Below are positions 1 to 64,000 of a stretch of DNA of 64,000 nucleotides, piece after piece. Origin of the DNA: an uncultured candidatus Porisulfidus sp. (GTDB taxonomy: Bacteria > Pseudomonadota > Gammaproteobacteria > Poriferisulfidales > Poriferisulfidaceae); the NCBI GenBank assembly GCA_965116025.1, contig OZ220480.1, forward strand, positions 1,056,001 through 1,120,000, given 5' to 3'. Under the pieces are notes generated by a model. The model had not been told where the DNA came from, searched no databases, and saw only the letters and a list, made by a program, of their open reading frames with translations. Positions within the stretch are counted from its first letter, which is position 1; every line of letters starts with the position of its first letter. The position numbers were made by a program, and so were the translations under genes.

Positions 1-554
1 TTAAGCGCAGAGAGGAGGCCGGAGCCGAAAGCCGGTTTCATCCTTGATCGAAGGTCTCGTCCAGGACGATCTGGTTCAGGGTTTTTTCTCAGCCATCGCT
101 CGGTGTAAGCCTCTCCGAAAGGGCACTTTGGCCGGTGTCGCATGCTTTCGAGAAGGAATTCGAGCGATACCAGCCGATCACGAAACCCGAGTCGCGTGGC
201 GGCGCGCATGCAGGCTTTGTCGGGCCCGCAGAGACGCCAGAAATCTTTTCGGCCCAAGGCGTGCGCCAAAAGAGACCGTTCTCCTTGGTCGAGATGAATG
301 CCAAGCGTTTTGATGGCGAGAGTCGCCCGTTCTTCTTCCGAGACAAAATGAATGGTTGCCAGCGAGGCGCGTAACGCCCGCGCGTCGATTCGCCGCTCAG
401 GTGGGCGATTCCCGAATCCTGTTTGGGTTTCCGCCACGCAATCCTCCACGGTCTCAACGCGATAGTGGTTGGCCAGCGCTAGCCAAGTGCCGATTCGGTG
501 GGCTTCTATGATCGCGTTGGTATCGAAGAGCACGCGGTCCTTGGGGTGTGCCAT
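1..554 (-). CDS. PIN-domain protein (probable toxin); reading frame runs off the window edge, possible +1 frameshift near the 3' end
   Basis: Not in the ORF track. Manual translation from ATG at 554 gives MAHPKDRVLFDTNAIIEAH...LDQGERSLLAHA...CGPDKAC, with PIN-like DTN, GE and D motifs; directly downstream of the HTH-M78 gene. Confidence 0.7.
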   Translation of the reverse strand, partial: MAHPKDRVLFDTNAIIEAHRIGTWLALANHYRVETVEDCVAETQTGFGNRPPERRIDARALRASLATIHFVSEEERATLAIKTLGIHLDQGERSLLAHALGRKDFWRLCGPDKACMRAATRLGFRDRLVSLEFLLESMRHRPKCPFGEAYTERWLRKNPEPDRPGRDLRSRMKPAFGSGLLSAL

Positions 555-563
555 GGCGCGTCA

Positions 564-1673
564 TCATGGGAAAACTGGGCTTTCCAATCCCTGCGCCGCG
601 AACAATCCTTGGATGTCGCCGCTCGGCATATCGAGCAATCGGGACAGGCGTCGCGCTGAAATCGCTCCTTTATCGACCGCGTTTCCGAGCGTTTCCATGA
701 AGCGTCGGGAAAACAAGGGAGGAAGGTCCTTTTCGCCAGAAGGCCTGCCGCCATTGTTTCGCAATTCGGAACGCGACAGAGAGTCCGTGACCGATTTCCG
801 AAGATTTCCGAGCGCGACCAGGCGCCACATCAGGGCCGTGGACGTCACGCGCATCTCGTTCGCGACGAGGTTCAGGCGGTGGATTAGCTTCTCGTCTCCA
901 AGATTGGACCAGTCGCCAAATCGTTCCAGCGCCTCCGACGGCATGAGCGTCGCGCTGGCGAAGTTGTTGGCGAGCCGTTCCACGCGGTTTCTGGAGCCCT
1001 CTCCGGCTTCCTCGATATGCTTGGGAGGCATGGCGTCCCAAGTCAGAAGATGGAAAAGCTCATGGGCGAGATCGAAATTGCGCCGGCCCGGGACCTCGCG
1101 GCGCGAAATCAACACGGCATCCAGATCGGGCAGGCGGCAGGCGGCGCCGGAGACGCCGTTCGTCGCGTCGACCATCAGGACCAGGATGCCCAACTTCTTT
1201 TCCATGATTTCGGCGAGTCTCGTCGCGGGCGTCGCTCCGAGCTCGAGCTCGCGCGCGAAGCTTTCTCCCGCTCGCATGGCGTCCTCGAAGCGGGAATGGC
1301 GGTCGAGACGCAAGGCGCGCCGCATGAGCGACGGTTCGTTTCCAGCTTGGCTACGCAACGTCCGAAACGCGGCGATCCAGCTTCCCGCTCTTCGCTCATA
1401 GGCTTGAAGGGATTCCCGGTTCACGTCGTTTTGGCGCCACGAGAAGCGTTCCTCGCCAACAAGCTGAAACGGGTCGGTGAAATACTCTATCGGCGCCTCA
1501 AGAGCTTGCGCCGCGAGCAACAATTCCTCGGCGGTGACGCGCCGCTCGCCAGTTTCGATGGCGGAAATCGTTTGCCTATCCTTGAAACCGAAAAGAGCTG
1601 CCAGCGCGTCCTGCGTCAACATCCTCTCCTCGCGCAACGCCTTGATCCTGCGCCCGATGATCGACTTTTCCAT
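564..1673 (-). CDS. XRE/Cro HTH regulator fused to ImmA/IrrE (M78) metallopeptidase
   Basis: N-terminal HTH (RIKALREERMLTQDALA...TISAIETGERR) and RRNFDLAHELFH (HExxH) followed by E-x-x-A-N-x-F-A; start taken at ATG 1673. Confidence 0.9.
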   Translation of the reverse strand: MEKSIIGRRIKALREERMLTQDALAALFGFKDRQTISAIETGERRVTAEELLLAAQALEAPIEYFTDPFQLVGEERFSWRQNDVNRESLQAYERRAGSWIAAFRTLRSQAGNEPSLMRRALRLDRHSRFEDAMRAGESFARELELGATPATRLAEIMEKKLGILVLMVDATNGVSGAACRLPDLDAVLISRREVPGRRNFDLAHELFHLLTWDAMPPKHIEEAGEGSRNRVERLANNFASATLMPSEALERFGDWSNLGDEKLIHRLNLVANEMRVTSTALMWRLVALGNLRKSVTDSLSRSELRNNGGRPSGEKDLPPLFSRRFMETLGNAVDKGAISARRLSRLLDMPSGDIQGLFAAQGLESPVFP

Positions 1674-1927
1674 GATCGTTGGCCTCCATCCCAATACGCC
1701 AATGATATTGCATTATATAAATCGCAAGGAAAAATTGCGAATCCTATGTTTCAGGGAAATCCGAGACCTGCGTGAATCCGTGGTGCGCCCGAGAGACGTT
1801 TCGCGCTCTCGCGGCCATATCAGGGTCGTTTCGCTCGGGGATGCCGAAGCGCGGGGTTTTCAGAGGCGGGTGGCGCGACCGACCGTCGAGAGGGAGGGCT
1901 TTGTTGGAGTGGCCGCCAGCCTGGAAG

Positions 1928-2134
1928 TCAGTTGTCCAAGGTTTCCTTTTTCGGCTCGGAGGAATCGTTGCTTTCGGGTTTTTCGTCCTGTCGAGACTTA
2001 GCTTGCATGGAATGCTTGAAACCCTTGATCGCCTCGCCCAGGTCGCTTCCTATGTTGCGCAGGCGCTTGCTGCCGAACAGCAACAGCACGATGGCCAAGA
2101 TTATGAGAATCTGCCAGATGCTGATGCCGCCCAT
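1928..2134 (-). CDS. tatA: Twin-arginine translocase subunit TatA
   Basis: [40 protein letters not shown]. Confidence 0.95.
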
Positions 2135-2321
2135 GTGTCCGTCCCGTCCGCCAGCGCGAATGGTCGCATTGTACCTTATTTCGCTGGAAGGGAAGCCCCG
2201 AAAAGCCGAGGGATTCACCAATATATTCGAGCCAAAACTCGACCATGCGGTCCCCGGCGCGAACCGCGCTCCACGAGCTTCCAGCTGACGGCCTGTTGAT
2301 TTCTCGCGTGGGCGGGCTTGT

Positions 2322-2993
2322 TCAGACTCGAGCGAGCTCGGCCCGCAACGAAGCGAGCGTGGCCGCGTAATCATCGCTCCCGAAAATGGCCGATCCGCAA
2401 ACGAAAGTGTCCGCGCCCGCCTCTTTCACGCTGGCGATGTTCTCGACCTTGATGCCGCCGTCGACCTCCAGGCGCGTCGCTCCCCCGTGGTCGTCGAGGC
2501 GAGATCGGACCTGGCGGATTTTGTCCAGCGTTTGAGGGATGAAGGCCTGCCCCCCGAATCCTGGGTTGACGGACATCAGCAACACCATGTCGATCTTGTC
2601 CAGAACATGGTCCAGGACGCTCAGGGGCGTGGCTGGGTTAAGAACCAATCCGTTCTTGCAACCAAGGTCGCGAGTTAGCTGAAGGCTACGGTCCACGTGC
2701 CGGGTCGCTTCCGGGTGGAACGTGATGGAGTTCGCGCCCGCTTTCGCGAAATCGCCGATCAACCCGTCTACGGGGGTCGTCATCAGGTGAACGTCGATGG
2801 GCGCGGTGACGCCGTGCTCGCGCAACGCCTCGCAGACCAGTGGGCCGATGGTGAGATTGGGGACGTAGTGATAATCCATCACGTCGAAATGGATCATGTC
2901 CGCTCCGGCCTTGACGACCGCGTTCACCTCCGCGCCGAGGCGAGCGAAGTTGGCGGACAAAATGGATGGGGCGATCTGGTTGGGGAGTGGCAT
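2322..2993 (-). CDS. rpe: Ribulose-phosphate 3-epimerase
   Basis: [34 protein letters not shown] motifs. Confidence 0.97.
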
Positions 2994-3203
2994 GGCCGAT
3001 CCTCAGGCGCGCGATACTCTACCACTCTCGCGCCTTCGCGTCCGGGACGCGAAGGCGGGCGGGTACAATGAGCGCGACTTTGACGGCATGAGCGATTCGG
3101 GCGTGATTCCCATCAATCGGAGGTTTCCACGGAGTGGAATCGGCGAGAATTTTCGGTCTTTCTCTCGCGTCTTGGATAGCCTCTCGCGGGCCGCGCTCTC
3201 GCC

Positions 3204-3908
3204 GTGACCGGGCGCCCGCCGGAAAACCTGCCATGCTGGAGCTATCACGGTGACGAGGGCCCGGATCAGTGGGGCCATCTGCATCCAGACTGGGCGGCGT
3301 GCGCGAATGGACGGGAGCAGTCCCCGGTCATCCTGCATGGAAGCGAGCCCGTGTCGTCCGGGGACCGCCTCGCGTTTGATTATCGGGCCACGCTCGGAAA
3401 AATGAGCGCCAGGGCGCATACCGTGCAAGTGGACATGTCGCCGGGTTGCCAACTGGTCTTGCGCGACCGGGCTTTCTCGCTGAGGCAGTTTCATTTCCAT
3501 ACTCCGAGCGAGCACTGGTGGTCGGAGGCGGCGGATGTCGGGGAAATCCATTTGGTTCACGCTACCGATTCGGGAGAGGTCGCCGTGCTTGGAGTCGCGT
3601 TGCGACCCGATGGGACGCAGACCATTCCGAAATCCCTCTGGAGTTGGTTTCGGACGGCTGAGGCGGGCGAGGAGCGGACGCTCGACCCGACCGGTCTGGT
3701 GCCCGGGCGAGGGGGCTTTCTCGGTTATGAGGGATCTCTGACGACGCCGCCATGCACCGAGGGCGTGCGCTGGTTGCTGGCGATGGAGCCGGTAGCGGTT
3801 GGGCCGGAGGAGCGGAGTTGGCTGGAGCGGCGGATGGGGCGGAACGCCCGCCCAGCGCGCCCGCTCGACGGCCGGGTCGTGCGCGAAGTTCTGCGAGAGG
3901 GGTCATGA
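3204..3908 (+). CDS. Alpha-class carbonic anhydrase
   Basis: WSY..G...W, QSP, QFHFHTPSEH, EIHLVH, YEGSLTTPPCTEGVRW, NARP. Confidence 0.92.
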   Translation: MTGRPPENLPCWSYHGDEGPDQWGHLHPDWAACANGREQSPVILHGSEPVSSGDRLAFDYRATLGKMSARAHTVQVDMSPGCQLVLRDRAFSLRQFHFHTPSEHWWSEAADVGEIHLVHATDSGEVAVLGVALRPDGTQTIPKSLWSWFRTAEAGEERTLDPTGLVPGRGGFLGYEGSLTTPPCTEGVRWLLAMEPVAVGPEERSWLERRMGRNARPARPLDGRVVREVLREGS

Positions 3909-4567
3909 GCGCGCGCACGATCGGTCTTGACGATGCGCTTCACCGATACGTGCTGGACATCTCGGTGGATGAGGATCAGGTGGCCCGGGATCTGCGCGCC
4001 CGCACGGCGGAACTGGAGGAGCATCACATGCAGATCAGTCCCGAGCAAGGGCAGTTTTTCAAATTTCTCCTGAAACTGATGAACGCGCGGGACGTGATTG
4101 AGGTCGGAACGTATACGGGCTACAGCGCCCTGTGCCTGGCTCAGGCGGTTGGGGTCCGCGGGCGGGTGGTGTGTTGCGACGTCAGCGAGGAGTGGACGGT
4201 GATCGGGCGGGAGTTTTGGGAGCGCGCCGGAGTGGCGGAGCGGATCGATCTGCGCTTGGCCCCGGCGCTCGAGACTCTGGAGCGGATGCGTCAGGCCGGG
4301 GAGGCCGGACGTTTCGATTTCGCGTTCATCGACGCTGACAAGGGGAGTTATTTGGCGTATTATGAGAGTCTGCTGGATCTGGTTCGCCCCGGTGGGGTGA
4401 TCGCGGTGGACAACACCCTGTGGTCTGGGCGGGTGGCGGACCCTTCCGAGAAGGACCCTGACACGGTCGCTATTCGGGAATTCAACCGAAGGCTGGCGGG
4501 GGATTCCCGCGTCTTGGCGAGTCTGGTGCCGATCGGGGACGGCCTGACCTTGGCGCGCAAGCGCTGA
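3905..4567 (+). CDS. Class I SAM-dependent O-methyltransferase (caffeoyl-CoA OMT-like)
   Basis: MQISPEQGQ, IEVGTYTGYS, FDFAFIDADK, DNTLWSG, PIGDG; ATG 3905 overlaps the upstream stop (ATGA). Confidence 0.92.
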   Translation: MSARTIGLDDALHRYVLDISVDEDQVARDLRARTAELEEHHMQISPEQGQFFKFLLKLMNARDVIEVGTYTGYSALCLAQAVGVRGRVVCCDVSEEWTVIGREFWERAGVAERIDLRLAPALETLERMRQAGEAGRFDFAFIDADKGSYLAYYESLLDLVRPGGVIAVDNTLWSGRVADPSEKDPDTVAIREFNRRLAGDSRVLASLVPIGDGLTLARKR

Positions 4568-4598
4568 TCCATGAATTTCGCGAGCGAGGTTTCGTAGT

Positions 4599-6251
4599 AT
4601 GAAAGTGTCTGATTTGTTCGTCCGTTGCCTGGAAGTAGAGGGCATCGAGTACGTGTTCGGCGTTCCCGGAGAGGAGAACGCGGATTTCGTCATGTCCTTG
4701 TCGAAATCCGACAAGATCAAGTTCATCCTGACTCGGCATGAGCAAGGGGCGGCCTTCATGGCTGAGGCGTACGGCCGGCTCACCGGGCAGCCGGCGGGAT
4801 GTCTGGGAACTTTGGGTCCGGGCGCGACCAACTTGGTGACGGGCGTGGCGAACGCCAACATGGACCGCGCGCCGCTGCTGGTCCTGACCGGCCAAGGCTC
4901 GACGACCCGCCAGCACAAGGAGTCGCATCAGATCATGGACGCCGTGAGCATGTTCCGCGCGGTGACGAAGTGGTCCACCAGCATCATCCAGGCGGACAGC
5001 CTTCCAGAGATCGTGCGCAAGGCGGTCCGCGTCGCGCGTAGCGAGAAGCCCGGCGCCGTTCACCTCGAGCTGCCGGAGGACATCGCTAAATACGAGACGG
5101 ACGCGGAGCCGATCTCCCCGATCCGCTTTCGCCGGCCTGTGCCCCCGGCCGAGCAGGTCGACCGGGCATTCGACATGCTGCGCCGCGCGCGCCGCCCGGT
5201 CATCCTCGCGGGAAACGGATGCATCCGAATTCGGGCTAGCCAGCAACTGCGCATGTTCTGCGAGAGGACCGGCATCGGGGTAATCAGCACGTTCATGGCG
5301 AAAGGTTGCGTGGATATGGAGGAGGACTACTGTCTGTTCACCATCGGACTGGGCTCCAAGGATCTGGTGGCCTGCGCGATCGACGCGGCCGACGTGGTGC
5401 TGACGCTGGGCTACGACATGGTCGAGTACCATCCGCATCTCTGGAACCCGGACGGAGCCAAGACCATCATCCACGCGGATTTCCAGCCCGCGGAGATCGA
5501 TTACCACTACCATCCCGAGGTGGAGCTGGTCGGTGACCTGGCCCAGACTCTGGCCATGCTCAACGAGCGGGCGCGGGCCAACGGAAAGATGGACTGGGAC
5601 CTGACTCGAGAGAAAAAGGTTCGCGAAGCCATGCTTAAGGAGTTCGCGGCTTGCAAGGACGACGACACGGAAGGGAAGCTGCGCCCGCAGAAAGTGATCT
5701 GGGACGCGCGCGAGGTCATGGGCCCCTCCGACATCTTGCTGTCCGACGTGGGGGCGCACAAGATGTGGATCGCTCGCCACTATCATTGCCACGAGCCGAA
5801 TACTTGCCTGATCCCGAACGGATTTTGCTCGATGGGTTTCGCTTTGCCCGGCGCGATCTCGGCCAGTCTCGTGCATCCGAGCGCCCGAATCCTGGCGATC
5901 TGTGGCGATGGCGGGTTCCTGATGAACGTGCAGGAGATGGAGACCGCCCGTCGCTTGGGCGTGAACATCGTGGCGATGGTCTGGGTGGATGGTGGATACG
6001 GGCTTATTTCCTGGAAGCAGGAGCAGGAGTTCCACAGCCACACGGATCTGGAGTTCTCGAATCCGGACTGGCTGGAGCTGGCGCGGGCGTTCGGCTGGCA
6101 CGGGCACGTGGTGTCGGCCAGTCGGGATCTGAAGTCGACGCTGGAGGCCGCGTTCGCGGAGGAGGGGCCCTCCCTGATCGCGGTCCCGATCGACTACGAA
6201 GAGAACATGCGTCTCATCAAGCACCTCGGCGAGATCGTGTGCCCGATCTGA
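4599..6251 (+). CDS. Acetolactate synthase large subunit-like TPP enzyme
   Basis: FGVPGEEN, RHEQGAAFMA, TLGPGATN, GDGGFLM TPP-binding motif. Confidence 0.92.
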   Translation: MKVSDLFVRCLEVEGIEYVFGVPGEENADFVMSLSKSDKIKFILTRHEQGAAFMAEAYGRLTGQPAGCLGTLGPGATNLVTGVANANMDRAPLLVLTGQGSTTRQHKESHQIMDAVSMFRAVTKWSTSIIQADSLPEIVRKAVRVARSEKPGAVHLELPEDIAKYETDAEPISPIRFRRPVPPAEQVDRAFDMLRRARRPVILAGNGCIRIRASQQLRMFCERTGIGVISTFMAKGCVDMEEDYCLFTIGLGSKDLVACAIDAADVVLTLGYDMVEYHPHLWNPDGAKTIIHADFQPAEIDYHYHPEVELVGDLAQTLAMLNERARANGKMDWDLTREKKVREAMLKEFAACKDDDTEGKLRPQKVIWDAREVMGPSDILLSDVGAHKMWIARHYHCHEPNTCLIPNGFCSMGFALPGAISASLVHPSARILAICGDGGFLMNVQEMETARRLGVNIVAMVWVDGGYGLISWKQEQEFHSHTDLEFSNPDWLELARAFGWHGHVVSASRDLKSTLEAAFAEEGPSLIAVPIDYEENMRLIKHLGEIVCPI

Positions 6252-6255
6252 CCGG

Positions 6256-6331
6256 TGGCGCCCCCAGGTGGATTCGAACCACCAGTCCGGGATTAGGAAT
6301 CCCGTGGTTTATCCGCTTAACCGATGGGGGC
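6256..6331 (-). tRNA. tRNA-Arg (anticodon CCT)
   Basis: Acceptor stem GCCCCCA/TGGGGGC, anticodon arm CGGGA-TTCCTAA-TCCCG, GGTTCGAATCC T-arm, encoded CCA. Confidence 0.93.
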
Positions 6332-6535
6332 GAATCGGGATCGATTCTAGCAGGAGAGACACGCCACGACAGCTCCTTAAAGATCTCCGAGCTAATCGAT
6401 TCTGACGGTTTTCGCCTGTCCAGTAATATCGCGCGCTCGGCGGGATCGATTCGGCGCGATTTTGGTTTGGAAGCGCGCGGGCGCTGGGGTATAATGTGCG
6501 GCCATCCGAGATTGATCCTTGAAGAGGGACGAATA

Positions 6536-9500
6536 ATGACCAAGAACCTTTCCGTTTTCGAGATTCGCGTCGCGCTTCGCGGGGCTCCGTCGTCTTCCCG
6601 CGTAGGGGGGGGGGGGGGGGGGGGGGGGCATAGCCTCCGTTTTCTGGCCGGATTGACGGCCATTTTCTCCATTCTGCTGATTCCGCATCCCGCCGAGGCG
6701 GACGAGTGCGGCGACGTCAGCGCCGCCAAAACGGTCACCTGCGACGCCGCGACCTACGGCGGCACCAGCGCCACCGATGCCAACCCCATCGAGTACACGG
6801 GTCAGACGGGCGGTCTGACGCTGACCGTGAAGCCTTCCGGGGAGATGACGACCATCAAATCGTTCCTTCCTGACGCTAGCACTCGGTATAACGGGATCAA
6901 AGTGGTCGGCCGCGGAACGCTGGCGGTCAAGCTGGAAGGCAAGGTGAGCATCGTGAACGAGGCCGGCGGCTGGACTTCGCCCACCGAGGCTACGTTCAAT
7001 AACGGCGGAACGGAGGAAACCGCGACCTTCATCGATCCGAAGTACGTTCAGGGTAGCAGGAACTACGGAATATGGGTTGAGGGCGACCAAGCCGGCGACT
7101 CCAATAGAGAGGACAAGATCGAGATCGTGATCGGGGCGGACGCGAAGGTTGGGAGCGAGGAGGTTCCGATAGGGCGCAGAGGCGTCTTCGCGTATTACAG
7201 CAACACCTCAGCCGAGGGCGACGTGTCGATCGTGAACCGGGGCGAGATCCACGCTTACTACACGGGCATCTGGGTGTTTCATAAAGGGTCTGGAGACATC
7301 GCCGTCGAGACGGCGGAGGGCAGCGTGACCAGCAAGGGCATTCGCGTCAATGTCAATCAGTCCAGTAGTAAAGAGGGGGGCGACGTCCGCGTCACGAACC
7401 ACGGGACGATCCGGAGCCTGAGGCAACGGCCTCTGTACGCGAAGACGCTCACGGGCGAGGTGGGCAGCAAGGTGGCCACGTCTCGGGATCGTGATGCCGA
7501 AGACTATCCTGATGGAAATGGCATTAAAGTGAGCCACAAGGATTTATCCACGGGCACCGCCGATAAGCCGAGCAGTTCGATCATGATCACCTCGAGCGGC
7601 GACATCGCCGCTCGCTGGCATGGCATTCACATCGACACGCGAGGAGACACCGATTCGGTGGTTCCGGTGACGGTCGACGTGACGGGGGGCGTCATCACGG
7701 CGGGCGGACGGAATACGGAGCTTAATGGGGACGGGATTTTCGTTCATTCCGTTGACCACAACGGTGGGCTCATCAAGGTGGATCTCGCGGGCGAGATCGC
7801 TTGGGCGGGGAGTAGCCAGGGGGACGGAATCGAAATTCGCCGTCTCGTGCGACGACGGTCAGCGGCGCGCGGTGACATCAACCGGGACACCGAGGTGACG
7901 CTGAAGCCGGGGGCGCGGATCGGCGTGGAGGGGGATGAGCCGACCGTGAGTCGGAATGGCGTGAACGTCCGCCAGCAAACCCACGAAGGAACGGTCCGGG
8001 TGACCGTTTCCGAGGGAGCGATGATCGGGACTCGAGAGACTCCGGTTGGCGAGAACGGCGTGTTAGTTGAGACCGTAGGCAGTTTCGGCGTGTTCCACTC
8101 GATCACGGCTTCGGACAACGAGGTCCCCGTCCAGGTCACCAACGAGGGTTTCATCCACGCGAAAGGCTCTGGGATTTATGTGCTGCATTCCAGTTGGGGC
8201 GAGGTGGACGTGAAGCATATGGCGGGGAAGATCATCGCGGGCGGGCATGGCGTTTACGCGGGGATGTCCACCGTCTATGACGATCCCACGGAAGCCGGGA
8301 AGATCGAGGTCACGGTGGGAGAGATGGCGACGATCCAAGCCAAGAAAGATGGGGTGCATGTCAAGAGCAAGCGGACGTTCGCGTCCGACCACGCCCGGAA
8401 GGGGCAATACGACCAGACGGTCACCATCAACGGCAAGGTGATGGGCGGCGCCGGCGAGCACGCCGGCGTTCGGATGGTGAACGGCGGGACGCTGGTGATC
8501 GGGCCGAAGGCGGAGATCGGCGCGACGTCGGGAACCGCGGTCAGGGCGGACAAGGCGCTGCATGTCACCCTGAAGGAGAACGCGCATGGGCAGATCGCGT
8601 TCATCACGGGGAAATTCCTGAATAGCGGCGATCAGACGCCGAACGTCTTCCAGCGCGAGTCGACGGCGGGCATGACGAAGGCGATAGCCGTGGATGACGC
8701 GGTGAAGGCGACGTCGGGGAAGACGGGGACGCATGGGGTGTATGACGCGGTGTTCGAGCGGATGGTCACGCTGAAGTCGATAGAGGGCGGGCACCAGTTC
8801 GAGGCGGGCGCGGAGAAGGAGATCAGCCGGTCGTACCATGCTCGGGCTCGGGTGTACGAGGCGTTGCCGTCGGTGTTGCTGGAGATGAGCGGCTCGGACG
8901 GTCGTCAGGCGCGCTTGTCGGCGACGCGGGACGGCGGTGGCGCGTGGGCACGGGCGCTGGCGAGCGACGGCGAGCGGGAGGCGGAGATGTCCACGACGGC
9001 GATGGACACGGCCGGGCATGATCTGTCCTGGGACTTCGAGCGCTGGGGCGTGGAGACGGGCTTGGTCGTTCCCACGGATCTGCCGGGCGTGACGCTGGGG
9101 GTGAGCGCGCACTATCGGGATGGCGAGGCGGATGTCGAGCGCGGCGGGAAGATTGAGGTCTCTGGCGTGGGCGTTGGGGCTTCGGCGACCTGGCGGGGAG
9201 AGGACGGATGGTACGCGGACGGGGAGCTCTCGTACACGCGGTTCGAGGACATTGACTTGAGTTCGGAGACTCGGGGGATGGTGGCGTCCGGGTTGGACGG
9301 AGAGGGTCACGCGATCGGCGTGGAGGTCGGCAGGCGGCTGGAGATGGACGGCTTCGCGCTGGTTCCGCGCGGGGGATTGACGTGGACTTGGGTGGATGTC
9401 GACGGCTTCGCCGACGTTTCTGGCGTTACAGGTAGCGGTCGGGTGTCGTTCCGCTCGGAGGACGGCGTGCGGGCGCGGATCGGGGCGCTGCTGGAGAACG

Positions 9501-9739
9501 GCCAGACGTACGCCTCATTGGACGTGGAGCGCGAGCTGTCGGAAAGCCGGGAGGCGATGGCGTCGAGAGCGCGGTTGCGCTCGGAAGTGGAGTCGACTTG
9601 GGCGCGATTGGGCGTTGGAGGCGTGATAGTCTTGGATGAGAGGGGGGAGTCGACGCTATCGGGGGAGGCTCGCTACGCGGTGTCGGATGGCGACAATCAC
9701 GATTACGGCGCGAGCGTCCTGCTGAAAGTTCGCTTCTGA
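6536..9739 (+). CDS. Autotransporter (type Va): beta-helix-like passenger plus C-terminal beta-barrel
   Basis: ATG 6536 after GAAGAGGG; signal-like LAGLTAIFSILLIPHPAEA; repeated G-I/V-x-V passenger motifs; barrel begins GAWARA and ends LKVRF. Confidence 0.88.
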   Translation: MTKNLSVFEIRVALRGAPSSSRVGGGGGGGGHSLRFLAGLTAIFSILLIPHPAEADECGDVSAAKTVTCDAATYGGTSATDANPIEYTGQTGGLTLTVKPSGEMTTIKSFLPDASTRYNGIKVVGRGTLAVKLEGKVSIVNEAGGWTSPTEATFNNGGTEETATFIDPKYVQGSRNYGIWVEGDQAGDSNREDKIEIVIGADAKVGSEEVPIGRRGVFAYYSNTSAEGDVSIVNRGEIHAYYTGIWVFHKGSGDIAVETAEGSVTSKGIRVNVNQSSSKEGGDVRVTNHGTIRSLRQRPLYAKTLTGEVGSKVATSRDRDAEDYPDGNGIKVSHKDLSTGTADKPSSSIMITSSGDIAARWHGIHIDTRGDTDSVVPVTVDVTGGVITAGGRNTELNGDGIFVHSVDHNGGLIKVDLAGEIAWAGSSQGDGIEIRRLVRRRSAARGDINRDTEVTLKPGARIGVEGDEPTVSRNGVNVRQQTHEGTVRVTVSEGAMIGTRETPVGENGVLVETVGSFGVFHSITASDNEVPVQVTNEGFIHAKGSGIYVLHSSWGEVDVKHMAGKIIAGGHGVYAGMSTVYDDPTEAGKIEVTVGEMATIQAKKDGVHVKSKRTFASDHARKGQYDQTVTINGKVMGGAGEHAGVRMVNGGTLVIGPKAEIGATSGTAVRADKALHVTLKENAHGQIAFITGKFLNSGDQTPNVFQRESTAGMTKAIAVDDAVKATSGKTGTHGVYDAVFERMVTLKSIEGGHQFEAGAEKEISRSYHARARVYEALPSVLLEMSGSDGRQARLSATRDGGGAWARALASDGEREAEMSTTAMDTAGHDLSWDFERWGVETGLVVPTDLPGVTLGVSAHYRDGEADVERGGKIEVSGVGVGASATWRGEDGWYADGELSYTRFEDIDLSSETRGMVASGLDGEGHAIGVEVGRRLEMDGFALVPRGGLTWTWVDVDGFADVSGVTGSGRVSFRSEDGVRARIGALLENGQTYASLDVERELSESREAMASRARLRSEVESTWARLGVGGVIVLDERGESTLSGEARYAVSDGDNHDYGASVLLKVRF
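6605..6628 (+). repeat. Poly-G tract (G24) inside the autotransporter 5' region
   Basis: 24 consecutive G, in frame, encoding Gly8. Confidence 0.9.
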
Positions 9740-9979
9740 TCGGTTTCTGGTCGCGGCCTCGGCGCGAAACTGATCTGGCGCGCCCGGAGGTTGCGGGTGG
9801 ACTTCTGGACGGATCACGCGCCGGACATCGGGAGAGCGTCGCGCCGAATATCCAGTCTTCCGGCCTAGGACACGTCCTGACGGTCCGAATCTGGTGCTTT
9901 CAGGAAAGAGACAAGCCGTTCGGAAGACGCGGCCCGCATAGCCGAGCTCTTGAGTATCGGGCGGAATCCGAGTTGTTCC

Positions 9980-10310
9980 GCGAAAATCCGCCCGAGCCCG
10001 TTTCTGGCGTCGCTCTTTCGCCTTTCGGCATGCCAGCTCGGCCCGGTATCGTCCGCTCCGACCGTCGGCGTTCCGCTTCAGTTCGCGGCACGCCGTGCCG
10101 CGGTCGACGCCGACCCTTCGCGCTACCTCCGCCTGGCTCATGTCGAGGTCCCGCAGCGCCTCGATCTGATAACGTTGGGTCTCGGTGAGTTGCGTGTAAC
10201 TTCTCATAAGCGCCTCTCTCGGGGGCGGTTGTAGACAACGAGACCTTACCGCGACTCATCGCCTTCACCGCCAGTCTTCGGAGTGTTGCACTTGAAAGTT
10301 GAAACTGGGC
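9980..10310 (-). mobile_element. Truncated IS30-family element (left end plus transposase N-terminal HTH only)
   Basis: MRSYTQLTETQRYQIEAL...SQAEVARRVGVDRGTACRELKRN...YRAELA from ATG 10207, no DDE domain; IS30-like terminal sequence TGTTGCACTTGAAAGTTGAAAC at 10284-10305; left boundary approximate. Confidence 0.8.
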
Positions 10311-10456
10311 TCTTTATTCGGGCGGCATTGATAAGAATGGTGGGTCATGGACATTGCCCGTCAGAAAATCCGTTGGTATTGAGACGCACCTGAAAACCCC
10401 GGAAGGCCCGAAGATGGAGGAATCCTTTGCCTTGTGGGAGTGCAAGCGAAATGGAA

Positions 10457-10531
10457 TGGTGGGCGATGCTGGGATCGAACCAGCGACCTCTGCCGTGTGA
10501 AGGCAGCGCTCTCCCTCTGAGCTAATCGCCC
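10457..10531 (-). tRNA. tRNA-Val (anticodon CAC)
   Basis: GGGCGATTAGCTCAG..., anticodon arm CTGCC-TTCACAC-GGCAG, GGTTCGATCCC, encoded CCA. Confidence 0.95.
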
Positions 10532-10666
10532 ATCCAAAACCGCAGTCTATCAGCAACCTGGGTTTTCCCCAACATCCGGGAGTCGCTCGTCGCGGCAGGC
10601 GCTGTAAAATTTCTTTCATACTGTGGGGTATACTCTCTATCGAACTGGATCGCATACGCACGGTTG

Positions 10667-11008
10667 ATGAGACATTCTCTGCTGCTGCTCGCGCTCGCTT
10701 GCGCCGGCTCTATGCCGCTCGCGCAGGCCGACAGTTCCATGGTCGAGGAAGGGCGGAAGCTCGCGTTCGACGTGAAGAAAGGGAATTGCCTATCCTGCCA
10801 CAACATTCCGGGTGGTGAGGCGCCGGGCAACATATCCGTGCCGCTGGTGGCGATGCAGACGCGTTTCCCGGACAAAGATGTGCTGCGCCAGAACGTCTGG
10901 GATCAGACGAAATTCCGTCCGCACGCCATGATGCCGCCATTCGGCAAGCACCAGATCCTGACGGAACGCGAGATCGACAAGATCGTCGAGTTTCTTTACA
11001 CCCTGTAG
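10667..11008 (+). CDS. soxX: SoxX c-type cytochrome
   Basis: Signal peptide, KGNCLSCH heme motif, MPPFG, sox context. Confidence 0.93.
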   Translation: MRHSLLLLALACAGSMPLAQADSSMVEEGRKLAFDVKKGNCLSCHNIPGGEAPGNISVPLVAMQTRFPDKDVLRQNVWDQTKFRPHAMMPPFGKHQILTEREIDKIVEFLYTL

Positions 11009-11024
11009 CCGAGAGGGAAGAATT

Positions 11025-11462
11025 ATGAATCGAAGAACTTTCATGACCGCGGGGCTGGGCCTCGGGACGTTGCTCGCGACGGGCGCCGTCCACGCCGTCT
11101 GGCCCGAGAAAGCGTTTGACGCGCGCGAGTCCGACGCGCTGATCGACATGCTGGCGAGCGGCGAGCCGGCCTCCAGCGACGCCATCACCATCACGGCTCC
11201 CGATATCGCGGAGAACGGCGCGGTGGTTCCGATCTCGGTTTCCACGACGCTTGAGGATGTCAGCCGGATCAGCATCTTGGTGGAGAGCAACCCGCTTCCC
11301 TTGACTTCCACGTACGATCTGGCGCCCAACTCGGTTCCGTACGTATCGACCCGCGTGAAGATGCTGAAGACGTCCAACGTCATCGCGTTGGTGGAAGCGG
11401 GAGGAAAGTCCTATTCCGGGGCGCGGGAAGTGAAAGTGACCATTGGCGGCTGCGGCGGCTGA
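11025..11462 (+). CDS. soxY: SoxY sulfur carrier
   Basis: Tat signal NRRTF, APDIAENGAVVP, C-terminal VKVTIGGCGG. Confidence 0.97.
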   Translation: MNRRTFMTAGLGLGTLLATGAVHAVWPEKAFDARESDALIDMLASGEPASSDAITITAPDIAENGAVVPISVSTTLEDVSRISILVESNPLPLTSTYDLAPNSVPYVSTRVKMLKTSNVIALVEAGGKSYSGAREVKVTIGGCGG

Positions 11463-11478
11463 ACGAGGAGACGAGACC

Positions 11479-11787
11479 ATGGCAGGAAGCATGCGCGCGC
11501 GCGCGAAGGAGAAAGGCGGCATCGTGACCGTCAAGGCCCTGATCACGCACCCGATGGAGACGGGATTGCGGAAGGATGGAAAGGGCGAGATCATTCCCGC
11601 GCATTTCATACAGGAAGTGAAGGCGACGGTCGGTGGAGAGTTGGTCTTCACCGCGAACTGGGGAACCGGCGTTGCCAAGAATCCCTATCTCTCGTTCAAG
11701 TACAAGGGATCGAAGGGCGATAAGCTGATCTTGGCTTGGAGCGACAACAAGGGCCAATCCGACTCGCTGGAAGTGGAAGTCAAATGA
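11479..11787 (+). CDS. soxZ: SoxZ
   Basis: HPMETGLRKD...IPAHFI, NPYLSF, WSDNKG; RBS GAGGAG. Confidence 0.96.
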   Translation: MAGSMRARAKEKGGIVTVKALITHPMETGLRKDGKGEIIPAHFIQEVKATVGGELVFTANWGTGVAKNPYLSFKYKGSKGDKLILAWSDNKGQSDSLEVEVK

Positions 11788-12632
11788 CGCTTCGAAAGAC
11801 CTTGGCGTGGTCGGCCTGCTTGGCTCTCACGGGACTGGCGTTCCATGTGAGCGCCGGTGGCGACGTGGACCCCGACAAGGACTTGGCGAGCATACAGAAA
11901 TTCTTCAAGGACAAATTCCCGGATCTCCCTTGGGAGGAATTCGCCAATGGCGCGTACGCGCTGGATCCGGCATGGCGCGCGAACTGGGAGCTGATTGAGG
12001 AGTTTCCCCCGTACGAGGTGGCCATCGCCAAGGGCGAGGAGATGTGGAACGCCCCGTTCGCCAATGGAAAATCCTACGCCGACTGCTTCGAAGGACCGGG
12101 CGTGCAGCACCATTACCCAATGTGGGACCGGGATCAAGGGCAGGTGGTCACGTTGGCTTTGGCGATCAACCAGTGCCGAGAGGCCAACGGAGAGGAGCCG
12201 CTGAAATACAAGAAAGGTCCGATCGTGGATCTCCTCGCGTACATGGCTTACGAATCGAGAGGACAGACCATAAACGTGGTGGTGCCCGAGGATGATCCCG
12301 GGGCCCGGCAGGCGTACGAGAAGGGGCGCGAGTTCTACTTCACGCGCCGCGGACAGCTGAACTTCTCTTGCGCGCACTGCCATTTCAGCATGGCGGGGCG
12401 CAAGTTGCGAACCGAATCCTTGAGCCCGGCGCTGGGCCAGGCGACCGGCTGGCCAGTATATCGTTCAAAGTGGGGGGCGATTGGAACCTTGCACCGGCGT
12501 TACAGCGGGTGCAACAAGCAGGTGCGGGCCAAGCCGTTCAAGGCCCAGGGCGAGGAGTACCGGAATCTGGAATACTTCCATACCCGCATGAGCAACGGCC
12601 TGCCTCTGAACGGGCCGGCCGCGCGGAAGTGA
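11784..12632 (+). CDS. soxA: SoxA monoheme cytochrome
   Basis: RRGQLNFSCAHCH, WPVYRSKW, RYSGC, LEYFH; a single CxxCH. Confidence 0.95.
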   Translation: MTLRKTLAWSACLALTGLAFHVSAGGDVDPDKDLASIQKFFKDKFPDLPWEEFANGAYALDPAWRANWELIEEFPPYEVAIAKGEEMWNAPFANGKSYADCFEGPGVQHHYPMWDRDQGQVVTLALAINQCREANGEEPLKYKKGPIVDLLAYMAYESRGQTINVVVPEDDPGARQAYEKGREFYFTRRGQLNFSCAHCHFSMAGRKLRTESLSPALGQATGWPVYRSKWGAIGTLHRRYSGCNKQVRAKPFKAQGEEYRNLEYFHTRMSNGLPLNGPAARK

Positions 12633-12952
12633 TGGCTCCCATGAGATTTTTCGCTCCCGCGCTCGCCGCTCTGACCTTGAGTTTGGTCGCGCCTGTGGCG
12701 TTGGCGACCGACCAGATGGACTTCGAGAAAGCCCATGAGGCCGCGGTGGCGGCCAAAAAGAAGGCGGCTTCCGTCGGTGGCGAATGGAGAGACACGGGCA
12801 AGATCCTGAAAAAAGCCAAGACCTTAGCTAAGTCCGGCGACTATGAGGCCGCGATAAAGCTGGCGCGCAAAGCCGAGCACCAAGGACATCAAGGCTACGA
12901 GCAGATGGTTTCCCAGGCCGGCAAGGTCGGGCCCGAACCCTTTTTGCAGTAA
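12632..12952 (+). CDS. soxK: SoxK (SoxAX-binding protein)
   Basis: Signal peptide plus AASVGGEWRDTGKILKKA; located between soxA and soxB; start 12632 or 12641. Confidence 0.8.
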   Translation: MAPMRFFAPALAALTLSLVAPVALATDQMDFEKAHEAAVAAKKKAASVGGEWRDTGKILKKAKTLAKSGDYEAAIKLARKAEHQGHQGYEQMVSQAGKVGPEPFLQ

Positions 12953-12964
12953 AACCGTTTCCTC

Positions 12965-14710
12965 ATGCAGCTGAGCCGGCGTGAATTTCTGTCGGTGATG
13001 GCGGCGGCTTCAGCGGCGGGAATGCTGCCGCGACATGGTTCGTGGGCCGCGGACTCCCTGTACGATCTTCCCGCGTTCGGGAACGTCCGGATTCTTCACT
13101 TCACCGATTGCCACGCGCAATTGTTGCCGGTCTATTTCCGCGAGCCGGACGCCAATTTGGGCTTGAGCGCCGCGCGGGGGCGGCCTCCCCATTTGGTGGG
13201 ACAGGCCTTTCTGGATCATTTCGGGTTGGTCATGGGAACTCCAGAAGCTCACGCCATGACCTATCTGGATTTTCCATCTTTGGCGGAAACTTACGGCAAG
13301 GTCGGGGGCTTCGCGCATCTGTCGATGCTGATCGCGCGCCTGAGAGAAGGCGCGGGCGCGGACCATACTTTGTTGCTAGACGGCGGTGACACTTGGCAAG
13401 GATCGGGCACGGCTTTGTGGAGTCGAGGGACGGACATGGTGGAGGCATGCAACCGTTTGGGCGTGGATATCATGACGGGACACTGGGAGTTCACGTACGG
13501 CGAAGAGACGCTACGCGCCAACTTGGCACGGTCGAGCGCGGAGTTCGTGGCTCAGAACGTCCGCCTGACGGAAGAGGCGGTTTTCGAAGAATTGCCGGCC
13601 TTTGATGAGGATACTGGCCACGCGTTCCGGCCTTATGCCCTGCGCGATGTTGGAGGGGTCCAGATCGCAGTGATCGGGCAGGCGTTTCCGTATACGCCGG
13701 TCGCGAACCCGAAGCGGTTCGTGCCGAATTGGAATTATGGCATTCAGGAGGCTCCGTTGCAGGCTCTGGTGGAGGATATCCGGACCCGCCACGATCCTGG
13801 CTTGATTTTCTTGCTCTCCCACAACGGTATGGACGTGGACTTGAAACTCGCGTCTCGGGTATCGGGGCTGGACGCTATTTTCGGCGGACATACCCACGAC
13901 GGGATTCCGGCGGCTATCGAAGTACGGAATCCAGGCGGAACGACGCTGGTGACCAACGCGGGGTCGAACGGAAAGTTTCTCGGAGTCATGGACATCCAGA
14001 TAAAACGAGGTCGCCCGTCCGGATTTCGCTATCGCCTGCTTCCGGTATTCTCTTCCATGTTGCCGCCGGATCCCGAAATGCGGTCTTGGATTGAGCGGAT
14101 GCGGGAGCCTTATCTGGAGGATCTGCGCGAGCCGCTTGCCGTGGCGGGGCAGACTCTGTACCGCAGGGGCAATTTCAACGGCACTTTCGACCAAGTCATC
14201 TGCGAGGCGCTGCTGGAGCGTTACGACGCTGAGATCGCCCTGTCGCCGGGCTTTCGGTGGGGAACGACGGTCTTGCCAGGCGAGACCATCACCATGGAGC
14301 ATGTGCTGGACCAGACGGCCATCACGTATCCAGAGACGTACATGAACGAAATGAGCGGAGAGCGAATCAAGATGATCTTGGAGGATGTGGCGGACAACCT
14401 GTTCAATCTGGATCCCTACCAGCAGCAGGGAGGGGATATGGTGCGCGTCGCCGGAATCGAGTACAGCTTGGATCCAACGGCGGAGATCGGGGACAGAATC
14501 CGGAATTTGCGCCTCCGCGATGGTGCCGAGCTGGACCCGGGACGCTCCTATAAGGTGACCGGCTGGGGAGTCGTCGGCTCGGTGGCGCCAGGGCCGCCCG
14601 TCTGGGAGATCGCGCGGGACTGGTTGCTATCGAAAAAGGAAATCGATCTCCCGGCGCTGAATAAGCCGCGCTTGCTGAACGTTCAAGACAACCCAGGACT
14701 TGGAACCTAA
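12965..14710 (+). CDS. soxB: SoxB thiosulfohydrolase
   Basis: Tat signal SRREFL, HFTDCHAQL, DGGDTWQG, GHWEFT, GGHTHD, YQQQGGDMVR. Confidence 0.97.
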   Translation: MQLSRREFLSVMAAASAAGMLPRHGSWAADSLYDLPAFGNVRILHFTDCHAQLLPVYFREPDANLGLSAARGRPPHLVGQAFLDHFGLVMGTPEAHAMTYLDFPSLAETYGKVGGFAHLSMLIARLREGAGADHTLLLDGGDTWQGSGTALWSRGTDMVEACNRLGVDIMTGHWEFTYGEETLRANLARSSAEFVAQNVRLTEEAVFEELPAFDEDTGHAFRPYALRDVGGVQIAVIGQAFPYTPVANPKRFVPNWNYGIQEAPLQALVEDIRTRHDPGLIFLLSHNGMDVDLKLASRVSGLDAIFGGHTHDGIPAAIEVRNPGGTTLVTNAGSNGKFLGVMDIQIKRGRPSGFRYRLLPVFSSMLPPDPEMRSWIERMREPYLEDLREPLAVAGQTLYRRGNFNGTFDQVICEALLERYDAEIALSPGFRWGTTVLPGETITMEHVLDQTAITYPETYMNEMSGERIKMILEDVADNLFNLDPYQQQGGDMVRVAGIEYSLDPTAEIGDRIRNLRLRDGAELDPGRSYKVTGWGVVGSVAPGPPVWEIARDWLLSKKEIDLPALNKPRLLNVQDNPGLGT

Positions 14711-14722
14711 CAGGAGGATCTC

Positions 14723-15190
14723 ATGAAACGATCGATCACAGGATTTCTTTCATTATTCTTGGCGATGCCGGCCATGGCGGACAGCACGGTATCCGTTAGC
14801 CTGATCACCGCCGATATCGCCAATCGGATCGTTAGCGAGGCCGCGCGGAGTTGCGGCGAGAAAGGCTACCAAGTCTCGGTCGTGGTCGCGTCGCGCGATG
14901 GCCGGGTCCAGGCGGTCTTGCGCCACGCGCTGGCTTCTCCGGTCACGCTCAAGATCGCCAAGAAAAAGGCGAAGACCTCGGCGAACACGCGCGAGCCGAG
15001 CGCGGACACCCCGAAACCCATGGCGCGTGGCAGCAGGAAGTTGACGCGCATGCGTGGGGGATTGCCGATCGAGGCGGGTGGAAAATTTTATGGCGGAGTC
15101 GGGGTCTCGGGCGCCGATGGAGAGACGGACGAGGCATGCGCGAAAGCTGGTCTTGACGCGGTGATCGACGATCTGGAGTTCGAGGAGTAG
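14723..15190 (+). CDS. GlcG/HbpS-family heme-binding protein, secreted
   Basis: Signal peptide, VSVVVASRDG, KKAKTS, GGLPI...GGVGVSGA...DEACA. Confidence 0.85.
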   Translation: MKRSITGFLSLFLAMPAMADSTVSVSLITADIANRIVSEAARSCGEKGYQVSVVVASRDGRVQAVLRHALASPVTLKIAKKKAKTSANTREPSADTPKPMARGSRKLTRMRGGLPIEAGGKFYGGVGVSGADGETDEACAKAGLDAVIDDLEFEE

Positions 15191-15198
15191 TTCGCGTC

Positions 15199-16233
15199 AT
15201 GCGTGGCCTGTCCGCTGTTTTTCTAGCTTGGGCGATGGCCTCGTCCATAGCTTGGGCCGAATCGAGGCCCGAGCTGGACTCGGACATGACGAATCCGGGG
15301 TACGTGCCTCACCCGGAGTGGTTCAAGCAATCGTTCCTGGACTTGAGCGAGGATATCGAGGAGGCTTCCGTGGAAGGCCGCCATCTGATGCTGTATTTCT
15401 ATCAAGATGGTTGCCCGTACTGCAAGATGTTCATCGAGAACGATCTGGGCCAGCACGATATCGCCGAGTACGCTCGTCAAAACTTCGATATCATCGCGAT
15501 CAACATCTTCGGCGCACTGGAAGTGATCGACGTGGACGGGGAAGCTTTGCCGGAACGGGAATACGCGATGAAAGTCAAGGTGATGTTCACCCCGACCTTG
15601 CTGGTTTTCGACGAGAATGGCTCGGTCGCGTTCCGCATGAATGGCTACTATCCTTCACCTAGACTTCGAGCGGTGATGCGCTTTATCGCCGAGCGGCGTT
15701 ATGCGGAGGAGCGGTTCGTCGAGTATTACAAAAATCAAGATAACCGGGCGGGAAGCGGAGAGTTGCACGTGGAGTCTTCGACGCTGTCCGGTCCGCCGTT
15801 CGATTTGACGACGCGCGACCGCGAGAAGCCTTTGCTGGTCATGTTCGAACAGAAAGAATGTCTGGCTTGCGACGAGCTGCACCAGGACATTCTTCGTAGA
15901 CCGGAAACGCGAGACATTCTAGAGCGGTTCGATATCGCGGTGGTGGACATTCGCGAGCGCGACGCGCTCACGACTCCTTCCGGGGAAAAGACGGATTCCC
16001 TGAGCTGGGCCGCGAAACTGGAAGTGAAGACGGTTCCCACGCAGGTGCTGTTCGACGCGCGGGGCGAGGAGGCGTTCCGCAATGAAGGGTACGCCAAAGC
16101 CTTTCACATGCAGTCGATCTTGGACTACGTGGCTTCAGGGGCATATGTGGAAAATCCAGATTTCCAACGCTACCTGCAAGCGCGTGCGGACCGGTTGCGC
16201 GAGGAAGGCGCCGAAGTGAATCTTATGGAGTAG
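15199..16233 (+). CDS. SoxW-like tandem thioredoxin-fold protein
   Basis: Two thioredoxin domains (CPYC...FTPT; CLAC...TVPT), signal peptide, sox context. Confidence 0.8.
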   Translation: MRGLSAVFLAWAMASSIAWAESRPELDSDMTNPGYVPHPEWFKQSFLDLSEDIEEASVEGRHLMLYFYQDGCPYCKMFIENDLGQHDIAEYARQNFDIIAINIFGALEVIDVDGEALPEREYAMKVKVMFTPTLLVFDENGSVAFRMNGYYPSPRLRAVMRFIAERRYAEERFVEYYKNQDNRAGSGELHVESSTLSGPPFDLTTRDREKPLLVMFEQKECLACDELHQDILRRPETRDILERFDIAVVDIRERDALTTPSGEKTDSLSWAAKLEVKTVPTQVLFDARGEEAFRNEGYAKAFHMQSILDYVASGAYVENPDFQRYLQARADRLREEGAEVNLME

Positions 16234-16419
16234 AAAGCGTTGATATTCATGTTTTTTATGGTTACGCGCGGTGCTGGGATATAGAGTAAGTTACAATGAC
16301 GCTTGAAGCCCTTGGCGGGCGTGGTCGAAGGGGTCATGCATGAAATCAATGCTCAGGCCCCTAAAGGTTTAGCCGCCGGGGATGGGTTCGAATCCATGCG
16401 CTGGGAGGATGGGAATCCA

Positions 16420-17406
16420 ATGTCGGTATCGCCCCGAAAGACGCAAGCAGCGCGCTTGTGGAAGACCGACCGTTCAGGCGGTCGCGCGAAACTGCGCGCT
16501 GTGGATTTGTTTTGCGGGTCTGGAGGGTTGAGCGCAGGGTTTTTGGCCGCGGGAGTTGAGGTCGTCGCGGCGTATGACAACTGGGATGCCGCGCTCTCGA
16601 CCTATAGGCGAAACATCGCGGATCATGCTTTCAACCTAGACCTTTCCGATGTCGAGGACTCGGCGAAAGAAATTTCCGGATTTCATCCTGATATCATCGC
16701 AGGGGGGCCTCCATGCCAAGATTTTTCCAGCGCGGGAAAGCGAAAGGAAAAGGAAAGAGCCAACCTCACGGTAGCCTTCGGGGAAATCATCGCGAGGTGC
16801 AGGCCAAGGTTTTTTCTTATGGAGAACGTCCCGCAAGCTCGCCTGAGTGCCTCTTACAGAATGATGAGGGAGTCTCTTGAAGCCGTTGGGTACAGAATCT
16901 TTGGGGTGGTTCTGGATGCCAGCCATTGCGGCGTTCCGCAAGCGAGGAAGAGATTTTTTTCTTTTGGATCCGCTGAGGAATCGGCCACCTCCTTGTTCGC
17001 TCGCTCGGTAGAAGGCAGGTTTGATGAGAAGAGCATGACCGTAAAGGAATATTTGGGTGATGATATAGACATCGATTTCTATTACAGGCATCCAAGGAAT
17101 TATTCAAGACGTTCCGTTTTTTCCGTGAACGAGCCTTCGCCCACTATCAGAGGAGTGAACAGGCCAGTTCCACCAAATTACCGAGGAAACCACCTGGACA
17201 GCGTTTCGCCGTCAACGGTCAGGCCGCTCACATCATGGGAGCGTAGTCGGATACAGACGTTCCCGAATTCATGGGATTGGAACGCTGGCGATAGAAACGC
17301 TGAGGTTGAACTCCAAATTGGGAACGCGGTTCCGGTGAATCTCGCTTCATTCGTTGCTACAGGAATACGTGACGCGGCGGAACGAGGGGGAGCGCTCTAT
17401 GTCTGA
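16420..17406 (+). CDS. DNA (cytosine-5) methyltransferase, no adjacent endonuclease
   Basis: DLFCGSGG, GGPPCQDFS, ENV, QARKR, RIQTFP, IGNAVP; start uncertain (16303-16420). Confidence 0.93.
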   Translation: MSVSPRKTQAARLWKTDRSGGRAKLRAVDLFCGSGGLSAGFLAAGVEVVAAYDNWDAALSTYRRNIADHAFNLDLSDVEDSAKEISGFHPDIIAGGPPCQDFSSAGKRKEKERANLTVAFGEIIARCRPRFFLMENVPQARLSASYRMMRESLEAVGYRIFGVVLDASHCGVPQARKRFFSFGSAEESATSLFARSVEGRFDEKSMTVKEYLGDDIDIDFYYRHPRNYSRRSVFSVNEPSPTIRGVNRPVPPNYRGNHLDSVSPSTVRPLTSWERSRIQTFPNSWDWNAGDRNAEVELQIGNAVPVNLASFVATGIRDAAERGGALYV

Positions 17407-18043
17407 TCGGGGTCCCACCGTTCTTTCCGCTTTTGGAGCTGATCACGCGGCGAGTCTCACGGGATTGTCCAAATTCCGTCTAGCGCGTTGGGACAAGCTG
17501 GGGTTTTTCCAGCCTGAGCACACGCCCGCGGATGATCGTGGCAACCCTTATGCCAGGGTCTATTCCTTTTCGGATCTCGTAAGTTTGCGGACGCTGAAGA
17601 TTCTCGCCGACCGCGAGAAGGTGCCGCTGAGCGAGTTGCGAAAGGTGGCAGTCCAGTTGAAGAAGCGGTCCATGCGACCTTGGGCCGAGATCCCTCTCGC
17701 CGTCGTCAAACGAAAGGTAGTCTTCGATCTCCCCGAGGAACCGCGGAACGTAACCGATGGCCAGCGCGTTCTCAAGGAAATTCGCATCGAGCCTATCGCT
17801 CGGGATATCCAGAAAAAAATGCGCCAACTAGGCGCGCGAGACGAATCCCAAATAGGAAAGACGAACAGGAGAAAATTCGTGCGTCATAATCAGGAAGTGA
17901 TCGCGGGAACCCGGATCCCGACGTTCGCCATCAAGAGCCTGATTCGGGCAGGGTATACGGACCGGGCGATCATCAAGGAATATCCTCTGATCACGGCACG
18001 CGACATCAAGACGATTCGAAGACATATGGATGCCGCCGCGTAG
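17399..18043 (+). CDS. MerR-like HTH plus DUF433 protein (probable antitoxin)
   Basis: N-terminal wHTH with RVYSFSDLVSLR; C-terminal VIAGTRIP...GYTDRAIIKEYP. Confidence 0.8.
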   Translation: MSDRGPTVLSAFGADHAASLTGLSKFRLARWDKLGFFQPEHTPADDRGNPYARVYSFSDLVSLRTLKILADREKVPLSELRKVAVQLKKRSMRPWAEIPLAVVKRKVVFDLPEEPRNVTDGQRVLKEIRIEPIARDIQKKMRQLGARDESQIGKTNRRKFVRHNQEVIAGTRIPTFAIKSLIRAGYTDRAIIKEYPLITARDIKTIRRHMDAAA

Positions 18044-18060
18044 CGCTTGGGAAGGTCCCG

Positions 18061-18441
18061 ATGAGATTCTTCGCGGACCACTGCGTGATGGAATCGGTGT
18101 GTCGCTTGCTGGAAAGGCGCGGGCATGAGGTGATTCGGCTGAAAGACAAGTTGCCGATTGATGCGCCAGATCCCGTCGTTGCCAGACTCTCCGAGGCGCA
18201 GGAGGCGATATTGCTGACCCTTGACAAAGACTTCAAGAAAATCGCTCCGCGCATACCAAAGAACGCGAAAAATCGTTTCAAGAAACTGAGTCGCGTTCAA
18301 CTCGAATGCCATCCAAATATGGAGAAGCGCGTGCTGGCCACCTTGGATCTCATCGAGTTTGAATGGGAGCAAGCGCAGAAGCGATCAGACAAACGCCTGC
18401 ACATGGTAATCCGCAAGGGCAGCATCACTACACACCGCTAA
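18061..18441 (+). CDS. DUF5615-type PIN-like protein (probable toxin)
   Basis: MRFFADHCV...GHEV...DAPD...ILLTLDKDF; downstream of the DUF433 gene. Confidence 0.82.
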   Translation: MRFFADHCVMESVCRLLERRGHEVIRLKDKLPIDAPDPVVARLSEAQEAILLTLDKDFKKIAPRIPKNAKNRFKKLSRVQLECHPNMEKRVLATLDLIEFEWEQAQKRSDKRLHMVIRKGSITTHR

Positions 18442-18521
18442 CCGGGAAGAACGTCAGTTGACCGCTATTACCGCATGGGATTGCTGGCCGACCGCAAAGG
18501 CGATGATCCTTTAGGGAACTA

Positions 18522-21458
18522 TTAGACGATCTGACGCCGCGCCAATTCGGCGAAGAGGCCGCTCCGAGCCATGAGTTGTTCATACTGACCGGTCTCGACG
18601 ACCCGGCCCTCTTTCATCACGAATATCTTGTCGGCATCGCGAATCGTGCTCAGTCGGTGGGCGATGACGATGCGCGTGATGTTGAGCGTTCGGAGCGATT
18701 CCTGAACGGTCAATTGAGTTCGGTTGTCAAGAGCGCTGGTCGCTTCATCGAACAGCATGATCCGCGGCTTGCGGGCCAAGGCGCGGGCGATCAGCACCCT
18801 TTGCTTTTGTCCACCGGATAGCCCGGTACCGCCCTCGGGTAGCATCGTATGCATCCCCATCGGCATAGCCCGGATATCGGCCTCAAGCCCCGCGGCCCGG
18901 GCGGCGGCCCAAGCATCTTCCATGGCTAACGAGGAAGAGCCAGAAATGTTCTCGAAGATGCTCGCGGCCACCAACTTTCCGTCCTGCATCACAACGCCCA
19001 TTAGGTTTCGGACTGTTGGCAGGTCGAGATGCAGGAGGTCATTGCCGTCAATCAGAACCGCTCCCGAATCGGGTCGCTCGAATCCGAGTAGCAACCGATA
19101 GATCGTCGACTTCCCGGAACCGGACGGTCCGACGAACGCCACATAATCGCCTTGCCGGATCTGGAAAGATACATTTTCTACCGCGTTGGGCGCATCTGGC
19201 AGATAGCGGAAGGTGACCCGCGCGAATTCAATGTGTCCTGTGAGGTCCGCCGGGACGAAACTGCTGACGCCGCTCTCGAGCGGACATTCGAGGATCGGCT
19301 GGACGCGCTCAAACAGCGGGATGGCGCTGCTGATCGTCGTCCACGCCGCGGTCAGGGCGACAACCGAGGTGGCGAACTGTCCGAACGCCGCGTTGAAGGA
19401 CAGGAAGTCCGCGAGGTCGAAGGAATCCTGCACCCCACCTTCGATAAGCGAATACCATATAAAGGCAAAAAGAACGAGCAGGGACAGGGGCATGAACATC
19501 GCGTTCACAGTGTGCTGGGCGGCCCCCCAGAATCGCGCGGTGAGAGTGGCGCGTCGCTGGGCGGAGAACTGCTCCGCCCAGAGCGCGAGCGCATAATATT
19601 CGGCGTTGGCCATCCGGAGCTTGCCCACCCCGGTGATCATTTGAAAAACGAACCCATCGATAAGTCCCTGCGTGCGAAAAGCGTCGCGGTAGTTGCGCAC
19701 TTGGCGCCGTACCAGGAACCATGATCCCGCGACGAGCGCGAGCGAGACGGCGCATGCGCAAAGGGCGAGCGTCCAACTGTAATAGAACAGCAGGGCGAGG
19801 CTAAAAACGGAGAACAGGCTGCTGGCCAGTCCATGCACGGTGGCGCCGGTCAGCAGTTGTCGGATCATGCCGACTCCATTCGCCCGGTCGGCCAGATCGC
19901 CCGCGGTGAAGCGGCGGAAGAATGATGTCGGCAACGAAACCAACCGGCTCCATATGGAGGCCTGAAGCTGTTCGTCGACCCGGCCTTCGATCCGCAATGC
20001 CGCCAAGGCCCCCACGACGTTGAACGCCGCGGCTCCCAGCGCGCCCAGTCCGAGCGCGCCGAGGGAGGCGATCCACATCGCTTGGTCCCCGCGTGGAATG
20101 ATCTCGGCCAGAAGCTCGCCCGTGATGATCGGTGTCAAAAGGGCGATCAGGCTGCCTAGGACGGCCATCGTGACCAATAGACGAAAATCTCTTCCGCACC
20201 ACCGGCGCAAGACATGCAGTAGCGCCGCCAAGCCAGTCCTGACGCGATCCGGTAGGGGAGCATACAACATAAAAGCGCGACGTTCGATTCTTTTGGCCGC
20301 CTTGCGGTCCACGGTCCGGCTCCACTCGGCCTCCGGGTCGATGGCGCGGTAAGAGCCGCGGCCTTTCGAAAGCACGGCCAGCGGCCGCTTCCCATCGGTC
20401 AAACGCCCGACAAAGGAAGGTCCGTCGCGCTTGTGCCAGTCGTCCGTAAGCGAGATCGCGCGCATCCTCATTCCGGAAAGACGGGCGAAGGAGGCGAGGA
20501 CCCTCGCGTCGGCCGACCCGTTCGCTACGTTTCTGCTTCTGGTTGAATTCGGGGTGCCGCCGATAGACTTGGCGACCAAATTCGCCGCTGAGAACAAAGG
20601 CGTGCGGTCGGCCGTTGATACCGCGACTTCGTCGCCTGTCGCGGCGTTAAGGACTCCGCTGATGTTTCGAAGGATCGTCGACGTGACCGCCTTCCGGTCT
20701 TTCCGGCTCATCCGGTTACGTTCCCGGGTGCTAGTGATCTCTCTTTCGTCCACGAGCTGCGCTGATCGCAACAGGAAGAAGTTGAAGCGGTCCAGGGCCG
20801 GCCAAAGCCGGTTAGTGCCCAGGAGCGCCGGTGTGCGCACCGCCGAGATCTCAGTGTCGGCGGTGAGGCGCAACCAAGTCCACTCCGACATCGGTAGGAG
20901 CGTCTCTGCCTCGATGGCGAACTCGGGATTTCCGATGAAGTGCGTCATCCGATCCGCCGAGATCCAGATGACGTCCGAATGATACGCGCCTACCGTCGAG
21001 CCAGCGGGGTAGGGGACGTTCGGATCGGCTTCAAGCAATTCAAGGTTGCGTGGAGGAAGAAGTTGGTTCCGGGACAGAAACTCTGACAGGCTCGATATCC
21101 ACCCGTCGATGAGGATCACCGTTTCGATGCTCAACATTTCCGCATCATTGAGTCTTGATCGCTCCGCCTCCATGATGATGGCGTCTCGAGACGGGACGGC
21201 TAGAAAAGAAAAGTTGTTCTGACCGTCTTCGGCGCACGGCAGGACCGGTCCGTCAAAGGCGGCTTGGCCAGTGGTGACGCGGGTGATGAAAGGGCTACGG
21301 AGGAGTGGCAGGTCGCTATCGCTCCTGACCGCGAAGATGTCCAGATAGCCCTGCGCGACGATCACGATGCGCTTGGGATCGTTCAAGATGACCGGCCTGA
21401 ACGCCCCCGTTTCATGGGGCGGGCCGGAGATTCGCGCGATGGATTCGGGTACGGGCAC
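18522..21458 (-). CDS. NHLP bacteriocin export ABC transporter (non-peptidase subunit)
   Basis: TM domain, GPSGSGKST, LSGGQKQR, FDEATSALD; long N-terminal extension; cluster context. Confidence 0.9.
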   Translation of the reverse strand: MPVPESIARISGPPHETGAFRPVILNDPKRIVIVAQGYLDIFAVRSDSDLPLLRSPFITRVTTGQAAFDGPVLPCAEDGQNNFSFLAVPSRDAIIMEAERSRLNDAEMLSIETVILIDGWISSLSEFLSRNQLLPPRNLELLEADPNVPYPAGSTVGAYHSDVIWISADRMTHFIGNPEFAIEAETLLPMSEWTWLRLTADTEISAVRTPALLGTNRLWPALDRFNFFLLRSAQLVDEREITSTRERNRMSRKDRKAVTSTILRNISGVLNAATGDEVAVSTADRTPLFSAANLVAKSIGGTPNSTRSRNVANGSADARVLASFARLSGMRMRAISLTDDWHKRDGPSFVGRLTDGKRPLAVLSKGRGSYRAIDPEAEWSRTVDRKAAKRIERRAFMLYAPLPDRVRTGLAALLHVLRRWCGRDFRLLVTMAVLGSLIALLTPIITGELLAEIIPRGDQAMWIASLGALGLGALGAAAFNVVGALAALRIEGRVDEQLQASIWSRLVSLPTSFFRRFTAGDLADRANGVGMIRQLLTGATVHGLASSLFSVFSLALLFYYSWTLALCACAVSLALVAGSWFLVRRQVRNYRDAFRTQGLIDGFVFQMITGVGKLRMANAEYYALALWAEQFSAQRRATLTARFWGAAQHTVNAMFMPLSLLVLFAFIWYSLIEGGVQDSFDLADFLSFNAAFGQFATSVVALTAAWTTISSAIPLFERVQPILECPLESGVSSFVPADLTGHIEFARVTFRYLPDAPNAVENVSFQIRQGDYVAFVGPSGSGKSTIYRLLLGFERPDSGAVLIDGNDLLHLDLPTVRNLMGVVMQDGKLVAASIFENISGSSSLAMEDAWAAARAAGLEADIRAMPMGMHTMLPEGGTGLSGGQKQRVLIARALARKPRIMLFDEATSALDNRTQLTVQESLRTLNITRIVIAHRLSTIRDADKIFVMKEGRVVETGQYEQLMARSGLFAELARRQIV

Positions 21459-21462
21459 GTTC

Positions 21463-23655
21463 TCAGCCTGACGTAATCAGGGTACGGTAAAGACCGTCGA
21501 TCTCGATCAGTTCATCGTGACGGCCTTCCTGAACGACCCGGCCGCCGTCGAGAACGATGATCCGGTCGGCATCCCGGATCGTGCTGAGCCGATGGGCGAT
21601 GATCAGACACGTGCAACCGCGCTGGCGGAGGTTGTCGTCGATCTCCATTTCGGTAGCGGGATCAAGCGCGGCCGTGGCCTCATCGAACACGATGATTTGT
21701 GGATTGGGCGCGAGAGCGCGCGCGATTTCCAAACGCTGGCGTTGGCCACCGCTCAGGTTTCGTCCGCCTTCCTCTATGGGCGCGTCGTATTTGTCCGGTC
21801 GGGCCATGATATCGTCGAGGATCGCGGCGCCGCGCAGGGCTTGGGCGACCTGATGGTTGCTGATGGTCGAATTCCAGAGGGTGATGTTGTCTCGCACGCT
21901 TCCCTCGAACAAGACGATTTCCTGATCGACATAGGCCAGGGTCTCAGCGATGTTGGTGGGGGACAGGTCCTGCAGCCGGTCGGCATCTATGCGCACGGTT
22001 CCGGACCACGGGCTGAGCAGGCCGCAAACCAGCTTGCCGATGGTCGATTTGCCGCTACCGGAACCGCCGACCAGAGCGATTCGTTGGCCGGGATTGATCG
22101 TGAGATTGAAATTCTCGATCAGCGGCGCCTCTTGCCGGTTGTAGCCGAAGGTGACGTTTTCGAGCGTAACGAAACCCAAGCTACGCGGACGCTCGCTATT
22201 GTCGGGTTCGCTCATGCCGCGAACGACTCGCAGATCCGACTTGTAGTTCAACACGTCGTCGAGTCGCGCGATGTCGGCCTTGACCGTTTGCAGGCTGGCG
22301 CCGAACTGGATCAAGCCCTCGATCGGTTGGGAGAAGCTACGCGCGAGGCTTTGAAAGGCGACCAGTCCGCCAACGGTCAGGACGCCCTCCAGAAGACGCA
22401 GGCCGCCAACACCAAGAATCGCGACGGTAGTCAGCGCGGTGAGCAACGGCGGCACGACGTTCAGAAGGTTGGTCAATCGGCCCAGATCCTGTTGGGCGTC
22501 CACCACATTGGTATGCATGCCGGCCAGACGCGAGAACAGGTCGCCCTCCGTGCAGTTGGCTTTCAAGGTTTCGATCATGCTGAGCCCAGCGACGGACGCG
22601 CCCGCGACCTTGCCCTGTTCTTTGAGCAGGCGACGGCTGGCATTCTCCCGGGCGCGAGAAACTAATTGAAGGGCGAACAGATTGATGGCCGTCATGGCCA
22701 ATACGACGAGCGTCAAGATCGTGTCGTACGCCAGCATGACCCCCGCATAGGCGATCATGGTGAGCATATTGATAGCGTTGGTGGCCAGTTCGCCCGATAC
22801 GATCCGCGCCACATTGTCGTTCGACGCGACTCGGTTGGCAATGTCTCCCGCGAAACGCTGGGAGAAGAACGTCATTGGCAGCGTCATGACATGCCAGAAA
22901 AACTGCGAGGTCGTGACCAGGGAGAGCTTGGTTTCCATACGCGCGAGACAGTGCTGCTGGAACCAGGTGAGCAAGCCATGCAGGACGGTCACGATTCCGA
23001 GGCCGATGAGGAGCGGCATGACGAGATTCTCGCTTCTCCCGACCAGAATCTCATCCACGAACACTTTGGAAATCGTTGGGACGGCGAGCCCTGGAACCAG
23101 CAACGCGAGCGTCGCCAATATGACGAACAGCAGCGGAGAACGCGCCCGGCCCAGACGAACGAACAAGCCCCGCAACAAACTCGGTCGCGCGCCGCCCCGT
23201 TCGAAACGCGGCGTCGGTTCGAATGCGAGACAGACCCCAGTAAATCCTTCGTCGAATTCCTGCATGGATATGCGGCGTGGGCCTTCGGCTGGATCGTTGA
23301 TGTAGACAAGACCGCGCCGGATGCCCTCAAGCACGACGAAATGGTTGAAATTCCAGAAAATGATCATCGGAAAGGGAAGGTCGAACAGGCGTCCCGGGTC
23401 GCGTCGGAAGCCGCACGCGTCAAGGCCGAGTTTCCTGGCCGCCCGCAACATGTTGATCGCCTTGCTGCCGTCGCGTGACACGCCGCAGCGCACGCGCATC
23501 TCTTCCAGCGGTATCCATTTACCATGATGCGCGAGAATCATCGCTAGACAGGCGGCACCACATTCCGTCGCCTCCATCTGCAGGATGGTGGGCACGGCTC
23601 GTCTGCCGCCATGCTTTCTGGAAATGTTCGGACGCAGCTTGATAGAGTCGTTCAC
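21463..23655 (-). CDS. NHLP bacteriocin ABC transporter with C39 peptidase domain
   Basis: LQMEATECGAACL, WNFNHFVV, INDPA, Walker A/B motifs. Confidence 0.93.
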   Translation of the reverse strand: MNDSIKLRPNISRKHGGRRAVPTILQMEATECGAACLAMILAHHGKWIPLEEMRVRCGVSRDGSKAINMLRAARKLGLDACGFRRDPGRLFDLPFPMIIFWNFNHFVVLEGIRRGLVYINDPAEGPRRISMQEFDEGFTGVCLAFEPTPRFERGGARPSLLRGLFVRLGRARSPLLFVILATLALLVPGLAVPTISKVFVDEILVGRSENLVMPLLIGLGIVTVLHGLLTWFQQHCLARMETKLSLVTTSQFFWHVMTLPMTFFSQRFAGDIANRVASNDNVARIVSGELATNAINMLTMIAYAGVMLAYDTILTLVVLAMTAINLFALQLVSRARENASRRLLKEQGKVAGASVAGLSMIETLKANCTEGDLFSRLAGMHTNVVDAQQDLGRLTNLLNVVPPLLTALTTVAILGVGGLRLLEGVLTVGGLVAFQSLARSFSQPIEGLIQFGASLQTVKADIARLDDVLNYKSDLRVVRGMSEPDNSERPRSLGFVTLENVTFGYNRQEAPLIENFNLTINPGQRIALVGGSGSGKSTIGKLVCGLLSPWSGTVRIDADRLQDLSPTNIAETLAYVDQEIVLFEGSVRDNITLWNSTISNHQVAQALRGAAILDDIMARPDKYDAPIEEGGRNLSGGQRQRLEIARALAPNPQIIVFDEATAALDPATEMEIDDNLRQRGCTCLIIAHRLSTIRDADRIIVLDGGRVVQEGRHDELIEIDGLYRTLITSG

Positions 23656-24902
23656 TGCGCGGTTATCTTCTTCAGTAGCGGGATCACCATGGTGATCGGG
23701 CGCTGGCTTCCGACCTTGATGTCCACGTTGGCGAGCGTTCCGGAAATCAGTGCCTCACCCTCTCCCTTGGTCGTGGTCCAAGCGACGCCGCTCGTAGTCG
23801 ATGGGTCGGGCACCAGTTTCACGCGGCTGGCGTATGGCGGCCCGTTCTGGGAGAAGATCTGGGCGAGCTCCTGATTTTGCAGCACGGTGACCATGCCACT
23901 AACGCTTACCGGAAACTCGGATACGCTCTCGACCACGCCCTTGACGAAACCATGCGTCTCCGGTTGCGTGGTCGCGGGAGAGACCAACACGTCCATTCCC
24001 GGCTCGACCCGTTTTCCATCGCTCGGTGGAATGTACATCAGCACCTCGACTTCTTCGCCCGAGCCAGTCTTGATGCTGAGCACGGGCTGGCCCGCGCCGA
24101 GCACTGAGCCTAGGGCGGCCTTGATCTCGATGACGCCGCCGGAGACCGGCGCCAGGATTTGTTGGGCCTGCAACCGCGTCTGGATCTCACGAGCCCGCGA
24201 GCGCGCCTCTTGGAGGCGGGTGTCGGCACTGTTCACCTGGACGCGGTGATCGTGCAGGCGCGTTAGCTCTCGCGCCTCCAGCGTCTCGATTTGGCGGGTG
24301 GTTTCGAACAACTCCTGCTGCGCGCGGTCGAAGGCCTGCTGGCTACGCTCCAGAGTGACCCGGGTCACGACGCGCTCCTTATAGAGTTGGCGGTGGCTTT
24401 CGAGGCGTTCACGAGCGGTTCGCACCGCCTGGCGACCGGTGCGTTCAAGCTGTTCGAGACGAGCCTGTTGCTTGGCCACGTTGTTTTTGAACAGCCGGTC
24501 CTCCGCTTCGAACGCCGCCTTGAGATTGCTTAAAGTCCGTTCGCTCTCCTTAAGCAAGGCGAGCGCGCTCCGGTAGCGCTCCTCCAAATCGGGGTTCACG
24601 GTCTTGGCGACGACCTCTCCCTTCTCAACGAATTGACCGACCGTGAAGGCGATATCGGTCAACGTGCCCGTGTCGGCGGCGACCGCGTCGATCACCGTGC
24701 CGCCGGTGTTCAGCAGTATTCCGCTGGCGTTCACATAATTGGAAACGGTTCCCAATACGGACCACGTCACCAGCGCGGCCACGAGCGCTATTGACGAGCA
24801 CAGCGCCAGCCATTGCTTGGGCGAGACGACTGAAAGCGCTCGGTCGAGCTTCTCGGGTTCGGACAAATGGTCCAACGCCGCTTTTCTGAACAATTCAACC
24901 AT
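23652..24902 (-). CDS. NHLP bacteriocin system HlyD-family secretion protein
   Basis: LFRKAALDHLSEPEKLD, one TM segment, coiled coil, barrel-sandwich hybrid. Confidence 0.9.
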   Translation of the reverse strand: MVELFRKAALDHLSEPEKLDRALSVVSPKQWLALCSSIALVAALVTWSVLGTVSNYVNASGILLNTGGTVIDAVAADTGTLTDIAFTVGQFVEKGEVVAKTVNPDLEERYRSALALLKESERTLSNLKAAFEAEDRLFKNNVAKQQARLEQLERTGRQAVRTARERLESHRQLYKERVVTRVTLERSQQAFDRAQQELFETTRQIETLEARELTRLHDHRVQVNSADTRLQEARSRAREIQTRLQAQQILAPVSGGVIEIKAALGSVLGAGQPVLSIKTGSGEEVEVLMYIPPSDGKRVEPGMDVLVSPATTQPETHGFVKGVVESVSEFPVSVSGMVTVLQNQELAQIFSQNGPPYASRVKLVPDPSTTSGVAWTTTKGEGEALISGTLANVDIKVGSQRPITMVIPLLKKITAQ

Positions 24903-24974
24903 ATGCGCGCACTATAACGAATCTCTTGCGAACGGTGCCGTAGCGATCAAGAGAAGCCGGGCAGACCGCCGTCC

Positions 24975-26441
24975 TTATTCCATCAGGTACAGGATCCCGG
25001 GAGCCAGTTTCCATTTCGCGTCGCGGGCCTCGCGGGCGAGGTCGGGCAGGCCCGCGACTCCGAGTTTTCGTGATGTCAGCGCGCCGACCGCGTCCAGCAA
25101 GCGGTAGGCTTCGACGATCACATCGCGCTCGGCCGAAAGCGCGTTGATCTGGCGCGTGACGACACGCCGTTCGGCATCCAGAACCTCCCGCGTCGTCCGC
25201 TCTCCGAACTCGGCTTCCCGCCTGATTCCCTCGAGCGCGGCGCGCGACGCGTCAACCGCGGTCGCGAAAGCCGCTTGGCGCTTTCGAGCGGCCTCTAGGT
25301 TCCACCAAGCGCTTTCAACCAGTTGTGACGCGTCGCGCACGGCGTTGAGCCGCTCGTTCCGGCGCTGGGCCTGAACATGCTTCGCTCGACGGATCCGCGC
25401 GCCTACCGCGCCCGCCTGATAGATTGGCAAGGTCAGTTGCAGCGACAGGCTCATTTCGTCGCTGCCCGGAAGATTCGTTTCGGCGAAGCCTGGAAAAACC
25501 GCTCCAGTTTGCCTCTTGGTCGCGGCCCTGAGATCAATGCGCGGTCCGAGCTCGGCGGCGGCCACGCGAACCGACGCTTCAGCGACGCGAGTGGCGGCTT
25601 CGGCGACGCGGACGGCGGGCCTCTGCGACCGAGCTATCTGGCGCGCTTCATCCAGGGTTCGCGGCAGGCCAGCTGGCAGGCCGGCTGGCTTGAGACCGTC
25701 GGGCACCAAGCCGATCAACTGGAGAAAGCGGACGCGTTGGACTTCCAGCTCGGTCGTCGCCGCCACCATTTCCGCGACGGCGATCTCTCGTTCCGCCTCG
25801 GCCTGAGCGACATCGGCGCCGGTCCGGTCCCCGACATCGTACTGCGCCTTGACGTCTCGCGCCTGCGCGTCGAACGCGGCGAGCGAAGCCGCCCGCAGCT
25901 CGGCAACCCGTTTCGCCCGGAGCGTGTCGAGATAGACCGTCGCGGCGCGAAGAAGAACGGCCTGTTCCCTGTTTTCCACGGAAGCGTGGCTCCGTGACAC
26001 GCCTTGAACGGCTCTTTGGAGCGCGGCGGAGTCGCGTCCGCTGCGAAACAGGTTTTGCGTGATGGAGAACGTCCAGGAGCGTGGAGAAGAATATTGGGCT
26101 CGGGCCGCGCCGGGAGGGAACGGCCAGTCGGAGGCGGTTCGCTGTCGACTGCCGCTGGCGCTGAACTGGAGCGTGGGCAACCACGCGGAGACGGCCTCCG
26201 GCACATCCTCGTGGCTCGCGCGCGCGGCTTCCCGGACCGCGTCCAGACCCGGGTTGGACATCGCGGCCTCGGCTAGCGCCTCCTCAATGGTTAGCGCTGA
26301 CGCCGGCGCCGAGGCGAGCGCGAGAGCGATGCCGGGCGCGGCGAGGCGGGAACGAGCGACGCGTGGTCGGAAGCGCGTTTTTCTTGGATGGGATTTCGCT
26401 CGGGGCGTTCCCGGTTGGTCGGATGATGGCGTCTCTCTCAC
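24975..26441 (-). CDS. TolC-family outer membrane efflux protein
   Basis: LTIEEALAEA..NP, QNLFRSG, GDRT..DV, LPIYQAG, GERTTREVLDAE; start uncertain (in-frame GTG at 26441 used). Confidence 0.85.
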   Translation of the reverse strand: MRETPSSDQPGTPRAKSHPRKTRFRPRVARSRLAAPGIALALASAPASALTIEEALAEAAMSNPGLDAVREAARASHEDVPEAVSAWLPTLQFSASGSRQRTASDWPFPPGAARAQYSSPRSWTFSITQNLFRSGRDSAALQRAVQGVSRSHASVENREQAVLLRAATVYLDTLRAKRVAELRAASLAAFDAQARDVKAQYDVGDRTGADVAQAEAEREIAVAEMVAATTELEVQRVRFLQLIGLVPDGLKPAGLPAGLPRTLDEARQIARSQRPAVRVAEAATRVAEASVRVAAAELGPRIDLRAATKRQTGAVFPGFAETNLPGSDEMSLSLQLTLPIYQAGAVGARIRRAKHVQAQRRNERLNAVRDASQLVESAWWNLEAARKRQAAFATAVDASRAALEGIRREAEFGERTTREVLDAERRVVTRQINALSAERDVIVEAYRLLDAVGALTSRKLGVAGLPDLAREARDAKWKLAPGILYLME

Positions 26442-26487
26442 GTCGCGCGCCGCCCGGCTCGGTTCGTTTTCCCCATCTTTGACGGGA

Positions 26488-28791
26488 TTAAATGAAAACC
26501 GCGACAGGATTGAGGTCGGCCTCGGCGCAGGGCGTTTCGCGCCATCCCATCGCGACCGGCACGTCGTAGAGGCGGCCGGGCGCGAACCGCGGCCAGAAGT
26601 GGCGCAGTCCCGGCACGATGGTTCGGGCGACCGGCATGCCGATATCCGGTCGGGTTTGGTCAAGCACCAGAAATTCCATGCCTTTGGCCTCGACCAGCGC
26701 GCGGCAACGTTCGACATCGTCCCGGATATCGGTCGTTTTTGGTGCCGAGTAGTCTTGGGCCACGCGCCGCGTTCGCTCGTCCGGCGCGAGATAGGAGCGC
26801 TCCGCGAGTTTCGCGTTGCGCCACCACCAGAGGCATTCTGGGTCATCATACAGGTAGCCGCCGCCGTCGGCGTCGACGTCCCGAACGGCGACCAGGTACT
26901 GGTTCAGCTCGCACAGCGCGCGGTAGGCGGCGATGTGAGGTTCGAAATGAGCCCCGGCCGAGTACAGGATGTCTTCGGCCTCCTTGTCGGTCCGGCGCGA
27001 CACCGCGACGAACACCGGGATCCCGAGATCGGAGGTGATGTCAAGCATCCAGAGATCGCGGTGGAAAGACTGGTAATATTCGCGGGCGCGGTCCAAATAG
27101 GGTTCGCCGAAACTGTCCAGATCCAGGGCGGGGAGCGATGCTCGATTGTACCACCAGCAGGCGAAGGCGTCGCGCTCCACCAGTTCGAAGAATCCTTGGA
27201 GAATGGCCTCCTCCAGCGTGTTGCCGGACGCGCAGCCGTTGGAGTCAGGGCCGCAGTAGATTTGTCCGCCCTCGTGCGGCGTGGCGAAATAGAGCATCGA
27301 AGTGGGCAGGTAGCGGTGCCGCTCCCGGGTCATCGACCATGCCGGCGTCCAGTCCATCTCCACGGCGGGATCGAAGCGCTTCGGGACGAAATTGAATCGC
27401 GCGCCGAGCGCGTTGATCTCCTCGGCATGGTCGTACTGCCAGTCGCTGAAGAGCTGGACCTCGTTGGGATGGATCGCCTCGCCATCGGCGAAGTCCTCTA
27501 GTCGTGCGCGGCGGCGGATCTCGTCGCCGTGGAACGCGCCGGAAACGCGCTCGATCGCCTCGCACAACGCGCTCGCCTCAGCCTGTTCGGGGCTGGCGCC
27601 CTTGCCCGAGCTCTTGCTCCTGAGGGTGGCGCGCAGCAGGCGCAGATTGTCGTTCCGCAGCGCGATGTTGCTACCCGACCAGTAGACATGCAGCCACGGA
27701 TCCGTCTCGCTGGTGGAGCGGATCAGCTGGGTGACCACGCCGCTCACGGGGCTCACCAGATGGCGGTAGCGGGCGATCGTCTCTCGGGGTCGCACCGAGC
27801 GCGAGCCGCCGGAGTTGGCCACCGTCCGAGGGCAGGACTTGAGCGTGACCGGAACTGGCGCTCGGTCCGGGCGGTAGAGCGCCGGGTCGCCGCAGACCCC
27901 GCATTGCGGGCGGCGGAACACCCGATGCCGGTCGCTCGCGAGGTTGTAGGCGTCGACGGAGATCACGTGTTCATGAAGCGCCGCCCTTTCCCCGAAGACG
28001 ATCCACTTGGCGATCTCGACGGCGGCGAGGCCGAGGATCGACTCGACGAGCTGGGCCGGCGCGAGGCGCCGTGGGAGCGCGCCGCTTGCGCCGGCGCGCA
28101 AGAAATTCTCGACCTCGCGGTTGCTACGGAGACGATGGGCTAGACAGGCCCAGCACGGGCCGTCGTCGCTGGGTCGGAACACCGGACCGAAGAGCGCCGT
28201 CAGGCCGCTTGGCGCCACCGGCAACCACGGAAGTCCGGACGCGAGGTGGCGACGGTTGATCTTGGCGCAGTCTTCTCCGAGAAAGTCGTCGCACACGATG
28301 ACCGAGAGGGTCGGATCGTCGTCGGTCACGGTGATGTCCATCGCCGCTAGCCGGGCGCGGAGACCGTCGCCGGTCACCGCGACCCGGACCGCGTTCAGTC
28401 GCGTCTCCGCCCAGCGCGGCGACGCTCCGCACGCGCTCCAGAAGGCCGCCATTTCCCGGCTGATCGCGGCGCCGGCGGAGACCACATAGCCCTTCGACGC
28501 CAGCGAGACCAGCGCGGTCTGGACCTCAATCGCCGAATACCGGTCCGCCAGCGTCGCGGCGATCTCGTGGCGCGAGTGGCTACCGTCAAGCAACGGCAGG
28601 ATATCGAGATAGCGTCGGCCGTGGAGGATGCCGCTGAAGGCCTCGGACACGATCAGCGCGGTCGTGTCGTCGTGCGGGCGAAAGTCGAGGTGCGGGGCCA
28701 GCATCGGCCGCTCGACCAGACCGCGGTCTTCCTCCAGACTGCACAGGATCGCCTTTGGGGGAGGGGAGACCGAAACGGGGTCCATCTTCAA
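26488..28791 (-). CDS. Fused TOMM cyclodehydratase (RRE/E1-like C domain plus YcaO), copy 1
   Basis: GPCWACL, RPQCGVC, SSGKG, ASALCEAIER, SNGCASGNTLEEAILQGFFELVERDA, RALCELNQ. Confidence 0.93.
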   Translation of the reverse strand: MKMDPVSVSPPPKAILCSLEEDRGLVERPMLAPHLDFRPHDDTTALIVSEAFSGILHGRRYLDILPLLDGSHSRHEIAATLADRYSAIEVQTALVSLASKGYVVSAGAAISREMAAFWSACGASPRWAETRLNAVRVAVTGDGLRARLAAMDITVTDDDPTLSVIVCDDFLGEDCAKINRRHLASGLPWLPVAPSGLTALFGPVFRPSDDGPCWACLAHRLRSNREVENFLRAGASGALPRRLAPAQLVESILGLAAVEIAKWIVFGERAALHEHVISVDAYNLASDRHRVFRRPQCGVCGDPALYRPDRAPVPVTLKSCPRTVANSGGSRSVRPRETIARYRHLVSPVSGVVTQLIRSTSETDPWLHVYWSGSNIALRNDNLRLLRATLRSKSSGKGASPEQAEASALCEAIERVSGAFHGDEIRRRARLEDFADGEAIHPNEVQLFSDWQYDHAEEINALGARFNFVPKRFDPAVEMDWTPAWSMTRERHRYLPTSMLYFATPHEGGQIYCGPDSNGCASGNTLEEAILQGFFELVERDAFACWWYNRASLPALDLDSFGEPYLDRAREYYQSFHRDLWMLDITSDLGIPVFVAVSRRTDKEAEDILYSAGAHFEPHIAAYRALCELNQYLVAVRDVDADGGGYLYDDPECLWWWRNAKLAERSYLAPDERTRRVAQDYSAPKTTDIRDDVERCRALVEAKGMEFLVLDQTRPDIGMPVARTIVPGLRHFWPRFAPGRLYDVPVAMGWRETPCAEADLNPVAVFI

Positions 28792-30182
28792 TCCACCTGC
28801 TCACGGTCCTTTGGGGGGCCGCCGAGAATGAAGTCGCCGACGGTGCCCTCGACCACTGGGTCCAAGCCCGTGACCCGCGCGAAACGCGCGGAGTTTCCGG
28901 TGCCCAGGCCGCACGGGGAAAGACCGAGATCGGTCGCCACGAGGTAGAGAGTCTGATAGAGCGCCCCCACATTGCGCAGAGTCACGCCATAGGCGATTGC
29001 TCGGTACTTCCACATCACCCGGGCGAAGCGGGCGCTGAACGCCAGCACGATCTGCGGATTCGCCAAGTGCCCCGTCGCCACTCTCGCGTCCTCCACGATC
29101 GCTTCCACATCGGGCGTCCGGCTAGCGATCGCGACCAGTTCATGCGTCGCCGCGTCGTAGTGGTAGAAGCCGGACTCCAAGCCGTCGCAGCGGTCGACCA
29201 CCGGATAGATCTCGAGCTCGTAGCTGGCGCCGCCGGTGGGATAGGGCCGTCTCGTGACCTCGAAATCGCAAACCTTCCCCGTGATGCCGCCGACTTGGAC
29301 CGTGGAGCGGTCGAGAATCCGCGCGGCGCGGTCAAGCAACGCGCCCAAGTCCGCCAAGGAGATCGGGCGGTCCTCGTCGTAGACCCGCTCCGAACGTCGC
29401 CGCTCGAGAACCCGCGCGAGCGATTCTCCCCCGGCATCGTCCGGCGCGCCCGGCAACGCGATCCGCCGGCCGGGCCAGGGGGGGCGAACGCCGGGCAGCG
29501 GATCGAGCTGGCCGACGAATGGAAAGATGCCGCCGATCGGGTCGGCATGCCAGCCTGGTCGATGATGCCAGTGAAACAGCAGGTCGTGAAATTCCCACTG
29601 CGCCAAGGCCTCATCGCGCGGGTCGTCTTTCGGGCGCTCGGTCTCGAGAAAACCTTCCGCGGCCAGCGCGCGCCGAATGACGGGAATGTCCAAACGGCTC
29701 GGGTCAGGGAAAAGGAAGCGCGTGCCGGCTAGCGGAGATTCCAGCACCCAGTCTTGTCCAGCACGGCGCAGGCAGGCGAAGCGATCAAGGCCGGCCTCCG
29801 GCGACGGCATGTCATCGGCGAGGCGAGGCGCATGGCCGTCCCATTGCGGTTGCATCACGGCATGCTCGCCGGCATCGTCGATGACGACCAGTTCCATCCC
29901 CCGGAACCGGTAGAGGCTCTGCAGAGCGATGAGATAGGAGGCCGCGAGTGAAGGCCCGCCGGCTTCGATGACCGCGTCGCGGAGTTCCCGCAACGGGGCA
30001 CCGTCGCGAAGCAACGCGTTGGCCTTCTCGTACGCGCTCTTGTAGGGGGCGAAAGGGGGGCCGATGCCGTACGCCGGGTCGATGACGACGAGGGATTCGC
30101 CATCCGAAGATGCCGCCAGCTTTCGCCCGGCGGGCAGGCGGGCGAGGATGGCGGGCTCCTTGATCAGGTCCAGGAATCCCAT
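28788..30182 (-). CDS. SagB-type FMN-dependent azoline dehydrogenase with N-terminal extension
   Basis: WEFHDLLFH, RRRSER, RPYPTGGASYELE, RVMWKY, QTLYLVATDLGL. Confidence 0.92.
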   Translation of the reverse strand: MGFLDLIKEPAILARLPAGRKLAASSDGESLVVIDPAYGIGPPFAPYKSAYEKANALLRDGAPLRELRDAVIEAGGPSLAASYLIALQSLYRFRGMELVVIDDAGEHAVMQPQWDGHAPRLADDMPSPEAGLDRFACLRRAGQDWVLESPLAGTRFLFPDPSRLDIPVIRRALAAEGFLETERPKDDPRDEALAQWEFHDLLFHWHHRPGWHADPIGGIFPFVGQLDPLPGVRPPWPGRRIALPGAPDDAGGESLARVLERRRSERVYDEDRPISLADLGALLDRAARILDRSTVQVGGITGKVCDFEVTRRPYPTGGASYELEIYPVVDRCDGLESGFYHYDAATHELVAIASRTPDVEAIVEDARVATGHLANPQIVLAFSARFARVMWKYRAIAYGVTLRNVGALYQTLYLVATDLGLSPCGLGTGNSARFARVTGLDPVVEGTVGDFILGGPPKDREQVD

Positions 30183-30193
30183 TCGTCCCCCGA

Positions 30194-32509
30194 TCAGACG
30201 AACACCGCGACGGGGTTCAGGTTGGCTTCCGCGTTTGGCTGGGCGAGCCAGCCCATCTTGACCGGCACGTCATAGAGACGTCCGGGAGCGAATCGCGCCC
30301 AGAAATGCCGCATGCCCGGCACGATGGTTCGGGCGACCGGCATGCCGATATCCGGGCGGGTCTGGTCCAGGACCAGAAACTCCATGCCGAGATCCTCGAC
30401 CAGAGACCTGCAATGCTCGACATCCTCCCGCGTATCGGAGGTCCGGGGAGCGGGATAGCGCTCCACGCGCCGCTCGGGCAGGGTGGAGTCCGGCAACAGG
30501 TAGGGGTGATCGGTCACGCGGGCGTTCTTCCACCACCACAGGCTCTCGGGATCGTCGAAGAGATACCCGGTGCCGTCGGCTTTCACGTCCCGGACCGCGG
30601 TCAACTGCTGGTTCAGCTCGCATACGGCCCTGATGCCGGCGATATGCGGATCCAGATGGGCTCCCGCGGCGAACAGGATGTCCTCGCGATCCTTGTCCGT
30701 TCGACGCGATACCGTGGCGAACACCGGAATGCCGATGTCGTGGGTCAGGTCGATCATCCAGATGTCGCGGTGAAAGGAGGCGTAGTAGTCGCGCGCTTCG
30801 GAAAGATAGGGGTCGCCGAAGCTGTCGAGCGCCACCGCGGGAAGTCGCAGCCGGTTGTACCACCAGCAAGCGAAGGCGTCGCGCTCCACCAGCTCGAAGA
30901 ACCCTTGCAGAATGGCCTCCTCCAGGGTGTTGCCGGCCGCGCAGCCGTTCGTGTCCGGGCCGAAGAACAGCTGGTCATGCTCTTGCGGCATGGAGAAATA
31001 CAGCATTCCGGTGGGCAGGTATCGATGGCGCTCTCGCGTCAACGACCAGACCGGAGACCAGCTCATCTCCACGGTCGGATCGAAACGCTCGGGAACATAA
31101 GCGAATTTCCGTTTCAGCGCGTTGAGTTCCGCGGCATGGTCGTATTGCCAGTCGCTGTAGTGCAGAACGGTTTCCGGACGGATGGCCTCGCCCTCGCGAA
31201 AATCCGTGAAGCGGGCTCGGCGGTGGATCTCGTCTCCGCGGTAGGCGAAGGAATGTCGCTCGATGGCCTCGCATAGCGCGCTCGCCTCGGCTTGCTCGGG
31301 CGTGCTCCCCTTCCCGGAATTCAGCGAGCGGACGCTGTTGCGCAAAGCCAGGAGGCTACGCGCTTGCATGGCGAGGTTGGCGCCGGCCACATTGACATGC
31401 AACCAGGAATCCCGCTCATCGGTGATGCGCAGCAACCGGTTCACCACTCCCGTGACCGGACTGACGAGGTGCCGGTATCGGCGCACGGTGTCTTGTGGCT
31501 GCACGGCGCGAAAACCGCCGCTGGTCCGCACCGGTTTTGGGCTCGGGGAAAGTCGCACGGGCGAGGCCGGGCGGTCGACACGAAACAGCGCCGGGTCGCC
31601 GCAGGACTGGCACTGTGGCCGCCGCGCGACCGGATGGATAGAGGTCTCCATGCCGAGAGACTCCAACGCCATGGTATGGTCGTGGAGCGCGGCGCTTTCG
31701 CCGAAGACGACCCATTTCGCGAGTTCCAGGGCCGCCAGCCCGATCACGATGTCGAACAAGCGATCAGGCGTGCTTGAGGGGAACGCGAAGCCGGCCGGGA
31801 GGCCGCGCAGATAGTTCGCTACCTCGATATTGCTACCGATCCGGCTCGCGAGGCAGTCCCAGCATGGCGCGTCCTCATCACCGGGGCGGAACACCGGACC
31901 GAGCAGAGAAAAAACGCCCGCTGGCTTGACTAGAGCCCACGGAACGCCCGATTCCAGATGAACGCGGTTGGTTCGCGCGTGGGCTTCGTCCAGGTAATCG
32001 TCCGTGACGACGACCGAGAGCGTCGGCCTGTCCGGGCCAACGGCAAGTCCGAGGCTCTTGAGCGCGGCGCCGAGCCGCCCGTCGTCACCGGGCGCCGCGA
32101 TTCGGGCGGCGCCAAGACGTCGTTCCGCCCATCTTGGCGTGGCTCCCTGCGCGCACCAGAACGCGGCCGACGCCCGGCCCATGGCGAAGTCGGCCGAGAC
32201 GACGCAACCTTTGGCCGCGAGGGAAACGATGGCGGTCTGAACGCTTAGAGCCGAATGTCGCCCCGAAAGCTCAGTGATGATCTCGTGCCGGGTGAGGTTT
32301 CCCTCAAGCAAGGGCGCGAGGTCGCGATACAACTCTCCGATCAGAAGAACGCTGGCGGTCTCGGACGCCAGCAACAAGGATCCGTCTTCCGCAATGCGAG
32401 AAGTAAGATGAGGAGCCAGCAGTGGTCTTTCGACTATGCCTCGGTCGAATTCGGTGAACCGGCGCGGCGGCGCGAACGCCAGCTTCCATCCCGCTTGATC
32501 GACAGACAC
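30194..32509 (-). CDS. Fused TOMM cyclodehydratase (RRE/E1-like C domain plus YcaO), copy 2
   Basis: APCWDCL, RPQCQSC, NSGKG, ASALCEAIER, TNGCAAGNTLEEAILQGFFELVERDA; GTG 32509 follows GGGAG. Confidence 0.92.
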   Translation of the reverse strand: MSVDQAGWKLAFAPPRRFTEFDRGIVERPLLAPHLTSRIAEDGSLLLASETASVLLIGELYRDLAPLLEGNLTRHEIITELSGRHSALSVQTAIVSLAAKGCVVSADFAMGRASAAFWCAQGATPRWAERRLGAARIAAPGDDGRLGAALKSLGLAVGPDRPTLSVVVTDDYLDEAHARTNRVHLESGVPWALVKPAGVFSLLGPVFRPGDEDAPCWDCLASRIGSNIEVANYLRGLPAGFAFPSSTPDRLFDIVIGLAALELAKWVVFGESAALHDHTMALESLGMETSIHPVARRPQCQSCGDPALFRVDRPASPVRLSPSPKPVRTSGGFRAVQPQDTVRRYRHLVSPVTGVVNRLLRITDERDSWLHVNVAGANLAMQARSLLALRNSVRSLNSGKGSTPEQAEASALCEAIERHSFAYRGDEIHRRARFTDFREGEAIRPETVLHYSDWQYDHAAELNALKRKFAYVPERFDPTVEMSWSPVWSLTRERHRYLPTGMLYFSMPQEHDQLFFGPDTNGCAAGNTLEEAILQGFFELVERDAFACWWYNRLRLPAVALDSFGDPYLSEARDYYASFHRDIWMIDLTHDIGIPVFATVSRRTDKDREDILFAAGAHLDPHIAGIRAVCELNQQLTAVRDVKADGTGYLFDDPESLWWWKNARVTDHPYLLPDSTLPERRVERYPAPRTSDTREDVEHCRSLVEDLGMEFLVLDQTRPDIGMPVARTIVPGMRHFWARFAPGRLYDVPVKMGWLAQPNAEANLNPVAVFV

Positions 32510-32533
32510 TATGACAGCGCTCCCATGACCGAG

Positions 32534-32555
32534 CCCCGCGCGAGAGCGCGCGGGG
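32534..32555 (-). terminator. GC-rich stem-loop between the small NHLP genes and the maturases
   Basis: CCCCGCGCG-AGAG-CGCGCGGGG, perfect 9-bp stem, no U tract. Confidence 0.5.
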
Positions 32556-32579
32556 AGACAGGAAGGCGATTCGGCCTCC

Positions 32580-32873
32580 TTACTCGCTTTCTTTGTCCGT
32601 CGTCGCGGCGTCCCGATAGGTGGAAGGCGCTGGCAAAAGAATATGGACGAGGTCACTGGTGTTGAAGACGAGTTTCACCTTGGCCCCTTCCGGGAAATCG
32701 AAGCCCTCGGCCTTAAGAACGGCAGTCGGGTCGGCATCCATCTTCGCCTTGAAGTCGGGGTCGCCATAGTATTTCGCCACCACGTCCGCATAGAGTTGCT
32801 GGCGCTCCTTCAGATCTCCCGATGTAAGAAGATCGGTGACCAAGGCATCAATCTTCTCATTAGGCTTATTCAT
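32580..32873 (-). CDS. NHLP-leader-like protein with no double-glycine site and no core
   Basis: VVAKYYGDPDFKAKMDADPTAVLKAEGFDFPEGAKVKLVFNTSDLVHILLP, then a short acidic tail; strong RBS AAAGGAG. Confidence 0.85.
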   Translation of the reverse strand: MNKPNEKIDALVTDLLTSGDLKERQQLYADVVAKYYGDPDFKAKMDADPTAVLKAEGFDFPEGAKVKLVFNTSDLVHILLPAPSTYRDAATTDKESE

Positions 32874-32909
32874 GTTAGTCTCCTTTATTCTCTGTTAATT
32901 GTGAAAGTT

Positions 32910-32937
32910 CCGCGCTCCCGGTCTCCCGGGAGCGCGG
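32910..32937 (-). terminator. Stem-loop downstream of the precursor genes (terminator or mRNA stabiliser)
   Basis: 12-bp perfect stem CCGCGCTCCCGG/CCGGGAGCGCGG with a GAGA tetraloop on the minus strand, 10 nt after the stop codon. Confidence 0.65.
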
Positions 32938-32947
32938 CGATGCCTTA

Positions 32948-33364
32948 CTAGCTGGCGCTACCCGCGGTGCCGGCGGTGCCGGCCGTGGAGAATGAGCTGA
33001 AAAACGTGCTGGTCTGGAAGGTGCTGGCCGAGCTGACGCTCCCCGCGCTGCCAGCCGTGGCGCCTCCTGACACCGCGCTCAAGCTCTCGTCCGCCAAGCC
33101 CGTATTCGGGTCGGGCGGCAAGATGAAATGCACGACTTCATCCGTGTTCGCGACCACATCGACTTGCATGCCGGTTACGGGAACATCGAACCCGAATGCC
33201 GCGTACACCTCGCTGCCGCTGGCCTTATCGATCTCGACGCGGAAATCCTCGTCGCTCCGATAACGGTCAGCCGCCTCGAGGAATCGCTCGTAGCTTTTCG
33301 TGTATGTTCCCATCGCCGTTGGCGACATATCGATATTTTCAAAAAAATTTCCTGCGGCGTTCAT
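32948..33364 (-). CDS. NHLP-family RiPP precursor A
   Basis: Leader VVANTDEVVHFILPPDPNTGLADESLSAVSGG; core ATAGSAGSVSSASTFQTSTFFSSFSTAGTAGTAGSAS; ATG 33364 follows AGGAG. Confidence 0.9.
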   Translation of the reverse strand: MNAAGNFFENIDMSPTAMGTYTKSYERFLEAADRYRSDEDFRVEIDKASGSEVYAAFGFDVPVTGMQVDVVANTDEVVHFILPPDPNTGLADESLSAVSGGATAGSAGSVSSASTFQTSTFFSSFSTAGTAGTAGSAS

Positions 33365-33433
33365 AATTTTTTTCTCCTGGAGTTTTTGTCCGAAAGGATA
33401 GTTACTGGACATCCGATGACGTCGCGCGACGCG

Positions 33434-33823
33434 TCAGCCGGCTGATCCTGCCGATCCAACGGTGGACGCGCTGCCAAGACTGGAAAAGGAAGTGAAAGTG
33501 AGGAAGGTGCTCGCCGACCCGACAGTGCCGGCCGTGCTGGCCGTGCTGCCGCCGGAAATCTGGCTCAACTGCTCGTCCGCCAGATCACTGTTCGGATCGG
33601 GCGGCATGACGAAGTGCACCAGCTCATCGGAATCCATCAGAAACTGACAATCGATTCCTTCCAAGCGCGTCATTCCGAACTCGTCGAAGACATCGCTATT
33701 GTCGCCACGGTCAATCCGGTCACGGAAAGCCGCGTCGTTGCGGTAGCGGTCAGAAATGGCGACGATGAGCTCACGACGCTCGTCGTTCAATGTCATTTCC
33801 TGCATGAATTGTTCGCTTTTCAT
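33434..33823 (-). CDS. NHLP-family RiPP precursor B
   Basis: Leader LVHFVMPPDPNSDLADEQLSQISGG; core STASTAGTVGSASTFLTFTSFSSLGSASTVGSAGSAG. Confidence 0.9.
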   Translation of the reverse strand: MKSEQFMQEMTLNDERRELIVAISDRYRNDAAFRDRIDRGDNSDVFDEFGMTRLEGIDCQFLMDSDELVHFVMPPDPNSDLADEQLSQISGGSTASTAGTVGSASTFLTFTSFSSLGSASTVGSAGSAG

Positions 33824-34167
33824 TAGCTTGCTCCATGTCGATTATGGACTCCCATTCTATACCATGTTCCCATGCGCATGCGAGAGGGCATTGGGACTAA
33901 ATGCAGGATGGCGCGTCACTCCGCTGGTGGCGACTGATAGAGACGATCCGGGGCGGGGGTGGGTTCTCGGATCATAGAGTTTCGGCTTTATCGAGCTCGT
34001 TGCGCGTCGGGCCTCGCTCACCGCGCCAACGGATTGATAGGGTCCGGCCTTCGGCCCTTCTGACCTTGTGGAGACGTGGGGGCGCGACGGGCGATTCTGA
34101 TCTGAGCGAATCTGTTCTGTGAGGAACCGGAGGCCGCGCGCAGGCAGGTTCGGATAGGCGAGGCCGT

Positions 34168-36681
34168 TCATGCTGGGTGGACGCTCGCCAGACGCGCGAA
34201 GGCGACGGCAAGCGCGGGAGTTCCGTCTATCCCCGAAAGATCGTGCCGATCATCGATCCATCTCTCGGCGAACCAGCTTTCCAGTTGATCGCGGTCTCGC
34301 CTCATGCGCGTCGCTGCCCGCCGGTCGGCGCAGACCGGCTCCGCATGGTTGGGGTCCAACCAAGGAGCGAGGCGGGGCAGGGCCGAAGGCGCATAAGGTC
34401 GTTGCGGTCCATGCCTCTCTGGAACCGTGCCGCCGAGGGCCAGCGCCGCGTCCTTCCAGCCAGCGAGGCCGGACACGAAATCGCTCCCGGACCGCATCCA
34501 CGCTTCTTTTTCCAAAGCACTTCGGTACACCATTCGCGCGTCCTCCCGCAGACAGGGCTCGCGCGCCAGCACTTGCAGGAGTCCGCCAACGCCGACCGCG
34601 TATCCGACTCCCATGTCTTGGCTGAAGTTCATGGATTCGGCATAATCGCGCGCCGCTCCCCTCAGTGTTTCGCGCGCGATAGCCGCCAAGTCCGTGCGGC
34701 CGAGCCTTTCGCCCAGCTCCAGCAGCGCCCGAGCGATTCCCGCGCGGCCCGAGAGAATATCGATGGAGAGTGGTGCCAGAAAACGCCTTCCGAAGTGAAC
34801 ATCATGCATCATGCCGATCCAGGTCGGGTACCCGCAATCGTTCGTCACGGCCAAATCCTGAACTTCGGTAGCGATCTGGTCCGCCCAAGCCAGAAGATCC
34901 CCCGGTTCCGCGGGAGCCGCCTGGCCACGAACCGGGGTTCGCCGTGGCGGATTGGCGGCGCGCGCGGAGAACGATGAGCGCAACCACGCCAGCCGCTCTC
35001 GGTCGGTCGCCTCGGTCATGGTTCCGAACGCGGCGCGCATGGTGGCTATCGCGTCTTCCTCGAAAGCGTCCCGCCGCGCCTCGCCCTCCACTCCCAGAAG
35101 GTCTCGAGAGGCCGGAGCGGTCAGGAACAGTGGAATGTCGAGACGGCGCATGTCGCGCACTGCCGCCTCGCGGAGCGCGCCGGACAACCCGGCATAGCGA
35201 GGCAACATCTTGTGCAAGGCGATCTCGCGCCATACGCCATCCGACAGGGTGCTGGGAAGGAGGGATTCCTGAACGATCCGGTAACAGGTCCACGTGTCAA
35301 TGAGGAGGAAGCGAAGCTGCGCGTCCGGCACGCTCTCGAGAGCCGCCAGGATCCGATCTTGCGTCGCCACCGAGCCCAACTCCCGGGAGACTCGGAGATA
35401 GCCGTCCTCAAGAGCGTCGAAATGCGCCGCGCTGTCCGCGAAATCGCCGGACTCGTAACGCGGGGCATATCGGTCTTCTTTCCAGACGAACAGGCCGTCT
35501 TGCTCTACGGCCTTCATCGGCGTGCGGTGTTCCCCTGGTTGGCAGAGGCAACCCAGATCGGTTGGCTCCAGACCTTCCCTGGTCGACATTTGGAGTGGCA
35601 ATATGCCAACGTTGGCGACTCTCATGCTGAAGCTGATTGCGTCCTCGTCAACCAAGCGTCGTATTTGTGGCGGCCACGGCGAGGTCGGCTGTAAAACCGT
35701 TTCGAAATCAACGAACCGCGGCGTGGGGCCGTCGGCGATCAGGTTGTCGAACCAGAAATCGGTCGCGTTCATGGTCTGGAGCAACGCTAGCCACCCGCCG
35801 AGCGCCTGGTAGAACCGGTCGGCGTCTCCGGTGTCGGTGACGGGTCGTGGCGCGTATTCCGTTTCCCAGGCATAGCCCGCGCGCGGTACCGTGGAAGGCG
35901 GCGAGAGATCGACGCTGGAAATCAAGCCGACGATTTCCTGCATCACGCCCGCGATTCGCAGATCCTTAGGTTTGAACACGACCGAGCCATTGGCGAAACG
36001 CAGGATCGCGACCGACCGCCCTCCGGCGTGCGGGTCGCCAAGTCCGTGCTCAATGCTGATCAGCAATCCGGGATCCCCGCCGCCGAAGAAGCGGCTGGAC
36101 AGTTCAGCCCGGTCGTTAGCCGCATGGCGCAGCATCCGAACAAGATCCGAACGCCAGTCGACCATCGCGCGGCCGAGCGCGTAGGCCAGCGCTGGGCTGC
36201 GGGCTAACCTCGCCTCCCAAGTCGATTTCGACACGCCCAGTCTGGCTTCATACCGCATGGTCTGCGTCAGGATCGAGCGGAAGCGCCATTCGAGATGCGA
36301 AATGGCTCCATCCAGCGCGTTGGCGCCGCGCGGCAGACCGTCGGGCCATTCCGCCTCAGCGCAACTCCGCGCCCATGAATAGACATCTGAAAAGGGCGCT
36401 TCGGTATCAGCCAGCCGGCTAAAGATTTCTCGAAAGGCGCGACCCCAGTCCGGCGTGGGGCCCTCAAGGCGGACATCGCCGAATCTCGCCAGATAAGCGT
36501 CCAAAGACAGCCCTAGGGTCTCGGCATGCGAGCCCAGCGCGCGCCGTGATCCGAATGCCTTGAGAAGCCTGTCCTCGCGGCGAGCCCAGGAGTCGGGGTC
36601 AGTGGGGGTCGAGATGAACGGCCCGTCGCCACCGCGCTCTGGTGGCGGCGACGCCCGAGCGATGAGAATATCGAGATCCAT
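34168..36681 (-). CDS. LanM-like dehydratase (DUF4135) with degenerate, truncated LanC-like domain
   Basis: GLGDPHAGGRSV, VFKPK, TDFWFDNL, FVDFET, DIPLF; C-terminal SGRAG and DFVSGLAG repeats but no WC/CHG zinc motifs. Confidence 0.85.
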   Translation of the reverse strand: MDLDILIARASPPPERGGDGPFISTPTDPDSWARREDRLLKAFGSRRALGSHAETLGLSLDAYLARFGDVRLEGPTPDWGRAFREIFSRLADTEAPFSDVYSWARSCAEAEWPDGLPRGANALDGAISHLEWRFRSILTQTMRYEARLGVSKSTWEARLARSPALAYALGRAMVDWRSDLVRMLRHAANDRAELSSRFFGGGDPGLLISIEHGLGDPHAGGRSVAILRFANGSVVFKPKDLRIAGVMQEIVGLISSVDLSPPSTVPRAGYAWETEYAPRPVTDTGDADRFYQALGGWLALLQTMNATDFWFDNLIADGPTPRFVDFETVLQPTSPWPPQIRRLVDEDAISFSMRVANVGILPLQMSTREGLEPTDLGCLCQPGEHRTPMKAVEQDGLFVWKEDRYAPRYESGDFADSAAHFDALEDGYLRVSRELGSVATQDRILAALESVPDAQLRFLLIDTWTCYRIVQESLLPSTLSDGVWREIALHKMLPRYAGLSGALREAAVRDMRRLDIPLFLTAPASRDLLGVEGEARRDAFEEDAIATMRAAFGTMTEATDRERLAWLRSSFSARAANPPRRTPVRGQAAPAEPGDLLAWADQIATEVQDLAVTNDCGYPTWIGMMHDVHFGRRFLAPLSIDILSGRAGIARALLELGERLGRTDLAAIARETLRGAARDYAESMNFSQDMGVGYAVGVGGLLQVLAREPCLREDARMVYRSALEKEAWMRSGSDFVSGLAGWKDAALALGGTVPERHGPQRPYAPSALPRLAPWLDPNHAEPVCADRRAATRMRRDRDQLESWFAERWIDDRHDLSGIDGTPALAVAFARLASVHPA

Positions 36682-37311
36682 GGTCTGCTCGCGCGAAGAT
36701 CCTAGTTCGGGTCAGTCATCGAACGGGACGTGGTGAATGCTATTATCCGGCGGTTCGAGAGGTCGGGCAGCGTTTGGGGAACGATGGAGGCGCGTGCGAT
36801 GCGCCGACCCCTGGCCCCATCCGTCGCGAGATTCGCCTAAGGTCACCATGATAGCGTCATCAATTTTGCGCGGACACTTCGCGCGCGCGGGCCTTGATCT
36901 CCGAATCTTAAAGGGAGGGAGGTCGTCCCGGCCGGCACCGATTCCACCAAGGGAATCCGGTGGAATGGATGTGTGAAAGATTACATCCATCGCATTGGGT
37001 GAAGCGAAAAACCACCAACCGAGAGTTCCATCATTATATGCCGAGCTCCGCCTCCCGGTATCGTCATCACCGACGACGAGAAGATGAGCCGCGTCAGCCT
37101 TGATGTCTTGTTGCGGAACCTGCTGGGCTGGACGCGGGTTCCGCGCGACCTTCCGCGCGCCTTGTCGGAGCCGTCGTGGAGCTGGACCAGCGGCGGGTGT
37201 TGTCGACCCCGCTGTCGCGCAACCAACTGGATAGCCGAACGCGGCTCGAACAGGGACGATCTGTGAGGAGAACGAGGGCCTGCGCGAGCTGGTGTGCCGA
37301 AGTTGATTTGG

Positions 37312-38691
37312 TCACGTTTTCCCGCGTTGTCGGATGAAATCCAGAAAATACCGGATCCACGGGAATCGATCCGTATGACGAAGATGGCTATAGCTCGCGA
37401 GCAGATTGCCCAGAACCAGTCCGTCCACTCCTTCAGTGGTGCCGCTCCCCCGGCGGACCTTCCATCCCCACGCGATGCCATCGCCCAGATTCTCTAGGCG
37501 CGAATGGTGAAATTCGTGCGCGGGCGCCTGCAGCCCTGATGGGATATTGGGCCACGGGATATCGGCGGTGGCTTCCAGCTCTACCAGTCCCCGTCCCTGC
37601 GGGCGTGAATCCATGACGCAGTCGCCCGGGATGATTCCCGCCATTCTGTGGGTCTGGCCGTCATGGGAGATTCCTCGGGACAGATACATCAGTCCGCCGC
37701 ATTCGGCGTAGACTGGCAGTTCGGCCGCGACGCGCTCGCGCAAGGACTCGAGCATCGACGCGTTGGCCGCTAGGGCCTCGGCCTGGGTTTCTGGAAACCC
37801 GCCGCCAATCCACAGGCCGTCCACCTCGGGGAGGCTGGCGTCGCGCAGCGTGTCGAACGGGACGAGTTCCGCGCCCAGCAGGGCGAATCGCTCCAGATCG
37901 TCCGCGTAATAGAATCCGAACGCGGCGTCTCGAGCGTAGCCGACGCGCAGGTCTGGCGCTGGCGTGGACGCCGAGGGCCGCTTCGCTTTCGCGCCTTCCT
38001 CTGGGTCGCCCGCCAATCTGAGCAATTTCTCGACATCGACGCTCTGGGCGATGACTTGGCCCATTCTCTCGATTCTTTGGTCCGCGTCGGCTTGCTCCGC
38101 GCGAGCGACAAGCCCGAGGTGGCGCTCCGCGAGATGCATGTCCGGGGATCTTCCGATGGCGCCCAGGACCGGCAGGTCGGTATGCTGCTCCAAGGCATGG
38201 ACGAGCTTGGATTCGTGGCGGCTGCCGCCGGTTCGGTTCAGCAGGATGCCGGCCCATGGCAGGTCAGGGTCGAAGCGCTGGTAGCCGAGGACCAATGGCG
38301 CGACGCCGCGGGCCATTCCCTCGCAGTTCAGCGCGAGCGCGACGGGCGCCCGCAGAAGTTTGGCGAGGGCGGCGTTGCTGTCGGACCCATCCTCCGCCAT
38401 GCCGTCGAACAGTCCGTGGTTGCCCTCGATCAGAGCGTAGTCCGCGGTGAAGCGCCGGGCGGCGGTTTCCAGTATCTCCCGGCTCGTTTGCGTGTTGTAG
38501 TCTAGGTTGTAGCAAGGAAGTCGGGCGGCGCGGGATAGCCACATTGGATCAATGTAGTCTGGTCCTTTCTTGAAAGGCTGGACGGTTTCGCCGGCCCGGG
38601 CGAGCTCATGCAGCAGGCCGATGGCGAGACAGGTCTTGCCGCTGGATTTTCGGATCGCTGACAGGTAGATCCGGCGATTCTGGCCGGTCAT
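37312..38691 (-). CDS. dsrN: DsrN siroheme amidase (cobyrinate a,c-diamide synthase-like)
   Basis: SGKT, FKKGPDYIDP, ERHLGL, AECGG, HEFH; last gene of the dsr operon. Confidence 0.9.
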   Translation of the reverse strand: MTGQNRRIYLSAIRKSSGKTCLAIGLLHELARAGETVQPFKKGPDYIDPMWLSRAARLPCYNLDYNTQTSREILETAARRFTADYALIEGNHGLFDGMAEDGSDSNAALAKLLRAPVALALNCEGMARGVAPLVLGYQRFDPDLPWAGILLNRTGGSRHESKLVHALEQHTDLPVLGAIGRSPDMHLAERHLGLVARAEQADADQRIERMGQVIAQSVDVEKLLRLAGDPEEGAKAKRPSASTPAPDLRVGYARDAAFGFYYADDLERFALLGAELVPFDTLRDASLPEVDGLWIGGGFPETQAEALAANASMLESLRERVAAELPVYAECGGLMYLSRGISHDGQTHRMAGIIPGDCVMDSRPQGRGLVELEATADIPWPNIPSGLQAPAHEFHHSRLENLGDGIAWGWKVRRGSGTTEGVDGLVLGNLLASYSHLRHTDRFPWIRYFLDFIRQRGKT

Positions 38692-38754
38692 GGTTCGGCT
38701 TAGCTGGCCGGCTTGGGGTCCGATGGGTTCTTGGGGAGAACGTCCCGCGCGCCG
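38668..38754. repeat. Direct repeat copy 1 (dsrN start plus degenerate dsrP 3' end)
   Basis: Matches 39454-39542; the dsrP part (38700-38754 vs 39488-39542) is 48/55 identical by hand. Confidence 0.85.
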
Positions 38755-38897
38755 GGCCAGGCGAGGCGGGAACGAGCGTCGCGAGGTCGGGATCGCGTTT
38801 TCCTCGCGCAGGGGTTCGCCCGGGGCGTCCCCGGTCGGTCGGATGACGGCGTCTCCCTCGCGTCGCGCGCCTTCCGGCTCGGTTCGTTTTCCGCCAT
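38751..38897 (-). pseudogene. 5' fragment of a tolC paralog
   Basis: MAENEPSRKARDARETPSSDRPGTPRA... aligns with DGENEPSRAARDVRETPSSDQPGTPRA at 26331-26476. Confidence 0.8.
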
Positions 38898-38974
38898 TGC
38901 CGATGGCCCTTTTATGCTCCGCTCAACGTGAAAGGTTCGCGCTCTCGGTCTCCTAGGAGCGCGGCGATACCTTA

Positions 38975-39363
38975 CTAGCAGGCGCTGCCCGCGGCGCTGG
39001 CCGTGATGCCCACGGCGTGGCGGAGGATCTCGCGCCTAGGCCTAGTACGTGCTGAGGCTACCTGTGGCGACCGTGCCGAACGAGCTACCGCCGGAAATCT
39101 GGCTCAACTGCTCGTCCTCCAGATCGCTGTTCGGATCGGGCGGCATGACGAAGTGCACCATTTGATCGGAATCCACAAGAAACCGATAATCGATTCCTTA
39201 CCAAGCGCGTTATTCCGAATTCGTCGAAGACATCGTCGCTGTCGCCACGGTCAATCCGATCACGGAAAGCCGCGTCATTGTGGTAGCGGTCAGACATGGC
39301 GACGATGAGCTTATAGCGTTCGTCGTTCAACGTCATTTCCTGCGTGAATTGATCGTTGTTCAT
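38975..39363 (-). pseudogene. Frameshifted NHLP precursor paralog
   Basis: Near copy of the precursor B leader with a +1 insertion at ~39200; corrected frame reads ...PPDPNSDLEDEQLSQISGG-SSFGTVATGSLSTY*; the tail and downstream hairpin resemble precursor A. Confidence 0.85.
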
Positions 39364-39453
39364 CAGCTGCTCCATGGTGGCTATGGGCTAGCATGGTATC
39401 ACTTCTTTCATGCGCCCGCAAGGAAGGATTCGGACTCGATCTCCGAGCTGATC

Positions 39454-39542
39454 GATTCTGGCGATTCGGGCCAGCCATGGCTCAGGCCTAGCCGGCCGGC
39501 TTGGGGTCCGACAGGTCCTCGGGGAGAACGTCCAGCGCGCCG
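39454..39542. repeat. Direct repeat copy 2 (dsrP 3' end plus degenerate dsrN start)
   Basis: Contains ATGGCTGGCCCGAATCGC, mirroring the dsrN start ATGACCGGCCAGAATCGC. Confidence 0.85.
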
Positions 39543-40687
39543 AGTCCGGCGACGGTGATGATCAAGGCGATTCCGATCCCGGTGACGCCGAGCAGGAACT
39601 CCCAGACGCTTGGAGCGTAGGACGCGACCACGCCGTCAAAGAACGAGCTGCTCTCTTCCATGCCGGGAAACAGGACCAGGGGATAGGCTTGTCCGCCGAT
39701 GATGATGACGTATAGCTGGATCAAGCCGCCGGTGACGACGAGGCCGGCTCCGACCAGCGCGCTGACGCGGCATCGTCGGGTCTTTGGGGAGTAGAACAGG
39801 GCGAGCGGCGCGATGGAGCCGAGGCCGATCTGGCCGATCCAGAAGAGTTTCGAGTACAGGCTCTCGAAGTTCAGGATGAACGCCTCGAAGCCATGGTGCT
39901 CGGTGGCGTAGAGATTGGTCAGATGGTAGGCCAGAACGAAATACAACACCGCGGAGACGAACAGGGCGAGCAGGTTCTTCAGGCGGAACAGCAGAGAGTC
40001 GCCAAGGGTCCGTCCCGAGCCGCGACAGACCGCGGCCAGGACCAGCAAGAACGTGGCGGCGCCGAACGAGAACGACATGATGATGAACAAGGGGGCCATG
40101 ATAGCCGCGTCGTATCCTTGGCGGGCGACCAGAAAGCCGAAGATGGCCCCGGTGCCGGTAGTCAGGATGAGGCGCCACAGCAAGGCGAGCGTGCCGGCGG
40201 CCCGGGTCCAGCGGGAGAGAGCGGGCTGGAACAGCACGGACAGGTAGAGGGCGATCACGGCGAGCAAGCCGGTGTACAGGAAGATGTTCCAGGCGAAAAT
40301 CGACTTGAAGTTGTAGTAGGTCATGGCCACGATCAGCCGATCCGGGCGGCCGAGATCCAGCACCAGAATGGCGAGGCCACCGATCAGCAGTCCCGCGGCC
40401 AGGAGCCCGGACAGGCGGGCCAGCGGCTTGTAGGCCGGCTGGCCGAACACGGAGGCGATGGAGGCGACGTTCAGCGCGCCGGAGGCGGCGACGATCAGGA
40501 ACACGGCGAAGACGTGCGGGATTCCCCATACGACCTGATTGTTCATGCCGGTGATCCAGTGGCCTTCGCGCTCCAGATGGAGGAATCCGGCCAGTCCGGC
40601 CAGAACGGTCGCGGCCAGGATCGCGAGCAGACCCCAGTAGCCGCGGTCGGCGTTCAGCGCGGCGTAGCGGGTGGTGGCCAAGCTCAT
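39488..40687 (-). CDS. dsrP: DsrP (NrfD-type membrane subunit)
   Basis: TGMNNQVVWG, LDLGRPDR, multiple TM helices; start MSLATT at 40687. Confidence 0.93.
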   Translation of the reverse strand: MSLATTRYAALNADRGYWGLLAILAATVLAGLAGFLHLEREGHWITGMNNQVVWGIPHVFAVFLIVAASGALNVASIASVFGQPAYKPLARLSGLLAAGLLIGGLAILVLDLGRPDRLIVAMTYYNFKSIFAWNIFLYTGLLAVIALYLSVLFQPALSRWTRAAGTLALLWRLILTTGTGAIFGFLVARQGYDAAIMAPLFIIMSFSFGAATFLLVLAAVCRGSGRTLGDSLLFRLKNLLALFVSAVLYFVLAYHLTNLYATEHHGFEAFILNFESLYSKLFWIGQIGLGSIAPLALFYSPKTRRCRVSALVGAGLVVTGGLIQLYVIIIGGQAYPLVLFPGMEESSSFFDGVVASYAPSVWEFLLGVTGIGIALIITVAGLGALDVLPEDLSDPKPAG

Positions 40688-41406
40688 AGATTCTGGTAGC
40701 GCACGCCGGTGTTGAGCCCGAGGTCGGCCCGAATCTGGGTCGCGCCGAACTGACGGATTCGTTTCGAGATCTCGCTGTCCGGATCGTTCAGGTCGCCGAA
40801 CAGGATGGCTTGGTGTCCGTCCTTGTGGCAGGCTTCCGCGCAAGCGGTCGTGTTCTCTCCGGCATCGACCTTATGCGCGCACATGGTGCAGCTCTCGACG
40901 CAACCTTTGCCGCGCGGCGCGTGGGGCAGCTGCTCGGTCAGGTTCTCATGGATGAACGAGCGCGCCTTGTAGGGGCAGGCCATCATGCAGTAGCGACAGC
41001 CTATGCATGTGTGCTTGTCGACCAGAACGATTCCGTCCTCACGCCGGAATGAGGCGCCCGTCGGGCAGACGTCGACGCAGGGGGGGCGCTCGCAGTGCTG
41101 GCACATCATGGGCAGCGACACGGTCCTTCCGCTGAGCGGGTCGCGCGCGGAAAGCTTGCGGATCCATTGCGCGTCGGTTTCGGGGCGGCCTAGATCCTGC
41201 AGGTTGTGCTCCGTGTCGCAGGCGTCCACGCAGGCGTCGCAGTCTTCTTGGCACAGACGGGCGTCCACCAGCAGTCCCCAGCGGACGGCGTCGGTCACCG
41301 GGGTCGCTGGATTCTTGGCGTATAGGAACACGCCGGGCGCGAGGGTCAAAGCTCCGGCCGCGCCGGCCCCGCGCAGAAATTCGCGGCGGGTCAGATCCGG
41401 GATCAT
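40684..41406 (-). CDS. dsrO: DsrO iron-sulfur subunit
   Basis: Tat signal TRREFL, CQHCERPPCVDVCP, CIGCRYCMMACP, CTMC. Confidence 0.94.
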   Translation of the reverse strand: MIPDLTRREFLRGAGAAGALTLAPGVFLYAKNPATPVTDAVRWGLLVDARLCQEDCDACVDACDTEHNLQDLGRPETDAQWIRKLSARDPLSGRTVSLPMMCQHCERPPCVDVCPTGASFRREDGIVLVDKHTCIGCRYCMMACPYKARSFIHENLTEQLPHAPRGKGCVESCTMCAHKVDAGENTTACAEACHKDGHQAILFGDLNDPDSEISKRIRQFGATQIRADLGLNTGVRYQNL

Positions 41407-41831
41407 TTATCGGGTCGCTCCCGGACCATGTCGTCCGGGCGTAGCCGGGAATGACGGGGAATCGCGCCATAGGCGTCCCGCGGGCGGTCGGCGTGGCATT
41501 CGAAGCAGTCGATTCGCACGCTGGCGAAGACGTGGCAGCTAGAGCAGAAATGGCTCGAATCGGAGGCCCGAGGGTATTCCCCTCGCTCGTTCGGCAAAAC
41601 GTGGCACTCCAGGCAGTTCTTCAGGGAATGGCGAATGGTGCGGACGCCCTTATGCACGGTCTCGTCGCGGTGATGCAGGAGAAACTCCCAGTGCCGCTCG
41701 CGCATCACCTGGGTGGGCTCCACGCATCGCTCGCCCTTGGCCTTCGGAAGCGACGGCCCCAGCCCCTCGGCCGAAGCGCTCCATGGCATCGTCAGCATGA
41801 TGGCCGACAGCATGAGAGGGATAGCCCGCAT
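41403..41831 (-). CDS. dsrJ: DsrJ triheme cytochrome c
   Basis: Signal peptide; CLECH, CSSCH, CFECH. Confidence 0.93.
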   Translation of the reverse strand: MRAIPLMLSAIMLTMPWSASAEGLGPSLPKAKGERCVEPTQVMRERHWEFLLHHRDETVHKGVRTIRHSLKNCLECHVLPNERGEYPRASDSSHFCSSCHVFASVRIDCFECHADRPRDAYGAIPRHSRLRPDDMVRERPDK

Positions 41832-41852
41832 GACGCGCCGACCCCTTCGGAA

Positions 41853-43811
41853 TCAATGATCCCCCAGCGCCATGTCGATGTAGCCGGTGGGGCAGACGTC
41901 GGCGCAGATATGGCACCCGATGCACCGATCATAGTCGGTATCGACATAGCGCCCGGTGGTGCGCGCGTCCTTCTTGACCCGGAACACGGCGTCCTGCGGG
42001 CAGAACACGACGCAGTTGTCGCACTCGAAGCACATGCCGCAGCTCATGCAGCGGCCGGCCTCGGCGACGGCTTGCTCCTCGCTCAGCCCCACGACGCGCT
42101 CCTCGAAGTGTCCCAGCACCGCCTCGCTGTCCGGCCCGGACTCGCCGCGCAGGACGCGGGCCTGATAGGGGAAGTGCGCGAGGAACAGCTTCTCGTGGGT
42201 GATGATCTCTTGGCTGGAGCGGTCCTCGTAGTTGTGGACCGAGAAATCGCTGTCGCAGGTTCCCCGGATCTCGCCGACCTCGTAGGGCTTTGGGTCGAGT
42301 CCCGCCTCGCTCAGTTTCGCCAGCAGGTCGAAGTGGTGCACGTCCACTTTCGGGCGCTTGCGCAGTTCCGAGTTTTTCAGGTACTGGTCGATTCCCTCGG
42401 CGGCGATGGACGCTTGCCCGATCGCGGTCGTGAGCAAGTGCGGACGAATGATGTCGCCCGCCACGAAGTGTCCGGGCCGGCCCTCGACCTCGAAGAACTT
42501 GCTGGCGCCGATCAGGCCACGGCCGGCGTCGAGCTCCTCCAGGCCGCCGCTCAGGTCGCCGCCCTGTCCGATCGCGGACACGATCAGGTCGGCCTCGACC
42601 TCGAATTCCGTGCCGTCCACGGGGGTGGGGCGGCCTTCCTCCATGACGCATTCCGCCATTTTCAGAGCGCGGGCGCGGCCCGCGTCATTAAGCAGCACCT
42701 CGACCGGCATGACGCCGTCGCGGATATCGACCCCCTCGCGCAAGGCGTCGTGCACCTCGTGCTCGGCGGCGGTCATCTCTTCTTTGGGGAACAGGGAGGT
42801 CAGCGTCACCTTCGCGCCTTCGCGGGCGGCGGCCATCGCGGCGTCGTGCGCCACGTAGCCACCGACGACGTGCTCGGGGCGCAGGGTCTCGTCCATGCTC
42901 GGGATCTTGCCAAGCCGCCGCGCGACGGAGACCACGTCGATGGACGTGTCGCCGCCGCCTACGCAGATCACCCGGTCGGCGGTCACCTGGAGGTGGCCCT
43001 TATTGAAAGCCTCGAGGAAGGCTACGCCGGAGACGCAGTTCGGCGCGTCGCTGTTGGGGACCGGCAGCTTGCGACCGGTTTGGCAGCCGACCGCCCAGAG
43101 TATGGCGTCGAATTCCTCTTCCAGCTCCTTGATGGTGACGTCGCTCCCGACCTTGGTGTTGTTGCGCACCTCGATGTCGCCCATCTCCAGGATTCGCTCG
43201 ATCTCGCGGTCCAGGTAGGCGCGTGGCGTGCGGTAGCCGGGGATTCCGTAGCGCATCATGCCGCCGAGCTCTTCCTGGCTTTCGAAGAGGACGCTCGCAT
43301 GTCCACGGCGGCGCAGTTGGTAGGCGCCCGCCAGTCCCGCGGGGCCGCCGCCGATGATGGCGACCCGCTTGCCGCTGGTCCGTTCCGAGCGCTCGAACCG
43401 GAAGCCTTCGTCGTAGGCGATGTCGCCGATGTATTGCTCGACCGCGTTGATGCCGACGAAGTCCTCGACATGGTTGCGGTTGCAACCGTCCTGGCACGGG
43501 GCCGGACACACCCGGCCCATCATGGACGGGAACGGGTTGGCGTCGGTCGAGCGGCGGAACGCGTATTCCTGCATGCTCATGCCTTCCGGCGGAGTCTCGA
43601 TGCCGCGCACGATGTCCAGCCAGCCGCGGATGTCCTCGCCGGACGGGCAGCTACCTTGGCAGGGCGGGGTGCGATGCACGTAGGTCGGGCATTTGTGCGA
43701 ATGATCCGCCTCGAAGATCTGGTCTCCGGGCCGACCCCACTGGTGGTCGTCGTCCTGGAAGCGGCGGAAGGTGAGTTTCCGCTCTATCGGGGATTCGTTC
43801 GGGGTGCTCAT
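41853..43811 (-). CDS. dsrL: DsrL iron-sulfur flavoprotein (no YRR motif, DsrL-1-like)
   Basis: PPCQGSCP, GRVCPAPC, GGGPAG, GGGDT, C-terminal ferredoxin domain. Confidence 0.95.
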   Translation of the reverse strand: MSTPNESPIERKLTFRRFQDDDHQWGRPGDQIFEADHSHKCPTYVHRTPPCQGSCPSGEDIRGWLDIVRGIETPPEGMSMQEYAFRRSTDANPFPSMMGRVCPAPCQDGCNRNHVEDFVGINAVEQYIGDIAYDEGFRFERSERTSGKRVAIIGGGPAGLAGAYQLRRRGHASVLFESQEELGGMMRYGIPGYRTPRAYLDREIERILEMGDIEVRNNTKVGSDVTIKELEEEFDAILWAVGCQTGRKLPVPNSDAPNCVSGVAFLEAFNKGHLQVTADRVICVGGGDTSIDVVSVARRLGKIPSMDETLRPEHVVGGYVAHDAAMAAAREGAKVTLTSLFPKEEMTAAEHEVHDALREGVDIRDGVMPVEVLLNDAGRARALKMAECVMEEGRPTPVDGTEFEVEADLIVSAIGQGGDLSGGLEELDAGRGLIGASKFFEVEGRPGHFVAGDIIRPHLLTTAIGQASIAAEGIDQYLKNSELRKRPKVDVHHFDLLAKLSEAGLDPKPYEVGEIRGTCDSDFSVHNYEDRSSQEIITHEKLFLAHFPYQARVLRGESGPDSEAVLGHFEERVVGLSEEQAVAEAGRCMSCGMCFECDNCVVFCPQDAVFRVKKDARTTGRYVDTDYDRCIGCHICADVCPTGYIDMALGDH

Positions 43812-43832
43812 TGGGTTCTCCTAGGAGTGGTT

Positions 43833-45365
43833 TCAGGCGGCCTCGCTCAGTTCCGCCTCTTTCTCTTGCTCGCTTCCGGCGAGGATGATCGCGTTGCTCA
43901 CCAGCTGGTGAACGCTGACGATCTGGTCCATGCGGAATCCGTAGTAGGTCAGGACCTTGGCGAACTGGCTTTTGCAGATCGCGCAGATGGCGGCCATGTG
44001 GGTGACGCCATGGTCCTCCACGACTCGCTTGAGCGCCTCCATGCGAGGCAGCGCCCCCTTGACGCGCAGCTCGATCAGGTCGTCGGTCAGCAGCCCGCCG
44101 CCGCCGCCGCAACAGAACGTCGCCTCGCGCACGGTGTCGGCCGGCATGTCGTGGAAATGGTCGCAACTGGCCCGAATGATGGCGCGCGGGATCTCGAACT
44201 GCCCGCCGGGCGCGTCGCCCATGCGCGAGGCGCGGGCCACGTTGCAGGAATCGTGGTAGGTCAGCACCATGTCGTCGTTGCGCGACTTGTCCAGCCGGAG
44301 CTTTCCCTCCTGGATCAGGCCGTGGGTGACCTCGCAGATATGCTGGGGAACGGGGTAGTTCGGATCCAGGAAGTCGAAAGGACCCGCCAGCGTGTTGAGA
44401 AAGCTGTAGGCGACGCGCCAGGCGTGGCCGCACTCGCCGAACACGATGCGCTTCACGCCAAGCTTCAGCGCGGCCTCTCGCACGCGCAGCGCGACCTTGC
44501 GCATGTTCTCGTAGCTGCCGATGAACATCCCGAAGTTCGCCGCCTCGGAGGCATGCGAGCTCAGGGTCCAGGATAGCCCCGCCTCATGCAGGACCTTGGC
44601 GTACCCGATCAGGCCGTCGACGTGGGGCTCGGCGAAAAAGTCGGCGGACGGGGTGACCAGCAGGATGTCCGCGCCTTTCTGGTCCAGCGGAAACTTGACC
44701 GAGACTCCGGTATCCTCCTCGACCTCTTCCTCCAGGCTTTCCAGGGTGTCCAGAAGGGCGGGCTGCGGCAGGCCCAGGTTGTTGCCGATGGTGTGCACCT
44801 TGCCGATGATCTCGTTGCAGTATTTCTGCCCTTTCCCGATCGAGTCCATGACCTCGCGCGCCGCCATCGAGATTTCCGCGGTGTCGATGCCATACGGGCA
44901 GTAGACCGAGCATCGACGGCATTGCGAGCACTGGTGAAAGTACTTGTACCAGTCGTCGAGCACTTCTTCGGTCAGGTCCTCGGCGCCAACCAGCCATGGG
45001 AGATACTTTCCGGCGAACGTGTAATGGCGCCGGTAGACCTTGCGGAACAGGTCCTGACGGGCGACCGGCATGTTCTTGGGATCGGTGGTGCCGAGGTAGT
45101 AGTGACACTTGTCGGTGCAGGCGCCGCATTTGACGCAGGAATCGAGGAAAACCCGCAGCGAGCGGTAGCGGTCCGTCAGCTCGCCCATCTTCTTGATCGC
45201 CACGTCATGCCAGTCGTCCACCAACTCGCCTGGAAAGCCCAGCGGCTCTTGGAAGTCCGGCTTGGCGACGAACGGTTGGCTGTGCGCCATCGCGTCCTCG
45301 ACCAGTTTCGGGATGACCGGATACGGCTTCAGATCCGGGATATCGAACGCGGGTCGCTCAGCCAT
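43833..45365 (-). CDS. dsrK: DsrK
   Basis: CVKCGACTDKC, CSQCRRCSVYCP, CCGGGGG. Confidence 0.95.
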   Translation of the reverse strand: MAERPAFDIPDLKPYPVIPKLVEDAMAHSQPFVAKPDFQEPLGFPGELVDDWHDVAIKKMGELTDRYRSLRVFLDSCVKCGACTDKCHYYLGTTDPKNMPVARQDLFRKVYRRHYTFAGKYLPWLVGAEDLTEEVLDDWYKYFHQCSQCRRCSVYCPYGIDTAEISMAAREVMDSIGKGQKYCNEIIGKVHTIGNNLGLPQPALLDTLESLEEEVEEDTGVSVKFPLDQKGADILLVTPSADFFAEPHVDGLIGYAKVLHEAGLSWTLSSHASEAANFGMFIGSYENMRKVALRVREAALKLGVKRIVFGECGHAWRVAYSFLNTLAGPFDFLDPNYPVPQHICEVTHGLIQEGKLRLDKSRNDDMVLTYHDSCNVARASRMGDAPGGQFEIPRAIIRASCDHFHDMPADTVREATFCCGGGGGLLTDDLIELRVKGALPRMEALKRVVEDHGVTHMAAICAICKSQFAKVLTYYGFRMDQIVSVHQLVSNAIILAGSEQEKEAELSEAA

Positions 45366-46095
45366 TGCCTTTCTCGAGTTTCAAAGCCCAGGCGGAGACG
45401 TGGCGGCGCTCCCTCGGGTCGTCGGCCTGGTTGCGCGTGGGGCTGAAGAGCACGCCCGGGGCGTGCAGCAGCTTGCTGAACGGAAACACTAGCATCAACA
45501 GCGCGACGAGCGCCAGATGGAGGTACAGCAACGGATCGGGCGGCAACGGCTGCGGGTCGAACAGCATCAGTCCCAAGAAGAACGCCTTGACCGCCACCAC
45601 GTCGGTTCCGATGGCGAAGCTCATGGCGATTCCGGTGATGCCGATGGCGATCAGCAAGGCCAGCATGAGGTGGTCGGACGGCGCGGAGATGTAGCGCACC
45701 CGATCCACCGCCACGCGTCGCGCCCAGAGGCCGAGAAGCCCGGCCACCATCATCAGGGAAGCGTATTTTCCGTACGGTTGCAGAAACGCCACCCAGCCCC
45801 AGACGGGATCGGTGAAGTAGCGCAGGTGGCGCAGCAGCACCAGCAGCAGGCCGAAGTGGAACATCCAGCCGAACAGCCAGGTCCACTTGCTCGATTTGAA
45901 CAGGCTCTCGAAAAGGGTCAGCTCCCGGATCATGCGCAGGACGACGCCGGATCGACTAGTCGGGGCGGGCGTGGTCGGGATCTTGAGCGGGGCCGGGACT
46001 CTGGCGTACCGGAGGACGCGCAGGGCGATTCCGAGCGTCAGCACCAAGGTGGCGCCGTAATAGAGGAAGGCCAGAATCAGGCTCGAGGCGTCCAT
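45358..46095 (-). CDS. dsrM: DsrM membrane cytochrome b
   Basis: WMFHFG, RHLRYF, PFSKLLH; NarI-like. Confidence 0.94.
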   Translation of the reverse strand: MDASSLILAFLYYGATLVLTLGIALRVLRYARVPAPLKIPTTPAPTSRSGVVLRMIRELTLFESLFKSSKWTWLFGWMFHFGLLLVLLRHLRYFTDPVWGWVAFLQPYGKYASLMMVAGLLGLWARRVAVDRVRYISAPSDHLMLALLIAIGITGIAMSFAIGTDVVAVKAFFLGLMLFDPQPLPPDPLLYLHLALVALLMLVFPFSKLLHAPGVLFSPTRNQADDPRERRHVSAWALKLEKGNG

Positions 46096-46132
46096 GTCGG
46101 CATGCGCGGTCGCCGCGCGGCGACCGCTCGAA

Positions 46133-46465
46133 TTAAACGCAGCCGGTCGGTTTCGGCAGTCCCGCGTATTTGCAGGCTTGCTTGGCCGGGCCGTAGGGGA
46201 ACAGCTCGTACAGGTATTTGCTATTGCCCTTGTCCTTGCCCAGCTTCTTGCCGATCGCCTTGGTCAGGACGCGAACCGCCGGAGCGATCTGGTACTCCTC
46301 GTAGTACTCGCGAAGAAAGTTGATGACCTCCCAGTGGTTATCGTCCAAAGACGTGCCGTCCACCTCGGCCATGGCGTCCGCGAGGGCGGGCTCCCATTCG
46401 CTGATATTGGCCAGATAGCCTTCTTCGTCGGTCTCGTAGCTTTTGCCGTTGACTTCAAGGGGCAT
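46133..46465 (-). CDS. dsrC: DsrC
   Basis: C-terminal CKYAGLPKPTGCV (CX10C). Confidence 0.97.
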   Translation of the reverse strand: MPLEVNGKSYETDEEGYLANISEWEPALADAMAEVDGTSLDDNHWEVINFLREYYEEYQIAPAVRVLTKAIGKKLGKDKGNSKYLYELFPYGPAKQACKYAGLPKPTGCV

Positions 46466-46499
46466 GGTTGTGACTCCTGTCTCGTTGAGACGGTTTGGT

Positions 46500-46808
46500 T
46501 TATAGCCAGGATTGGACGCTGTCGCGCTCGCGCGCGAGCTCCACGAAACGGTCGTAGCCGACGATCTCGATCCCGTCGATGACGCGGTCTCTGGGCAACC
46601 CGCGCGCGTCCAGGTCGGGACCCAGAACGTACATGGACAGTCGCTTCGCCGAATTCTTGAGGGTCTCGGCGCATTCGGTCCCGTCCAGAGCCGCGACCAC
46701 GGCGTCCTCGATCAGCAGGACCGCGTGGCCGTCCTTGGCCAGCCGCAGGCAGGAGCGCAGGGAGTCGCGCTCGAACGGAGACTTGTTGACGGTGTGCAGC
46801 AGGCTCAT
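46500..46808 (-). CDS. dsrH: DsrH
   Basis: MSLLHTVNKSPF, LLIEDAV, DLDARG, QSWL. Confidence 0.95.
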   Translation of the reverse strand: MSLLHTVNKSPFERDSLRSCLRLAKDGHAVLLIEDAVVAALDGTECAETLKNSAKRLSMYVLGPDLDARGLPRDRVIDGIEIVGYDRFVELARERDSVQSWL

Positions 46809-46810
46809 GG

Positions 46811-47227
46811 TCAGAAGCTCAGAATCACGTCCTGCTCGTCCATCAGCGCGGCCAGCTCTTCGCTGCCCACGACCCGAAGAGACTCCTTTTCCGCCCAATC
46901 GTCGTCCTCGTCCTCATAGGTGAGCGGCATCAGGTCCTCGACGCTCAGCCCGCGCGCCTCCAGCGATTCGCGTTCCACGTAGATGTGGCGGACGTCGTAG
47001 TCTCCGAGCGCCGCGTAGGTGGGCGAGAAGTTCTTCATGCCGATGCCGTCGGTATTCTGGTTCCGGGTCAGCTGGTACACGCCGTCGTCGAGGAAGGCCA
47101 GGCTGACCTGCTGGTCGAACGCCGCCCCGATCAGGACCACCTCCAGCGATTCCAGCGCGTAGACGGTGCCGTACGGAGCCTTTCGGTTGACGTACATGAG
47201 TTTCTTCACGACGCTTTCCTCGCTCAC
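46811..47227 (-). CDS. dsrF: DsrF
   Basis: KKLMYVNRKAPYGTVYALESLE, DDGVYQL; GTG start. Confidence 0.95.
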   Translation of the reverse strand: MSEESVVKKLMYVNRKAPYGTVYALESLEVVLIGAAFDQQVSLAFLDDGVYQLTRNQNTDGIGMKNFSPTYAALGDYDVRHIYVERESLEARGLSVEDLMPLTYEDEDDDWAEKESLRVVGSEELAALMDEQDVILSF

Positions 47228-47229
47228 TT

Positions 47230-47622
47230 TCAATCTCCGAAGGTCACCAGCCGGTCCGCCTGGGTGGCGGCCTCGATCAGCTGTCCCAGTCCGGAGATGC
47301 GAAATCCCGGCGCGATATTGTCGGCGTCCTTGCCATGGCGCTGGGCTTCGTCCGGGTCCAGAATCCCGCGTCGCTGCGCCGCGGCCACGCACAGGACCAA
47401 GTCCAGGTCGTGCTCCCGGGCCAACTCCGACCAGCGGTCCACGATGTTGCGGTCGTCTTGCGGCGGGACGGTCAGCCGGGTGCCGTTGTTGACCCCGTCG
47501 TGGTAGAAGAACACCCGGAAGATCTCATGCCCGCCGTCCAGCGCCGCGCGGACGAACTGGTAGGCGCTGTCGGAGGCTTGATGCTGGTAAGGACCCTCGT
47601 TGACCAGGATTCCGAACTTCAC
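47230..47622 (-). CDS. dsrE: DsrE
   Basis: KFGILVNEGPYQHQ, FFYHDGV, CVAAAQRRG, SGLGQL; GTG start. Confidence 0.95.
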   Translation of the reverse strand: MKFGILVNEGPYQHQASDSAYQFVRAALDGGHEIFRVFFYHDGVNNGTRLTVPPQDDRNIVDRWSELAREHDLDLVLCVAAAQRRGILDPDEAQRHGKDADNIAPGFRISGLGQLIEAATQADRLVTFGD

Positions 47623-47650
47623 GACGGCGCTTCCCTTTGAGAACCTGGGG

Positions 47651-48724
47651 TCAGAAGCGAATGTGCGCCGAGGCGTTGAGGCTGGATCGGGAGCCGCGCC
47701 AGTTGTTGATGTGGAACTTGGTGAACGGCAGTCCGGCCCGCTCGAAGAACTGAGGCCATCCAATTCGCTCGATCCAGTCGTTGATCCGCTCCCAGTCCCG
47801 AGCGTCGTCGCGGTAGGCGCGCAGGATGCGCTTGACCACGGCGGTGGCTTCCGGCCATCGCGGCGGATTGTTCGGTATGCCAGCCGCTACCAGCTTCTGG
47901 AACGTCGGCTTTCCACGGGCGTTGGAGTGGTTGCCGCCGACCCAGATCGCGAGCTTGGTGTGCTCCGGGTCGTTGATCTGCATGGGCGGGCAGGGCGGGT
48001 AGCAGGCCCCGCAGCAGATGCACTTCTTCTCGTCGACCTCGAGCGAGGGCTTGTTGTTCACCAAGGCCGGGCGGATCGCGGCGACCGGGCAACGGGCCAC
48101 CACCGAGGGCCGCTCGCAGACGTTGGAGACCAGGTCGTGGTTGATCTTGGGAGGTTTGGTGTGCTGGACGTTGATCGCGATATCGCCTTGGCCGCCGCAG
48201 TTGATCTGGCAACAGGACGTGGTGATGTGCACCCGGTTGGGCATGTTCCAGCCGCGGAACTCGTCGATCAGCTCGTCCATCATCGCCTTGACCACGCCGG
48301 AGGCGTCGGTGCCGGGGATGTCGCAGTGCAACCAGCCTTGCGTGTGCGAGATCATCGCCACCGAGTTCTTGGTTCCGCCGACCACGAAGCCGGAGTCTTC
48401 CAACGCCTCGATAAGCGGCTCGACCTTGCTTCCGTCGTCCACCATGTATTCGATGTTGCTGCGGATGGTGAAGCGGACGTAGCCGTCGCCGAACTGATCC
48501 CCGATGTCGCACAGCTTGCGCAGGGTGAACACGTCCAGGATGCGCTGGGTGCCCGCGCGCACGGTCCATATGGATTCCCCGTTGCGCGCGACATGGCGCA
48601 ACACGCCAGGGCGGGGATCCTCGTGGTAGGCCCAGTTCCCGTAATGCTTGCGCATCAGCGGGTGCAGGTACTGGAAGCCGTCCGGGCAACCGGATTCGAC
48701 GGGAGAGCGGTGTTCCGTAGCCAT
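47651..48724 (-). CDS. dsrB: Reverse dissimilatory sulfite reductase beta subunit
   Basis: HTQGWLHCDIP, CCQINCG, CICCGAC, GIPNNPPRWP. Confidence 0.97.
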   Translation of the reverse strand: MATEHRSPVESGCPDGFQYLHPLMRKHYGNWAYHEDPRPGVLRHVARNGESIWTVRAGTQRILDVFTLRKLCDIGDQFGDGYVRFTIRSNIEYMVDDGSKVEPLIEALEDSGFVVGGTKNSVAMISHTQGWLHCDIPGTDASGVVKAMMDELIDEFRGWNMPNRVHITTSCCQINCGGQGDIAINVQHTKPPKINHDLVSNVCERPSVVARCPVAAIRPALVNNKPSLEVDEKKCICCGACYPPCPPMQINDPEHTKLAIWVGGNHSNARGKPTFQKLVAAGIPNNPPRWPEATAVVKRILRAYRDDARDWERINDWIERIGWPQFFERAGLPFTKFHINNWRGSRSSLNASAHIRF

Positions 48725-48744
48725 AAGTCAACGCCTCCGCGATC

Positions 48745-50010
48745 TCAGGCCGCCGCCTGGGCGGGTCGCTCGGATTTGCGCCGAAACCACTTCTCGGCCT
48801 CCTCCTCCCAGTCGTCCATGCGGACGTAGGAGCTGGTGCGCGGCTCGTTGATCATGTTGGGATCCACCTCCACGCCGATGCCTTCCAGAAAGTTGACCAG
48901 GCCGATGCGCTCGATCATCTCGCCACAACGCTCGTGCTCCAAGCCGTTCTCGGCCCAGAAGTCGATGGTCTCCTCGGCGAGCTCGATCAGCCGCTCGTAG
49001 TCCTCCTCGGTCTCGAGCTTCATGAACGGCACGATCATGGTGCCCATCAGGTCGCCGATCTTCAACGTGCGCTTGCCGCCGATCAGGATCGAGACGCCCT
49101 TGTCGTCTCCTGGAGACAGGGCCTTGGGCAGCACGTTCAGGCAATGCATGCAGCGCACGCAGTTTCGGTTGTCGACTTGAAGCTGGTCGTCGTCCGACAG
49201 GGACAGGGCGTTCGTCGGGCAACGCGTGATCACGTTGTCGATCAGGTACTGGCGGCCCTTGGTCTCGAGGTAGCCGGCGATGGCGTCTTGGTCCACCTTC
49301 ATGTCGTCCCGCCACGTGCCGATGATGGAGAAGTCGGAGCGCTCGATCGAGTTCATGCAGTCGTTGCCGCACCCGGACACCTTGAACTTGAACTTGTAGG
49401 GCAGGGCCGGGCGATGCACGTCGTCGGTGAAGTTGTTGAGCAACGCCCGATGGATGCGCATCTCGTCGGCGTTCGATTGCTCGCAACGGGCCGCGCCGAC
49501 GCAGGACATGCCGGTGCGGACGCAGGGGCCGGCGCCGCCGAGGTCGAAGCCGTAGTCGTTGATCTCGTCGAAGAAGTGCTGGGTGTTCTCCGTGCTGGCG
49601 CCGATGAACATGATGTTCCCGGTTTGGCCGTGGAAGGTCACGAGCCCCGAGCCCCAGCGCTCCCAGCTGTCGCCAAGCTGACGCAGAACGTCCGTGGTGT
49701 AGTAGTTGCCCGCGGGCGGTTGCACGCGCAGGGTGTGGAATTCCTTGGAGGCGGGGAAGGACGCGCCGACTTCCGAGAACCGGGGGATGATGCCGCTGCC
49801 GTATCCGTAGACGCTTACCGTCCCTCCTTTCCAGTAGCCCTTGCGGGTTTCGTAAGAGTGCTCGAGCTGTCCGAGCAGGTCGTTCGCGACGCCGTTGACC
49901 CGTTGGTCAGGGTGCTGGTCGCGGAGCCGCTTGATGCCGGAAATGAAGCTCGGCCAAGGGCCTTGCTCCAGCTCGTCCAGCATCGGCGTTTTGTGCTGTT
50001 CGTCGGTCAT
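48745..50010 (-). CDS. dsrA: Reverse dissimilatory sulfite reductase alpha subunit
   Basis: GPWPSF, WKGGTVSVYGYG, CVGAARC, PYKFKFKVSGCGNDC, CVRCMHC. Confidence 0.97.
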   Translation of the reverse strand: MTDEQHKTPMLDELEQGPWPSFISGIKRLRDQHPDQRVNGVANDLLGQLEHSYETRKGYWKGGTVSVYGYGSGIIPRFSEVGASFPASKEFHTLRVQPPAGNYYTTDVLRQLGDSWERWGSGLVTFHGQTGNIMFIGASTENTQHFFDEINDYGFDLGGAGPCVRTGMSCVGAARCEQSNADEMRIHRALLNNFTDDVHRPALPYKFKFKVSGCGNDCMNSIERSDFSIIGTWRDDMKVDQDAIAGYLETKGRQYLIDNVITRCPTNALSLSDDDQLQVDNRNCVRCMHCLNVLPKALSPGDDKGVSILIGGKRTLKIGDLMGTMIVPFMKLETEEDYERLIELAEETIDFWAENGLEHERCGEMIERIGLVNFLEGIGVEVDPNMINEPRTSSYVRMDDWEEEAEKWFRRKSERPAQAAA

Positions 50011-50719
50011 GGTTCACGTCCTCCTGTCGACACGCTTGCCAGCGCGTAGGATAAATGATTTCGGGGCAGATATGAATTTCACTAAGGGGTGAGCCTGTGA
50101 TCGCCCCATTATATTCCTTAATGAGTAGGCTCCGGCTTTCGCCCCGAACCCCGCCCGCTCGCGACCTCCTCCATGCAATTCCCCAAGCCTGCCGATTCGT
50201 CCGCGAGAGCCGGCCATCTCATGGCGCGGCGCGGCGATGTCCCGGCGGGGATTCTACAGGAGCCGATAATCAAGGGTGGCCGATCTGGCTGGAAGAACTT
50301 CTCGCGATTCGAGCGCCGCGCTTGGCGCTCGGATCCGTATTCGCGGCGCGACTCCAGATTCCTGGGCGGGGAGCGACGGGAGGGTGGCGTCTTGGATTCT
50401 GGCGCGAACCCCCGGCCCAGTGCCGCGCGCAAGTCTATGATTTCACAGACGATCATTCGTCCTATAACAGGCGGGGCGGAAAGTCAAGCGAAAACGGTCA
50501 CGAGAAAGTGACCATTTACGCTTGCGTTTTCCCGCGCTTTGGGGCATGGTCGGAGGCTCGCCGGATGGAGGCCGAGACCCGCGCGCTCCGTCCTCGCCCT
50601 TTGACCTGGATCAGGAGATCTCTCATGGAACATCATCAGCAACGAATTCCCGCCGAATCGGCTTCCGAGCGTCCGGCCCCACGGCCGCCAGCGTTTGATA
50701 TATATGGTTCGCCCCCTCC

Positions 50720-50930
50720 CTGCAAGTCGGAAGCTGAAGCGACGGTCGATCGGCTGCGCACATATATCCGGCCTCTTGATGGGAGGACGTCGCCTCCCGG
50801 GCCCCGATGGGTTTCGCACGCTCCGTCCTTATCACGATAACGGCCTCGAAGGCCTGTATCAAATCCAGGGTCTCGGAGCGTCGGTCCGACCTGTTCCGCC
50901 ATCTTTTCGCTTCTTCCCCGCAACCGATCG
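50720..50930 (-). ncRNA. Predicted bridge/seek RNA of the IS1111-type element
   Basis: Non-coding region downstream of the recombinase with hairpins flanked by segments matching the target site and the circle junction; ends approximate. Confidence 0.7.
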
Positions 50931-50964
50931 GCGGGCAGAGCCCGCCGGGATACGGAGGGAAGCC

Positions 50965-52011
50965 TCATGTCATGCGGGCTTCCTCCCGATAGGTTCCGCC
51001 GCGCCGGAGCAGCGCCCAGGCGACGCGGACGTTCTTGTTCGCCAACGCGACCGCCGCCACGTTGTCGTGGTGGCGCTCCCGCAGGCCGCGAAGCCAAGCG
51101 CCGAGCGCGTCCTCGCGCTGGTCCGAGACGCGCAATACCGCTTTCGCGCCCAAGATCAGCAGGCCGCGCAAGGCGCGGTCCCCCCGCTTGCTGATCCCTC
51201 CGAGCTTCGGCTTTCCGCCGGTGGAGTATTGCCGCGGCACCAGGCCGAGGTAGGCGGCCGCCTCCCGCCCATTGCGGAACTCGCCGCCGTCGCCCAGCTT
51301 CGCGACCAGGGCGCTGGCCGTCAGCGCGCCTATGCCCGGGATCGTCATCAGCCGCCGGCAGCCCGGATCGGCCTCGGCATGCGCCTGGATCCGCGCCCGG
51401 CAATCCCCCTCCCGCCGATCCAGCGCCCGCACCTCCTCGTAGCCTTCCGCCAGCGCCTCGCGGACTTCCGGAAGCAGGCCGTTCTCGCCGTCCTCCAGGA
51501 TCTCCGGCAGCCGCGCGCGAAAGACCCCGATCCCTTTCGGCATGACGATCCCGTACTCCTGCAGGAACGCGCGCGACTGGTTGACCAGCCGGGTGCGGCT
51601 CCGCACCAGCCGCTCCCGCGTCCGATGGCATTGCTGGATCGCTTGCTCGGCCTCCGACCGTGCCGGCGCGAAGCGCATGCTCGGACGGCTCCGCGCTTCG
51701 CAAATCGCCTCCGCGTCGCGCGCGTCGTTCTTGTTCGACTTCACGAACGGCTTCACGAAGGACGGCGCCATCAGCCGCGCGTCGTGCCCATGACGACGGA
51801 ACAGCCGCGCCCAATGGTGCGCGCCGCCGCAGGCCTCCAGCCCGACCCGGCATGGCGGCAGCTCCTCCGCGAAGCGTTCCAGCTGAGCCCGCGTGAAGCG
51901 CCTCTCCAGCGCGATCTTGCCGGCGCGCGTCATGCCGCAGGCGTGAAACGCCTGCTTGCCCAGGTCCACGCCCAGATGGGCGATGGCGAGTTGATGTAGA
52001 GTCTGCTTCAT
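50965..52011 (-). CDS. IS110-family DEDD recombinase
   Basis: GVDLGK, GLEAC, KNDARDAEAI, IPGIG, GLVPRQYSTGGK. Confidence 0.95.
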   Translation of the reverse strand: MKQTLHQLAIAHLGVDLGKQAFHACGMTRAGKIALERRFTRAQLERFAEELPPCRVGLEACGGAHHWARLFRRHGHDARLMAPSFVKPFVKSNKNDARDAEAICEARSRPSMRFAPARSEAEQAIQQCHRTRERLVRSRTRLVNQSRAFLQEYGIVMPKGIGVFRARLPEILEDGENGLLPEVREALAEGYEEVRALDRREGDCRARIQAHAEADPGCRRLMTIPGIGALTASALVAKLGDGGEFRNGREAAAYLGLVPRQYSTGGKPKLGGISKRGDRALRGLLILGAKAVLRVSDQREDALGAWLRGLRERHHDNVAAVALANKNVRVAWALLRRGGTYREEARMT

Positions 52012-52738
52012 AAGGGTCGTCCTGCTTTCGCTATGGGTTGTGATACTCTAATTGTGCCCGCTCAAGGCCAAGCAGGGAAGCGGGGCGAACCATCCCATCA
52101 CAATAAAATCGCAGAAGAAACTGACGAACGGAGGCTTCCAGGAGCGACAAGCCATGGCTATCGTCGAGACCATTCGAGACTCCCAGGCGGAACTCGCCAC
52201 GAGAGAGGACTTGCTCGCGACGCGGAGAGAGCTGAAGGCCGAGATCGTGAAGCAGGGGCTTGAGCTTCGCAACGAGTTCCACACCGCGATCAGCGCTTTG
52301 CGCGACGAGTTCCGAGGCGAGCTGCATAGCGAGATTGGTGGTCTGCGCAAGGAAATGCAGGAGCAACTCTCCACTTTGCTCTGGCGCATCCTGCTTGGCG
52401 TTGGGGTGATCGTCAGCGTTGTCGGAGGCATTGTCGGAATCGTCTTTACGCTAGTTGGCGGAAAGTAGATTCTGGAGCCCGTGGTTCTCATCCGGCTTTA
52501 CCGTCGTTGATGATGGACCCCGAATGAGGTCAGGCGCGGAGATCCTCCAGACGGCTCGTCCGGCTCCAGATGGGCGCGCGGGTCCGTTTGGGCTCGTGTC
52601 GAACATTCAGCTGTAGCGCGCGTCCTGTTCGATCAGGAAGCTGTCGCCGATGTCTCGATACGTGAACATGGGTCAGGGAAGGCCTTTGACTCGCGTCGTC
52701 GCCCGCGAAACCTTGGGTCGTTCATTCAGGCGCGCGAG

Positions 52739-54274
52739 ATGGATCCCGTAGAGCTCGCCGTGTTCTCCAGCCGCGTGGAGGCGCTGTGCGAGGAGATGGG
52801 CGCGTTGCTGCGCCGCTCGGCGTTCTCGCCCAACATTCGGGACCGCCTGGATTTCTCTTGCGCGATCTTTGATCGAGACGGCCGGCTGGTCGCGCAGGCG
52901 GCGCACATTCCGGTGCATCTGGGGAGCATGGCCTACGCCATGCGGGATTTGGTGGGCCGGTTCGACTGGAACGACGGCGACGCCGTTTTGCTCAACGATC
53001 CGTTCTTGGGAGGAACGCACTTGCCCGACATCACGGTCGTCACTCCGTGCTTTTTGGACGGCAGGCTTCAGGGCTTCGCGGTAAACCGCGCTCACCACGC
53101 GGACATCGGGGCCGAAGCGCCGGGGTCCATGCCGATGTCGCGGCGGTTGGAGGAGGAGGGGCTGATCTTGCCGCCCCGACGAATCCGGCGGGGAGGCAAG
53201 CTGGACGAGACGAGGCTCGACGCCATCGTGAGCGCGAGTCGGGCGCCGCGGGACATGCGCGGAGACCTTCTCGCGCAGACGCACGTCAACGAGCGGGGCG
53301 GCTCTCGCTTGCGGGGGCTGATTGAGGGTATGGGGGAGAGCGCGTACGCTTCGGCGCTGAGCGAGTTGAACGAATATGGTCGCATGATCGCCAGCGACGC
53401 CTTGGGGCGGATCCCGGACGGGACGTACCAGGCGGTCGAGTTTCTGGAGGATGATGGCTTGGGGCACGAGGATATTCGCCTGCGGGTTCGCGTCCAGATC
53501 AAGGGAGAAAGGGCGCGGGTCGATTTCGAGGGCACCGACGCGCAGGCGGAGGGCCCGGTCAACTGTCCGCTCTCGGTGACGGCCGCAGGAGTCTATTACG
53601 CGTTTCGTTGCCTGATGCCGTCCTACGCGCCGGCCTGCGCTGGGTGTTTCGACGCCATTGAGTTGCGCGCTCCCGAGGGTTGCCTGCTCAACGCGCGTCC
53701 GCCCGCGGCGGTGGCGGCGGGGAACGTCGAGACCTCCATGCGCGTGGTGGACCTGATCCTCGCGGCGTTGCGGAAGGCTCTTCCTAAGCGCGTTCCGGCG
53801 GCGAGCCAAGGCACCATGAACAACTTCGCGGCGGGCCAGGATGGGGAGACTTCCTGGGCCTATTACGAGACCTTGGCGGGAGGGATGGGCGCCCATGCGG
53901 GAGGCCCAGGCCTGTCGGCGCGGCACTCGCATATGACGAACACCCTGAACACTCCGGTAGAGGTGTTGGAGCGGGTTTATCCGTTGCGCGCGCTCCGATA
54001 CGCGCTGCGGCGCGGTTCTGGAGGGAAAGGGCGGCATCGAGGCGGCGATGGAGTGATCCGCGAATACGAATTTTTGGAACCGGCTCGTTTCAGCCTGCTG
54101 ACGGAACGCCGCCGCCGCGCGCCGTCGGGCGCCGCCGGTGGCGCGGATGGCCAGCCGGGACGAAACCGGCTCAACGGTGAGGATCTGCCCGGAAAATGCC
54201 AACGCTCGGTCGTCGCCGGAGACCGGCTGACCATCGAGACGCCGGGAGCGGGCGGCTGGGGGGCGGAGGCATGA
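52739..54274 (+). CDS. Hydantoinase B/5-oxoprolinase family protein
   Basis: [46 protein letters not shown]. Confidence 0.92.
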
Positions 54275-55770
54275 TTCGAGGGTTGTATACCGCCGAGCGG
54301 ACTCGCGCCATCGATCGGCGCGCGATCCGGCGCGAGGGCGTCTCCGGGCTGGAATTGATGGCGCGCGCGGCCGACGCGGTCTGTCGGCTGATCCAGGAGA
54401 AATATCCAGAGGCCCAGCGGATCGCGGTCTACGCCGGAGTTGGCAACAACGCCGGCGACGGCTATCTCGTGGCGCGCCGCATGAAGGAACTCGGGAAATC
54501 CGTTCTCGTCACGCGGCTGGCTCCAGCGGAAGCGTTGCGAGGCGACGCCAAGGCCGCCTTCGAGGAGGCGGCCCGCGCCGAAGTTCCCATGCGGGAGTTC
54601 TCGGCGGAGAATTCATTAGATGCCGATCTGATCGTCGACGCGTTGCTGGGAACGGGTCTGTCTCGCTCGGTCGAGGGGGATTGGGCGAAAGCCATAGATC
54701 GCGTCAACGCTTCGGGCGCGGACGTCATCTCCGTGGACGTCCCGTCCGGCCTGAACGCGGACACGGGAGTGGCGGATCCGCACACCGCGCTCGCGGATCG
54801 CACGGTGACCCTGATCGCGCGCAAGCGCGGGTTGTATACCGCGGATGGGCCAGACTTCGCGGGGCGAGTGGAGTTCGACGATCTGGGAATTCGGATCGAC
54901 GATCCTCCGACGGTGGCGTTGCGCGATTGGACCGAAGTTCGTTGGTCCAGCGTTCGCGCTCCCCAAAGAATAAAAAACTCGCACAAGGGCGACTACGGGC
55001 ATGTGCTGGTGATCGGAGGGAGCGCCGGCTATCAGGGCGCGGCTGAGCTGTGCGGCGCCGCCGCCCTACGGTGCGGGAGCGGCTTGGTCAGTCTGGTCCA
55101 GCCTCCGGATGCCGTGAGGGGGAGCTCCTCGGCCCCGGAACTGATGCGCCATGAAGCGTCGGATTCGCGAGGAGCGCGGGAATTGGCGGAGCGGGCTTCC
55201 GTGATCGCCATCGGGCCTGGGCTCGGGCGAGACGCTTGGGCGCGGGACATGCTTGGGACGGTTTTGGAATCGCGTTGTCCGATGGTGCTGGACGCGGACG
55301 CCCTTCGCCTGCTGGCCGCGGACCCTTGGGAGAGCTCGCCCGGCAACCGGGTGCTGACCCCGCATCCAGGAGAGGCGGCGGCCTTGCTGGGAGGGACGAT
55401 CGCGGAGATCCAAGAGGACCGGTTCTCGGCGGTCCGGCGCGTCCAGGAGACCTATGGAGGAGTCGTCGTTCTCAAGGGATGCGGCACGCTCGTGGCGGAC
55501 GCTAGAGGGGAGATTGGAGTCTGCGCTGGCGGCAACCCCGGCATGGCGACCGCTGGGATGGGCGACGTGTTGACCGGCGTCATCGCGTCCCTGATCGGGC
55601 AGGCGCCGCCGGATATCGATCAGGCGGATCTTGGTCAGGCGGCGCTCGCTGGGGTTTGCATGCATGCGGAGGCGGGCGACCGGGCGCGCGAACGGGGAAT
55701 GCGCGGCATGATCGCCAGCGATCTGCTACCTTTTCTGCGAGAGCTGGCGGATGAGCCGAAATTCGATTGA
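54271..55770 (+). CDS. nnr: Bifunctional NAD(P)H-hydrate epimerase/dehydratase
   Basis: GNNAGDG, DALLGTG, HKGDYG, TPHPGEA, GMGDVLTG. Confidence 0.93.
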   Translation: MIRGLYTAERTRAIDRRAIRREGVSGLELMARAADAVCRLIQEKYPEAQRIAVYAGVGNNAGDGYLVARRMKELGKSVLVTRLAPAEALRGDAKAAFEEAARAEVPMREFSAENSLDADLIVDALLGTGLSRSVEGDWAKAIDRVNASGADVISVDVPSGLNADTGVADPHTALADRTVTLIARKRGLYTADGPDFAGRVEFDDLGIRIDDPPTVALRDWTEVRWSSVRAPQRIKNSHKGDYGHVLVIGGSAGYQGAAELCGAAALRCGSGLVSLVQPPDAVRGSSSAPELMRHEASDSRGARELAERASVIAIGPGLGRDAWARDMLGTVLESRCPMVLDADALRLLAADPWESSPGNRVLTPHPGEAAALLGGTIAEIQEDRFSAVRRVQETYGGVVVLKGCGTLVADARGEIGVCAGGNPGMATAGMGDVLTGVIASLIGQAPPDIDQADLGQAALAGVCMHAEAGDRARERGMRGMIASDLLPFLRELADEPKFD

Positions 55771-56251
55771 TCTCGAAACGCTGGATCAGACCGAGGCGCA
55801 TGCTGGCGCGTTGGCCCGGGCGCTCGACTCGCCTTGCTCGTTCGCCCTTCGGGGTTCGCTGGGGGCGGGCAAGACGACTTGGGTCCGGGCGTTCCTGCGG
55901 GCCCTTGGCCATGGCGGAGTCGTGCCGAGTCCCACCTATACCTTGGTGGAGCCTTACGAGGCGCGTGGCATGAAAATCTGGCACGTGGATCTGTATCGCT
56001 TGCGGGATCCTTGCGAACTGGAGGCCTTGGGGGTCCGGGAACTTTTGGATGGCGAGTCGGTCATGCTGGTGGAATGGCCGGAGCGATGGCCTGAGATTGA
56101 CGCGCGCGCGGATCTGCGGCTCCATTTCTGGCACGGGCTCTCGGAGTCGGCGCGGCGGCTCGAGGTGGAGGCGGCGAGCGAGCGCGGCGAGGGTTTGCTC
56201 GCGCGCGCGATGGAGAGCTCGACGAGAAGCTCGGCGCGAAACGTAAAATAA
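55751..56251 (+). CDS. tsaE: tRNA t6A biosynthesis ATPase TsaE
   Basis: GSLGAGKTT, SPTYTL, HVDLYRL, VEW. Confidence 0.96.
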   Translation: MSRNSIDLETLDQTEAHAGALARALDSPCSFALRGSLGAGKTTWVRAFLRALGHGGVVPSPTYTLVEPYEARGMKIWHVDLYRLRDPCELEALGVRELLDGESVMLVEWPERWPEIDARADLRLHFWHGLSESARRLEVEAASERGEGLLARAMESSTRSSARNVK

Positions 56252-56255
56252 GGTC

Positions 56256-57446
56256 ATGCTAGATCGCCGAAAATTCCTGAGTCTTCTGGCGGCGTTGCCA
56301 ATAGGGTTCTCGACCTCCGCGTTGGCGGCGACGCGGCTGGTGGCCTTGCGCCAGAGCGTGAGCGAGGAGCGCAACCGCATCGTGTTCGAGTTCGATGGGA
56401 AAGTCGAGCTCGTCCAGAGGTTCGCGCTCAAGAATCCGCCGCGCTACGTCCTGGACATTAGGCGGGCCGGAGTATCGAGCTCGGTTCCCGCTTCGCCGCG
56501 TTTCGCCAGCAATGGCGTCATCCGCGACATGCGCTCCGACGTGAAGGACGACGGGAGCCTTCGGCTGGCTTTGGACCTAAAGCGGCTGATGCCCGTGGAA
56601 GTCCGGAAATGGCCGACGCCCGACGGAAAGCGAGACCGGATCGTGGTCGACTTCCTGGGTTCGTTCGTCGTCTCGAAGTCATCTCGGAAATCTTCCGCCC
56701 CCGCGCGGAAACCGGCGGCCCGCGCTCCCGCGCGGCCCGCCTCGAGCCGAAGTCGGCCCTTGGTGGTGGTGATCGACCCAGGCCATGGCGGCAAGGACCC
56801 CGGCGCGGTCGGCAAGGGCAAGACTCGGGAGAAGGACGTGGTTCTCTCGATCTCGAAGAAACTGCACAAGTCGCTCAAGGCGGACTCCCGAATCAGGCCG
56901 TATCTGACGCGTGACCGGGACGTTTTTCTGCGCCTGCACCACCGCACCCGGATCGCCCGCGGCAAGGGGGCCGACCTTTTCGTCTCGGTGCACGCGGACG
57001 CGGCTCGGCGAAGGAGCGCGCGCGGCGCGTCCGTCTACGCCGTCTCCATGAAAGGATCGAGCAGTTCCCACGCGCGTTGGCTCGCGGACCGGGAGAACGC
57101 CGCGGATCTGAAGGGCGGCCTCGAGATATCGGGCCGAGACCCAAGAGTGCAGGACACGATGCTGTCCATGTCCCGAGGCGCCGTGCGGGAATATAGCGAA
57201 TACGCCGGGAAGTTCATGGTGGGCTCGCTCGGGAGGATCGGAAAGATGCATAGCTCACGGGTCGAGCGCGCGGGGTTCGCGGTGCTGAAATCTCCCGACA
57301 TTCCCTCCATCCTGGTAGAGACGGGATTCATATCGAACGCCCACGAGGAGAGGCTGTTGCGCTCCTCGAAGCATCAGAGACGGATCGCTCTTGCCCTGCG
57401 CTCTGGAATCCGGACGTTTTTCGCCAAAGTGCCGGAATACAGCTGA
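56256..57446 (+). CDS. N-acetylmuramoyl-L-alanine amidase (AMIN plus Amidase_3, Tat signal; AmiC-like)
   Basis: DRRKFL signal, IDPGHGGKDPGA, SVHADA, LVETGFISN; follows tsaE. Confidence 0.92.
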   Translation: MLDRRKFLSLLAALPIGFSTSALAATRLVALRQSVSEERNRIVFEFDGKVELVQRFALKNPPRYVLDIRRAGVSSSVPASPRFASNGVIRDMRSDVKDDGSLRLALDLKRLMPVEVRKWPTPDGKRDRIVVDFLGSFVVSKSSRKSSAPARKPAARAPARPASSRSRPLVVVIDPGHGGKDPGAVGKGKTREKDVVLSISKKLHKSLKADSRIRPYLTRDRDVFLRLHHRTRIARGKGADLFVSVHADAARRRSARGASVYAVSMKGSSSSHARWLADRENAADLKGGLEISGRDPRVQDTMLSMSRGAVREYSEYAGKFMVGSLGRIGKMHSSRVERAGFAVLKSPDIPSILVETGFISNAHEERLLRSSKHQRRIALALRSGIRTFFAKVPEYS

Positions 57447-57470
57447 CGGAAGCCCATCGGGCTTCCGTCA
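57444..57470. terminator. Hairpin between convergent genes
   Basis: TGACGGAAGCCC-ATC-GGGCTTCCGTCA; both stop codons lie in the stem. Confidence 0.65.
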
Positions 57471-58292
57471 CGCGTCGAAGCAACCGAACCAGAATCCGGG
57501 GAGATCGCCCTCGGCTTCCGCTTGGAACAGTTCCACTAGATTAAGAGACGGAGCCCGCGCGGCGGGCAGGAACGATCCGGCCGTCAACGCGGGACGCCCA
57601 CCCTGCAGTCGATGCAGCCAGGTCAGGTACAGGCGCCGGACATGACCGGAGCGCATCAGGATTCCGTTCATCCGCGGCCCGCAGAAAAGATACGCCGTTC
57701 GCGCGCTCATCTCCTTCAGGTTGGCGACCACGTCCTCGGCGCCGACCTCTCCGGAGTCCTTGGCGAGAGCCACGTCGACTCCTCGCTCGCGCAACGCGTC
57801 CACTCGTCGTCTCGGCGCGTCCGCGGGGGCCAGCACCCGCAGCGTCTGGCGGTGGTCGGCGAGCGATGACGGGATTGGGAAGTCCAGGCTTTTGCTGACC
57901 GCTAGCACGGACGGGAAGGAAGCGCCATGGTGGCGCGCGCGGTAGTCGCGCAGGTACTGGAGCTCGGGCGTTTTCGGTAATTGCAGGAGGTTGCCGAGGT
58001 TGCCGCGGCGCAGGTCGCGCAGATAGCCGGCGCTGGTGATCAGGCAGTCGGCTTGGGCCATGAGCTCGTATAGCAGTCTCAGGTCGCGCGGATCGGTCAG
58101 GGTCGCGGGGTGCGTCCAGCCGCCATGGCCATCGTCGACCGCGATGGCGCCGTCCAGACTCATGATGAAGCTGCTGTAGATGTAGGGCTGGCCCACCTTG
58201 GCTCGCTCGACGAGACGGTGCCCGATGCACAGCCCGGACAGCGGATGTCGAGCGGTATCCGGAGGATGCAGGCGGACGAGGGATGTGGGCAT
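57468..58292 (-). CDS. RibD C-terminal/dihydrofolate reductase-like protein
   Basis: PYIYSSFIMSLDGAIA, QADCLITSAGY; ATG 58292. Confidence 0.8.
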   Translation of the reverse strand: MPTSLVRLHPPDTARHPLSGLCIGHRLVERAKVGQPYIYSSFIMSLDGAIAVDDGHGGWTHPATLTDPRDLRLLYELMAQADCLITSAGYLRDLRRGNLGNLLQLPKTPELQYLRDYRARHHGASFPSVLAVSKSLDFPIPSSLADHRQTLRVLAPADAPRRRVDALRERGVDVALAKDSGEVGAEDVVANLKEMSARTAYLFCGPRMNGILMRSGHVRRLYLTWLHRLQGGRPALTAGSFLPAARAPSLNLVELFQAEAEGDLPGFWFGCFDA

Positions 58293-58346
58293 GGCGGCGC
58301 GCGCCCGTACAATATAGCAAGAGGCCCCGCCGCCCGGACAAAAACC

Positions 58347-59648
58347 TTGGAAACGTTCGATCTGAGAGGATTCCGCGAGATCGCGCCCTACGCGCGCGCC
58401 CACCGGGACCAGACTTTCGTCTTGTGTTTGGACAGCGCGATTCTGGAGAGGCCCGGAAGGGACGCGCTGCTGCAGGATGTCGCGCAACTGCAGGCGCTTG
58501 GGATCCGGCTCGTCGTGGTGTTCGGCGCGCGCGCGCGAATTGATCGCAAGCTTCCTGATTCGGGGTTTCACTCGGGCTGGCGGATTACCCGCGCCGCTGA
58601 CATGCCGGCCGTGCTGGAAGCCGTGGGCTCCCTGCAGTGCGAGATTCAGGCGCGACTGTCCCGGGGGCTAATGAACACGCCGATGGCGGGCATGCGGTTG
58701 CGCGTGCTGACTGGCAACCTCGTCGCCGCCCGGCCCAGAGGGGTGCGCGACGGGGTGGATTTCGAGCGTACCGGCGAGGCGCGCAGGGTGGCGGCCGCTA
58801 CGGTGGACAGCCTGTTGCGGCAGGACGCGATCGTCCTGATTCCGCCGCTCGGCTATTCGGCGACCGGCGAGACCTTCAATCTCGACGCCGCGTCCCTGGC
58901 CTGCACGGTAGCCCAGTCCGTTTCCGCGGACAAACTGATCTATTTGCATGCGGAAGCGTCGCCGCGCTCCCGTGGCGGGCCGATCCGGCAGCTGACCTCG
59001 GGCGAGGCGCTGACGTTGATTCGCCGGCGGAAGCTCAGCCCGATCCTTCGTCCGATGCTGCAGGGCGCCGTGGACGCGAGCTTGTCCGCGGTGGGCCGCG
59101 TCCACCTCCTCGACGCGCGGCGCGATGGCGCGTTGCTGCAGGAGTTGTTCACCCGGACGGGGGTCGGGCTCATGGTCACGCGCGCCGATACCTGCGCGCC
59201 CCGACAGGCGGAGATCACGGACATAGGGGGCATCATGGGTTTGCTGTCGCCGCTGATCGAGCGCGGGGTTCTGGCGGAGCGGACTCGGGAAGAGCTGGAG
59301 CCGCGCATCCACAACTTCCGCGTGATCGAGTTGGACGGGCTGATCGCGGGTTGCGTCTGTCTGCGCCCACTCAGCGAGACCCACGCGGAGCTGATTTGCT
59401 TGGCGGTCCACCCGGACTACCAGCGCCAGGGGTTCGGTCACGCCCTGTTGGAAGACGCGGAGGCCCACGCGATCCAGAGCGGGCTACGGCAGATCTGCGT
59501 CCTCACCACGCGGGCCATGCACTGGTTCTGGGAACAAGGGTTCCGGTCTTCCTCGCCTCGCTCCTTGCCGGTCGCGCGGCGGAAGTTCTACAACGACCGG
59601 CGCAACGCCAAAGTGTTGATCAAGGCCTTGGGTGACCGGCATGGGTGA
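58347..59648 (+). CDS. argA: Amino-acid N-acetyltransferase (N-acetylglutamate synthase)
   Basis: FREIAPY..AHR, GVDF..TG, LLQELFT, C-terminal GNAT domain; TTG start approximate. Confidence 0.92.
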   Translation: METFDLRGFREIAPYARAHRDQTFVLCLDSAILERPGRDALLQDVAQLQALGIRLVVVFGARARIDRKLPDSGFHSGWRITRAADMPAVLEAVGSLQCEIQARLSRGLMNTPMAGMRLRVLTGNLVAARPRGVRDGVDFERTGEARRVAAATVDSLLRQDAIVLIPPLGYSATGETFNLDAASLACTVAQSVSADKLIYLHAEASPRSRGGPIRQLTSGEALTLIRRRKLSPILRPMLQGAVDASLSAVGRVHLLDARRDGALLQELFTRTGVGLMVTRADTCAPRQAEITDIGGIMGLLSPLIERGVLAERTREELEPRIHNFRVIELDGLIAGCVCLRPLSETHAELICLAVHPDYQRQGFGHALLEDAEAHAIQSGLRQICVLTTRAMHWFWEQGFRSSSPRSLPVARRKFYNDRRNAKVLIKALGDRHG

Positions 59649-61071
59649 CGAGATCCGGACGGATCAGTTCAGCGAGGCTGACGCAAGAAACTTCCATCAG
59701 GCGCTGGAGCGCGAGACGGAGTTGCTGGGACGCTGGTTTCGGGAGCGGCGCTTCGACGATCACGACTATCAGGTCGGATTCGAGCTAGAGGCTTGGCTGG
59801 TCGACCTGGATTGCCATCCGCTGCCGCACAACGACGCCTATTTGGATCGGCACGACAATCCCCTGTGCTTGCCGGAACTGTCGCGGTTCAACATCGAGTT
59901 CAACACGCCGCACGCCCGGGTGGGGCCCGGCATGCTCTCCCGCCTCCACCGGCAACTGGACGAATCCTGGAAGCGGGCGACCGAGGTCGCGGAATCCATG
60001 GATATGCGGCTCGGCATGATCGGCATTCTTCCAACCGTGCAGGAAAGCGATTTGACGGTGGACAGCATGAGCCGGTTGAAACGCTACCGAGCCCTCAACG
60101 AGCGGGTCATGGAGTTGCGCAAGAATCGTCCGTTGCAGATCGATATTCGTGGGCGCGACCACCTGTGCAGCCTGCACGAGGACGTGATGCTGGAGTCCGC
60201 CTGCACCTCGTTCCAGGTCCATCTTCAGGTGCCGCAGTCGCGTACGACCCTCGCCTACAACGCGTCGCTGGCCCTGTCCGCGGCCACGGCCGCGATATCC
60301 TGCAACGCGCCGTTCCTGTTCGGTATGGATCTGTGGGACGAGACGCGGGTGCCCCTGTTCGAGCAGGCGGTCAGCTTGTCCACCTTCGCTGGCCAGGCCC
60401 AGCAACGCCTCGGCCGAGTCGGTTGCGGTAGCGGTTACGCGCGCGAATCCCTGCTGGAGTTCTTCGAGGAGAACCTGAACGTCTTTCCAGTCATTCTCCC
60501 GCAACCCTTCCAGGTGGAAGACGAGCGGTTCCTGCACCTGAAACTGCACAACGGCACGATCTGGCGCTGGACCCGCCCGCTGATCGGTAGCGAGAGCGGC
60601 GTGCCGCACCTGCGCATCGAGCATCGGGTCATGCCCTCGGGTCCGACCGGGATCGACATGATCGCGAACCTGGCGTTCTGGGTCGGGGCGATGATGGCGG
60701 TCCTGGAGGGGGGAGAGGAATCCGCCCTGAATATCCCCTTCGCGGTGGCGCGGGAGAATTTCTATCGCTCGGCCTGTTCTGGACTGGACGCGAAACTCGT
60801 CTGGATCGACGGCGCCGAGCGCCCGGTCGCCGATCTAATCTTGGAGACTCTGCTGCCAATGGCGCGCCGGGGCCTGAAGGTGAGCGGTTTGAACGAGCCG
60901 GAGGTCGGACGCTATCTCGACATCATCAAGGCCCGCGTCGAGAAACGGCGCACCGGGGCGCGCTGGATGCGCGCCTGGCGCTACGCGCACGACGGGAACA
61001 TGGGAACCATGGTCGGGGCCTATCTGGCGCGCCAGCAGAGCGCGCTGCCGGTGCATGAGTGGTCGCTGTGA
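59641..61071 (+). CDS. Glutamate-cysteine ligase family 2 (GCS2)-like protein
   Basis: GFELE, ELSRFNIEFN, TSFQVHLQV, HNGTIWRWTRP, LRIEHRV. Confidence 0.85.
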   Translation: MGDEIRTDQFSEADARNFHQALERETELLGRWFRERRFDDHDYQVGFELEAWLVDLDCHPLPHNDAYLDRHDNPLCLPELSRFNIEFNTPHARVGPGMLSRLHRQLDESWKRATEVAESMDMRLGMIGILPTVQESDLTVDSMSRLKRYRALNERVMELRKNRPLQIDIRGRDHLCSLHEDVMLESACTSFQVHLQVPQSRTTLAYNASLALSAATAAISCNAPFLFGMDLWDETRVPLFEQAVSLSTFAGQAQQRLGRVGCGSGYARESLLEFFEENLNVFPVILPQPFQVEDERFLHLKLHNGTIWRWTRPLIGSESGVPHLRIEHRVMPSGPTGIDMIANLAFWVGAMMAVLEGGEESALNIPFAVARENFYRSACSGLDAKLVWIDGAERPVADLILETLLPMARRGLKVSGLNEPEVGRYLDIIKARVEKRRTGARWMRAWRYAHDGNMGTMVGAYLARQQSALPVHEWSL

Positions 61072-61075
61072 GCGA

Positions 61076-62080
61076 ATGGAACTGCTGAGGATTTTGGACC
61101 ACTTGCCGCCTGGCTTGGCGGACTGCCCGGCTGATGGGCTGGAAGAGGTTCTTGGCGGGCCGACTCTGCTACACCTGTCAGGAGAGCGGCCCGACCCGTT
61201 GTTCCTGTCGGTCCTACTGCACGGAAACGAGATCGCCGGGTGGGAGGCGACGCGCGGGATCCTGCGGGATTTCGCGGAGGCGCGTCTGCCGCGCTCTCTG
61301 TCCATCCTGATCGGCAACGTCACGGCCGCCCGGGTTGGGGCGCGTCGGCTCGACGGCCAGCCGGACTACAATCGGATCTGGAACGGTGGCGACAGTCCAG
61401 AGCATCGCATGGCTCGTCAGGTGGTTGAGGATATGCGCCGCCGCGGCCCCGTCGCCAGCATCGACGTGCACAACACGACCGGGCCGAATCCGCACTACGC
61501 TTGCGTCAACTCGATGGACGGCCGCTTCCTGTATCTGGCGAAGCGATTCTCCCGGACCGCAGTGTATTTTCGGGCGCCGCTCGGGATGCAGTCCATGGCG
61601 TTCCGCGAGATCTGCCCGTCCGTGACCATCGAGTGCGGTTTGCCGGAGAGCCCGGAAGGCATCGTCCACGCCAAGGCGTATCTGGAGCAGCGCCTGTTCG
61701 AGGAATCGATACCGGACCGCGCGCCAAGCAGAGACGACCTGGAGCTGTTCCATACCCGGGCGCGGGTGAGAATCCCGGAAGGGACGCGATTCAGCTTTCG
61801 GGATCAGGCGGCCGATTTCTACATGCGGGGGGAGTTGGTGGAGCGAAACTTCAAGGAGTTGCCGGCGGAGACAGTTTTTGGGACGTGGGGAAAGGGAGTC
61901 GTTCCGCGTCTCCGGGTCGAGGATGAGGGCGGGAAAGACGTTTTCGATATGTATTTCGAGAATCGGGGACGGCGCCTGACGGTTCGGCAACCGTTCTTCC
62001 TGTCGATGCTGACCACGCGGGATAAGATCGTCGAGCAGGACTGTCTGTGTTATCTCATGGAGCGGATGATGGAGCGCTGA
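61076..62080 (+). CDS. M14 succinylglutamate desuccinylase/aspartoacylase-like peptidase
   Basis: LHGNE, DYNRIW, IDVH, IECG. Confidence 0.85.
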   Translation: MELLRILDHLPPGLADCPADGLEEVLGGPTLLHLSGERPDPLFLSVLLHGNEIAGWEATRGILRDFAEARLPRSLSILIGNVTAARVGARRLDGQPDYNRIWNGGDSPEHRMARQVVEDMRRRGPVASIDVHNTTGPNPHYACVNSMDGRFLYLAKRFSRTAVYFRAPLGMQSMAFREICPSVTIECGLPESPEGIVHAKAYLEQRLFEESIPDRAPSRDDLELFHTRARVRIPEGTRFSFRDQAADFYMRGELVERNFKELPAETVFGTWGKGVVPRLRVEDEGGKDVFDMYFENRGRRLTVRQPFFLSMLTTRDKIVEQDCLCYLMERMMER

Positions 62081-62253
62081 GGGTGGCTTCGTTTCGCGTT
62101 CTCGACGATCAACACCACGGATTGGCAACGCTTCTCTATCTCATCGTGATTTAGAAGCGGTGCCGATGCTCAAGAGCGAATGCAGTAACTTCCAGCTCCG
62201 CGCCTCATATTACGCCAAACTGCTTGCGTTGGATTTTGGATTATGGACGAAAC

Positions 62254-64000
62254 CTAAAACCCACTGGGCATCGTTGGGTCCTCGCCTTCTCCGATCAAAT
62301 AAGGAGCAGTTCGATCAACCAAGTTTTTCTCAAAATGTTGGCCATATTTTTTTGCGGCCTTACAGAGATTTTCGCAAGCTGATTCCGCATCCTCGCCGGA
62401 GTGTAGGAACCAGTCTTGGTGGGAATAGCGTACCTGACAAAGCCCGCGATATCCCATCGTGATATACCGAAGCTCCAAGCTGCGCTGTGGCCGCACGCGC
62501 CGTGACCGACCTTTCGCTCTGGGGCGAGGGTCTGATTTCCCTTTCAGCAGGTTGTCCAATTGTTGCCGCAAAAAGTTCGCGACTCGGTCGAATCGATCCT
62601 TACTCTCGCCAAGAACTAATCGGGCGGAAACTCTTCGCGCCAATGGGTGCGTCACGGCAGCGAGCAGATACTTGTCTTGGGCTGTTCCCCCTTCACGCAC
62701 CCATTGTCCAAGCAGACCGTCGAACACTTGCCTTAGCGCGTCGTCTTCTCGTATAGCCCGGCCGATTCCTTGGTAGATTGCCCAAGCTGAGAATTCATTT
62801 TCGACATGCAGGGCCGTTCCTTCCGGGCCTTCGGGGCTTAGGGCCGCACGCAGCAATATTTCGACCGTTTTTGTTGGGCACCCGGTGAACAGCCATGTCA
62901 GAGGAAGGTGCAGGCGGTTGGCAATAGGAGGTTGCAGAATTGTTTGGGAGTTCACATGGTCTTCCAGATCATGAAGCAATATCTGGGTCGATTTCTCGAG
63001 CAACTCATAGGACTCTGATTTTGGTGGTCGACCATCGGAACCGAGAGGGAAAACGGCATCTCTCCAGTTTTTCTGCGTCGTCTTGTATATCTTGTCCCTA
63101 AGCTGAGCATTGCCATTCCCCAATCGCACCACTTGCTCCAGCAGGGAGCAAAGCTCAAGCCATGCTCTCTGATCAGGCTTGAAGATGTAGAGTTCCGGAA
63201 TGCCGCCCAGTTCTGGTGGTGGTTTCGTTTCCATTTCACTCCACCTAACATCAGTTAGTAACTGCTTTTCTTGTGACAGATGCTCGACGATCTCGATTCG
63301 AGCTTCTCCAGATAGCGGGCGCACTCTTGCCAAAGGTTCCACTACCCGCTTGTGGTCACTGGGATCAATATGGTGTCGGGTGTATCGTTCATTCCAATTT
63401 TTCCTGTCTCCGCGTCGAAGATGGAGAAGGACGTATTCGATGCCGGGCGCGAGCGTCACAGATCTACTAATATTGGGTCGTGTGCGATAGGGTTCCCCAG
63501 CGGGTATCGCCTGTTTCCTAGGGACTACGGCTTTCCACTCGATTTTTGCTCTGCTATTTTCGCTACTCGTTGATTCCGGGCGGACTTCCAATTCAATTGA
63601 TGGCACCTCGTCGAGCCAAGCCGGGACACTGCGGTCTCGACCAAGCTTCAAGGCTAAATCCAAAGCCGCCTTGGATGCGTCTTGGTTGGAAACTTTAACA
63701 ACGGGAATGTTGGGCGCGCGATTTTGGACGACGAGCGCGAGCTTCGTAGTCGTCTCGGTTCCAAACGGACTTTCAACGACGATCACTCGCGGATCCTTTT
63801 TGCTATCGATGAATGATTGGATCTTTTCCTCGAGTTGTGGTGGTAGCGCGGGTGACGGCCATCTTTTGGGTGCTGGCCTTTGATGCAGAACCTCCCAGTC
63901 TCCTTCAGGCGTGGGCCAGCACCAGTGTTCCAATGCCTCCATATCCATACCGATTTTCGCCAGTGACTTCGGACGCATGCCGGCGGATAGAAGCTCTATA
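62254..64000 (-). CDS. Hypothetical protein, 5' end outside the window
   Basis: At least 574 aa; frame stays open to the edge; visibly more AT-rich than neighbours; no motif recognised. Confidence 0.7.
   Translation of the reverse strand, partial: IELLSAGMRPKSLAKIGMDMEALEHWCWPTPEGDWEVLHQRPAPKRWPSPALPPQLEEKIQSFIDSKKDPRVIVVESPFGTETTTKLALVVQNRAPNIPVVKVSNQDASKAALDLALKLGRDRSVPAWLDEVPSIELEVRPESTSSENSRAKIEWKAVVPRKQAIPAGEPYRTRPNISRSVTLAPGIEYVLLHLRRGDRKNWNERYTRHHIDPSDHKRVVEPLARVRPLSGEARIEIVEHLSQEKQLLTDVRWSEMETKPPPELGGIPELYIFKPDQRAWLELCSLLEQVVRLGNGNAQLRDKIYKTTQKNWRDAVFPLGSDGRPPKSESYELLEKSTQILLHDLEDHVNSQTILQPPIANRLHLPLTWLFTGCPTKTVEILLRAALSPEGPEGTALHVENEFSAWAIYQGIGRAIREDDALRQVFDGLLGQWVREGGTAQDKYLLAAVTHPLARRVSARLVLGESKDRFDRVANFLRQQLDNLLKGKSDPRPRAKGRSRRVRPQRSLELRYITMGYRGLCQVRYSHQDWFLHSGEDAESACENLCKAAKKYGQHFEKNLVDRTAPYLIGEGEDPTMPSGF

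Follow-up and report, generated by a model that had tools for sequence, protein, structure and literature searches.

Organization of the locus

The window, a stretch of 64 000 nucleotides from an uncultured candidatus Porisulfidus sp., contains eleven co-oriented genes on the minus strand of positions 18522-36681, as identified from open-reading-frame translations and family profile searches. In the direction of transcription they encode a LanM-like enzyme, two precursors (A and B), a leader-only NHLP-fold protein, a first YcaO cyclodehydratase (YcaO1), a SagB/ThcOx-type azoline dehydrogenase, a second YcaO (YcaO2), a TolC-family channel, an HlyD-type membrane fusion protein, an ABC exporter with a C39 peptidase domain (C39-ABC1) and a second ABC permease/ATPase (ABC2). 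All eleven are open and full length, and the cluster is real and intact; every gene of the block listed in the first-pass annotation was recovered on the minus strand and in the order given there. The genes for both YcaOs and SagB fit within 8 kb of this strand. No radical-SAM family match was found among the eleven genes of 18522-36681, and the flanking genes are unrelated. In a scan for promoters and terminators, nothing exceeded the shuffled controls. The ORF at 33857-34171 (104 residues) was considered as a further gene and rejected; it has no family match and shows +2 and +1 indels in a second strain.

Precursors and the leader-only protein

Precursor A (33434-33823, minus strand; 129 residues) consists of an NHLP-type leader ending in Gly-Gly and a 37-residue Gly/Ser/Thr/Ala/Phe core. 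The ORF of precursor B spans 32948-33412, with a likely start at ATG 33364 behind an AGGAGA site; the resulting 138-residue product (32948-33364, minus strand) likewise has an NHLP-type leader, Gly-Gly and a 37-residue core and is 48% identical to precursor A. Each core holds 11 Ser and 7 Thr, or 18 of 37 residues, as counted by eye from the printed sequence. Against TIGR03793, the NHLP leader model, the three small ORFs (the two precursors and the leader-only protein) score 30.0, 38.6 and 38.4 bits (E values from 4e-7 to 7e-10, with 3.6e-7 for precursor A, 7e-10 for precursor B and 8e-10 for the leader-only protein), all below the cut-off of 50.9 bits.

Both 37-residue cores are free of Cys, as had been noted on first inspection, and neither a thiazole nor a lanthionine is therefore possible at this locus. 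Extended to the family, the claim fails: the absence is local, with Cys present in 27 of 38 distinct related cores. Orthologs of precursor A are 81-88% identical, and the precursor cores are kept among four close relatives. At core positions 2 and 17, close orthologs carry Cys in place of the Thr of this locus, an exchange expected of heterocyclized sites. Across the 38 distinct related cores, Ser-Thr pairs are enriched (109 observed versus 62.6 expected, z = +7.4) and Thr-Ser pairs are depleted (15 observed versus 62.8 expected, z = -7.6); on this analysis, the recurring Ser-Thr pairs would be the best candidates for dehydroalanine (Dha)-methyloxazole units, and the skew may hint indirectly at azole-dependent dehydration of the preceding Ser.

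A third precursor-like gene lies outside the block (39045-39375, minus strand), with 88% DNA identity to precursor A and a short core of 14 residues. A one-base frameshift at 39200 interrupts it in this assembly; that base is absent from a contig of sequencing run X2, and run X1 reads as the window does. Contigs of the two runs confirmed the DNA and showed differences between strains. The copy sits among partially duplicated segments of the cluster. Such features, together with a YcaO that is split in the genome of the related locus L002, would fit a decaying or silent remnant in a small (2.0 Mb) genome that makes no product. We regard this as quite improbable, given eleven open, full-length genes, orthologs in the related loci L001 and L003 that are intact with 76-90% protein identity, and the conservation of the cores among the four close relatives.

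The leader-only protein (32580-32873, minus strand; 97 residues) comprises a structured NHLP nucleus without a recognition tail, Gly-Gly or core, and its TIGR03793 match spans profile positions 1-62 of 77. It was found in all five related loci with context, and a search with its family returned 275 matches. Since the AF2 model is poor (pLDDT 60.8), the fold assignment uses the sequence profile of the family, which matches 8tb1, an NHLP precursor of solved structure (E = 4e-14), and nitrile hydratase alpha (E = 1e-14). At E <= 0.001 Foldseek with the AF2 model returned nothing; its first-ranked row is again 8tb1 (E = 2e-3). Prediction of a complex between this protein and the LanM-like enzyme gave a score of 0.08, which carries no weight for or against pairing.

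Directly 3' of the precursor B stop codon is a 12 bp G+C hairpin without a U tract (32910-32937, minus strand), with a minimum free energy of -30.3 kcal/mol (z = -5.7); none of 200 shuffles folds as well. A second copy of the element is present at 38911-39005. The hairpin may be an mRNA-stabilizing or attenuating element between the precursor and enzyme genes.

Cyclodehydratases and azoline dehydrogenase

The ORF of YcaO1 spans 30194-32656, with a likely start at GTG 32509 that gives a product of 771 residues (30194-32509, minus strand; YcaO E = 7e-97). The protein is a fused E1-like/RRE and YcaO cyclodehydratase with a winged-helix match (E = 1e-5). For YcaO2 (26488-28791, minus strand; YcaO E = 1e-101), the structural relatives matched are LynD (4v1t; E = 4e-171), TruD (2e-167) and MusD (4e-160). 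Both proteins score above the cut-offs of TIGR03882 and TIGR03604. Their mutual identity is 62% over the whole length and 64-84% within the catalytic half, and each paralog is 88-90% identical to its own ortholog. The gene between them encodes an FMN-dependent azoline dehydrogenase of the SagB/ThcOx type (28788-30182, minus strand; 464 residues), with 156 bits against a cut-off of 78 for TIGR03605, a Nitroreductase match (E = 5e-16) and an N-terminal domain of the ThcOx type (E = 7e-13).

In bottromycin biosynthesis two YcaOs have distinct roles, which counts in favor of a difference in chemistry here as well, with one YcaO forming azolines and the other carrying out an amidine- or thioamide-like amide activation. 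A relative with a second YcaO adjoining TfuA, described by Pei, Zhu and Nair (2023; PMC10676384), points the same way. Such a division is highly improbable at this locus: both proteins are full-length LynD-type fusions of E1-like and YcaO domains with the mutual identity given above, no TfuA or other partner gene occurs among the eleven genes, and the same-genus genome G006 and the related locus L021 have a single YcaO.

LanM-like enzyme, a predicted dehydratase

The LanM-like enzyme (34168-36681, minus strand; 837 residues), a short dehydratase of LanMbC-like type by its sequence, consists of a DUF4135 kinase/eliminase domain (PF13575; E = 6e-61, 207 bits against a cut-off of 29) and a miniature LanC-like domain of ~255 residues. 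The LANC_like match is fragmentary (E = 0.0027, profile positions 2-109 of 350 only), and the full LanM model TIGR03897 gives 260.6 bits, under its cut-off of 304, with a match that ends at model position 708 of 932. An atlas look-up returned only the label 'DUF4135/LanM'. The AF2 model (pLDDT 92.6) has the two-domain fold of CylM (Z = 28.8 over 723 residues) and LicM2 (Z = 28.7), and residues 580-837 match LanCL1 (Z = 12.2, about 215 aligned residues; range for LanCL1/GCR2 12.2-12.4). The mean column identity is 54% over the whole length in 36 relatives.

Eight catalytic residues given for CylM in PMC4550811 (D252, H254, K274, D347, N352, D364, R506 and T512) align to D216, H218, K237, D308, N313, D325, R457 and T463, each of them invariant, or conserved to 90% or more, among the 36 relatives. 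The His of the LanM DxH catalytic loop (His349 in CylM) is replaced by a Trp (Trp310) that all 36 relatives share. No Cys-Cys-His zinc set is conserved in the C-domain across these relatives, where the sole conserved Cys is C784 (32 of 36). The earlier description of the enzyme as a cyclase-dead LanM is borne out by this loss of the canonical zinc site from the LanC part. A genuine class II lanthipeptide/azole hybrid, bearing thioether rings, would draw on the overall LanM fold and on the Cys found in 27 of the 38 related cores; it is exceedingly unlikely, since the Cys-free cores refute it here and it is opposed by the C-domain, with no conserved zinc set and a fragmentary LANC_like match, and by carnazolamide, the characterized dehydrazole discussed below, which has no lanthionine (PMC10676384).

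The LanM-like gene is divergent in L001 and L003, and in the L002 genome some 15 kb separate it from the operon; it occurs alongside a LynD-like YcaO in all five genomes checked. The first of these observations bears on a simpler reading of the cluster as a plain linear azole peptide (LAP/TOMM) system, in which the YcaOs and SagB make poly-oxazoles and the LanM-like enzyme does not dehydrate the cores. That protein might then only phosphorylate the cores, be a scaffold or serve other substrates. The inverted or unlinked gene in relatives, the invariant Trp in place of the DxH His and the TIGR03897 score below the cut-off are all consistent with this reading. We nevertheless consider it rather unlikely, since the eight other catalytic residues are kept, those for elimination included, conservation extends over the full length of the enzyme, the gene accompanies a LynD-like YcaO in each of the five genomes, the CylM H349A mutant is reported to be slow and yet to complete dehydration (PMC4550811), and CcaM, the dehydratase of the carnazolamide pathway, provides a precedent (PMC10676384).

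Export genes

The TolC-family outer-membrane channel (24975-26441, minus strand; start inferred at GTG 26441) scores 252 bits against the TIGR01844 cut-off of 225 (OEP E = 3e-53), and the NHLP-system HlyD-type membrane fusion protein (23652-24902, minus strand) scores 254 bits against the TIGR03794 cut-off of 156. C39-ABC1 (21463-23655, minus strand), an NHLP-system ABC exporter, reaches 1025 bits for TIGR03796 (cut-off 853) and has an N-terminal Peptidase_C39 domain (E = 1e-35) that is predicted to cleave after Gly-Gly. ABC2, the second NHLP-system ABC permease/ATPase (18522-21458, minus strand), matches TIGR03797 over residues 286-977 with 798 bits (cut-off 709). It has no peptidase domain; its N-terminal extension of ~285 residues has no family match and is conserved, aligning in three relatives.

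Distribution in relatives

The set of LanM-like enzyme, YcaO and SagB recurs in L001, L003, L021 and G006, the last with up to about 16 hypervariable cores. The short LanM-like enzyme forms at least 84 sequence clusters with 37-86% identity. A metagenome scan with the family alignment found three loci, as did a genome scan that used one protein as its query. Among 401 sampled genomes from the phylum there were three matches, one of them in the window's own genome, and among 61 sampled relatives there were five.

Comparison with characterized systems

The first-pass annotation recognized no characterized cluster with the same combination of genes. This is contradicted by the dehydrazole class, of which carnazolamide (cca cluster, Chryseobacterium carnipullorum) was characterized by Pei, Zhu and Nair (PMC10676384). 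According to that paper, the dehydrazole set comprises an NHLP precursor, a YcaO, a dehydrogenase and a DUF4135 domain fused to a zinc-free cyclase-like domain; the product carries azoles and Dha, with the azoles formed first and dehydration, which does not depend on the leader, only at a Ser directly preceding an azole. In carnazolamide, as described there, eight of 20 Ser/Thr/Cys residues are cyclized and only Ser is dehydrated. About 50 related clusters are listed, one of which has two YcaOs and one such dehydratase.

In common with cca, the locus has a YcaO with an azoline dehydrogenase in synteny, a DUF4135/zinc-less LanC-like dehydratase and an NHLP precursor whose core is rich in Ser/Thr(/Cys), and the product predicted here is likewise a linear peptide with azoles and Dha. 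Compared with cca as described in PMC10676384, it has a smaller dehydratase (837 residues versus 1015 in CcaM, with a C-domain of ~255 versus ~370 residues), two YcaO paralogs, two or three precursors, Cys-free cores and an extra conserved leader-only NHLP protein; it lacks a radical-SAM epimerase and a methyltransferase, and leader removal and export fall to C39-ABC, a second ABC protein, HlyD and TolC, whereas cca has an S8 protease. The kinship to CcaM is one of a shared DUF4135 domain and of description, not of sequence alignment. The expectation that no characterized cluster has both this architecture and these cores thus fails for the type of architecture and stands for the cores.

Judged from its sequence, the locus is a compact variant of the dehydrazole pathway type, itself first characterized in 2023, and we put the probability that it is a dehydrazole-type NHLP RiPP cluster at roughly 0.6. 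In favor of this reading are the family assignments of the YcaOs, SagB and exporter proteins, the fold, retained catalytic residues and single conserved C-domain Cys of the LanM-like enzyme, the carnazolamide precedent, the Thr/Cys exchanges and Ser-Thr enrichment in the cores, and the recurrence of the set in relatives. Counting against this reading are the replacement of the DxH His by Trp at a position where mutation slows CylM (PMC4550811), the loose tie of the LanM-like gene to the operon (divergent or distant in the three loci above) and the shortness of the dehydratase and its C-domain relative to CcaM. A search of the literature on dehydrazoles, LanMbC, carnazolamide and DUF4135 with YcaO found no characterized cluster of the short-enzyme type. 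Supplementary Figs 4, 5 and 21 of PMC10676384 may already depict the ~840-residue family.

Several other systems share parts of this gene set. The E1-like and YcaO cyclodehydratases with SagB are those of TOMM or linear azol(in)e clusters, and TIGR03796, TIGR03797 and TIGR03794 make up the NHLP bacteriocin export trio. The NHLP/Nif11 TOMM clusters with three-gene export (Haft, Basu and Mitchell, 2010; PMC2887384) have the leader type, Gly-Gly, TIGR03882/TIGR03604, TIGR03605 and the three export families in common with this locus, where all of the enzyme and exporter models score above their cut-offs; the DUF4135 enzyme, dedicated TolC and leader-only protein go beyond those systems, and the precursors differ in scoring under the TIGR03793 cut-off. 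Goadsporin and the thiopeptides have the same pair of modifications in the same azoles-first order, as described in PMC10676384; their dehydration uses glutamyl-tRNA and split LanB-type enzymes, whereas an ATP-dependent DUF4135 kinase/eliminase is predicted here. The LanM-like enzyme resembles CylM, LicM2 and ProcM in its two-domain fold (Z about 29) and in its residues for the kinase and elimination steps; unlike them, it falls below the TIGR03897 cut-off, has a miniature cyclase domain without Cys-Cys-His and carries Trp for the DxH His. Its substrates also lack Cys, unlike those of class II lanthipeptide synthetases, and the low LanM score, the missing zinc cyclase and the Cys-free cores place the locus outside that class. 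The lack of a radical-SAM epimerase in 18522-36681 sets it apart from polytheonamide-type proteusins.

Both YcaOs are full-length relatives of the cyanobactin enzymes LynD, TruD and MusD, and SagB has the N-terminal domain of ThcOx. Unlike the cyanobactin systems, the locus has NHLP leaders, no PatA/PatG proteases or macrocyclization, and cores whose cyclizable residues are Ser and Thr only. In the cyanobactin pathways themselves, Cys is the residue on which LynD and TruD, the nearest YcaOs of solved structure, act; this also counts against the dehydrazole reading.

Proposed pathway

Under the dehydrazole reading, the substrates would be the ribosomal precursors A and B, each with a structured nitrile-hydratase-like leader and a 37-residue core delimited by Gly-Gly. 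The LynD-like YcaO1 and YcaO2 would bind the leaders through their winged-helix domains and, with ATP, cyclize a subset of Ser and Thr to (methyl)oxazolines, which the SagB/ThcOx-type flavoprotein would oxidize to (methyl)oxazoles. The LanM-like enzyme would then phosphorylate and eliminate Ser directly before an azole to give Dha; its zinc-less mini-LanC domain would have a structural or substrate-binding role and would not act as a cyclase. Finally, the C39-ABC/ABC/HlyD/TolC system would cut after Gly-Gly and export the linear 37-residue peptide.

What was observed is which genes and domains the locus contains, which catalytic residues it retains and that the whole set is conserved in relatives. 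The reaction order, the rule of Ser before an azole and the identity of the modified residues are carried over from carnazolamide. The first-pass annotation had proposed three enzymes partitioning 18 Ser/Thr residues; the precedent, as described in PMC10676384, is one of order and not of competition. The product expected in that annotation, a linear peptide with azol(in)es and dehydro residues released after Gly-Gly, is supported. (Methyl)oxazoles and dehydro residues without lanthionine are plausible as the chemistry, and the product is probably a ribosomal peptide decorated with oxazole rings and dehydro-amino acids.

Implications

The invariant Trp and the constant NHLP-nucleus companion suggest, as a tentative and doubtful extension, that the ~840-residue LanM-like enzymes form a separate sub-class of azole-dependent dehydratases. 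The Trp might form a stacking contact with the azole just after the target Ser and so be the structural basis of the azole-first order, and the stand-alone NHLP-nucleus protein might be a trans subunit or activator of the dehydratase or of the YcaOs. If so, the pathway would be freed from individual leaders, one enzyme set would serve libraries of up to ~16 cores, as in G006, and the peptides made at this locus would be all-oxazole/Dha.

The dehydrazoles are a young class, with one characterized member and no known biological activity. The locus points to a populous subfamily, rich in uncultured bacteria, whose dehydratase is smaller and altered in its active-site loop and which has a conserved NHLP-fold partner. 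Being compact and all-Ser/Thr, the system is suited to testing how a YcaO and a dehydratase share identical residues, what two YcaO paralogs add and how protein-like leaders act.

Organization of the cluster

The first-pass annotation described a co-oriented block at 18522–36681, and translation bears it out: eleven minus-strand genes, all intact, encode in the order given there a LanM-like protein (34168–36681), precursors B and A, a leader-only NHLP protein (32580–32873), YcaO1 (30194–32509), SagB (28788–30182), YcaO2 (26488–28791), TolC (24975–26441), HlyD and two ABC transporters, ABC1 with a C39 peptidase and ABC2 without one. ABC2, ABC1, HlyD and TolC match TIGR03797, TIGR03796, TIGR03794 and TIGR01844, respectively, all above cut-offs, and are identified from these models as the NHLP export set plus TolC. 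Each YcaO matches TIGR03882 and TIGR03604 above cut-offs (Pfam YcaO, E = 1e-101 and 7e-97), and both are assigned by sequence to the fused 'E1-like plus YcaO' cyclodehydratases. By family models, the 464-residue protein is a SagB dehydrogenase whose N-terminal domain is of the ThcOx type. The likely true starts of YcaO1 (GTG at 32509), TolC (GTG at 26441) and precursor B (ATG at 33364) lie downstream of those of the longest open reading frames; precursor B is followed on its 3' side by a 12 bp G+C hairpin (-30.3 kcal/mol, z -5.7).

The N-terminal region of ABC2 (~285 residues; residues 1–285, 20604–21458) falls outside the TIGR03797 model and has no Pfam match at E ≤ 0.01. It can be aligned from residue 6–18 onwards in the related loci L021 and L022 and in G006, a genome of the same genus, and is thus a conserved domain without an assigned function.

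Both flanks are unrelated to the cluster. One carries a DUF5615/PIN-like and DUF433 pair, a DNA methylase and a thioredoxin-like protein. The genes directly adjoining the cluster on the plus strand (16303–18441: a C-5 cytosine DNA methylase, a MerR/DUF433 protein and a DUF5615/PIN-like protein) may represent a toxin–antitoxin-like pair together with remains of mobile DNA that mark the cluster edge. The other flank carries a CobB-type amidotransferase and NrfD. The latter, confirmed by Pfam, belongs to a run of minus-strand redox genes (39488–46095) whose other translations were assigned by eye: an iron–sulfur protein, a small multihaem-like protein, a large flavoprotein/ferredoxin fusion, a CCG-motif iron–sulfur protein and a membrane cytochrome-b-like protein. 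As a group these genes resemble an electron-transfer module of the Dsr/Hdr type.

The LanM-like enzyme

The 837-residue LanM-like protein has a strong DUF4135 match (E = 6e-61); LANC_like is matched only in part (E = 0.0027, positions 2–109 of a 350-position profile), and the score against the LanM model stays below the cut-off (260.6 versus 304 bits). A structure model built from an alignment of 36 relatives is confident (pLDDT 92.6, pTM 0.92) and superposes on CylM with a Z score of 28.8 over 723 residues and on LicM2 with a Z score of 28.7. Residues 580–837 superpose on LanCL1 and GCR2 (Z = 12.2–12.4); about 215 of ~400 residues align and the match spans the whole toroid, so the C-terminal domain is modeled as a miniature LanC-like toroid. 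This domain is strongly conserved across the 36 relatives. Its only conserved cysteine is Cys784 (32/36), accompanied by His757 (34/36) and His813 (36/36), which is not the Cys-Cys-His set of the LanC zinc site; the zinc site thus appears to be missing, in agreement with the earlier proposal that the cyclase is dead.

The catalytic residues of CylM, as named by Dong et al. (2015; PMC4550811), were mapped onto the protein through HMMER alignments. All phosphorylation and elimination residues are present except the histidine of the DxH motif: Asp216 and His218 correspond to CylM Asp252 and His254, Lys237 to Lys274, Asp308 to Asp347, Asn313 to Asn352, Asp325 to Asp364, Arg457 to Arg506 and Thr463 to Thr512. 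In place of the DxH histidine found in LanMs such as CylM stands Trp310, which is invariant in 36/36 relatives. The resulting Asp-x-Trp-x-Asp-Asn loop occurs in all 11 short enzymes inspected and in four further DUF4135 proteins, those of L029 (966 residues), L022 (a 969-residue frame), L031 (1020 residues) and G006. The genes of L029, L022 and G006 adjoin YcaO genes, and in the genome of L031 (G026) a LynD-like YcaO lies ~1 Mb away. The usual Asp-x-His loop was found in twelve proteins, namely 11 of the 12 canonical LanM matches (P0085–P0096) and the L030 protein; a pattern search of the remaining match, P0091, found neither form.

YcaO paralogues

Along its full length YcaO2 is related to the cyanobactin heterocyclases LynD (E = 4e-171), TruD and MusD; it is 62% identical to YcaO1. 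In 50-residue windows the two diverge most in the N-terminal leader-binding half (46–56% identity) and least in the catalytic half (64–84%). The N-terminal half is also less conserved between clusters, and its divergence is therefore no proof of differing leader specificity. Both paralogues have been maintained, since each is 88–90% identical to its own orthologue in the related loci L001 and L003. In the genome of L002 the YcaO2 orthologue apparently consists of two overlapping fragments and contains an in-frame TGA (G460:C1:324322–326599); one paralogue could be decaying there, or the assembly could be wrong.

Precursors and cores

Three small open reading frames match the NHLP leader model, all below its cut-off. 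Two of them, precursors A and B (48% identical), continue through Gly-Gly into a 37-residue core with 11 Ser and 7 Thr (counted by eye) and, as first annotated, no Cys; the third ends directly behind the structured part of the leader. We assembled 38 distinct cores from 21 database relatives of precursor A and the precursors read from related loci. Their composition is 27% Ser, 17% Thr, 16% Gly and 16% Ala. Cys is present in 27 of them, so lack of Cys characterises this locus together with one or two of its close relatives, not the family. The closest orthologues (81–88% identical) have Cys at core positions 2 and 17, exactly where this locus has Thr, a swap of the kind expected at heterocyclised sites and not at lanthionine partners.

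Dipeptide order in the 38 cores was tested against within-core shuffles. Ser-Thr is enriched (109 observed, 62.6 expected, z +7.4) and Thr-Ser depleted (15 versus 62.8, z -7.6), while Ser/Thr/Cys is depleted before Gly (26 versus 107, z -11.5) and enriched before Ala (194 versus 107, z +12.8), the z values overstating independence because the cores are related. Kinship notwithstanding, the directional Ser-Thr bias fits a pattern of Ser before an azole-forming residue.

A third precursor-like gene (within 38911–39375, minus strand) lies among partial duplicates of cluster segments, ~2.4 kb past the LanM-like gene and beyond cobB. Its DNA is 88% identical to precursor A and it has a 14-residue core. 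On its 3' side are a copy of the precursor B 3' end with the hairpin and then a duplicate of the TolC upstream region; the repeat pairs are 26331–26472/38751–38892 and 38697–38764/39485–39552. A one-base shift at 39200 breaks its reading frame in the assembly and in sequencing run X1; in run X2 one contig lacks the extra base.

The same genome (G000) has related loci outside the window (L019, L017 and L012; C1:799652–800671, 811343–811432 and 1989981–1990202). It encodes a third LynD-like YcaO, 55–60% identical to the window's two, and two NHLP-type precursors whose post-leader sequence is only a five-residue Cys-rich tail, one of them scoring 72 bits, above the TIGR03793 cut-off. These probably constitute a second, different RiPP system.

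The leader-only NHLP protein

A protein consisting of the NHLP nucleus alone (74–129 residues, mostly 74–97) belongs to the system. It is present in all five short-enzyme loci with gene context and was not found in the DNA available for the two long-enzyme loci L022 and L029. The family profile matches 8tb1, an NHLP precursor of known structure (E = 4e-14), as well as alpha chains of nitrile hydratase (E = 1e-14). A database search gave 275 matches; among the 120 listed, most are 56–88% identical and at least 15, the window's own included, coincide with short-enzyme matches in the exact size of the longest contig. The protein is better conserved than true leaders, with 64–69% identity between the window and G006 compared with 30–45% for the precursors.

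Relatives and distribution

Database relatives of the short enzyme form at least 84 sequence clusters (37–86% identity), nearly all of 820–900 residues and with DUF4135 only. Gene context was available for five loci. L001 and L003, from MAGs labelled Alpha- and Gammaproteobacteria, share this set, down to the two YcaO paralogues, the precursor pair and the leader-only gene, the LanM-like gene being on the opposite strand. In the L002 genome, with its one split YcaO, ~15 kb separate the LanM-like gene from the two YcaOs. L021 carries a single YcaO and a single precursor. G006 (L027, 10740–19289; L028, 557–11576), which belongs to the same genus as the window's genome, combines a single YcaO with SagB, the short enzyme, exporters and ~16 precursor genes whose Gly/Ser/Thr/Ala(/Cys) cores are hypervariable, by analogy a prochlorosin-like library arrangement. 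In reference genomes the system is sparse: 5 of 61 relatives have it, as do 3 of the 401 genomes sampled from the phylum, a count that includes the genome of the window.

Comparison with dehydrazole clusters and proposed chemistry

Dehydrazoles were defined by the pairing of a YcaO with a DUF4135 protein, termed LanMbC, whose cyclase-like domain lacks zinc ligands (Pei, Zhu and Nair, 2023; PMC10676384). In the cca (carnazolamide) cluster, CcaB and CcaC install eight azoles on an NHLP precursor and the dehydratase CcaM then makes eight Dha, targeting only Ser that precedes an azole; CcaM requires its C-domain and not the leader, and no lanthionine is formed. About 50 related clusters, mostly from Proteobacteria and Actinobacteria, were reported, one with two YcaO/dehydrogenase pairs, one LanMbC and several precursors (PMC10676384). 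A more distant cluster from the window's taxonomic class, L029 (genome G122, 2639–19945), resembles the latter: it has two YcaOs, two nitroreductase-family proteins (a 509-residue SagB-like protein and a 235-residue nitroreductase), the Trp-loop DUF4135 protein and at least four NHLP precursors with the same core type, and is broken up by IS-type transposase genes. An association of NHLP precursors with fused cyclodehydratases and a three-gene exporter had been described earlier by Haft et al. (2010; PMC2887384).

The gene combination had been put forward as unprecedented, which does not hold, since every feature tested agrees with membership of the dehydrazole class (PMC10676384). No characterised cluster with the short enzyme was found in literature later than that study. 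In contrast to cca, the locus has a leader-only NHLP-nucleus protein, two YcaO paralogues, Cys-free cores and an NHLP export system with its own TolC, and lacks the S8 protease, epimerase and methyltransferase; its enzyme is ~180 residues shorter than CcaM, largely in the C-domain.

As judged from sequence, the gene set is complete and conserved, covering azoline formation under leader guidance, oxidation, phosphorylation of Ser/Thr with ATP and subsequent elimination, cleavage after Gly-Gly and transport through both membranes, and the suggested product chemistry of (methyl)oxazol(in)es with dehydro residues is reasonable. By analogy with carnazolamide, azoles would form first and Ser directly before an azole would be dehydrated second, with the mini-LanC domain aiding binding rather than cyclisation. 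The cores suggest Ser-Thr pairs as the likeliest Dha-methyloxazole sites, and heterocycles would include positions 2 and 17. On this sequence evidence, the locus is an uncharacterised compact variant of the dehydrazole class with a few unexplained traits.

Follow-up and report, generated by a model that had tools for sequence, protein, structure and literature searches.

short97, a conserved coreless relative of NHLP leaders encoded beside NHLP precursors and the NHLM exporter

Current models of RiPP biosynthesis have the leader guide a core to which it is covalently linked; in the locus described here, the folded part of a leader is encoded on its own. In the window (the whole stretch of 64,000 nucleotides analysed, from contig OZ220480.1 of an uncultured candidatus Porisulfidus sp.), a 97-aa coreless protein, here named short97, is encoded between an NHLP precursor and a YcaO enzyme. 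The initial annotation, made from the sequence alone, had read it as a stand-alone leader that may act in trans as an enzyme activator, as a chaperone or heterodimer partner of the precursor leaders, or as a decoy.

The short97 gene and the cluster around it

The short97 gene (32580..32873, minus strand) starts with ATG and is preceded, 6 nt 5' of this codon, by an AGGAG ribosome-binding site read from the sequence (32880..32884, minus strand). This agrees with the strong ribosome-binding site noted in the initial annotation, whose NHLP fold signature and early stop ahead of the L...GG segment were borne out as well. The NCBIfam model TIGR03793 (leader_NHLP) aligned its profile positions 1-62 of 77 with residues 23-84 of short97 (E 8.3e-10), at a score of 38.4 bits where the curated cut-off is 50.9; the match stops ahead of the LxxxxL/Gly-Gly tail, and a core is absent. 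Matches below cut-off were also obtained with Pfam NHase_alpha (PF02979; E 5.8e-5, 23.0 bits against 27.2) and with the NCBIfam nitrile hydratase alpha model TIGR01323 (25 bits against 249.85). Secondary structure prediction gave helices at residues 21-37, 39-47, and 49-55 and strands at 68-70 and 76-78, followed by LPAPS and an acidic 13-aa tail, the protein ending in ...HILLPAPSTYRDAATTDKESE. The LxxxxL helix, Gly-Gly, and Cys are all absent from the short97 sequence, whose C-terminus reads ...LVHILLPAPSTYRDAATTDKESE. The AF2 monomer model reached a pLDDT of 56.8, which is too low for searching by fold. No PqqD/RRE family was matched by short97 in Pfam or NCBIfam, and the profile of its family returned only nitrile hydratase and NHLP chains.

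Genes on the minus strand follow the order LanM-like protein, precursor B, precursor A, short97, YcaO_a, SagB, YcaO_b, TolC, and three NHLM export proteins. The LanM-like protein (34168..36681, minus strand) is of the LanMbC type, with a DUF4135 dehydratase domain and a weak LanC-like C-terminus. Precursor B (33434..33823, minus strand; 129 aa) and precursor A (32948..33412, minus strand) each combine an NHLP leader with a Ser/Thr-rich core and carry LADEQLSQISGG and LADESLSAVSGG, respectively; comparison with the loci of four close relatives (L001-L004) places the likely true start of precursor A at the ATG at 33364, which gives 138 aa. In both precursors the TIGR03793 match reaches position 77, and the leader runs on through ...PPDPN..LADE.LS..SGG into cores rich in Ser, Thr, Gly, and Ala. 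Over residues 22-85 short97 is 36% and 25% identical to these two neighbours. A broken precursor copy was also seen elsewhere in the window, at 39042-39375.

Between the stop codon of precursor A and short97 lies a GC-rich stem-loop (32910..32937, minus strand) with a 12-bp stem and a 4-nt loop. Its predicted folding energy is -31.7 kcal/mol (z -4.86), and none of 200 shuffled sequences was equally stable; there is no T-run behind it, and the terminator scan gave no call at this position. A GC-rich inverted repeat occupies the equivalent site in four of the five aligned loci (the window, L001, L002, and L004) and is absent from L003. Because the stem-loop separates precursor A from short97, we infer that short97 may fall with the enzymes in the usual division between precursors and enzymes.

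On that side, domain matches identified YcaO_a (30194..32509, minus strand), in which a wHTH/RRE, an E1-like domain, and a YcaO domain are fused (Pfam/NCBIfam), a SagB-type peptide dehydrogenase (28788..30182, minus strand), and YcaO_b (26488..28791, minus strand), a second fused RRE/E1-like/YcaO cyclodehydratase. The alignment with L001-L004 points to the GTG at 32509 as the likely start of YcaO_a; the longer open reading frame, which extends to 32656, overlaps short97. Next come a TolC-family outer-membrane channel (24975..26849, minus strand, as the longest open reading frame), whose family match sets in only at residue 185, so that translation probably starts at an internal codon, and the NHLM export proteins, all three over the cut-offs of their models: the HlyD-type secretion protein (TIGR03794; 23652..24902, minus strand), ABC1 with C39 peptidase, permease, and ATPase (TIGR03796; 21463..23655, minus strand), and ABC2 with permease and ATPase (TIGR03797; 18522..21458, minus strand).

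Dehydrazole clusters, in the passages of Pei, Zhu, and Nair (2023; PMC10676384) that define them, hold one or more NHLP precursors with a Ser/Thr/Cys-rich core, a YcaO, an azoline dehydrogenase, and a DUF4135 dehydratase fused to a cyclase-like domain; clusters with two YcaO proteins and several divergent precursors are noted in the same passages. The domain matches in the window, together with the cores read in the sequence, agree with this gene set, and by these criteria the cluster around short97 is classified as a dehydrazole-like RiPP cluster.

A coreless family under purifying selection

A word-indexed search (E <= 2e-17) covered 5.8 billion proteins and returned 87 relatives of short97, 71-129 aa long, and the only name that the databases give to members of the family is "hypothetical protein". 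In 85 of the 87 the chain ends 3-18 residues past the H-x-x-x-P strand, with exactly 3 residues in 21 of them; this anchor pattern was not matched in the remaining two. The tails of these 85 after the last strand are variable and share no pattern, and a pattern search for a double-Gly-type motif was negative in all 87. In the four relatives of the 36-row alignment that exceed 100 aa, the additional length comes from N-terminal start calls. The invariant or near-invariant block of the family reads VAKYYGDPDFKAK.DADPT..LKAEG...PEG..VKLLFNT..L.HIVLP. Close homologs with a core, which the initial annotation had named as evidence against its reading, were not found: no core is present in any of the 87. 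We also considered a recent truncation of a precursor, which is ruled out by the shared end point and by the lack of Gly-Gly in all 87 relatives.

When 1.84 billion representatives were searched exhaustively with a profile, 2443 matched at E <= 1e-3. Among the best 150 of these, 22 were coreless single-unit proteins, 79 were tandem proteins with two or three NHLP units, and 49 had a single unit plus a tail or core; no true nitrile hydratase was found among the same 150. Scores of the family HMM were bimodal, with 103-144 bits for the short type and 16-52 bits for precursors. One locus (L029) holds a truncated fragment of the short type.

As the initial annotation had proposed, dN/dS was calculated. 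Compared with the four close relatives L001-L004, in which it is 80-88% identical, short97 gave a dN/dS of 0.10-0.18, which indicates purifying selection; in the same genomes LanMbC, SagB, YcaO_b, HlyD, and ABC1 gave 0.10-0.23 and the precursors 0.14-0.32. Over the 24 more distant loci (L005-L028), the median identity to the window protein was 65% for short97, 39% and 42% for the precursors, 61% and 65% for the YcaO proteins, 59% for SagB, 54% for LanMbC, 67% for ABC1, and 55% for ABC2. Thus, short97 is conserved like the cluster enzymes and far more than the neighbouring leaders, and the greater divergence of the true precursors, already remarked upon in the initial annotation, was evident both in these medians (39-42% against 65%) and in the 36% and 25% identity within the window.

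A quick tree of 190 NHLP units over 77 columns left most other forks unresolved and recovered the short family as a single clade (SH-aLRT 100) with a stem length of 0.54 and short inner branches. Intact open reading frames of the short type with the same end point were found in Alphaproteobacteria, Gammaproteobacteria, and Acidobacteriota. On the basis of the dN/dS values, the identity medians, and the single clade, short97 is not a truncated precursor and belongs to an ancient lineage that evolves on its own under constraint.

Relation to NHLP leaders, tandem leaders and nitrile hydratase

NHLP leaders are described in the relevant passages of PMC10858898, on the basis of NMR, SAXS, and mutagenesis, as a rigid N-terminal domain of about 60 residues (alpha1-3, beta1-2), behind which a proline-rich stop is followed by a disordered tail that carries LxxxxL at -12 to -7 and the Gly-Gly site; the same passages report that the C39 domain recognises the LxxxxL/Gly-Gly helix and that the NHLP MprE7 is monomeric in SAXS. 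The YcaO RRE requires both helix alpha1 and LxxxxL (PMC12455567), and the nucleus becomes less stable once the tail is removed, according to the section of PMC12537861 on this point. The profile of the short family matched residues 7-70 of the solved MprE7 structure (PDB 8TB1) with E 3.5e-15 and DprE2 (PDB 9CJX) with E 1.7e-6, and short97 shares with the NHLP precursors of TIGR03793 the order of three helices, hairpin, and proline as well as the NHLP/NHLM cluster setting. By this comparison, short97 is an NHLP nucleus (three helices and a two-strand hairpin) plus the proline stop. It differs from the precursors in having no LxxxxL helix, Gly-Gly site, or core, in scoring below the TIGR03793 cut-off, in belonging to a clade of its own that is far more conserved than the neighbouring leaders, and in family residues such as KYYGDPDF and LLFNT, where NHLPs have AKAW.D..F and V.ENT.

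The family profile also matched nitrile hydratase alpha chains, in two or three separate stretches each, with E values down to 2e-15; nitrile hydratase alpha therefore contains the NHLP unit more than once. In sequence, short97 resembles each of the two repeat units of this chain (PF02979, TIGR01323) but consists of one unit only, with 97 aa against about 200, with no CxLCSC metal site, and with scores below the cut-offs.

One of the tandem NHLP proteins was modelled with 71 sequences (pLDDT 83.6, pTM 0.77). Residues 1-162 of the model aligned with residues ~42-196 of nitrile hydratase alpha (Z 8.7-9.7, rmsd 3.5-4.3 A over 121-133 residues), and Foldseek TM-scores, normalised to the query, were 0.43-0.52. 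From this predicted structure, two NHLP units would be able to pack as they do in the enzyme. The tandems place an extra tail-less NHLP unit beside a canonical leader unit, i.e., the parts of short97 and a precursor in one chain; they differ from the separate pair in that their units are covalently linked, lie outside the short clade, and stem from internal duplications. In the unit tree both units of one tandem are often each other's closest relatives, and the only tandem members inside the short clade of this quick tree were P0110 and P0233; a PADLOC scan of these two and of short97 returned nothing. Since the units are sisters, the tandems are read as internal duplications, not as fusions with the short family. 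A Rosetta-stone argument by orthology was considered and rejected on these grounds.

Stand-alone RRE (PqqD-like) proteins are small unmodified accessories that mediate leader-enzyme recognition, and a leader that works apart from its core, supplied in trans, is known from laboratory enzymology. Unlike the stand-alone RREs, which are winged-helix leader receptors, short97 has the fold of the leader and, as far as the profile matches show, not that of the receptor. Another protein worth comparing is Os1348 of Pseudomonas sp. Os17 (PDB 6LK7), presented in the consulted sections of PMC7726476 as an 85-aa protein annotated as a nitrile hydratase alpha chain and encoded beside a SagB-type dehydrogenase and efflux genes; the protein crystallised as a homodimer, antibiotic activity falls when it is lost, and the authors of those sections treat it as a precursor. 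Os1348 is all-helical, and its likeness to the short family is marginal (profile match E 0.016; Z 3.5 over 41 residues against the tandem model).

Genomic company and candidate roles of short97

A scan for loci, with one genome kept per species, gave 29 loci, all in metagenome-assembled genomes labelled Alphaproteobacteria, Gammaproteobacteria, or Acidobacteriota/Vicinamibacteria. Cluster genes lie within 10 kb of the short gene in 26 of the 29, with NHLP precursors at 20 loci and YcaO at 20. Directly downstream of the short gene we found TolC at eight loci (L010, L012, L015, L021, L022, L025, L027, and L028) and YcaO at seven; YcaO is directly upstream at three. Two short genes (L006 and L011) are orphans among unrelated housekeeping genes, in genomes that hold 24 and 74 NHLP matches elsewhere and an NHLM ABC2 over cut-off. 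The five genomes checked, orphan holders included, each showed 18-74 NHLP matches and one to three ABC2 proteins over cut-off. Copy number of the short gene was three in G001 and two each in G002 and G005, the extra copies having been missed by the exact peptide pattern.

Among 41 relatives of the window's genome, which are kin, so that counts are not independent, the short type (>100 bits) is present in five, the only ones with NHLP arrays; these include all four relatives with an ABC2 over cut-off. None of ten genomes of the same genus with only a sub-cutoff ABC2 paralogue has it. G030 carries a short-type gene and no ABC2 match at E <= 1e-150. Searches with TIGR03604 (TOMM YcaO) gave no candidate in G005, which holds two short copies, and only sub-cutoff matches in G003, G004, and G009, the completeness of these four genomes not being given.

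Three loci have a particularly simple composition: L046 reads precursor, short gene, HlyD, ABC1, ABC2; L045 has three precursors and the short gene beside ABC genes; and L025 has the short gene and TolC, an EamA transporter, four small Gly-Gly precursors, ABC2, and ABC1. No modifying enzyme came into view around any of the three, and the stretches examined there hold no YcaO homolog. The four precursors of L025, open reading frames picked by pattern, have leaders of about 30-45 residues that end in LTD[DE]ELQDVAAG and have no NHLP nucleus, suggesting that nucleus and tail are here on separate genes, in what is a single case. At six loci with cluster genes (L008, L010, L012, L015, L025, and L028) there is no NHLP precursor within 10 kb. 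A motif scan of the first five of these found no NHLP-type precursor and tail-only Gly-Gly precursors in L025 alone; neither HMM nor double-Gly pattern found precursors in L006, L008, L010, L011, L012, or L015, and a listing of open reading frames upstream of YcaO in L010 and L015 revealed none either.

The short gene thus clusters and co-occurs with the NHLM export system (TIGR03794, TIGR03796, and TIGR03797), which together with NHLP precursors accompanies it consistently, as no single enzyme does. Because copies occur in modules with none of these enzymes nearby and in a genome without TOMM YcaO candidates, the roles tied to an enzyme in the initial annotation, an activator of YcaO or LanM or a decoy, are weakened as a general function. 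The part of that annotation that stood is the conserved protein other than a precursor, given that all 87 relatives are coreless; its heterodimer option gained weak support from structure prediction and from the analogy with tandem leaders.

It is highly probable that short97 is a functional protein and not a substrate. As to what it does, our tentative preference, held at somewhat less than an even chance, is an accessory that pairs with the precursor leaders. In predicted complexes of short97 (alignment of 36 rows) with the leader of precursor A (residues 1-101; alignment of 47 rows), ipSAE was 0.55 (0.62, 0.53, and 0.55 in the single runs) against 0.00 for the best of three controls, with at least 70% of contacts shared among runs and a partner pLDDT of at least 67. 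The calibration, which is approximate for custom alignments such as these, comprised 80 solved complexes, of which 58 passed, and 110 mismatched pairs, of which 2 passed; scores up to 0.60 were seen for only 7 of the 58 and for both passing mismatches, so that a pass in this weak band will usually be mistaken if the pairing was not likely to begin with. We favour pairing because of this result, the two-unit logic of the fold, the relation of few short copies to many precursors, and the split seen in L025. It is weakened by the position of the score in the weak band, the monomeric state of MprE7 in SAXS, the poor monomer model of short97, and the six loci that have cluster genes and no NHLP precursor within 10 kb; as the tandems arose by internal duplication, fusions support it by analogy only.

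We infer that short97 may bind to the precursors and so might influence their modification or export. Acting in trans as a subunit that is not itself modified, it would pair nucleus against nucleus, like the repeat units of nitrile hydratase alpha and the tandem NHLP leaders, and could offer many divergent precursors one constant and conserved surface for the shared machinery; alternatively, it might hold the precursors until modification and export. It would do so lacking the flexible LxxxxL/Gly-Gly tail that the enzymes and the C39 peptidase grip. A further-reaching version, speculative and less likely than pairing as such, would be a natural split-leader system, in which the free nucleus is a universal, detachable module for divergent precursors, including tail-only ones as in L025, and the pair rebuilds a two-unit body like that of nitrile hydratase alpha, to be recognised by the NHLM exporter, the modifying enzymes, or both.

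The company of the short gene also invites the explanation that short97 works with the NHLM exporter, either as one of its subunits or as a regulator, and serves as a leader-like plug or gate or as a cofactor in recognition; it would act, for example, on the N-terminal region of ABC2, whatever enzymes are present. TolC directly following the short gene at 8 of 29 loci, the modules of L025 and L046, made up of precursors, short gene, and exporter genes, the presence of the short gene in all four relatives with an ABC2 over cut-off, and the similar conservation of short97 and ABC1 (medians of 65% and 67%) are all consistent with it. ABC2 proteins of these clusters, at 969-1001 aa, exceed the TIGR03797 model by about 285 residues, and in the window protein the additional N-terminal residues belong to no recognised family. 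However, the N-terminal 420 residues gave no PDB sequence match at E <= 10, and in the atlas they led to unnamed clusters and to a single lead, to C39/cNMP-binding, that at 0.88 is below 0.9; moreover, G030 has the short gene with no ABC2 match at the threshold given above, and short97 does not have the helix that C39 recognises according to the passages of PMC10858898 cited above. We consider this role unlikely.

Similarly doubtful is a role as a trans ligand of an enzyme's leader-binding domain, with helix alpha1 placed on the YcaO RRE (or on LanMbC) and short97 serving as allosteric activator or decoy. In the known system, alpha1 of MprE7 contacts the RRE of the YcaO MprC, and residues 7, 10, 11, 14, and 17 are needed (PMC12455567); by profile alignment to 8TB1 the equivalents in short97 are Q26, A29, D30, A33, and Y36, of which D30, A33, and Y36 reach 90% conservation or more in the short family. 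The arrangement of genes fits, with YcaO directly after the short gene at seven loci and before it at three, and with short97 of the window past the stem-loop that follows the precursors, on the enzyme side of the operon. Yet LxxxxL, which the RRE requires as well, is missing, and on motif alignment the same face reads E26/L29/E30/D33/R36 in precursor A and E26/V29/A30/D33/R36 in precursor B, so that short97 is not a simple mimic of its neighbours. The genomes with no TIGR03604 candidate (G005) or only sub-cutoff ones (G003, G004, and G009), with the reservation on completeness made above, and the modules of L025, L045, and L046, with no YcaO homolog in the stretches examined, likewise argue against this role, and LanMbC enzymes are reported as leader-independent in the passages of PMC10676384 concerned with them.

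Very improbable is that short97 is itself a substrate, with its short C-terminal tail (STYRDAATTDKESE) as the core or with the conserved body modified. The tail does contain Ser and Thr residues, and at L010, L012, and L015 the short gene comes after YcaO, with the surrounding 10 kb yielding no other precursor; against this, the tails of 85 relatives measure 3-18 residues, 21 of them only 3, with no conserved pattern, Gly-Gly or another shared cleavage motif occurs in 0 of 87, and precursor leaders diverge fast where short97 does not. That short97 is a decaying, functionless remnant of a precursor gene is hardly credible: broken or truncated copies do exist (at 39042-39375 in the window and in L029), but the dN/dS of 0.10-0.18, the strong ribosome-binding site, the intact frames with one end point in Alphaproteobacteria, Gammaproteobacteria, and Acidobacteriota, and the single clade with its long stem and short inner branches all speak against decay.

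The pairing of short97 with precursor leaders, or with the exporter, would explain how few shared machines serve the 18-74 divergent NHLP precursors of one genome; in the split-leader version, one conserved protein would license dozens of hypervariable precursors per genome. If so, short97 would be needed when the clusters of uncultured symbionts are expressed in laboratory hosts, and it would provide a natural trans-acting handle for leader engineering. A free-standing leader domain that is conserved and selected beside NHLP arrays and exporter in several phyla may represent a part of the pathway that is missing from current models.

As far as the sequences indicate, the short family would present a known leader fold as a free protein within NHLP/NHLM systems, and it carries no name. 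A full-text search, whose coverage excludes supplements and subscription journals, found no paper on stand-alone or coreless leaders or on two-domain or duplicated NHLP leaders. The tandem leaders are a common and apparently undescribed architecture. The passages on this family in Haft et al. 2010 (PMC2887384) describe only Gly-Gly-bearing members, with coreless ones unmentioned there, and the sponge RiPP papers examined deal with precursors only. The holders of the short family are uncultured marine bacteria, with one to three copies per genome together with NHLP arrays and the NHLM exporter.

Tandem NHLP leaders and their fusions

Tandem NHLP leaders are a common architecture among profile matches to the short family, the relatives of the 97-aa coreless NHLP-leader-fold protein of the cluster (short97). 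In a profile search of 1.84 billion representatives with this family, 79 of the best 150 representatives (of 2443 matches) carried two or three NHLP units per chain, as exemplified by P0095, P0099, P0100, P0104 and P0109. A clear LxxxxL..GG segment and a core followed the last NHLP unit in 36 tandem proteins among the same best 150 of 2443, and two-unit proteins without any core were also present (P0140, P0151, P0165, P0172, P0210, P0230 and P0236). Phrases for two-unit NHLP leaders were absent from the papers that a full-text literature search listed.

Two units of the short-family type were joined to a large C-terminal region in P0110 (491 aa) and P0233 (708 aa), which share this region at 29% identity (E 1e-40). 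Searches of Pfam and PADLOC gave no match for it; its proximity to ApeA_NTD1/HEPN_Apea clusters (atlas score 0.91, 186 shared features) is offered as a lead only.

Precursors accompanying short genes

An alignment of 47 precursors from loci containing a short gene (A2) revealed a near-invariant P-[PV]-D-P-N motif immediately C-terminal to the last strand, with D85, P86 and N87 each conserved in at least 90%. This motif was found neither in the short family nor in the canonical precursors among the best 150 of 2443 profile matches.

Locus L025 carries, in order, a short-family gene with TolC, four small ORFs picked by pattern (12700-14120, plus strand) and the NHLM ABC2/ABC1 genes. The four ORFs, without an NHLP nucleus, encode short leaders with a Gly-Gly-type end, LTD[DE]ELQDVAAG or, in one of them, MTDSEMDRITGG instead, and cores rich in Trp, Asp and Arg.

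Cluster layout and additional genes

The LanM-like gene (34168-36681) and the precursors run in the same direction in the window; in three close relatives' loci (L001, L002 and L003) this gene is inverted and 1.2-2.6 kb more distant, and in a fourth, L004, no LanM-like match was found within 10 kb. By folding against shuffles, a second GC-rich hairpin, CCCCGCGCG/CGCGCGGGG, was located between short97 and the start of YcaO_a (32510-32579, minus strand), with weaker significance (z -1.96; 7 of 200 shuffles equally stable) and no obvious conservation in L001-L004.

Outside the cluster, between NrfD-like and CobB genes, we read from the sequence a third, frameshift-broken copy of precursor B (39042-39375, minus strand), with the N-terminal half in one frame (39085-39375) and the ...MDSDQMVHFVMPPDPNSDLEDEQLSQISGG part plus a short 14-aa core in another (39042-39176).

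Elsewhere in the same genome (G000), a canonical NHLP precursor (C1:1989981-1990202; locus L039 425-718, plus strand; 72 bits, over the cut-off) ends in ...ELDEEQLEMIAAG followed by LCCCL, similar to the sponge-derived srp proteusin precursors, whose core is given as LCCCW in a preprint (bioRxiv 10.1101/2023.06.09.544420). A second NHLM-ABC2-like gene, also outside the window (C1:793325-795379), scored below the cut-off at 670.8 bits; genes of this type occur in 10 of 15 genomes from the same genus that have neither NHLP arrays nor the short gene.

Follow-up and report, generated by a model that had tools for sequence, protein, structure and literature searches.

A probable RNA-guided IS1111-group insertion sequence with a predicted two-armed RNA in an uncultured candidatus Porisulfidus sp.

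The DNA analysed here, referred to as the window, is a stretch of 64,000 nucleotides from an uncultured candidatus Porisulfidus sp. (GCA_965116025.1, OZ220480.1:1056001-1120000). At 50701-52099 on the minus strand it carries a 1399-bp insertion sequence of the IS110 family, IS1111 group. The transposase gene leaves 264 nt of non-coding sequence on its 3' side (50701-50964) versus 88 nt on its 5' side, which is the arrangement expected of the IS1111 group. The element, its ends and its target are listed below in the order of the element strand.

52100-52106, minus strand: left target half TTATTG and core T (element strand), by direct reading
50701-52099, minus strand: whole insertion sequence, delimited by seven full copies and by two paralogous sites without the element, all in the own genome
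52094-52099, minus strand: left terminal extension, GATGGG on the element strand, lying beyond the inverted repeat and complementary to RNA CCCATC
52082-52093, minus strand: left subterminal inverted repeat ATGGTTCGCCCC, by direct reading, with the same repeat type in homologous loci
50965-52011, minus strand: transposase gene, 348 aa, from the ORF, Pfam, NCBIfam and alignment to IS621
50739-50900, minus strand: 162-nt two-armed non-coding RNA, a bridge or long seekRNA candidate, from the consensus fold, model R1 and covariation
50720-50725, minus strand: -35-like TTGCAG, 17 nt upstream of TATGAT once the ends are joined
50704-50715, minus strand: right subterminal inverted repeat GGGGCGAACCAT, by direct reading and from homologous loci
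50701-50703, minus strand: right 3-nt extension ATA (element strand), adjoining the right repeat
50694-50700, minus strand: right target half ATCAAA and core T (element strand), by direct reading

The boundaries come from a BLAST search of a 1600-bp region against the own genome (2.02 Mb, single contig), in which two uninterrupted paralogous sites align to query positions 4-100 and 1500-1600. Since these flank alignments overlap by exactly one base, the element ends are fixed together with a core of one base (T on the element strand, A on the plus strand), which is either 50700 or 52100. The first-pass annotation had placed the element at 50701-52100; its start stands, whereas its end gives way, by the paralog alignment, to 52099 plus the one ambiguous base. 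On the plus strand the flanks read TTTGAT (50694-50699) and A (50700) before the element, and A (52100) and CAATAA (52101-52106) after it. The reconstructed site TTTGAT-A-CAATAA proposed earlier therefore has the right flank letters, and its one-base join is backed by the uninterrupted paralogs, which carry ATCGAA where the window site carries ATCAAA. Insertion specific for site and orientation, without a multi-base target duplication, is a feature of the IS1111 group and is found here with one shared base. Across the family, the two sides carry an identical core base in 124/132 loci and agree at the neighbouring positions in 12/132 and 27/132. No empty allele of the exact locus was found in the own genome or in three contig-level DNA runs from one study, and no circle junction was seen in the same three runs, which showed only the paralogous uninterrupted site (joining 50691 to 52100 with eight other letters between) and guide-variant letters of other copies; none of the sequencing runs found to contain the stretch was an RNA run. 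Nor was an orthologous empty site obtained among 12 same-genus genomes, because in these relatives the two outer flanks are widely separated and the locus lacks the target repeat.

The 12-bp repeat ATGGTTCGCCCC is 6 nt away from the left end, and its partner GGGGCGAACCAT is 3 nt away from the right end, which agrees with the subterminal repeats of 7-17 bp and short extensions of the IS1111 group, and the same layout is present in the 134 usable of 157 covariance-model matches. When the two ends are joined, the sequence gives TTGCAG, 17 nt and TATGAT, exactly as the first-pass annotation had it. Furthermore, TTGCAG, TTGCAA, TTGCAT or, with a 1-nt offset, CTTGCA occupies the -35 place in 88/112 distinct ends, and CATAAT or TATAAT spans the junction in 70/112; a predicted junction promoter is conserved across the family. 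Scanning for promoters returned a single promoter-like pair (50862-50834, minus strand), which consists of two AT-rich guides themselves and is regarded as incidental, and a terminator scan found none 3' of the RNA.

The 348-aa product has the two domains of IS110 transposases, namely the N-terminal RuvC-like DEDD domain (PF01548, DEDD_Tnp_IS110, E 1.2e-19) and the C-terminal Transposase_20 domain (PF02371, E 9.1e-25), and it scores 342.7 bits against NCBIfam NF033542, 'IS110 family RNA-guided transposase', for which the cut-off is 140. D16, E59, D96 and D99 are the DEDD candidates, as read from the translation by position within the Pfam match. The motif GLVPRQYSTG conforms to G..P....(S/T)G, and its T264 aligns to the 'SG' serine of IS621 (chain 8wt6_A). 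In tblastn, plasmid genes with the annotation IS4321-family transposase align over 95% of the protein at 43.7% identity, and IS5075-family genes at 42.5%. This full-length relatedness and the length of 348 aa, within the 330-350 aa of the IS1111 group, place it there by way of the IS4321-family match. Among solved structures, phmmer matched only IS621 and ISCro4, through the C-terminal domain alone (E about 1e-7), and the sequence search found no solved structure of an IS1111-group member. In the excerpts of PMC11187229 and PMC11208160 drawn on here, the IS1111 group is defined by four features, namely the type of repeat, the side on which the long non-coding region lies, the length of the protein and the GL-P----(S/T)G motif, and all four are present in the element at 50701-52099, so that the earlier assignment to the IS1111 type is borne out by the domains, the subterminal repeats and the 3' non-coding region.

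A two-armed RNA of 162 nt is predicted within the 3' non-coding region. The consensus was built from eight aligned sequences, five being distinct copies from the own genome and three coming from the homologous loci L021, L022 and L101, whose transposases are 66-68% identical. It folds into two arms inside two outer stems, each arm consisting of a stem, an internal loop and a hairpin. The 5' loop strand of the first arm ends with AUUUGAUACA and the 3' strand begins with G-UUAUCGU-GAU, with the hairpin GGCCUUCGAGGCC between them; the second arm bears CCCAUC on its 5' loop strand and AUAUAUG on its 3' loop strand. The four short matches pointed out by the first-pass annotation thus fall on the four loop strands of the consensus fold. 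The parts of the RNA that concern target and donor are as follows.

50855-50864, minus strand: target guide 1, RNA AUUUGAUACA on the 5' side of the target loop, complementary to top strand TG-T-ATCAAA
50842-50854, minus strand: inner hairpin of the target loop, GGCCUUCGAGGCC, from the consensus fold
50834-50840, minus strand: target guide 2, RNA UUAUCGU on the 3' side of the target loop, of the same sense as TTATTGT (left target half and core), 6/7
50806-50811, minus strand: candidate donor guide, RNA CCCAUC on the 5' side of the donor loop, complementary to GATGGG at the left end
50777-50784, minus strand: RNA UCCCAUCA, another and longer match to the left end, being the complement of T-GATGGGA
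50761-50767, minus strand: donor guide, 3' strand of the donor loop, RNA AUAUAUG, of the same sense as right end, core and first left-end base

The support for this fold lies in comparison rather than in the single sequence, which folds no better than its shuffles (z -1.6 and -1.67). Covariance model R1, of 162 positions, matches 154/160 loci with a homologous transposase (78/80 from genomes and 76/80 from metagenomes; transposases 45-68% identical), always directly downstream of the transposase gene, and in four of the six misses the contig breaks off no more than about 110 nt from the gene. On two R1 alignments the paired cells amount to 91.3% and 91.8%, versus 32-43% with the partners slid, and double, compensatory changes occur in 34/40 and 36/40 base pairs; these counts come from alignments fitted to the model and so lean towards structure, by which the large margin has to be read. 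Folding and covariance across homologs had been proposed as a check on the element, and it is the covariance that upholds the RNA, while folding of the single sequence does not. Rfam 15, searched over 50300-52500 at E<=1, gave only a chance match of the Cis90 sRNA within the gene (16 bits against a gathering score of 50).

The letters of the guides in the window copy were found as first described. Target guide 1 is TGTATCAAA on the plus strand at 50855-50863, the RNA strand being TTTGATACA; target guide 2 is ACGATAA on the plus strand at 50834-50840, giving RNA TTATCGT with one mismatch to its own flank; the GGCC hairpin is present between them at 50842-50854; and the donor motifs are GATGGG at 50806-50811 (RNA CCCATC) and CATATAT at 50761-50767 (RNA ATATATG). 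The 9-mer occurs once in the 64-kb window, as the guide itself, with an expectation of 0.05 per window and a match in 5/100 shuffles. The two target guides overlap at the core, and the excerpts of PMC11187229 give, for IS1111 seekRNAs, an order in which the complement of the top strand comes first, on the 5' side, and the bottom-strand guide second, with overlap in the target. In the window RNA, the strands of one loop match both target strands in this IS1111 order, and the second loop matches the donor formed by the joined ends, as is characteristic of seekRNAs and bridge RNAs. The longer match UCCCAUCA lies half inside the donor-arm hairpin. Because this match is mutated in copies E, F and Gc of the own genome, the CCCAUC of the loop is favoured as the real donor guide, although the choice is not settled.

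We consider it about 90% probable that the locus holds an intact IS1111-group element of the IS110 family, which moves by RNA-guided site-specific recombination. By analogy with the published mechanisms of IS1111 and IS621, the element would be excised as a circle, whose joined ends would create the promoter TTGCAG-17-TATGAT, and this would drive both the transposase and the RNA. One loop of the RNA would then hold the circle junction and the other a target like TTATTG-T-ATCAAA, and strand exchange by the transposase would take place at the one T that both share. These steps are known by experiment on other members, according to the portions of PMC11187229, PMC11208160 and PMC13626964 used here. 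What the sequence itself shows is that the 5' loop strand of the target arm is complementary to the top strand of the target (core and right half), that the 3' loop strand repeats the top strand of the left half and core, and that the loop strands of the donor arm match the left end and the right end likewise. The fit to the established bridge or seekRNA mechanism that the first-pass annotation had seen holds for the position of the RNA, the order of the guides and the matches of guides to target and donor, and 'candidate programmable recombinase' appears a fair label for the set.

The own genome offers a comparison among seven full copies (identity 100, 100, 99.4, 95.9, 95.6, 94.5 and 90.2%) and also holds five further fragments of the element. 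In an alignment of the seven tails, variation is concentrated in the columns of the two target guides, and between copies A and E the guide bases differ at 9/17 positions and the rest of the element at 53/1382 (Fisher p 7e-9). For each copy, guide 2 was scored against the left flank and core (of 7) and guide 1 against the core and right flank (of 8).

Copy A: guide 2, 6/7; guide 1, 7/8
Copy B: guide 2, 4/7; guide 1, 7/8
Copy C: guide 2, 5/7; guide 1, 4/8; fits with a 1-nt bulge
Copy D: guide 2, 3/7; guide 1, 8/8
Copy E: guide 2, 6/7; guide 1, 4/8; right end adjoins position 752 of a truncated copy
Copy F: guide 2, 5/7; guide 1, 5/8; gene truncated to 297 aa
Copy Gc: guide 2, 1/7; guide 1, 2/8; gene broken

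The copies with guide 1 of the A type (A, B, C and D) are found at related sites like ...GT-ATCAAA, copies E and F have different guides and different sites which match these guides, and Gc is a degenerate copy whose flanks do not fit its own guides at all. The flanks change with the guides among the copies of this genome, imperfectly. Copies in unrelated targets had been named at first as evidence against guided insertion, and what was found is mostly in favour of it, since related guides go with related sites, Gc remaining unmatched. That copy E had used its own guides to enter another copy, at IS position 752, was considered and rejected, as that site matches at only about 2/7 and 4/8; the outer flanks of the composite fit better (6/7 and 5/8).

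The same copies bear on an alternative which we hold to be unlikely, namely that this is a genuine IS1111-type element of a lineage that is no longer mobile, in which a target repeat of about 830 bp was duplicated or gene-converted and the RNA is a relic. It is consistent with this that copies A, B and D are all embedded in paralogs of the one repeat family of about 830 bp that holds the target, that the genes of F and Gc are broken and five fragments exist, and that neither a circle nor an empty allele is in evidence in the contig-level DNA runs. However, copies A and B are identical at 1399/1399 positions, while their flanks agree at only 312/425 (73%) and 348/380 (92%) aligned columns, which argues for recent insertion into paralogous sites and not for block duplication. 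Moreover, copy C sits at a target-like site in an unrelated context, the 348-aa frame and every RNA helix are intact in five of the seven copies, and the changes in the guides follow the flanks.

Guided insertion, the reading preferred here, is also what the relatives point to. Four of them (L021, L022, L101 and L194) have the same ends as the window element but different guides, and they are inserted at different sites that match their own guides.

L021: guide 2, 6/7; guide 1, 7/8
L022: guide 2, 5/7; guide 1, 6/8
L101: guide 2, 4/7; guide 1, 8/8
L194: guide 2, 6/7; guide 1, 7/8
L193: guide 1, 6/8; at a contig end, with the right flank alone scored

In an 8 x 8 matrix of guides against flanks, own pairs reach a mean of 10.75/15 and other pairs 5.86, and the high off-diagonal values belong to elements with a common guide or target half. 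The test was extended to the family, where 13 of the 157 R1 matches have no flank sequence and 10 no clear inverted repeat, leaving 134 usable matches with 99 distinct guide pairs. Over these pairs, guide 1 agrees with its own core and right flank at 4.34/8 against 2.55 in shuffled pairings, and guide 2 with its own left flank at 5.15/7 against 2.58, and neither observed value was reached in any of 10000 shuffles (0/10000); relatedness among the loci inflates these and the other family counts to some degree. When the best of five registers is taken for guide 1, in observed and shuffled pairings alike, the values are 6.78 and 3.84. The match of the guides to the target arms, first noticed in one copy, is in this way reproduced far above shuffles in the family. 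The donor loop behaves likewise: the left ends ATGAG, ATGGA and ATGGG pair with their complements in the RNA, and the right end with core (ACAT, ATAT, ATAA, ACAC or GTAC) recurs there in the same letters, so that the earlier pairing of CCCATC and ATATATG with the donor arms is confirmed for two loop strands that covary with the element ends.

It could be supposed that the transposase alone recognises the target, that the 3' structure serves regulation or processing, and that the short matches are by-products of the copied ends and target, for the guides are short (7-10 nt) and imperfect. This is highly improbable, as the hypervariable loop positions covary with the flanks base by base over the 99 guide pairs, the helices showing covariation within themselves, and as the RNA was essential and reprogrammable in four IS1111 members by experiment, according to the excerpts of PMC11187229. 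Chance matches in a GC-rich non-coding tail, which a single match of 6-7 letters, weak on its own, might suggest, have a negligible probability given the low expectation of the 9-mer and the different guides accompanying different flanks in relatives, and are ruled out by the guide-pair permutations, the register test and the 8 x 8 matrix.

The classic IS1111-group elements IS4321 and IS5075 target Tn21-type terminal repeats. The window element, taken here as an RNA-guided member of the same group, is like them in its transposase, which is similar over 95% of the length, and in the architecture of its ends as known from the literature, but it differs by an identity of about 43%, by another host group and by another target. 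It also resembles ISEc11, ISPa11, ISKpn4 and ISPst6, as these are described in the excerpts of Siddiquee et al. 2024 (PMC11187229), in having a transposase of 330-350 aa with the GL-P----(S/T)G motif, subterminal repeats with short extensions, a long stretch of non-coding sequence after the gene, guides that come in the same order and overlap in the target, a junction promoter formed from the ends, and natural re-direction among close relatives; and its 162-nt RNA resembles the 'long seekRNA' of 145-170 nt. The target is different from theirs, and the nearest named relatives found for the protein are the IS4321-family (43.7%) and IS5075-family (42.5%) transposases. For those elements the excerpts describe matches to the target, and the window element has a second loop that matches both ends too. 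With IS621 and ISCro4 (Durrant et al. 2024, PMC11208160, in the portions used here; structures 8wt6 and 9t56) it shares the DEDD and C-terminal domains, an RNA with a target loop and a donor loop, each reading both strands with guides that cover the core, and the presence of a junction promoter. Unlike in those two elements, the RNA is at the 3' end and not at the 5' end, the order of the guides is reversed, the repeats are of 12 bp instead of 2-3 bp, and one base is shared where they have a CT core. Moreover, T264 stands where IS621 has a serine, and the similarity to IS621 found by phmmer (E 1e-7) is limited to the C-terminal domain.

The element is thus of a known, recently described kind, in print since 2024, and the NCBIfam name already flags it as RNA-guided; a named close relative might perhaps already be among the ISfinder-wide target tables or RNA models in the supplements of PMC11208160 and PMC11187229. 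It leaves the known mechanism unchanged, and its value is that of a clean and complete example, which, coming from an uncultured GC-rich lineage, adds a fully specified natural set of transposase, 162-nt RNA, donor junction and target to the RNA-guided recombinases of the IS1111 type, a group less studied than the IS621 type. In addition, the seven copies and the same-genus relatives make up a small natural re-targeting series with a near-constant scaffold and 17 changing guide bases, which helps to define the programmable loop positions of IS1111 RNAs.

Besides the guides, three positions of the RNA track the first base of the right flank across the family, where about 50 of the 127 loci would be expected to agree: the base after guide 2 (107/127), the base after the donor 3' guide (111/127) and the base that closes the donor 5' strand (95/127). 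These positions may be a counterpart of the IS621 'handshake' or a reading of the integrated junction. Tentatively, and with the odds somewhat against it, we suggest from this pattern that in this IS1111 clade strand exchange takes place at a single shared base, that the first right-flank base is written repeatedly in the RNA (once in the target loop, on its 3' strand, and in the donor loop on either strand), and that the donor loop reads the integrated right junction too, that is, right end, core and flank, beyond the circle junction alone. If this were true, the RNA would check the flank at excision or act as a handshake after insertion; it would offer a sequence-level explanation for the published need of correct donor flanks, with a geometry unlike that of the IS621 CT core. 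The lineage of copies A to D, to which the window copy belongs, breaks the tracking: its three positions are G, equal to the first left-end base, and its flank base is A. In most of the family, the first left-end base does not match the tracked position.

The target of the element, the 1399-bp IS1111-group insertion sequence at window positions 50701-52099 (minus strand), is contained in a repeat of about 830 bp that occurs about five times in the genome of the window (G000:C1).
Window 50323-50700 and 52100-52550: parts of the target repeat flanking the element
G000:C1:1697096-1697928, 595454-596239, 270367-272469 and 254690-255243: paralogs of the target repeat
An unoccupied near-copy of the target of L101, a relative with other guides, lies immediately downstream of the L101 element (TCCAACGAGAAGTGAGCCTGAAGCGG, L101 about 2160-2230), and this second near-copy beside the element indicates that L101 likewise targets repeated sequence.

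Of the full copies in this genome, copy E, whose guides differ from those of the A-D lineage to which the window copy belongs, is directly adjoined by a 5'-truncated copy beginning at IS position 752.
G000:C1:1413619-1415667: copy E and the adjoining truncated copy (loci L005 and L008)
The composite suggests a tandem pair, the second member of which is minus its first 751 bp, and the E-type guides fit its outer flanks at 6/7 positions (guide 2) and 5/8 positions (guide 1). The X1 and X2 sequencing-run contigs carry, within window 50834-50864, the alternative guide letters of the E/F type precisely at the guide positions. Run X3 has loose ends at the left end of the element, near 52099-52101 (plus-strand coordinates).

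Five fragments, each an end of some other and more diverged copy (76–91% identity), also occur in the genome; some of them bear still other guide letters.
G000:C1 near 91.3, 429.1, 1240.0, 1471.6 and 1475.7 kb: the five end fragments
The flank AGATCGT at one left-end fragment fits guide 2 of the window copy (UUAUCGU). This flank agrees with guide 2 exactly at the base where the window copy's own flank mismatches.

Among the family loci L021-L180, three RNA positions outside the four main guides, including two in the donor loop, covary with the right-flank base that directly follows the single-base core; the A-D lineage of the window is an exception to this covariation.

Two genes lie close to the insertion.
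Window 48745-50010, minus strand: gene with nitrite/sulfite reductase 4Fe-4S and ferredoxin-like domains (Pfam NIR_SIR, E 7e-35)
Window 52154-52468: small gene, 104 aa
The product of the former resembles a dissimilatory sulfite reductase subunit, and the gene is kept in same-genus relatives, but apart from the DNA flanking the other side of the element. The small gene starts about 55 nt downstream of the insertion point and encodes a coiled-coil protein with a membrane helix at its C-terminal end, the sole family matches of which, to Mitofilin and CCDC90-like, are both weak and below threshold. An ATG upstream, at 50626, would in the uninterrupted form be in frame across the insertion point into this gene.
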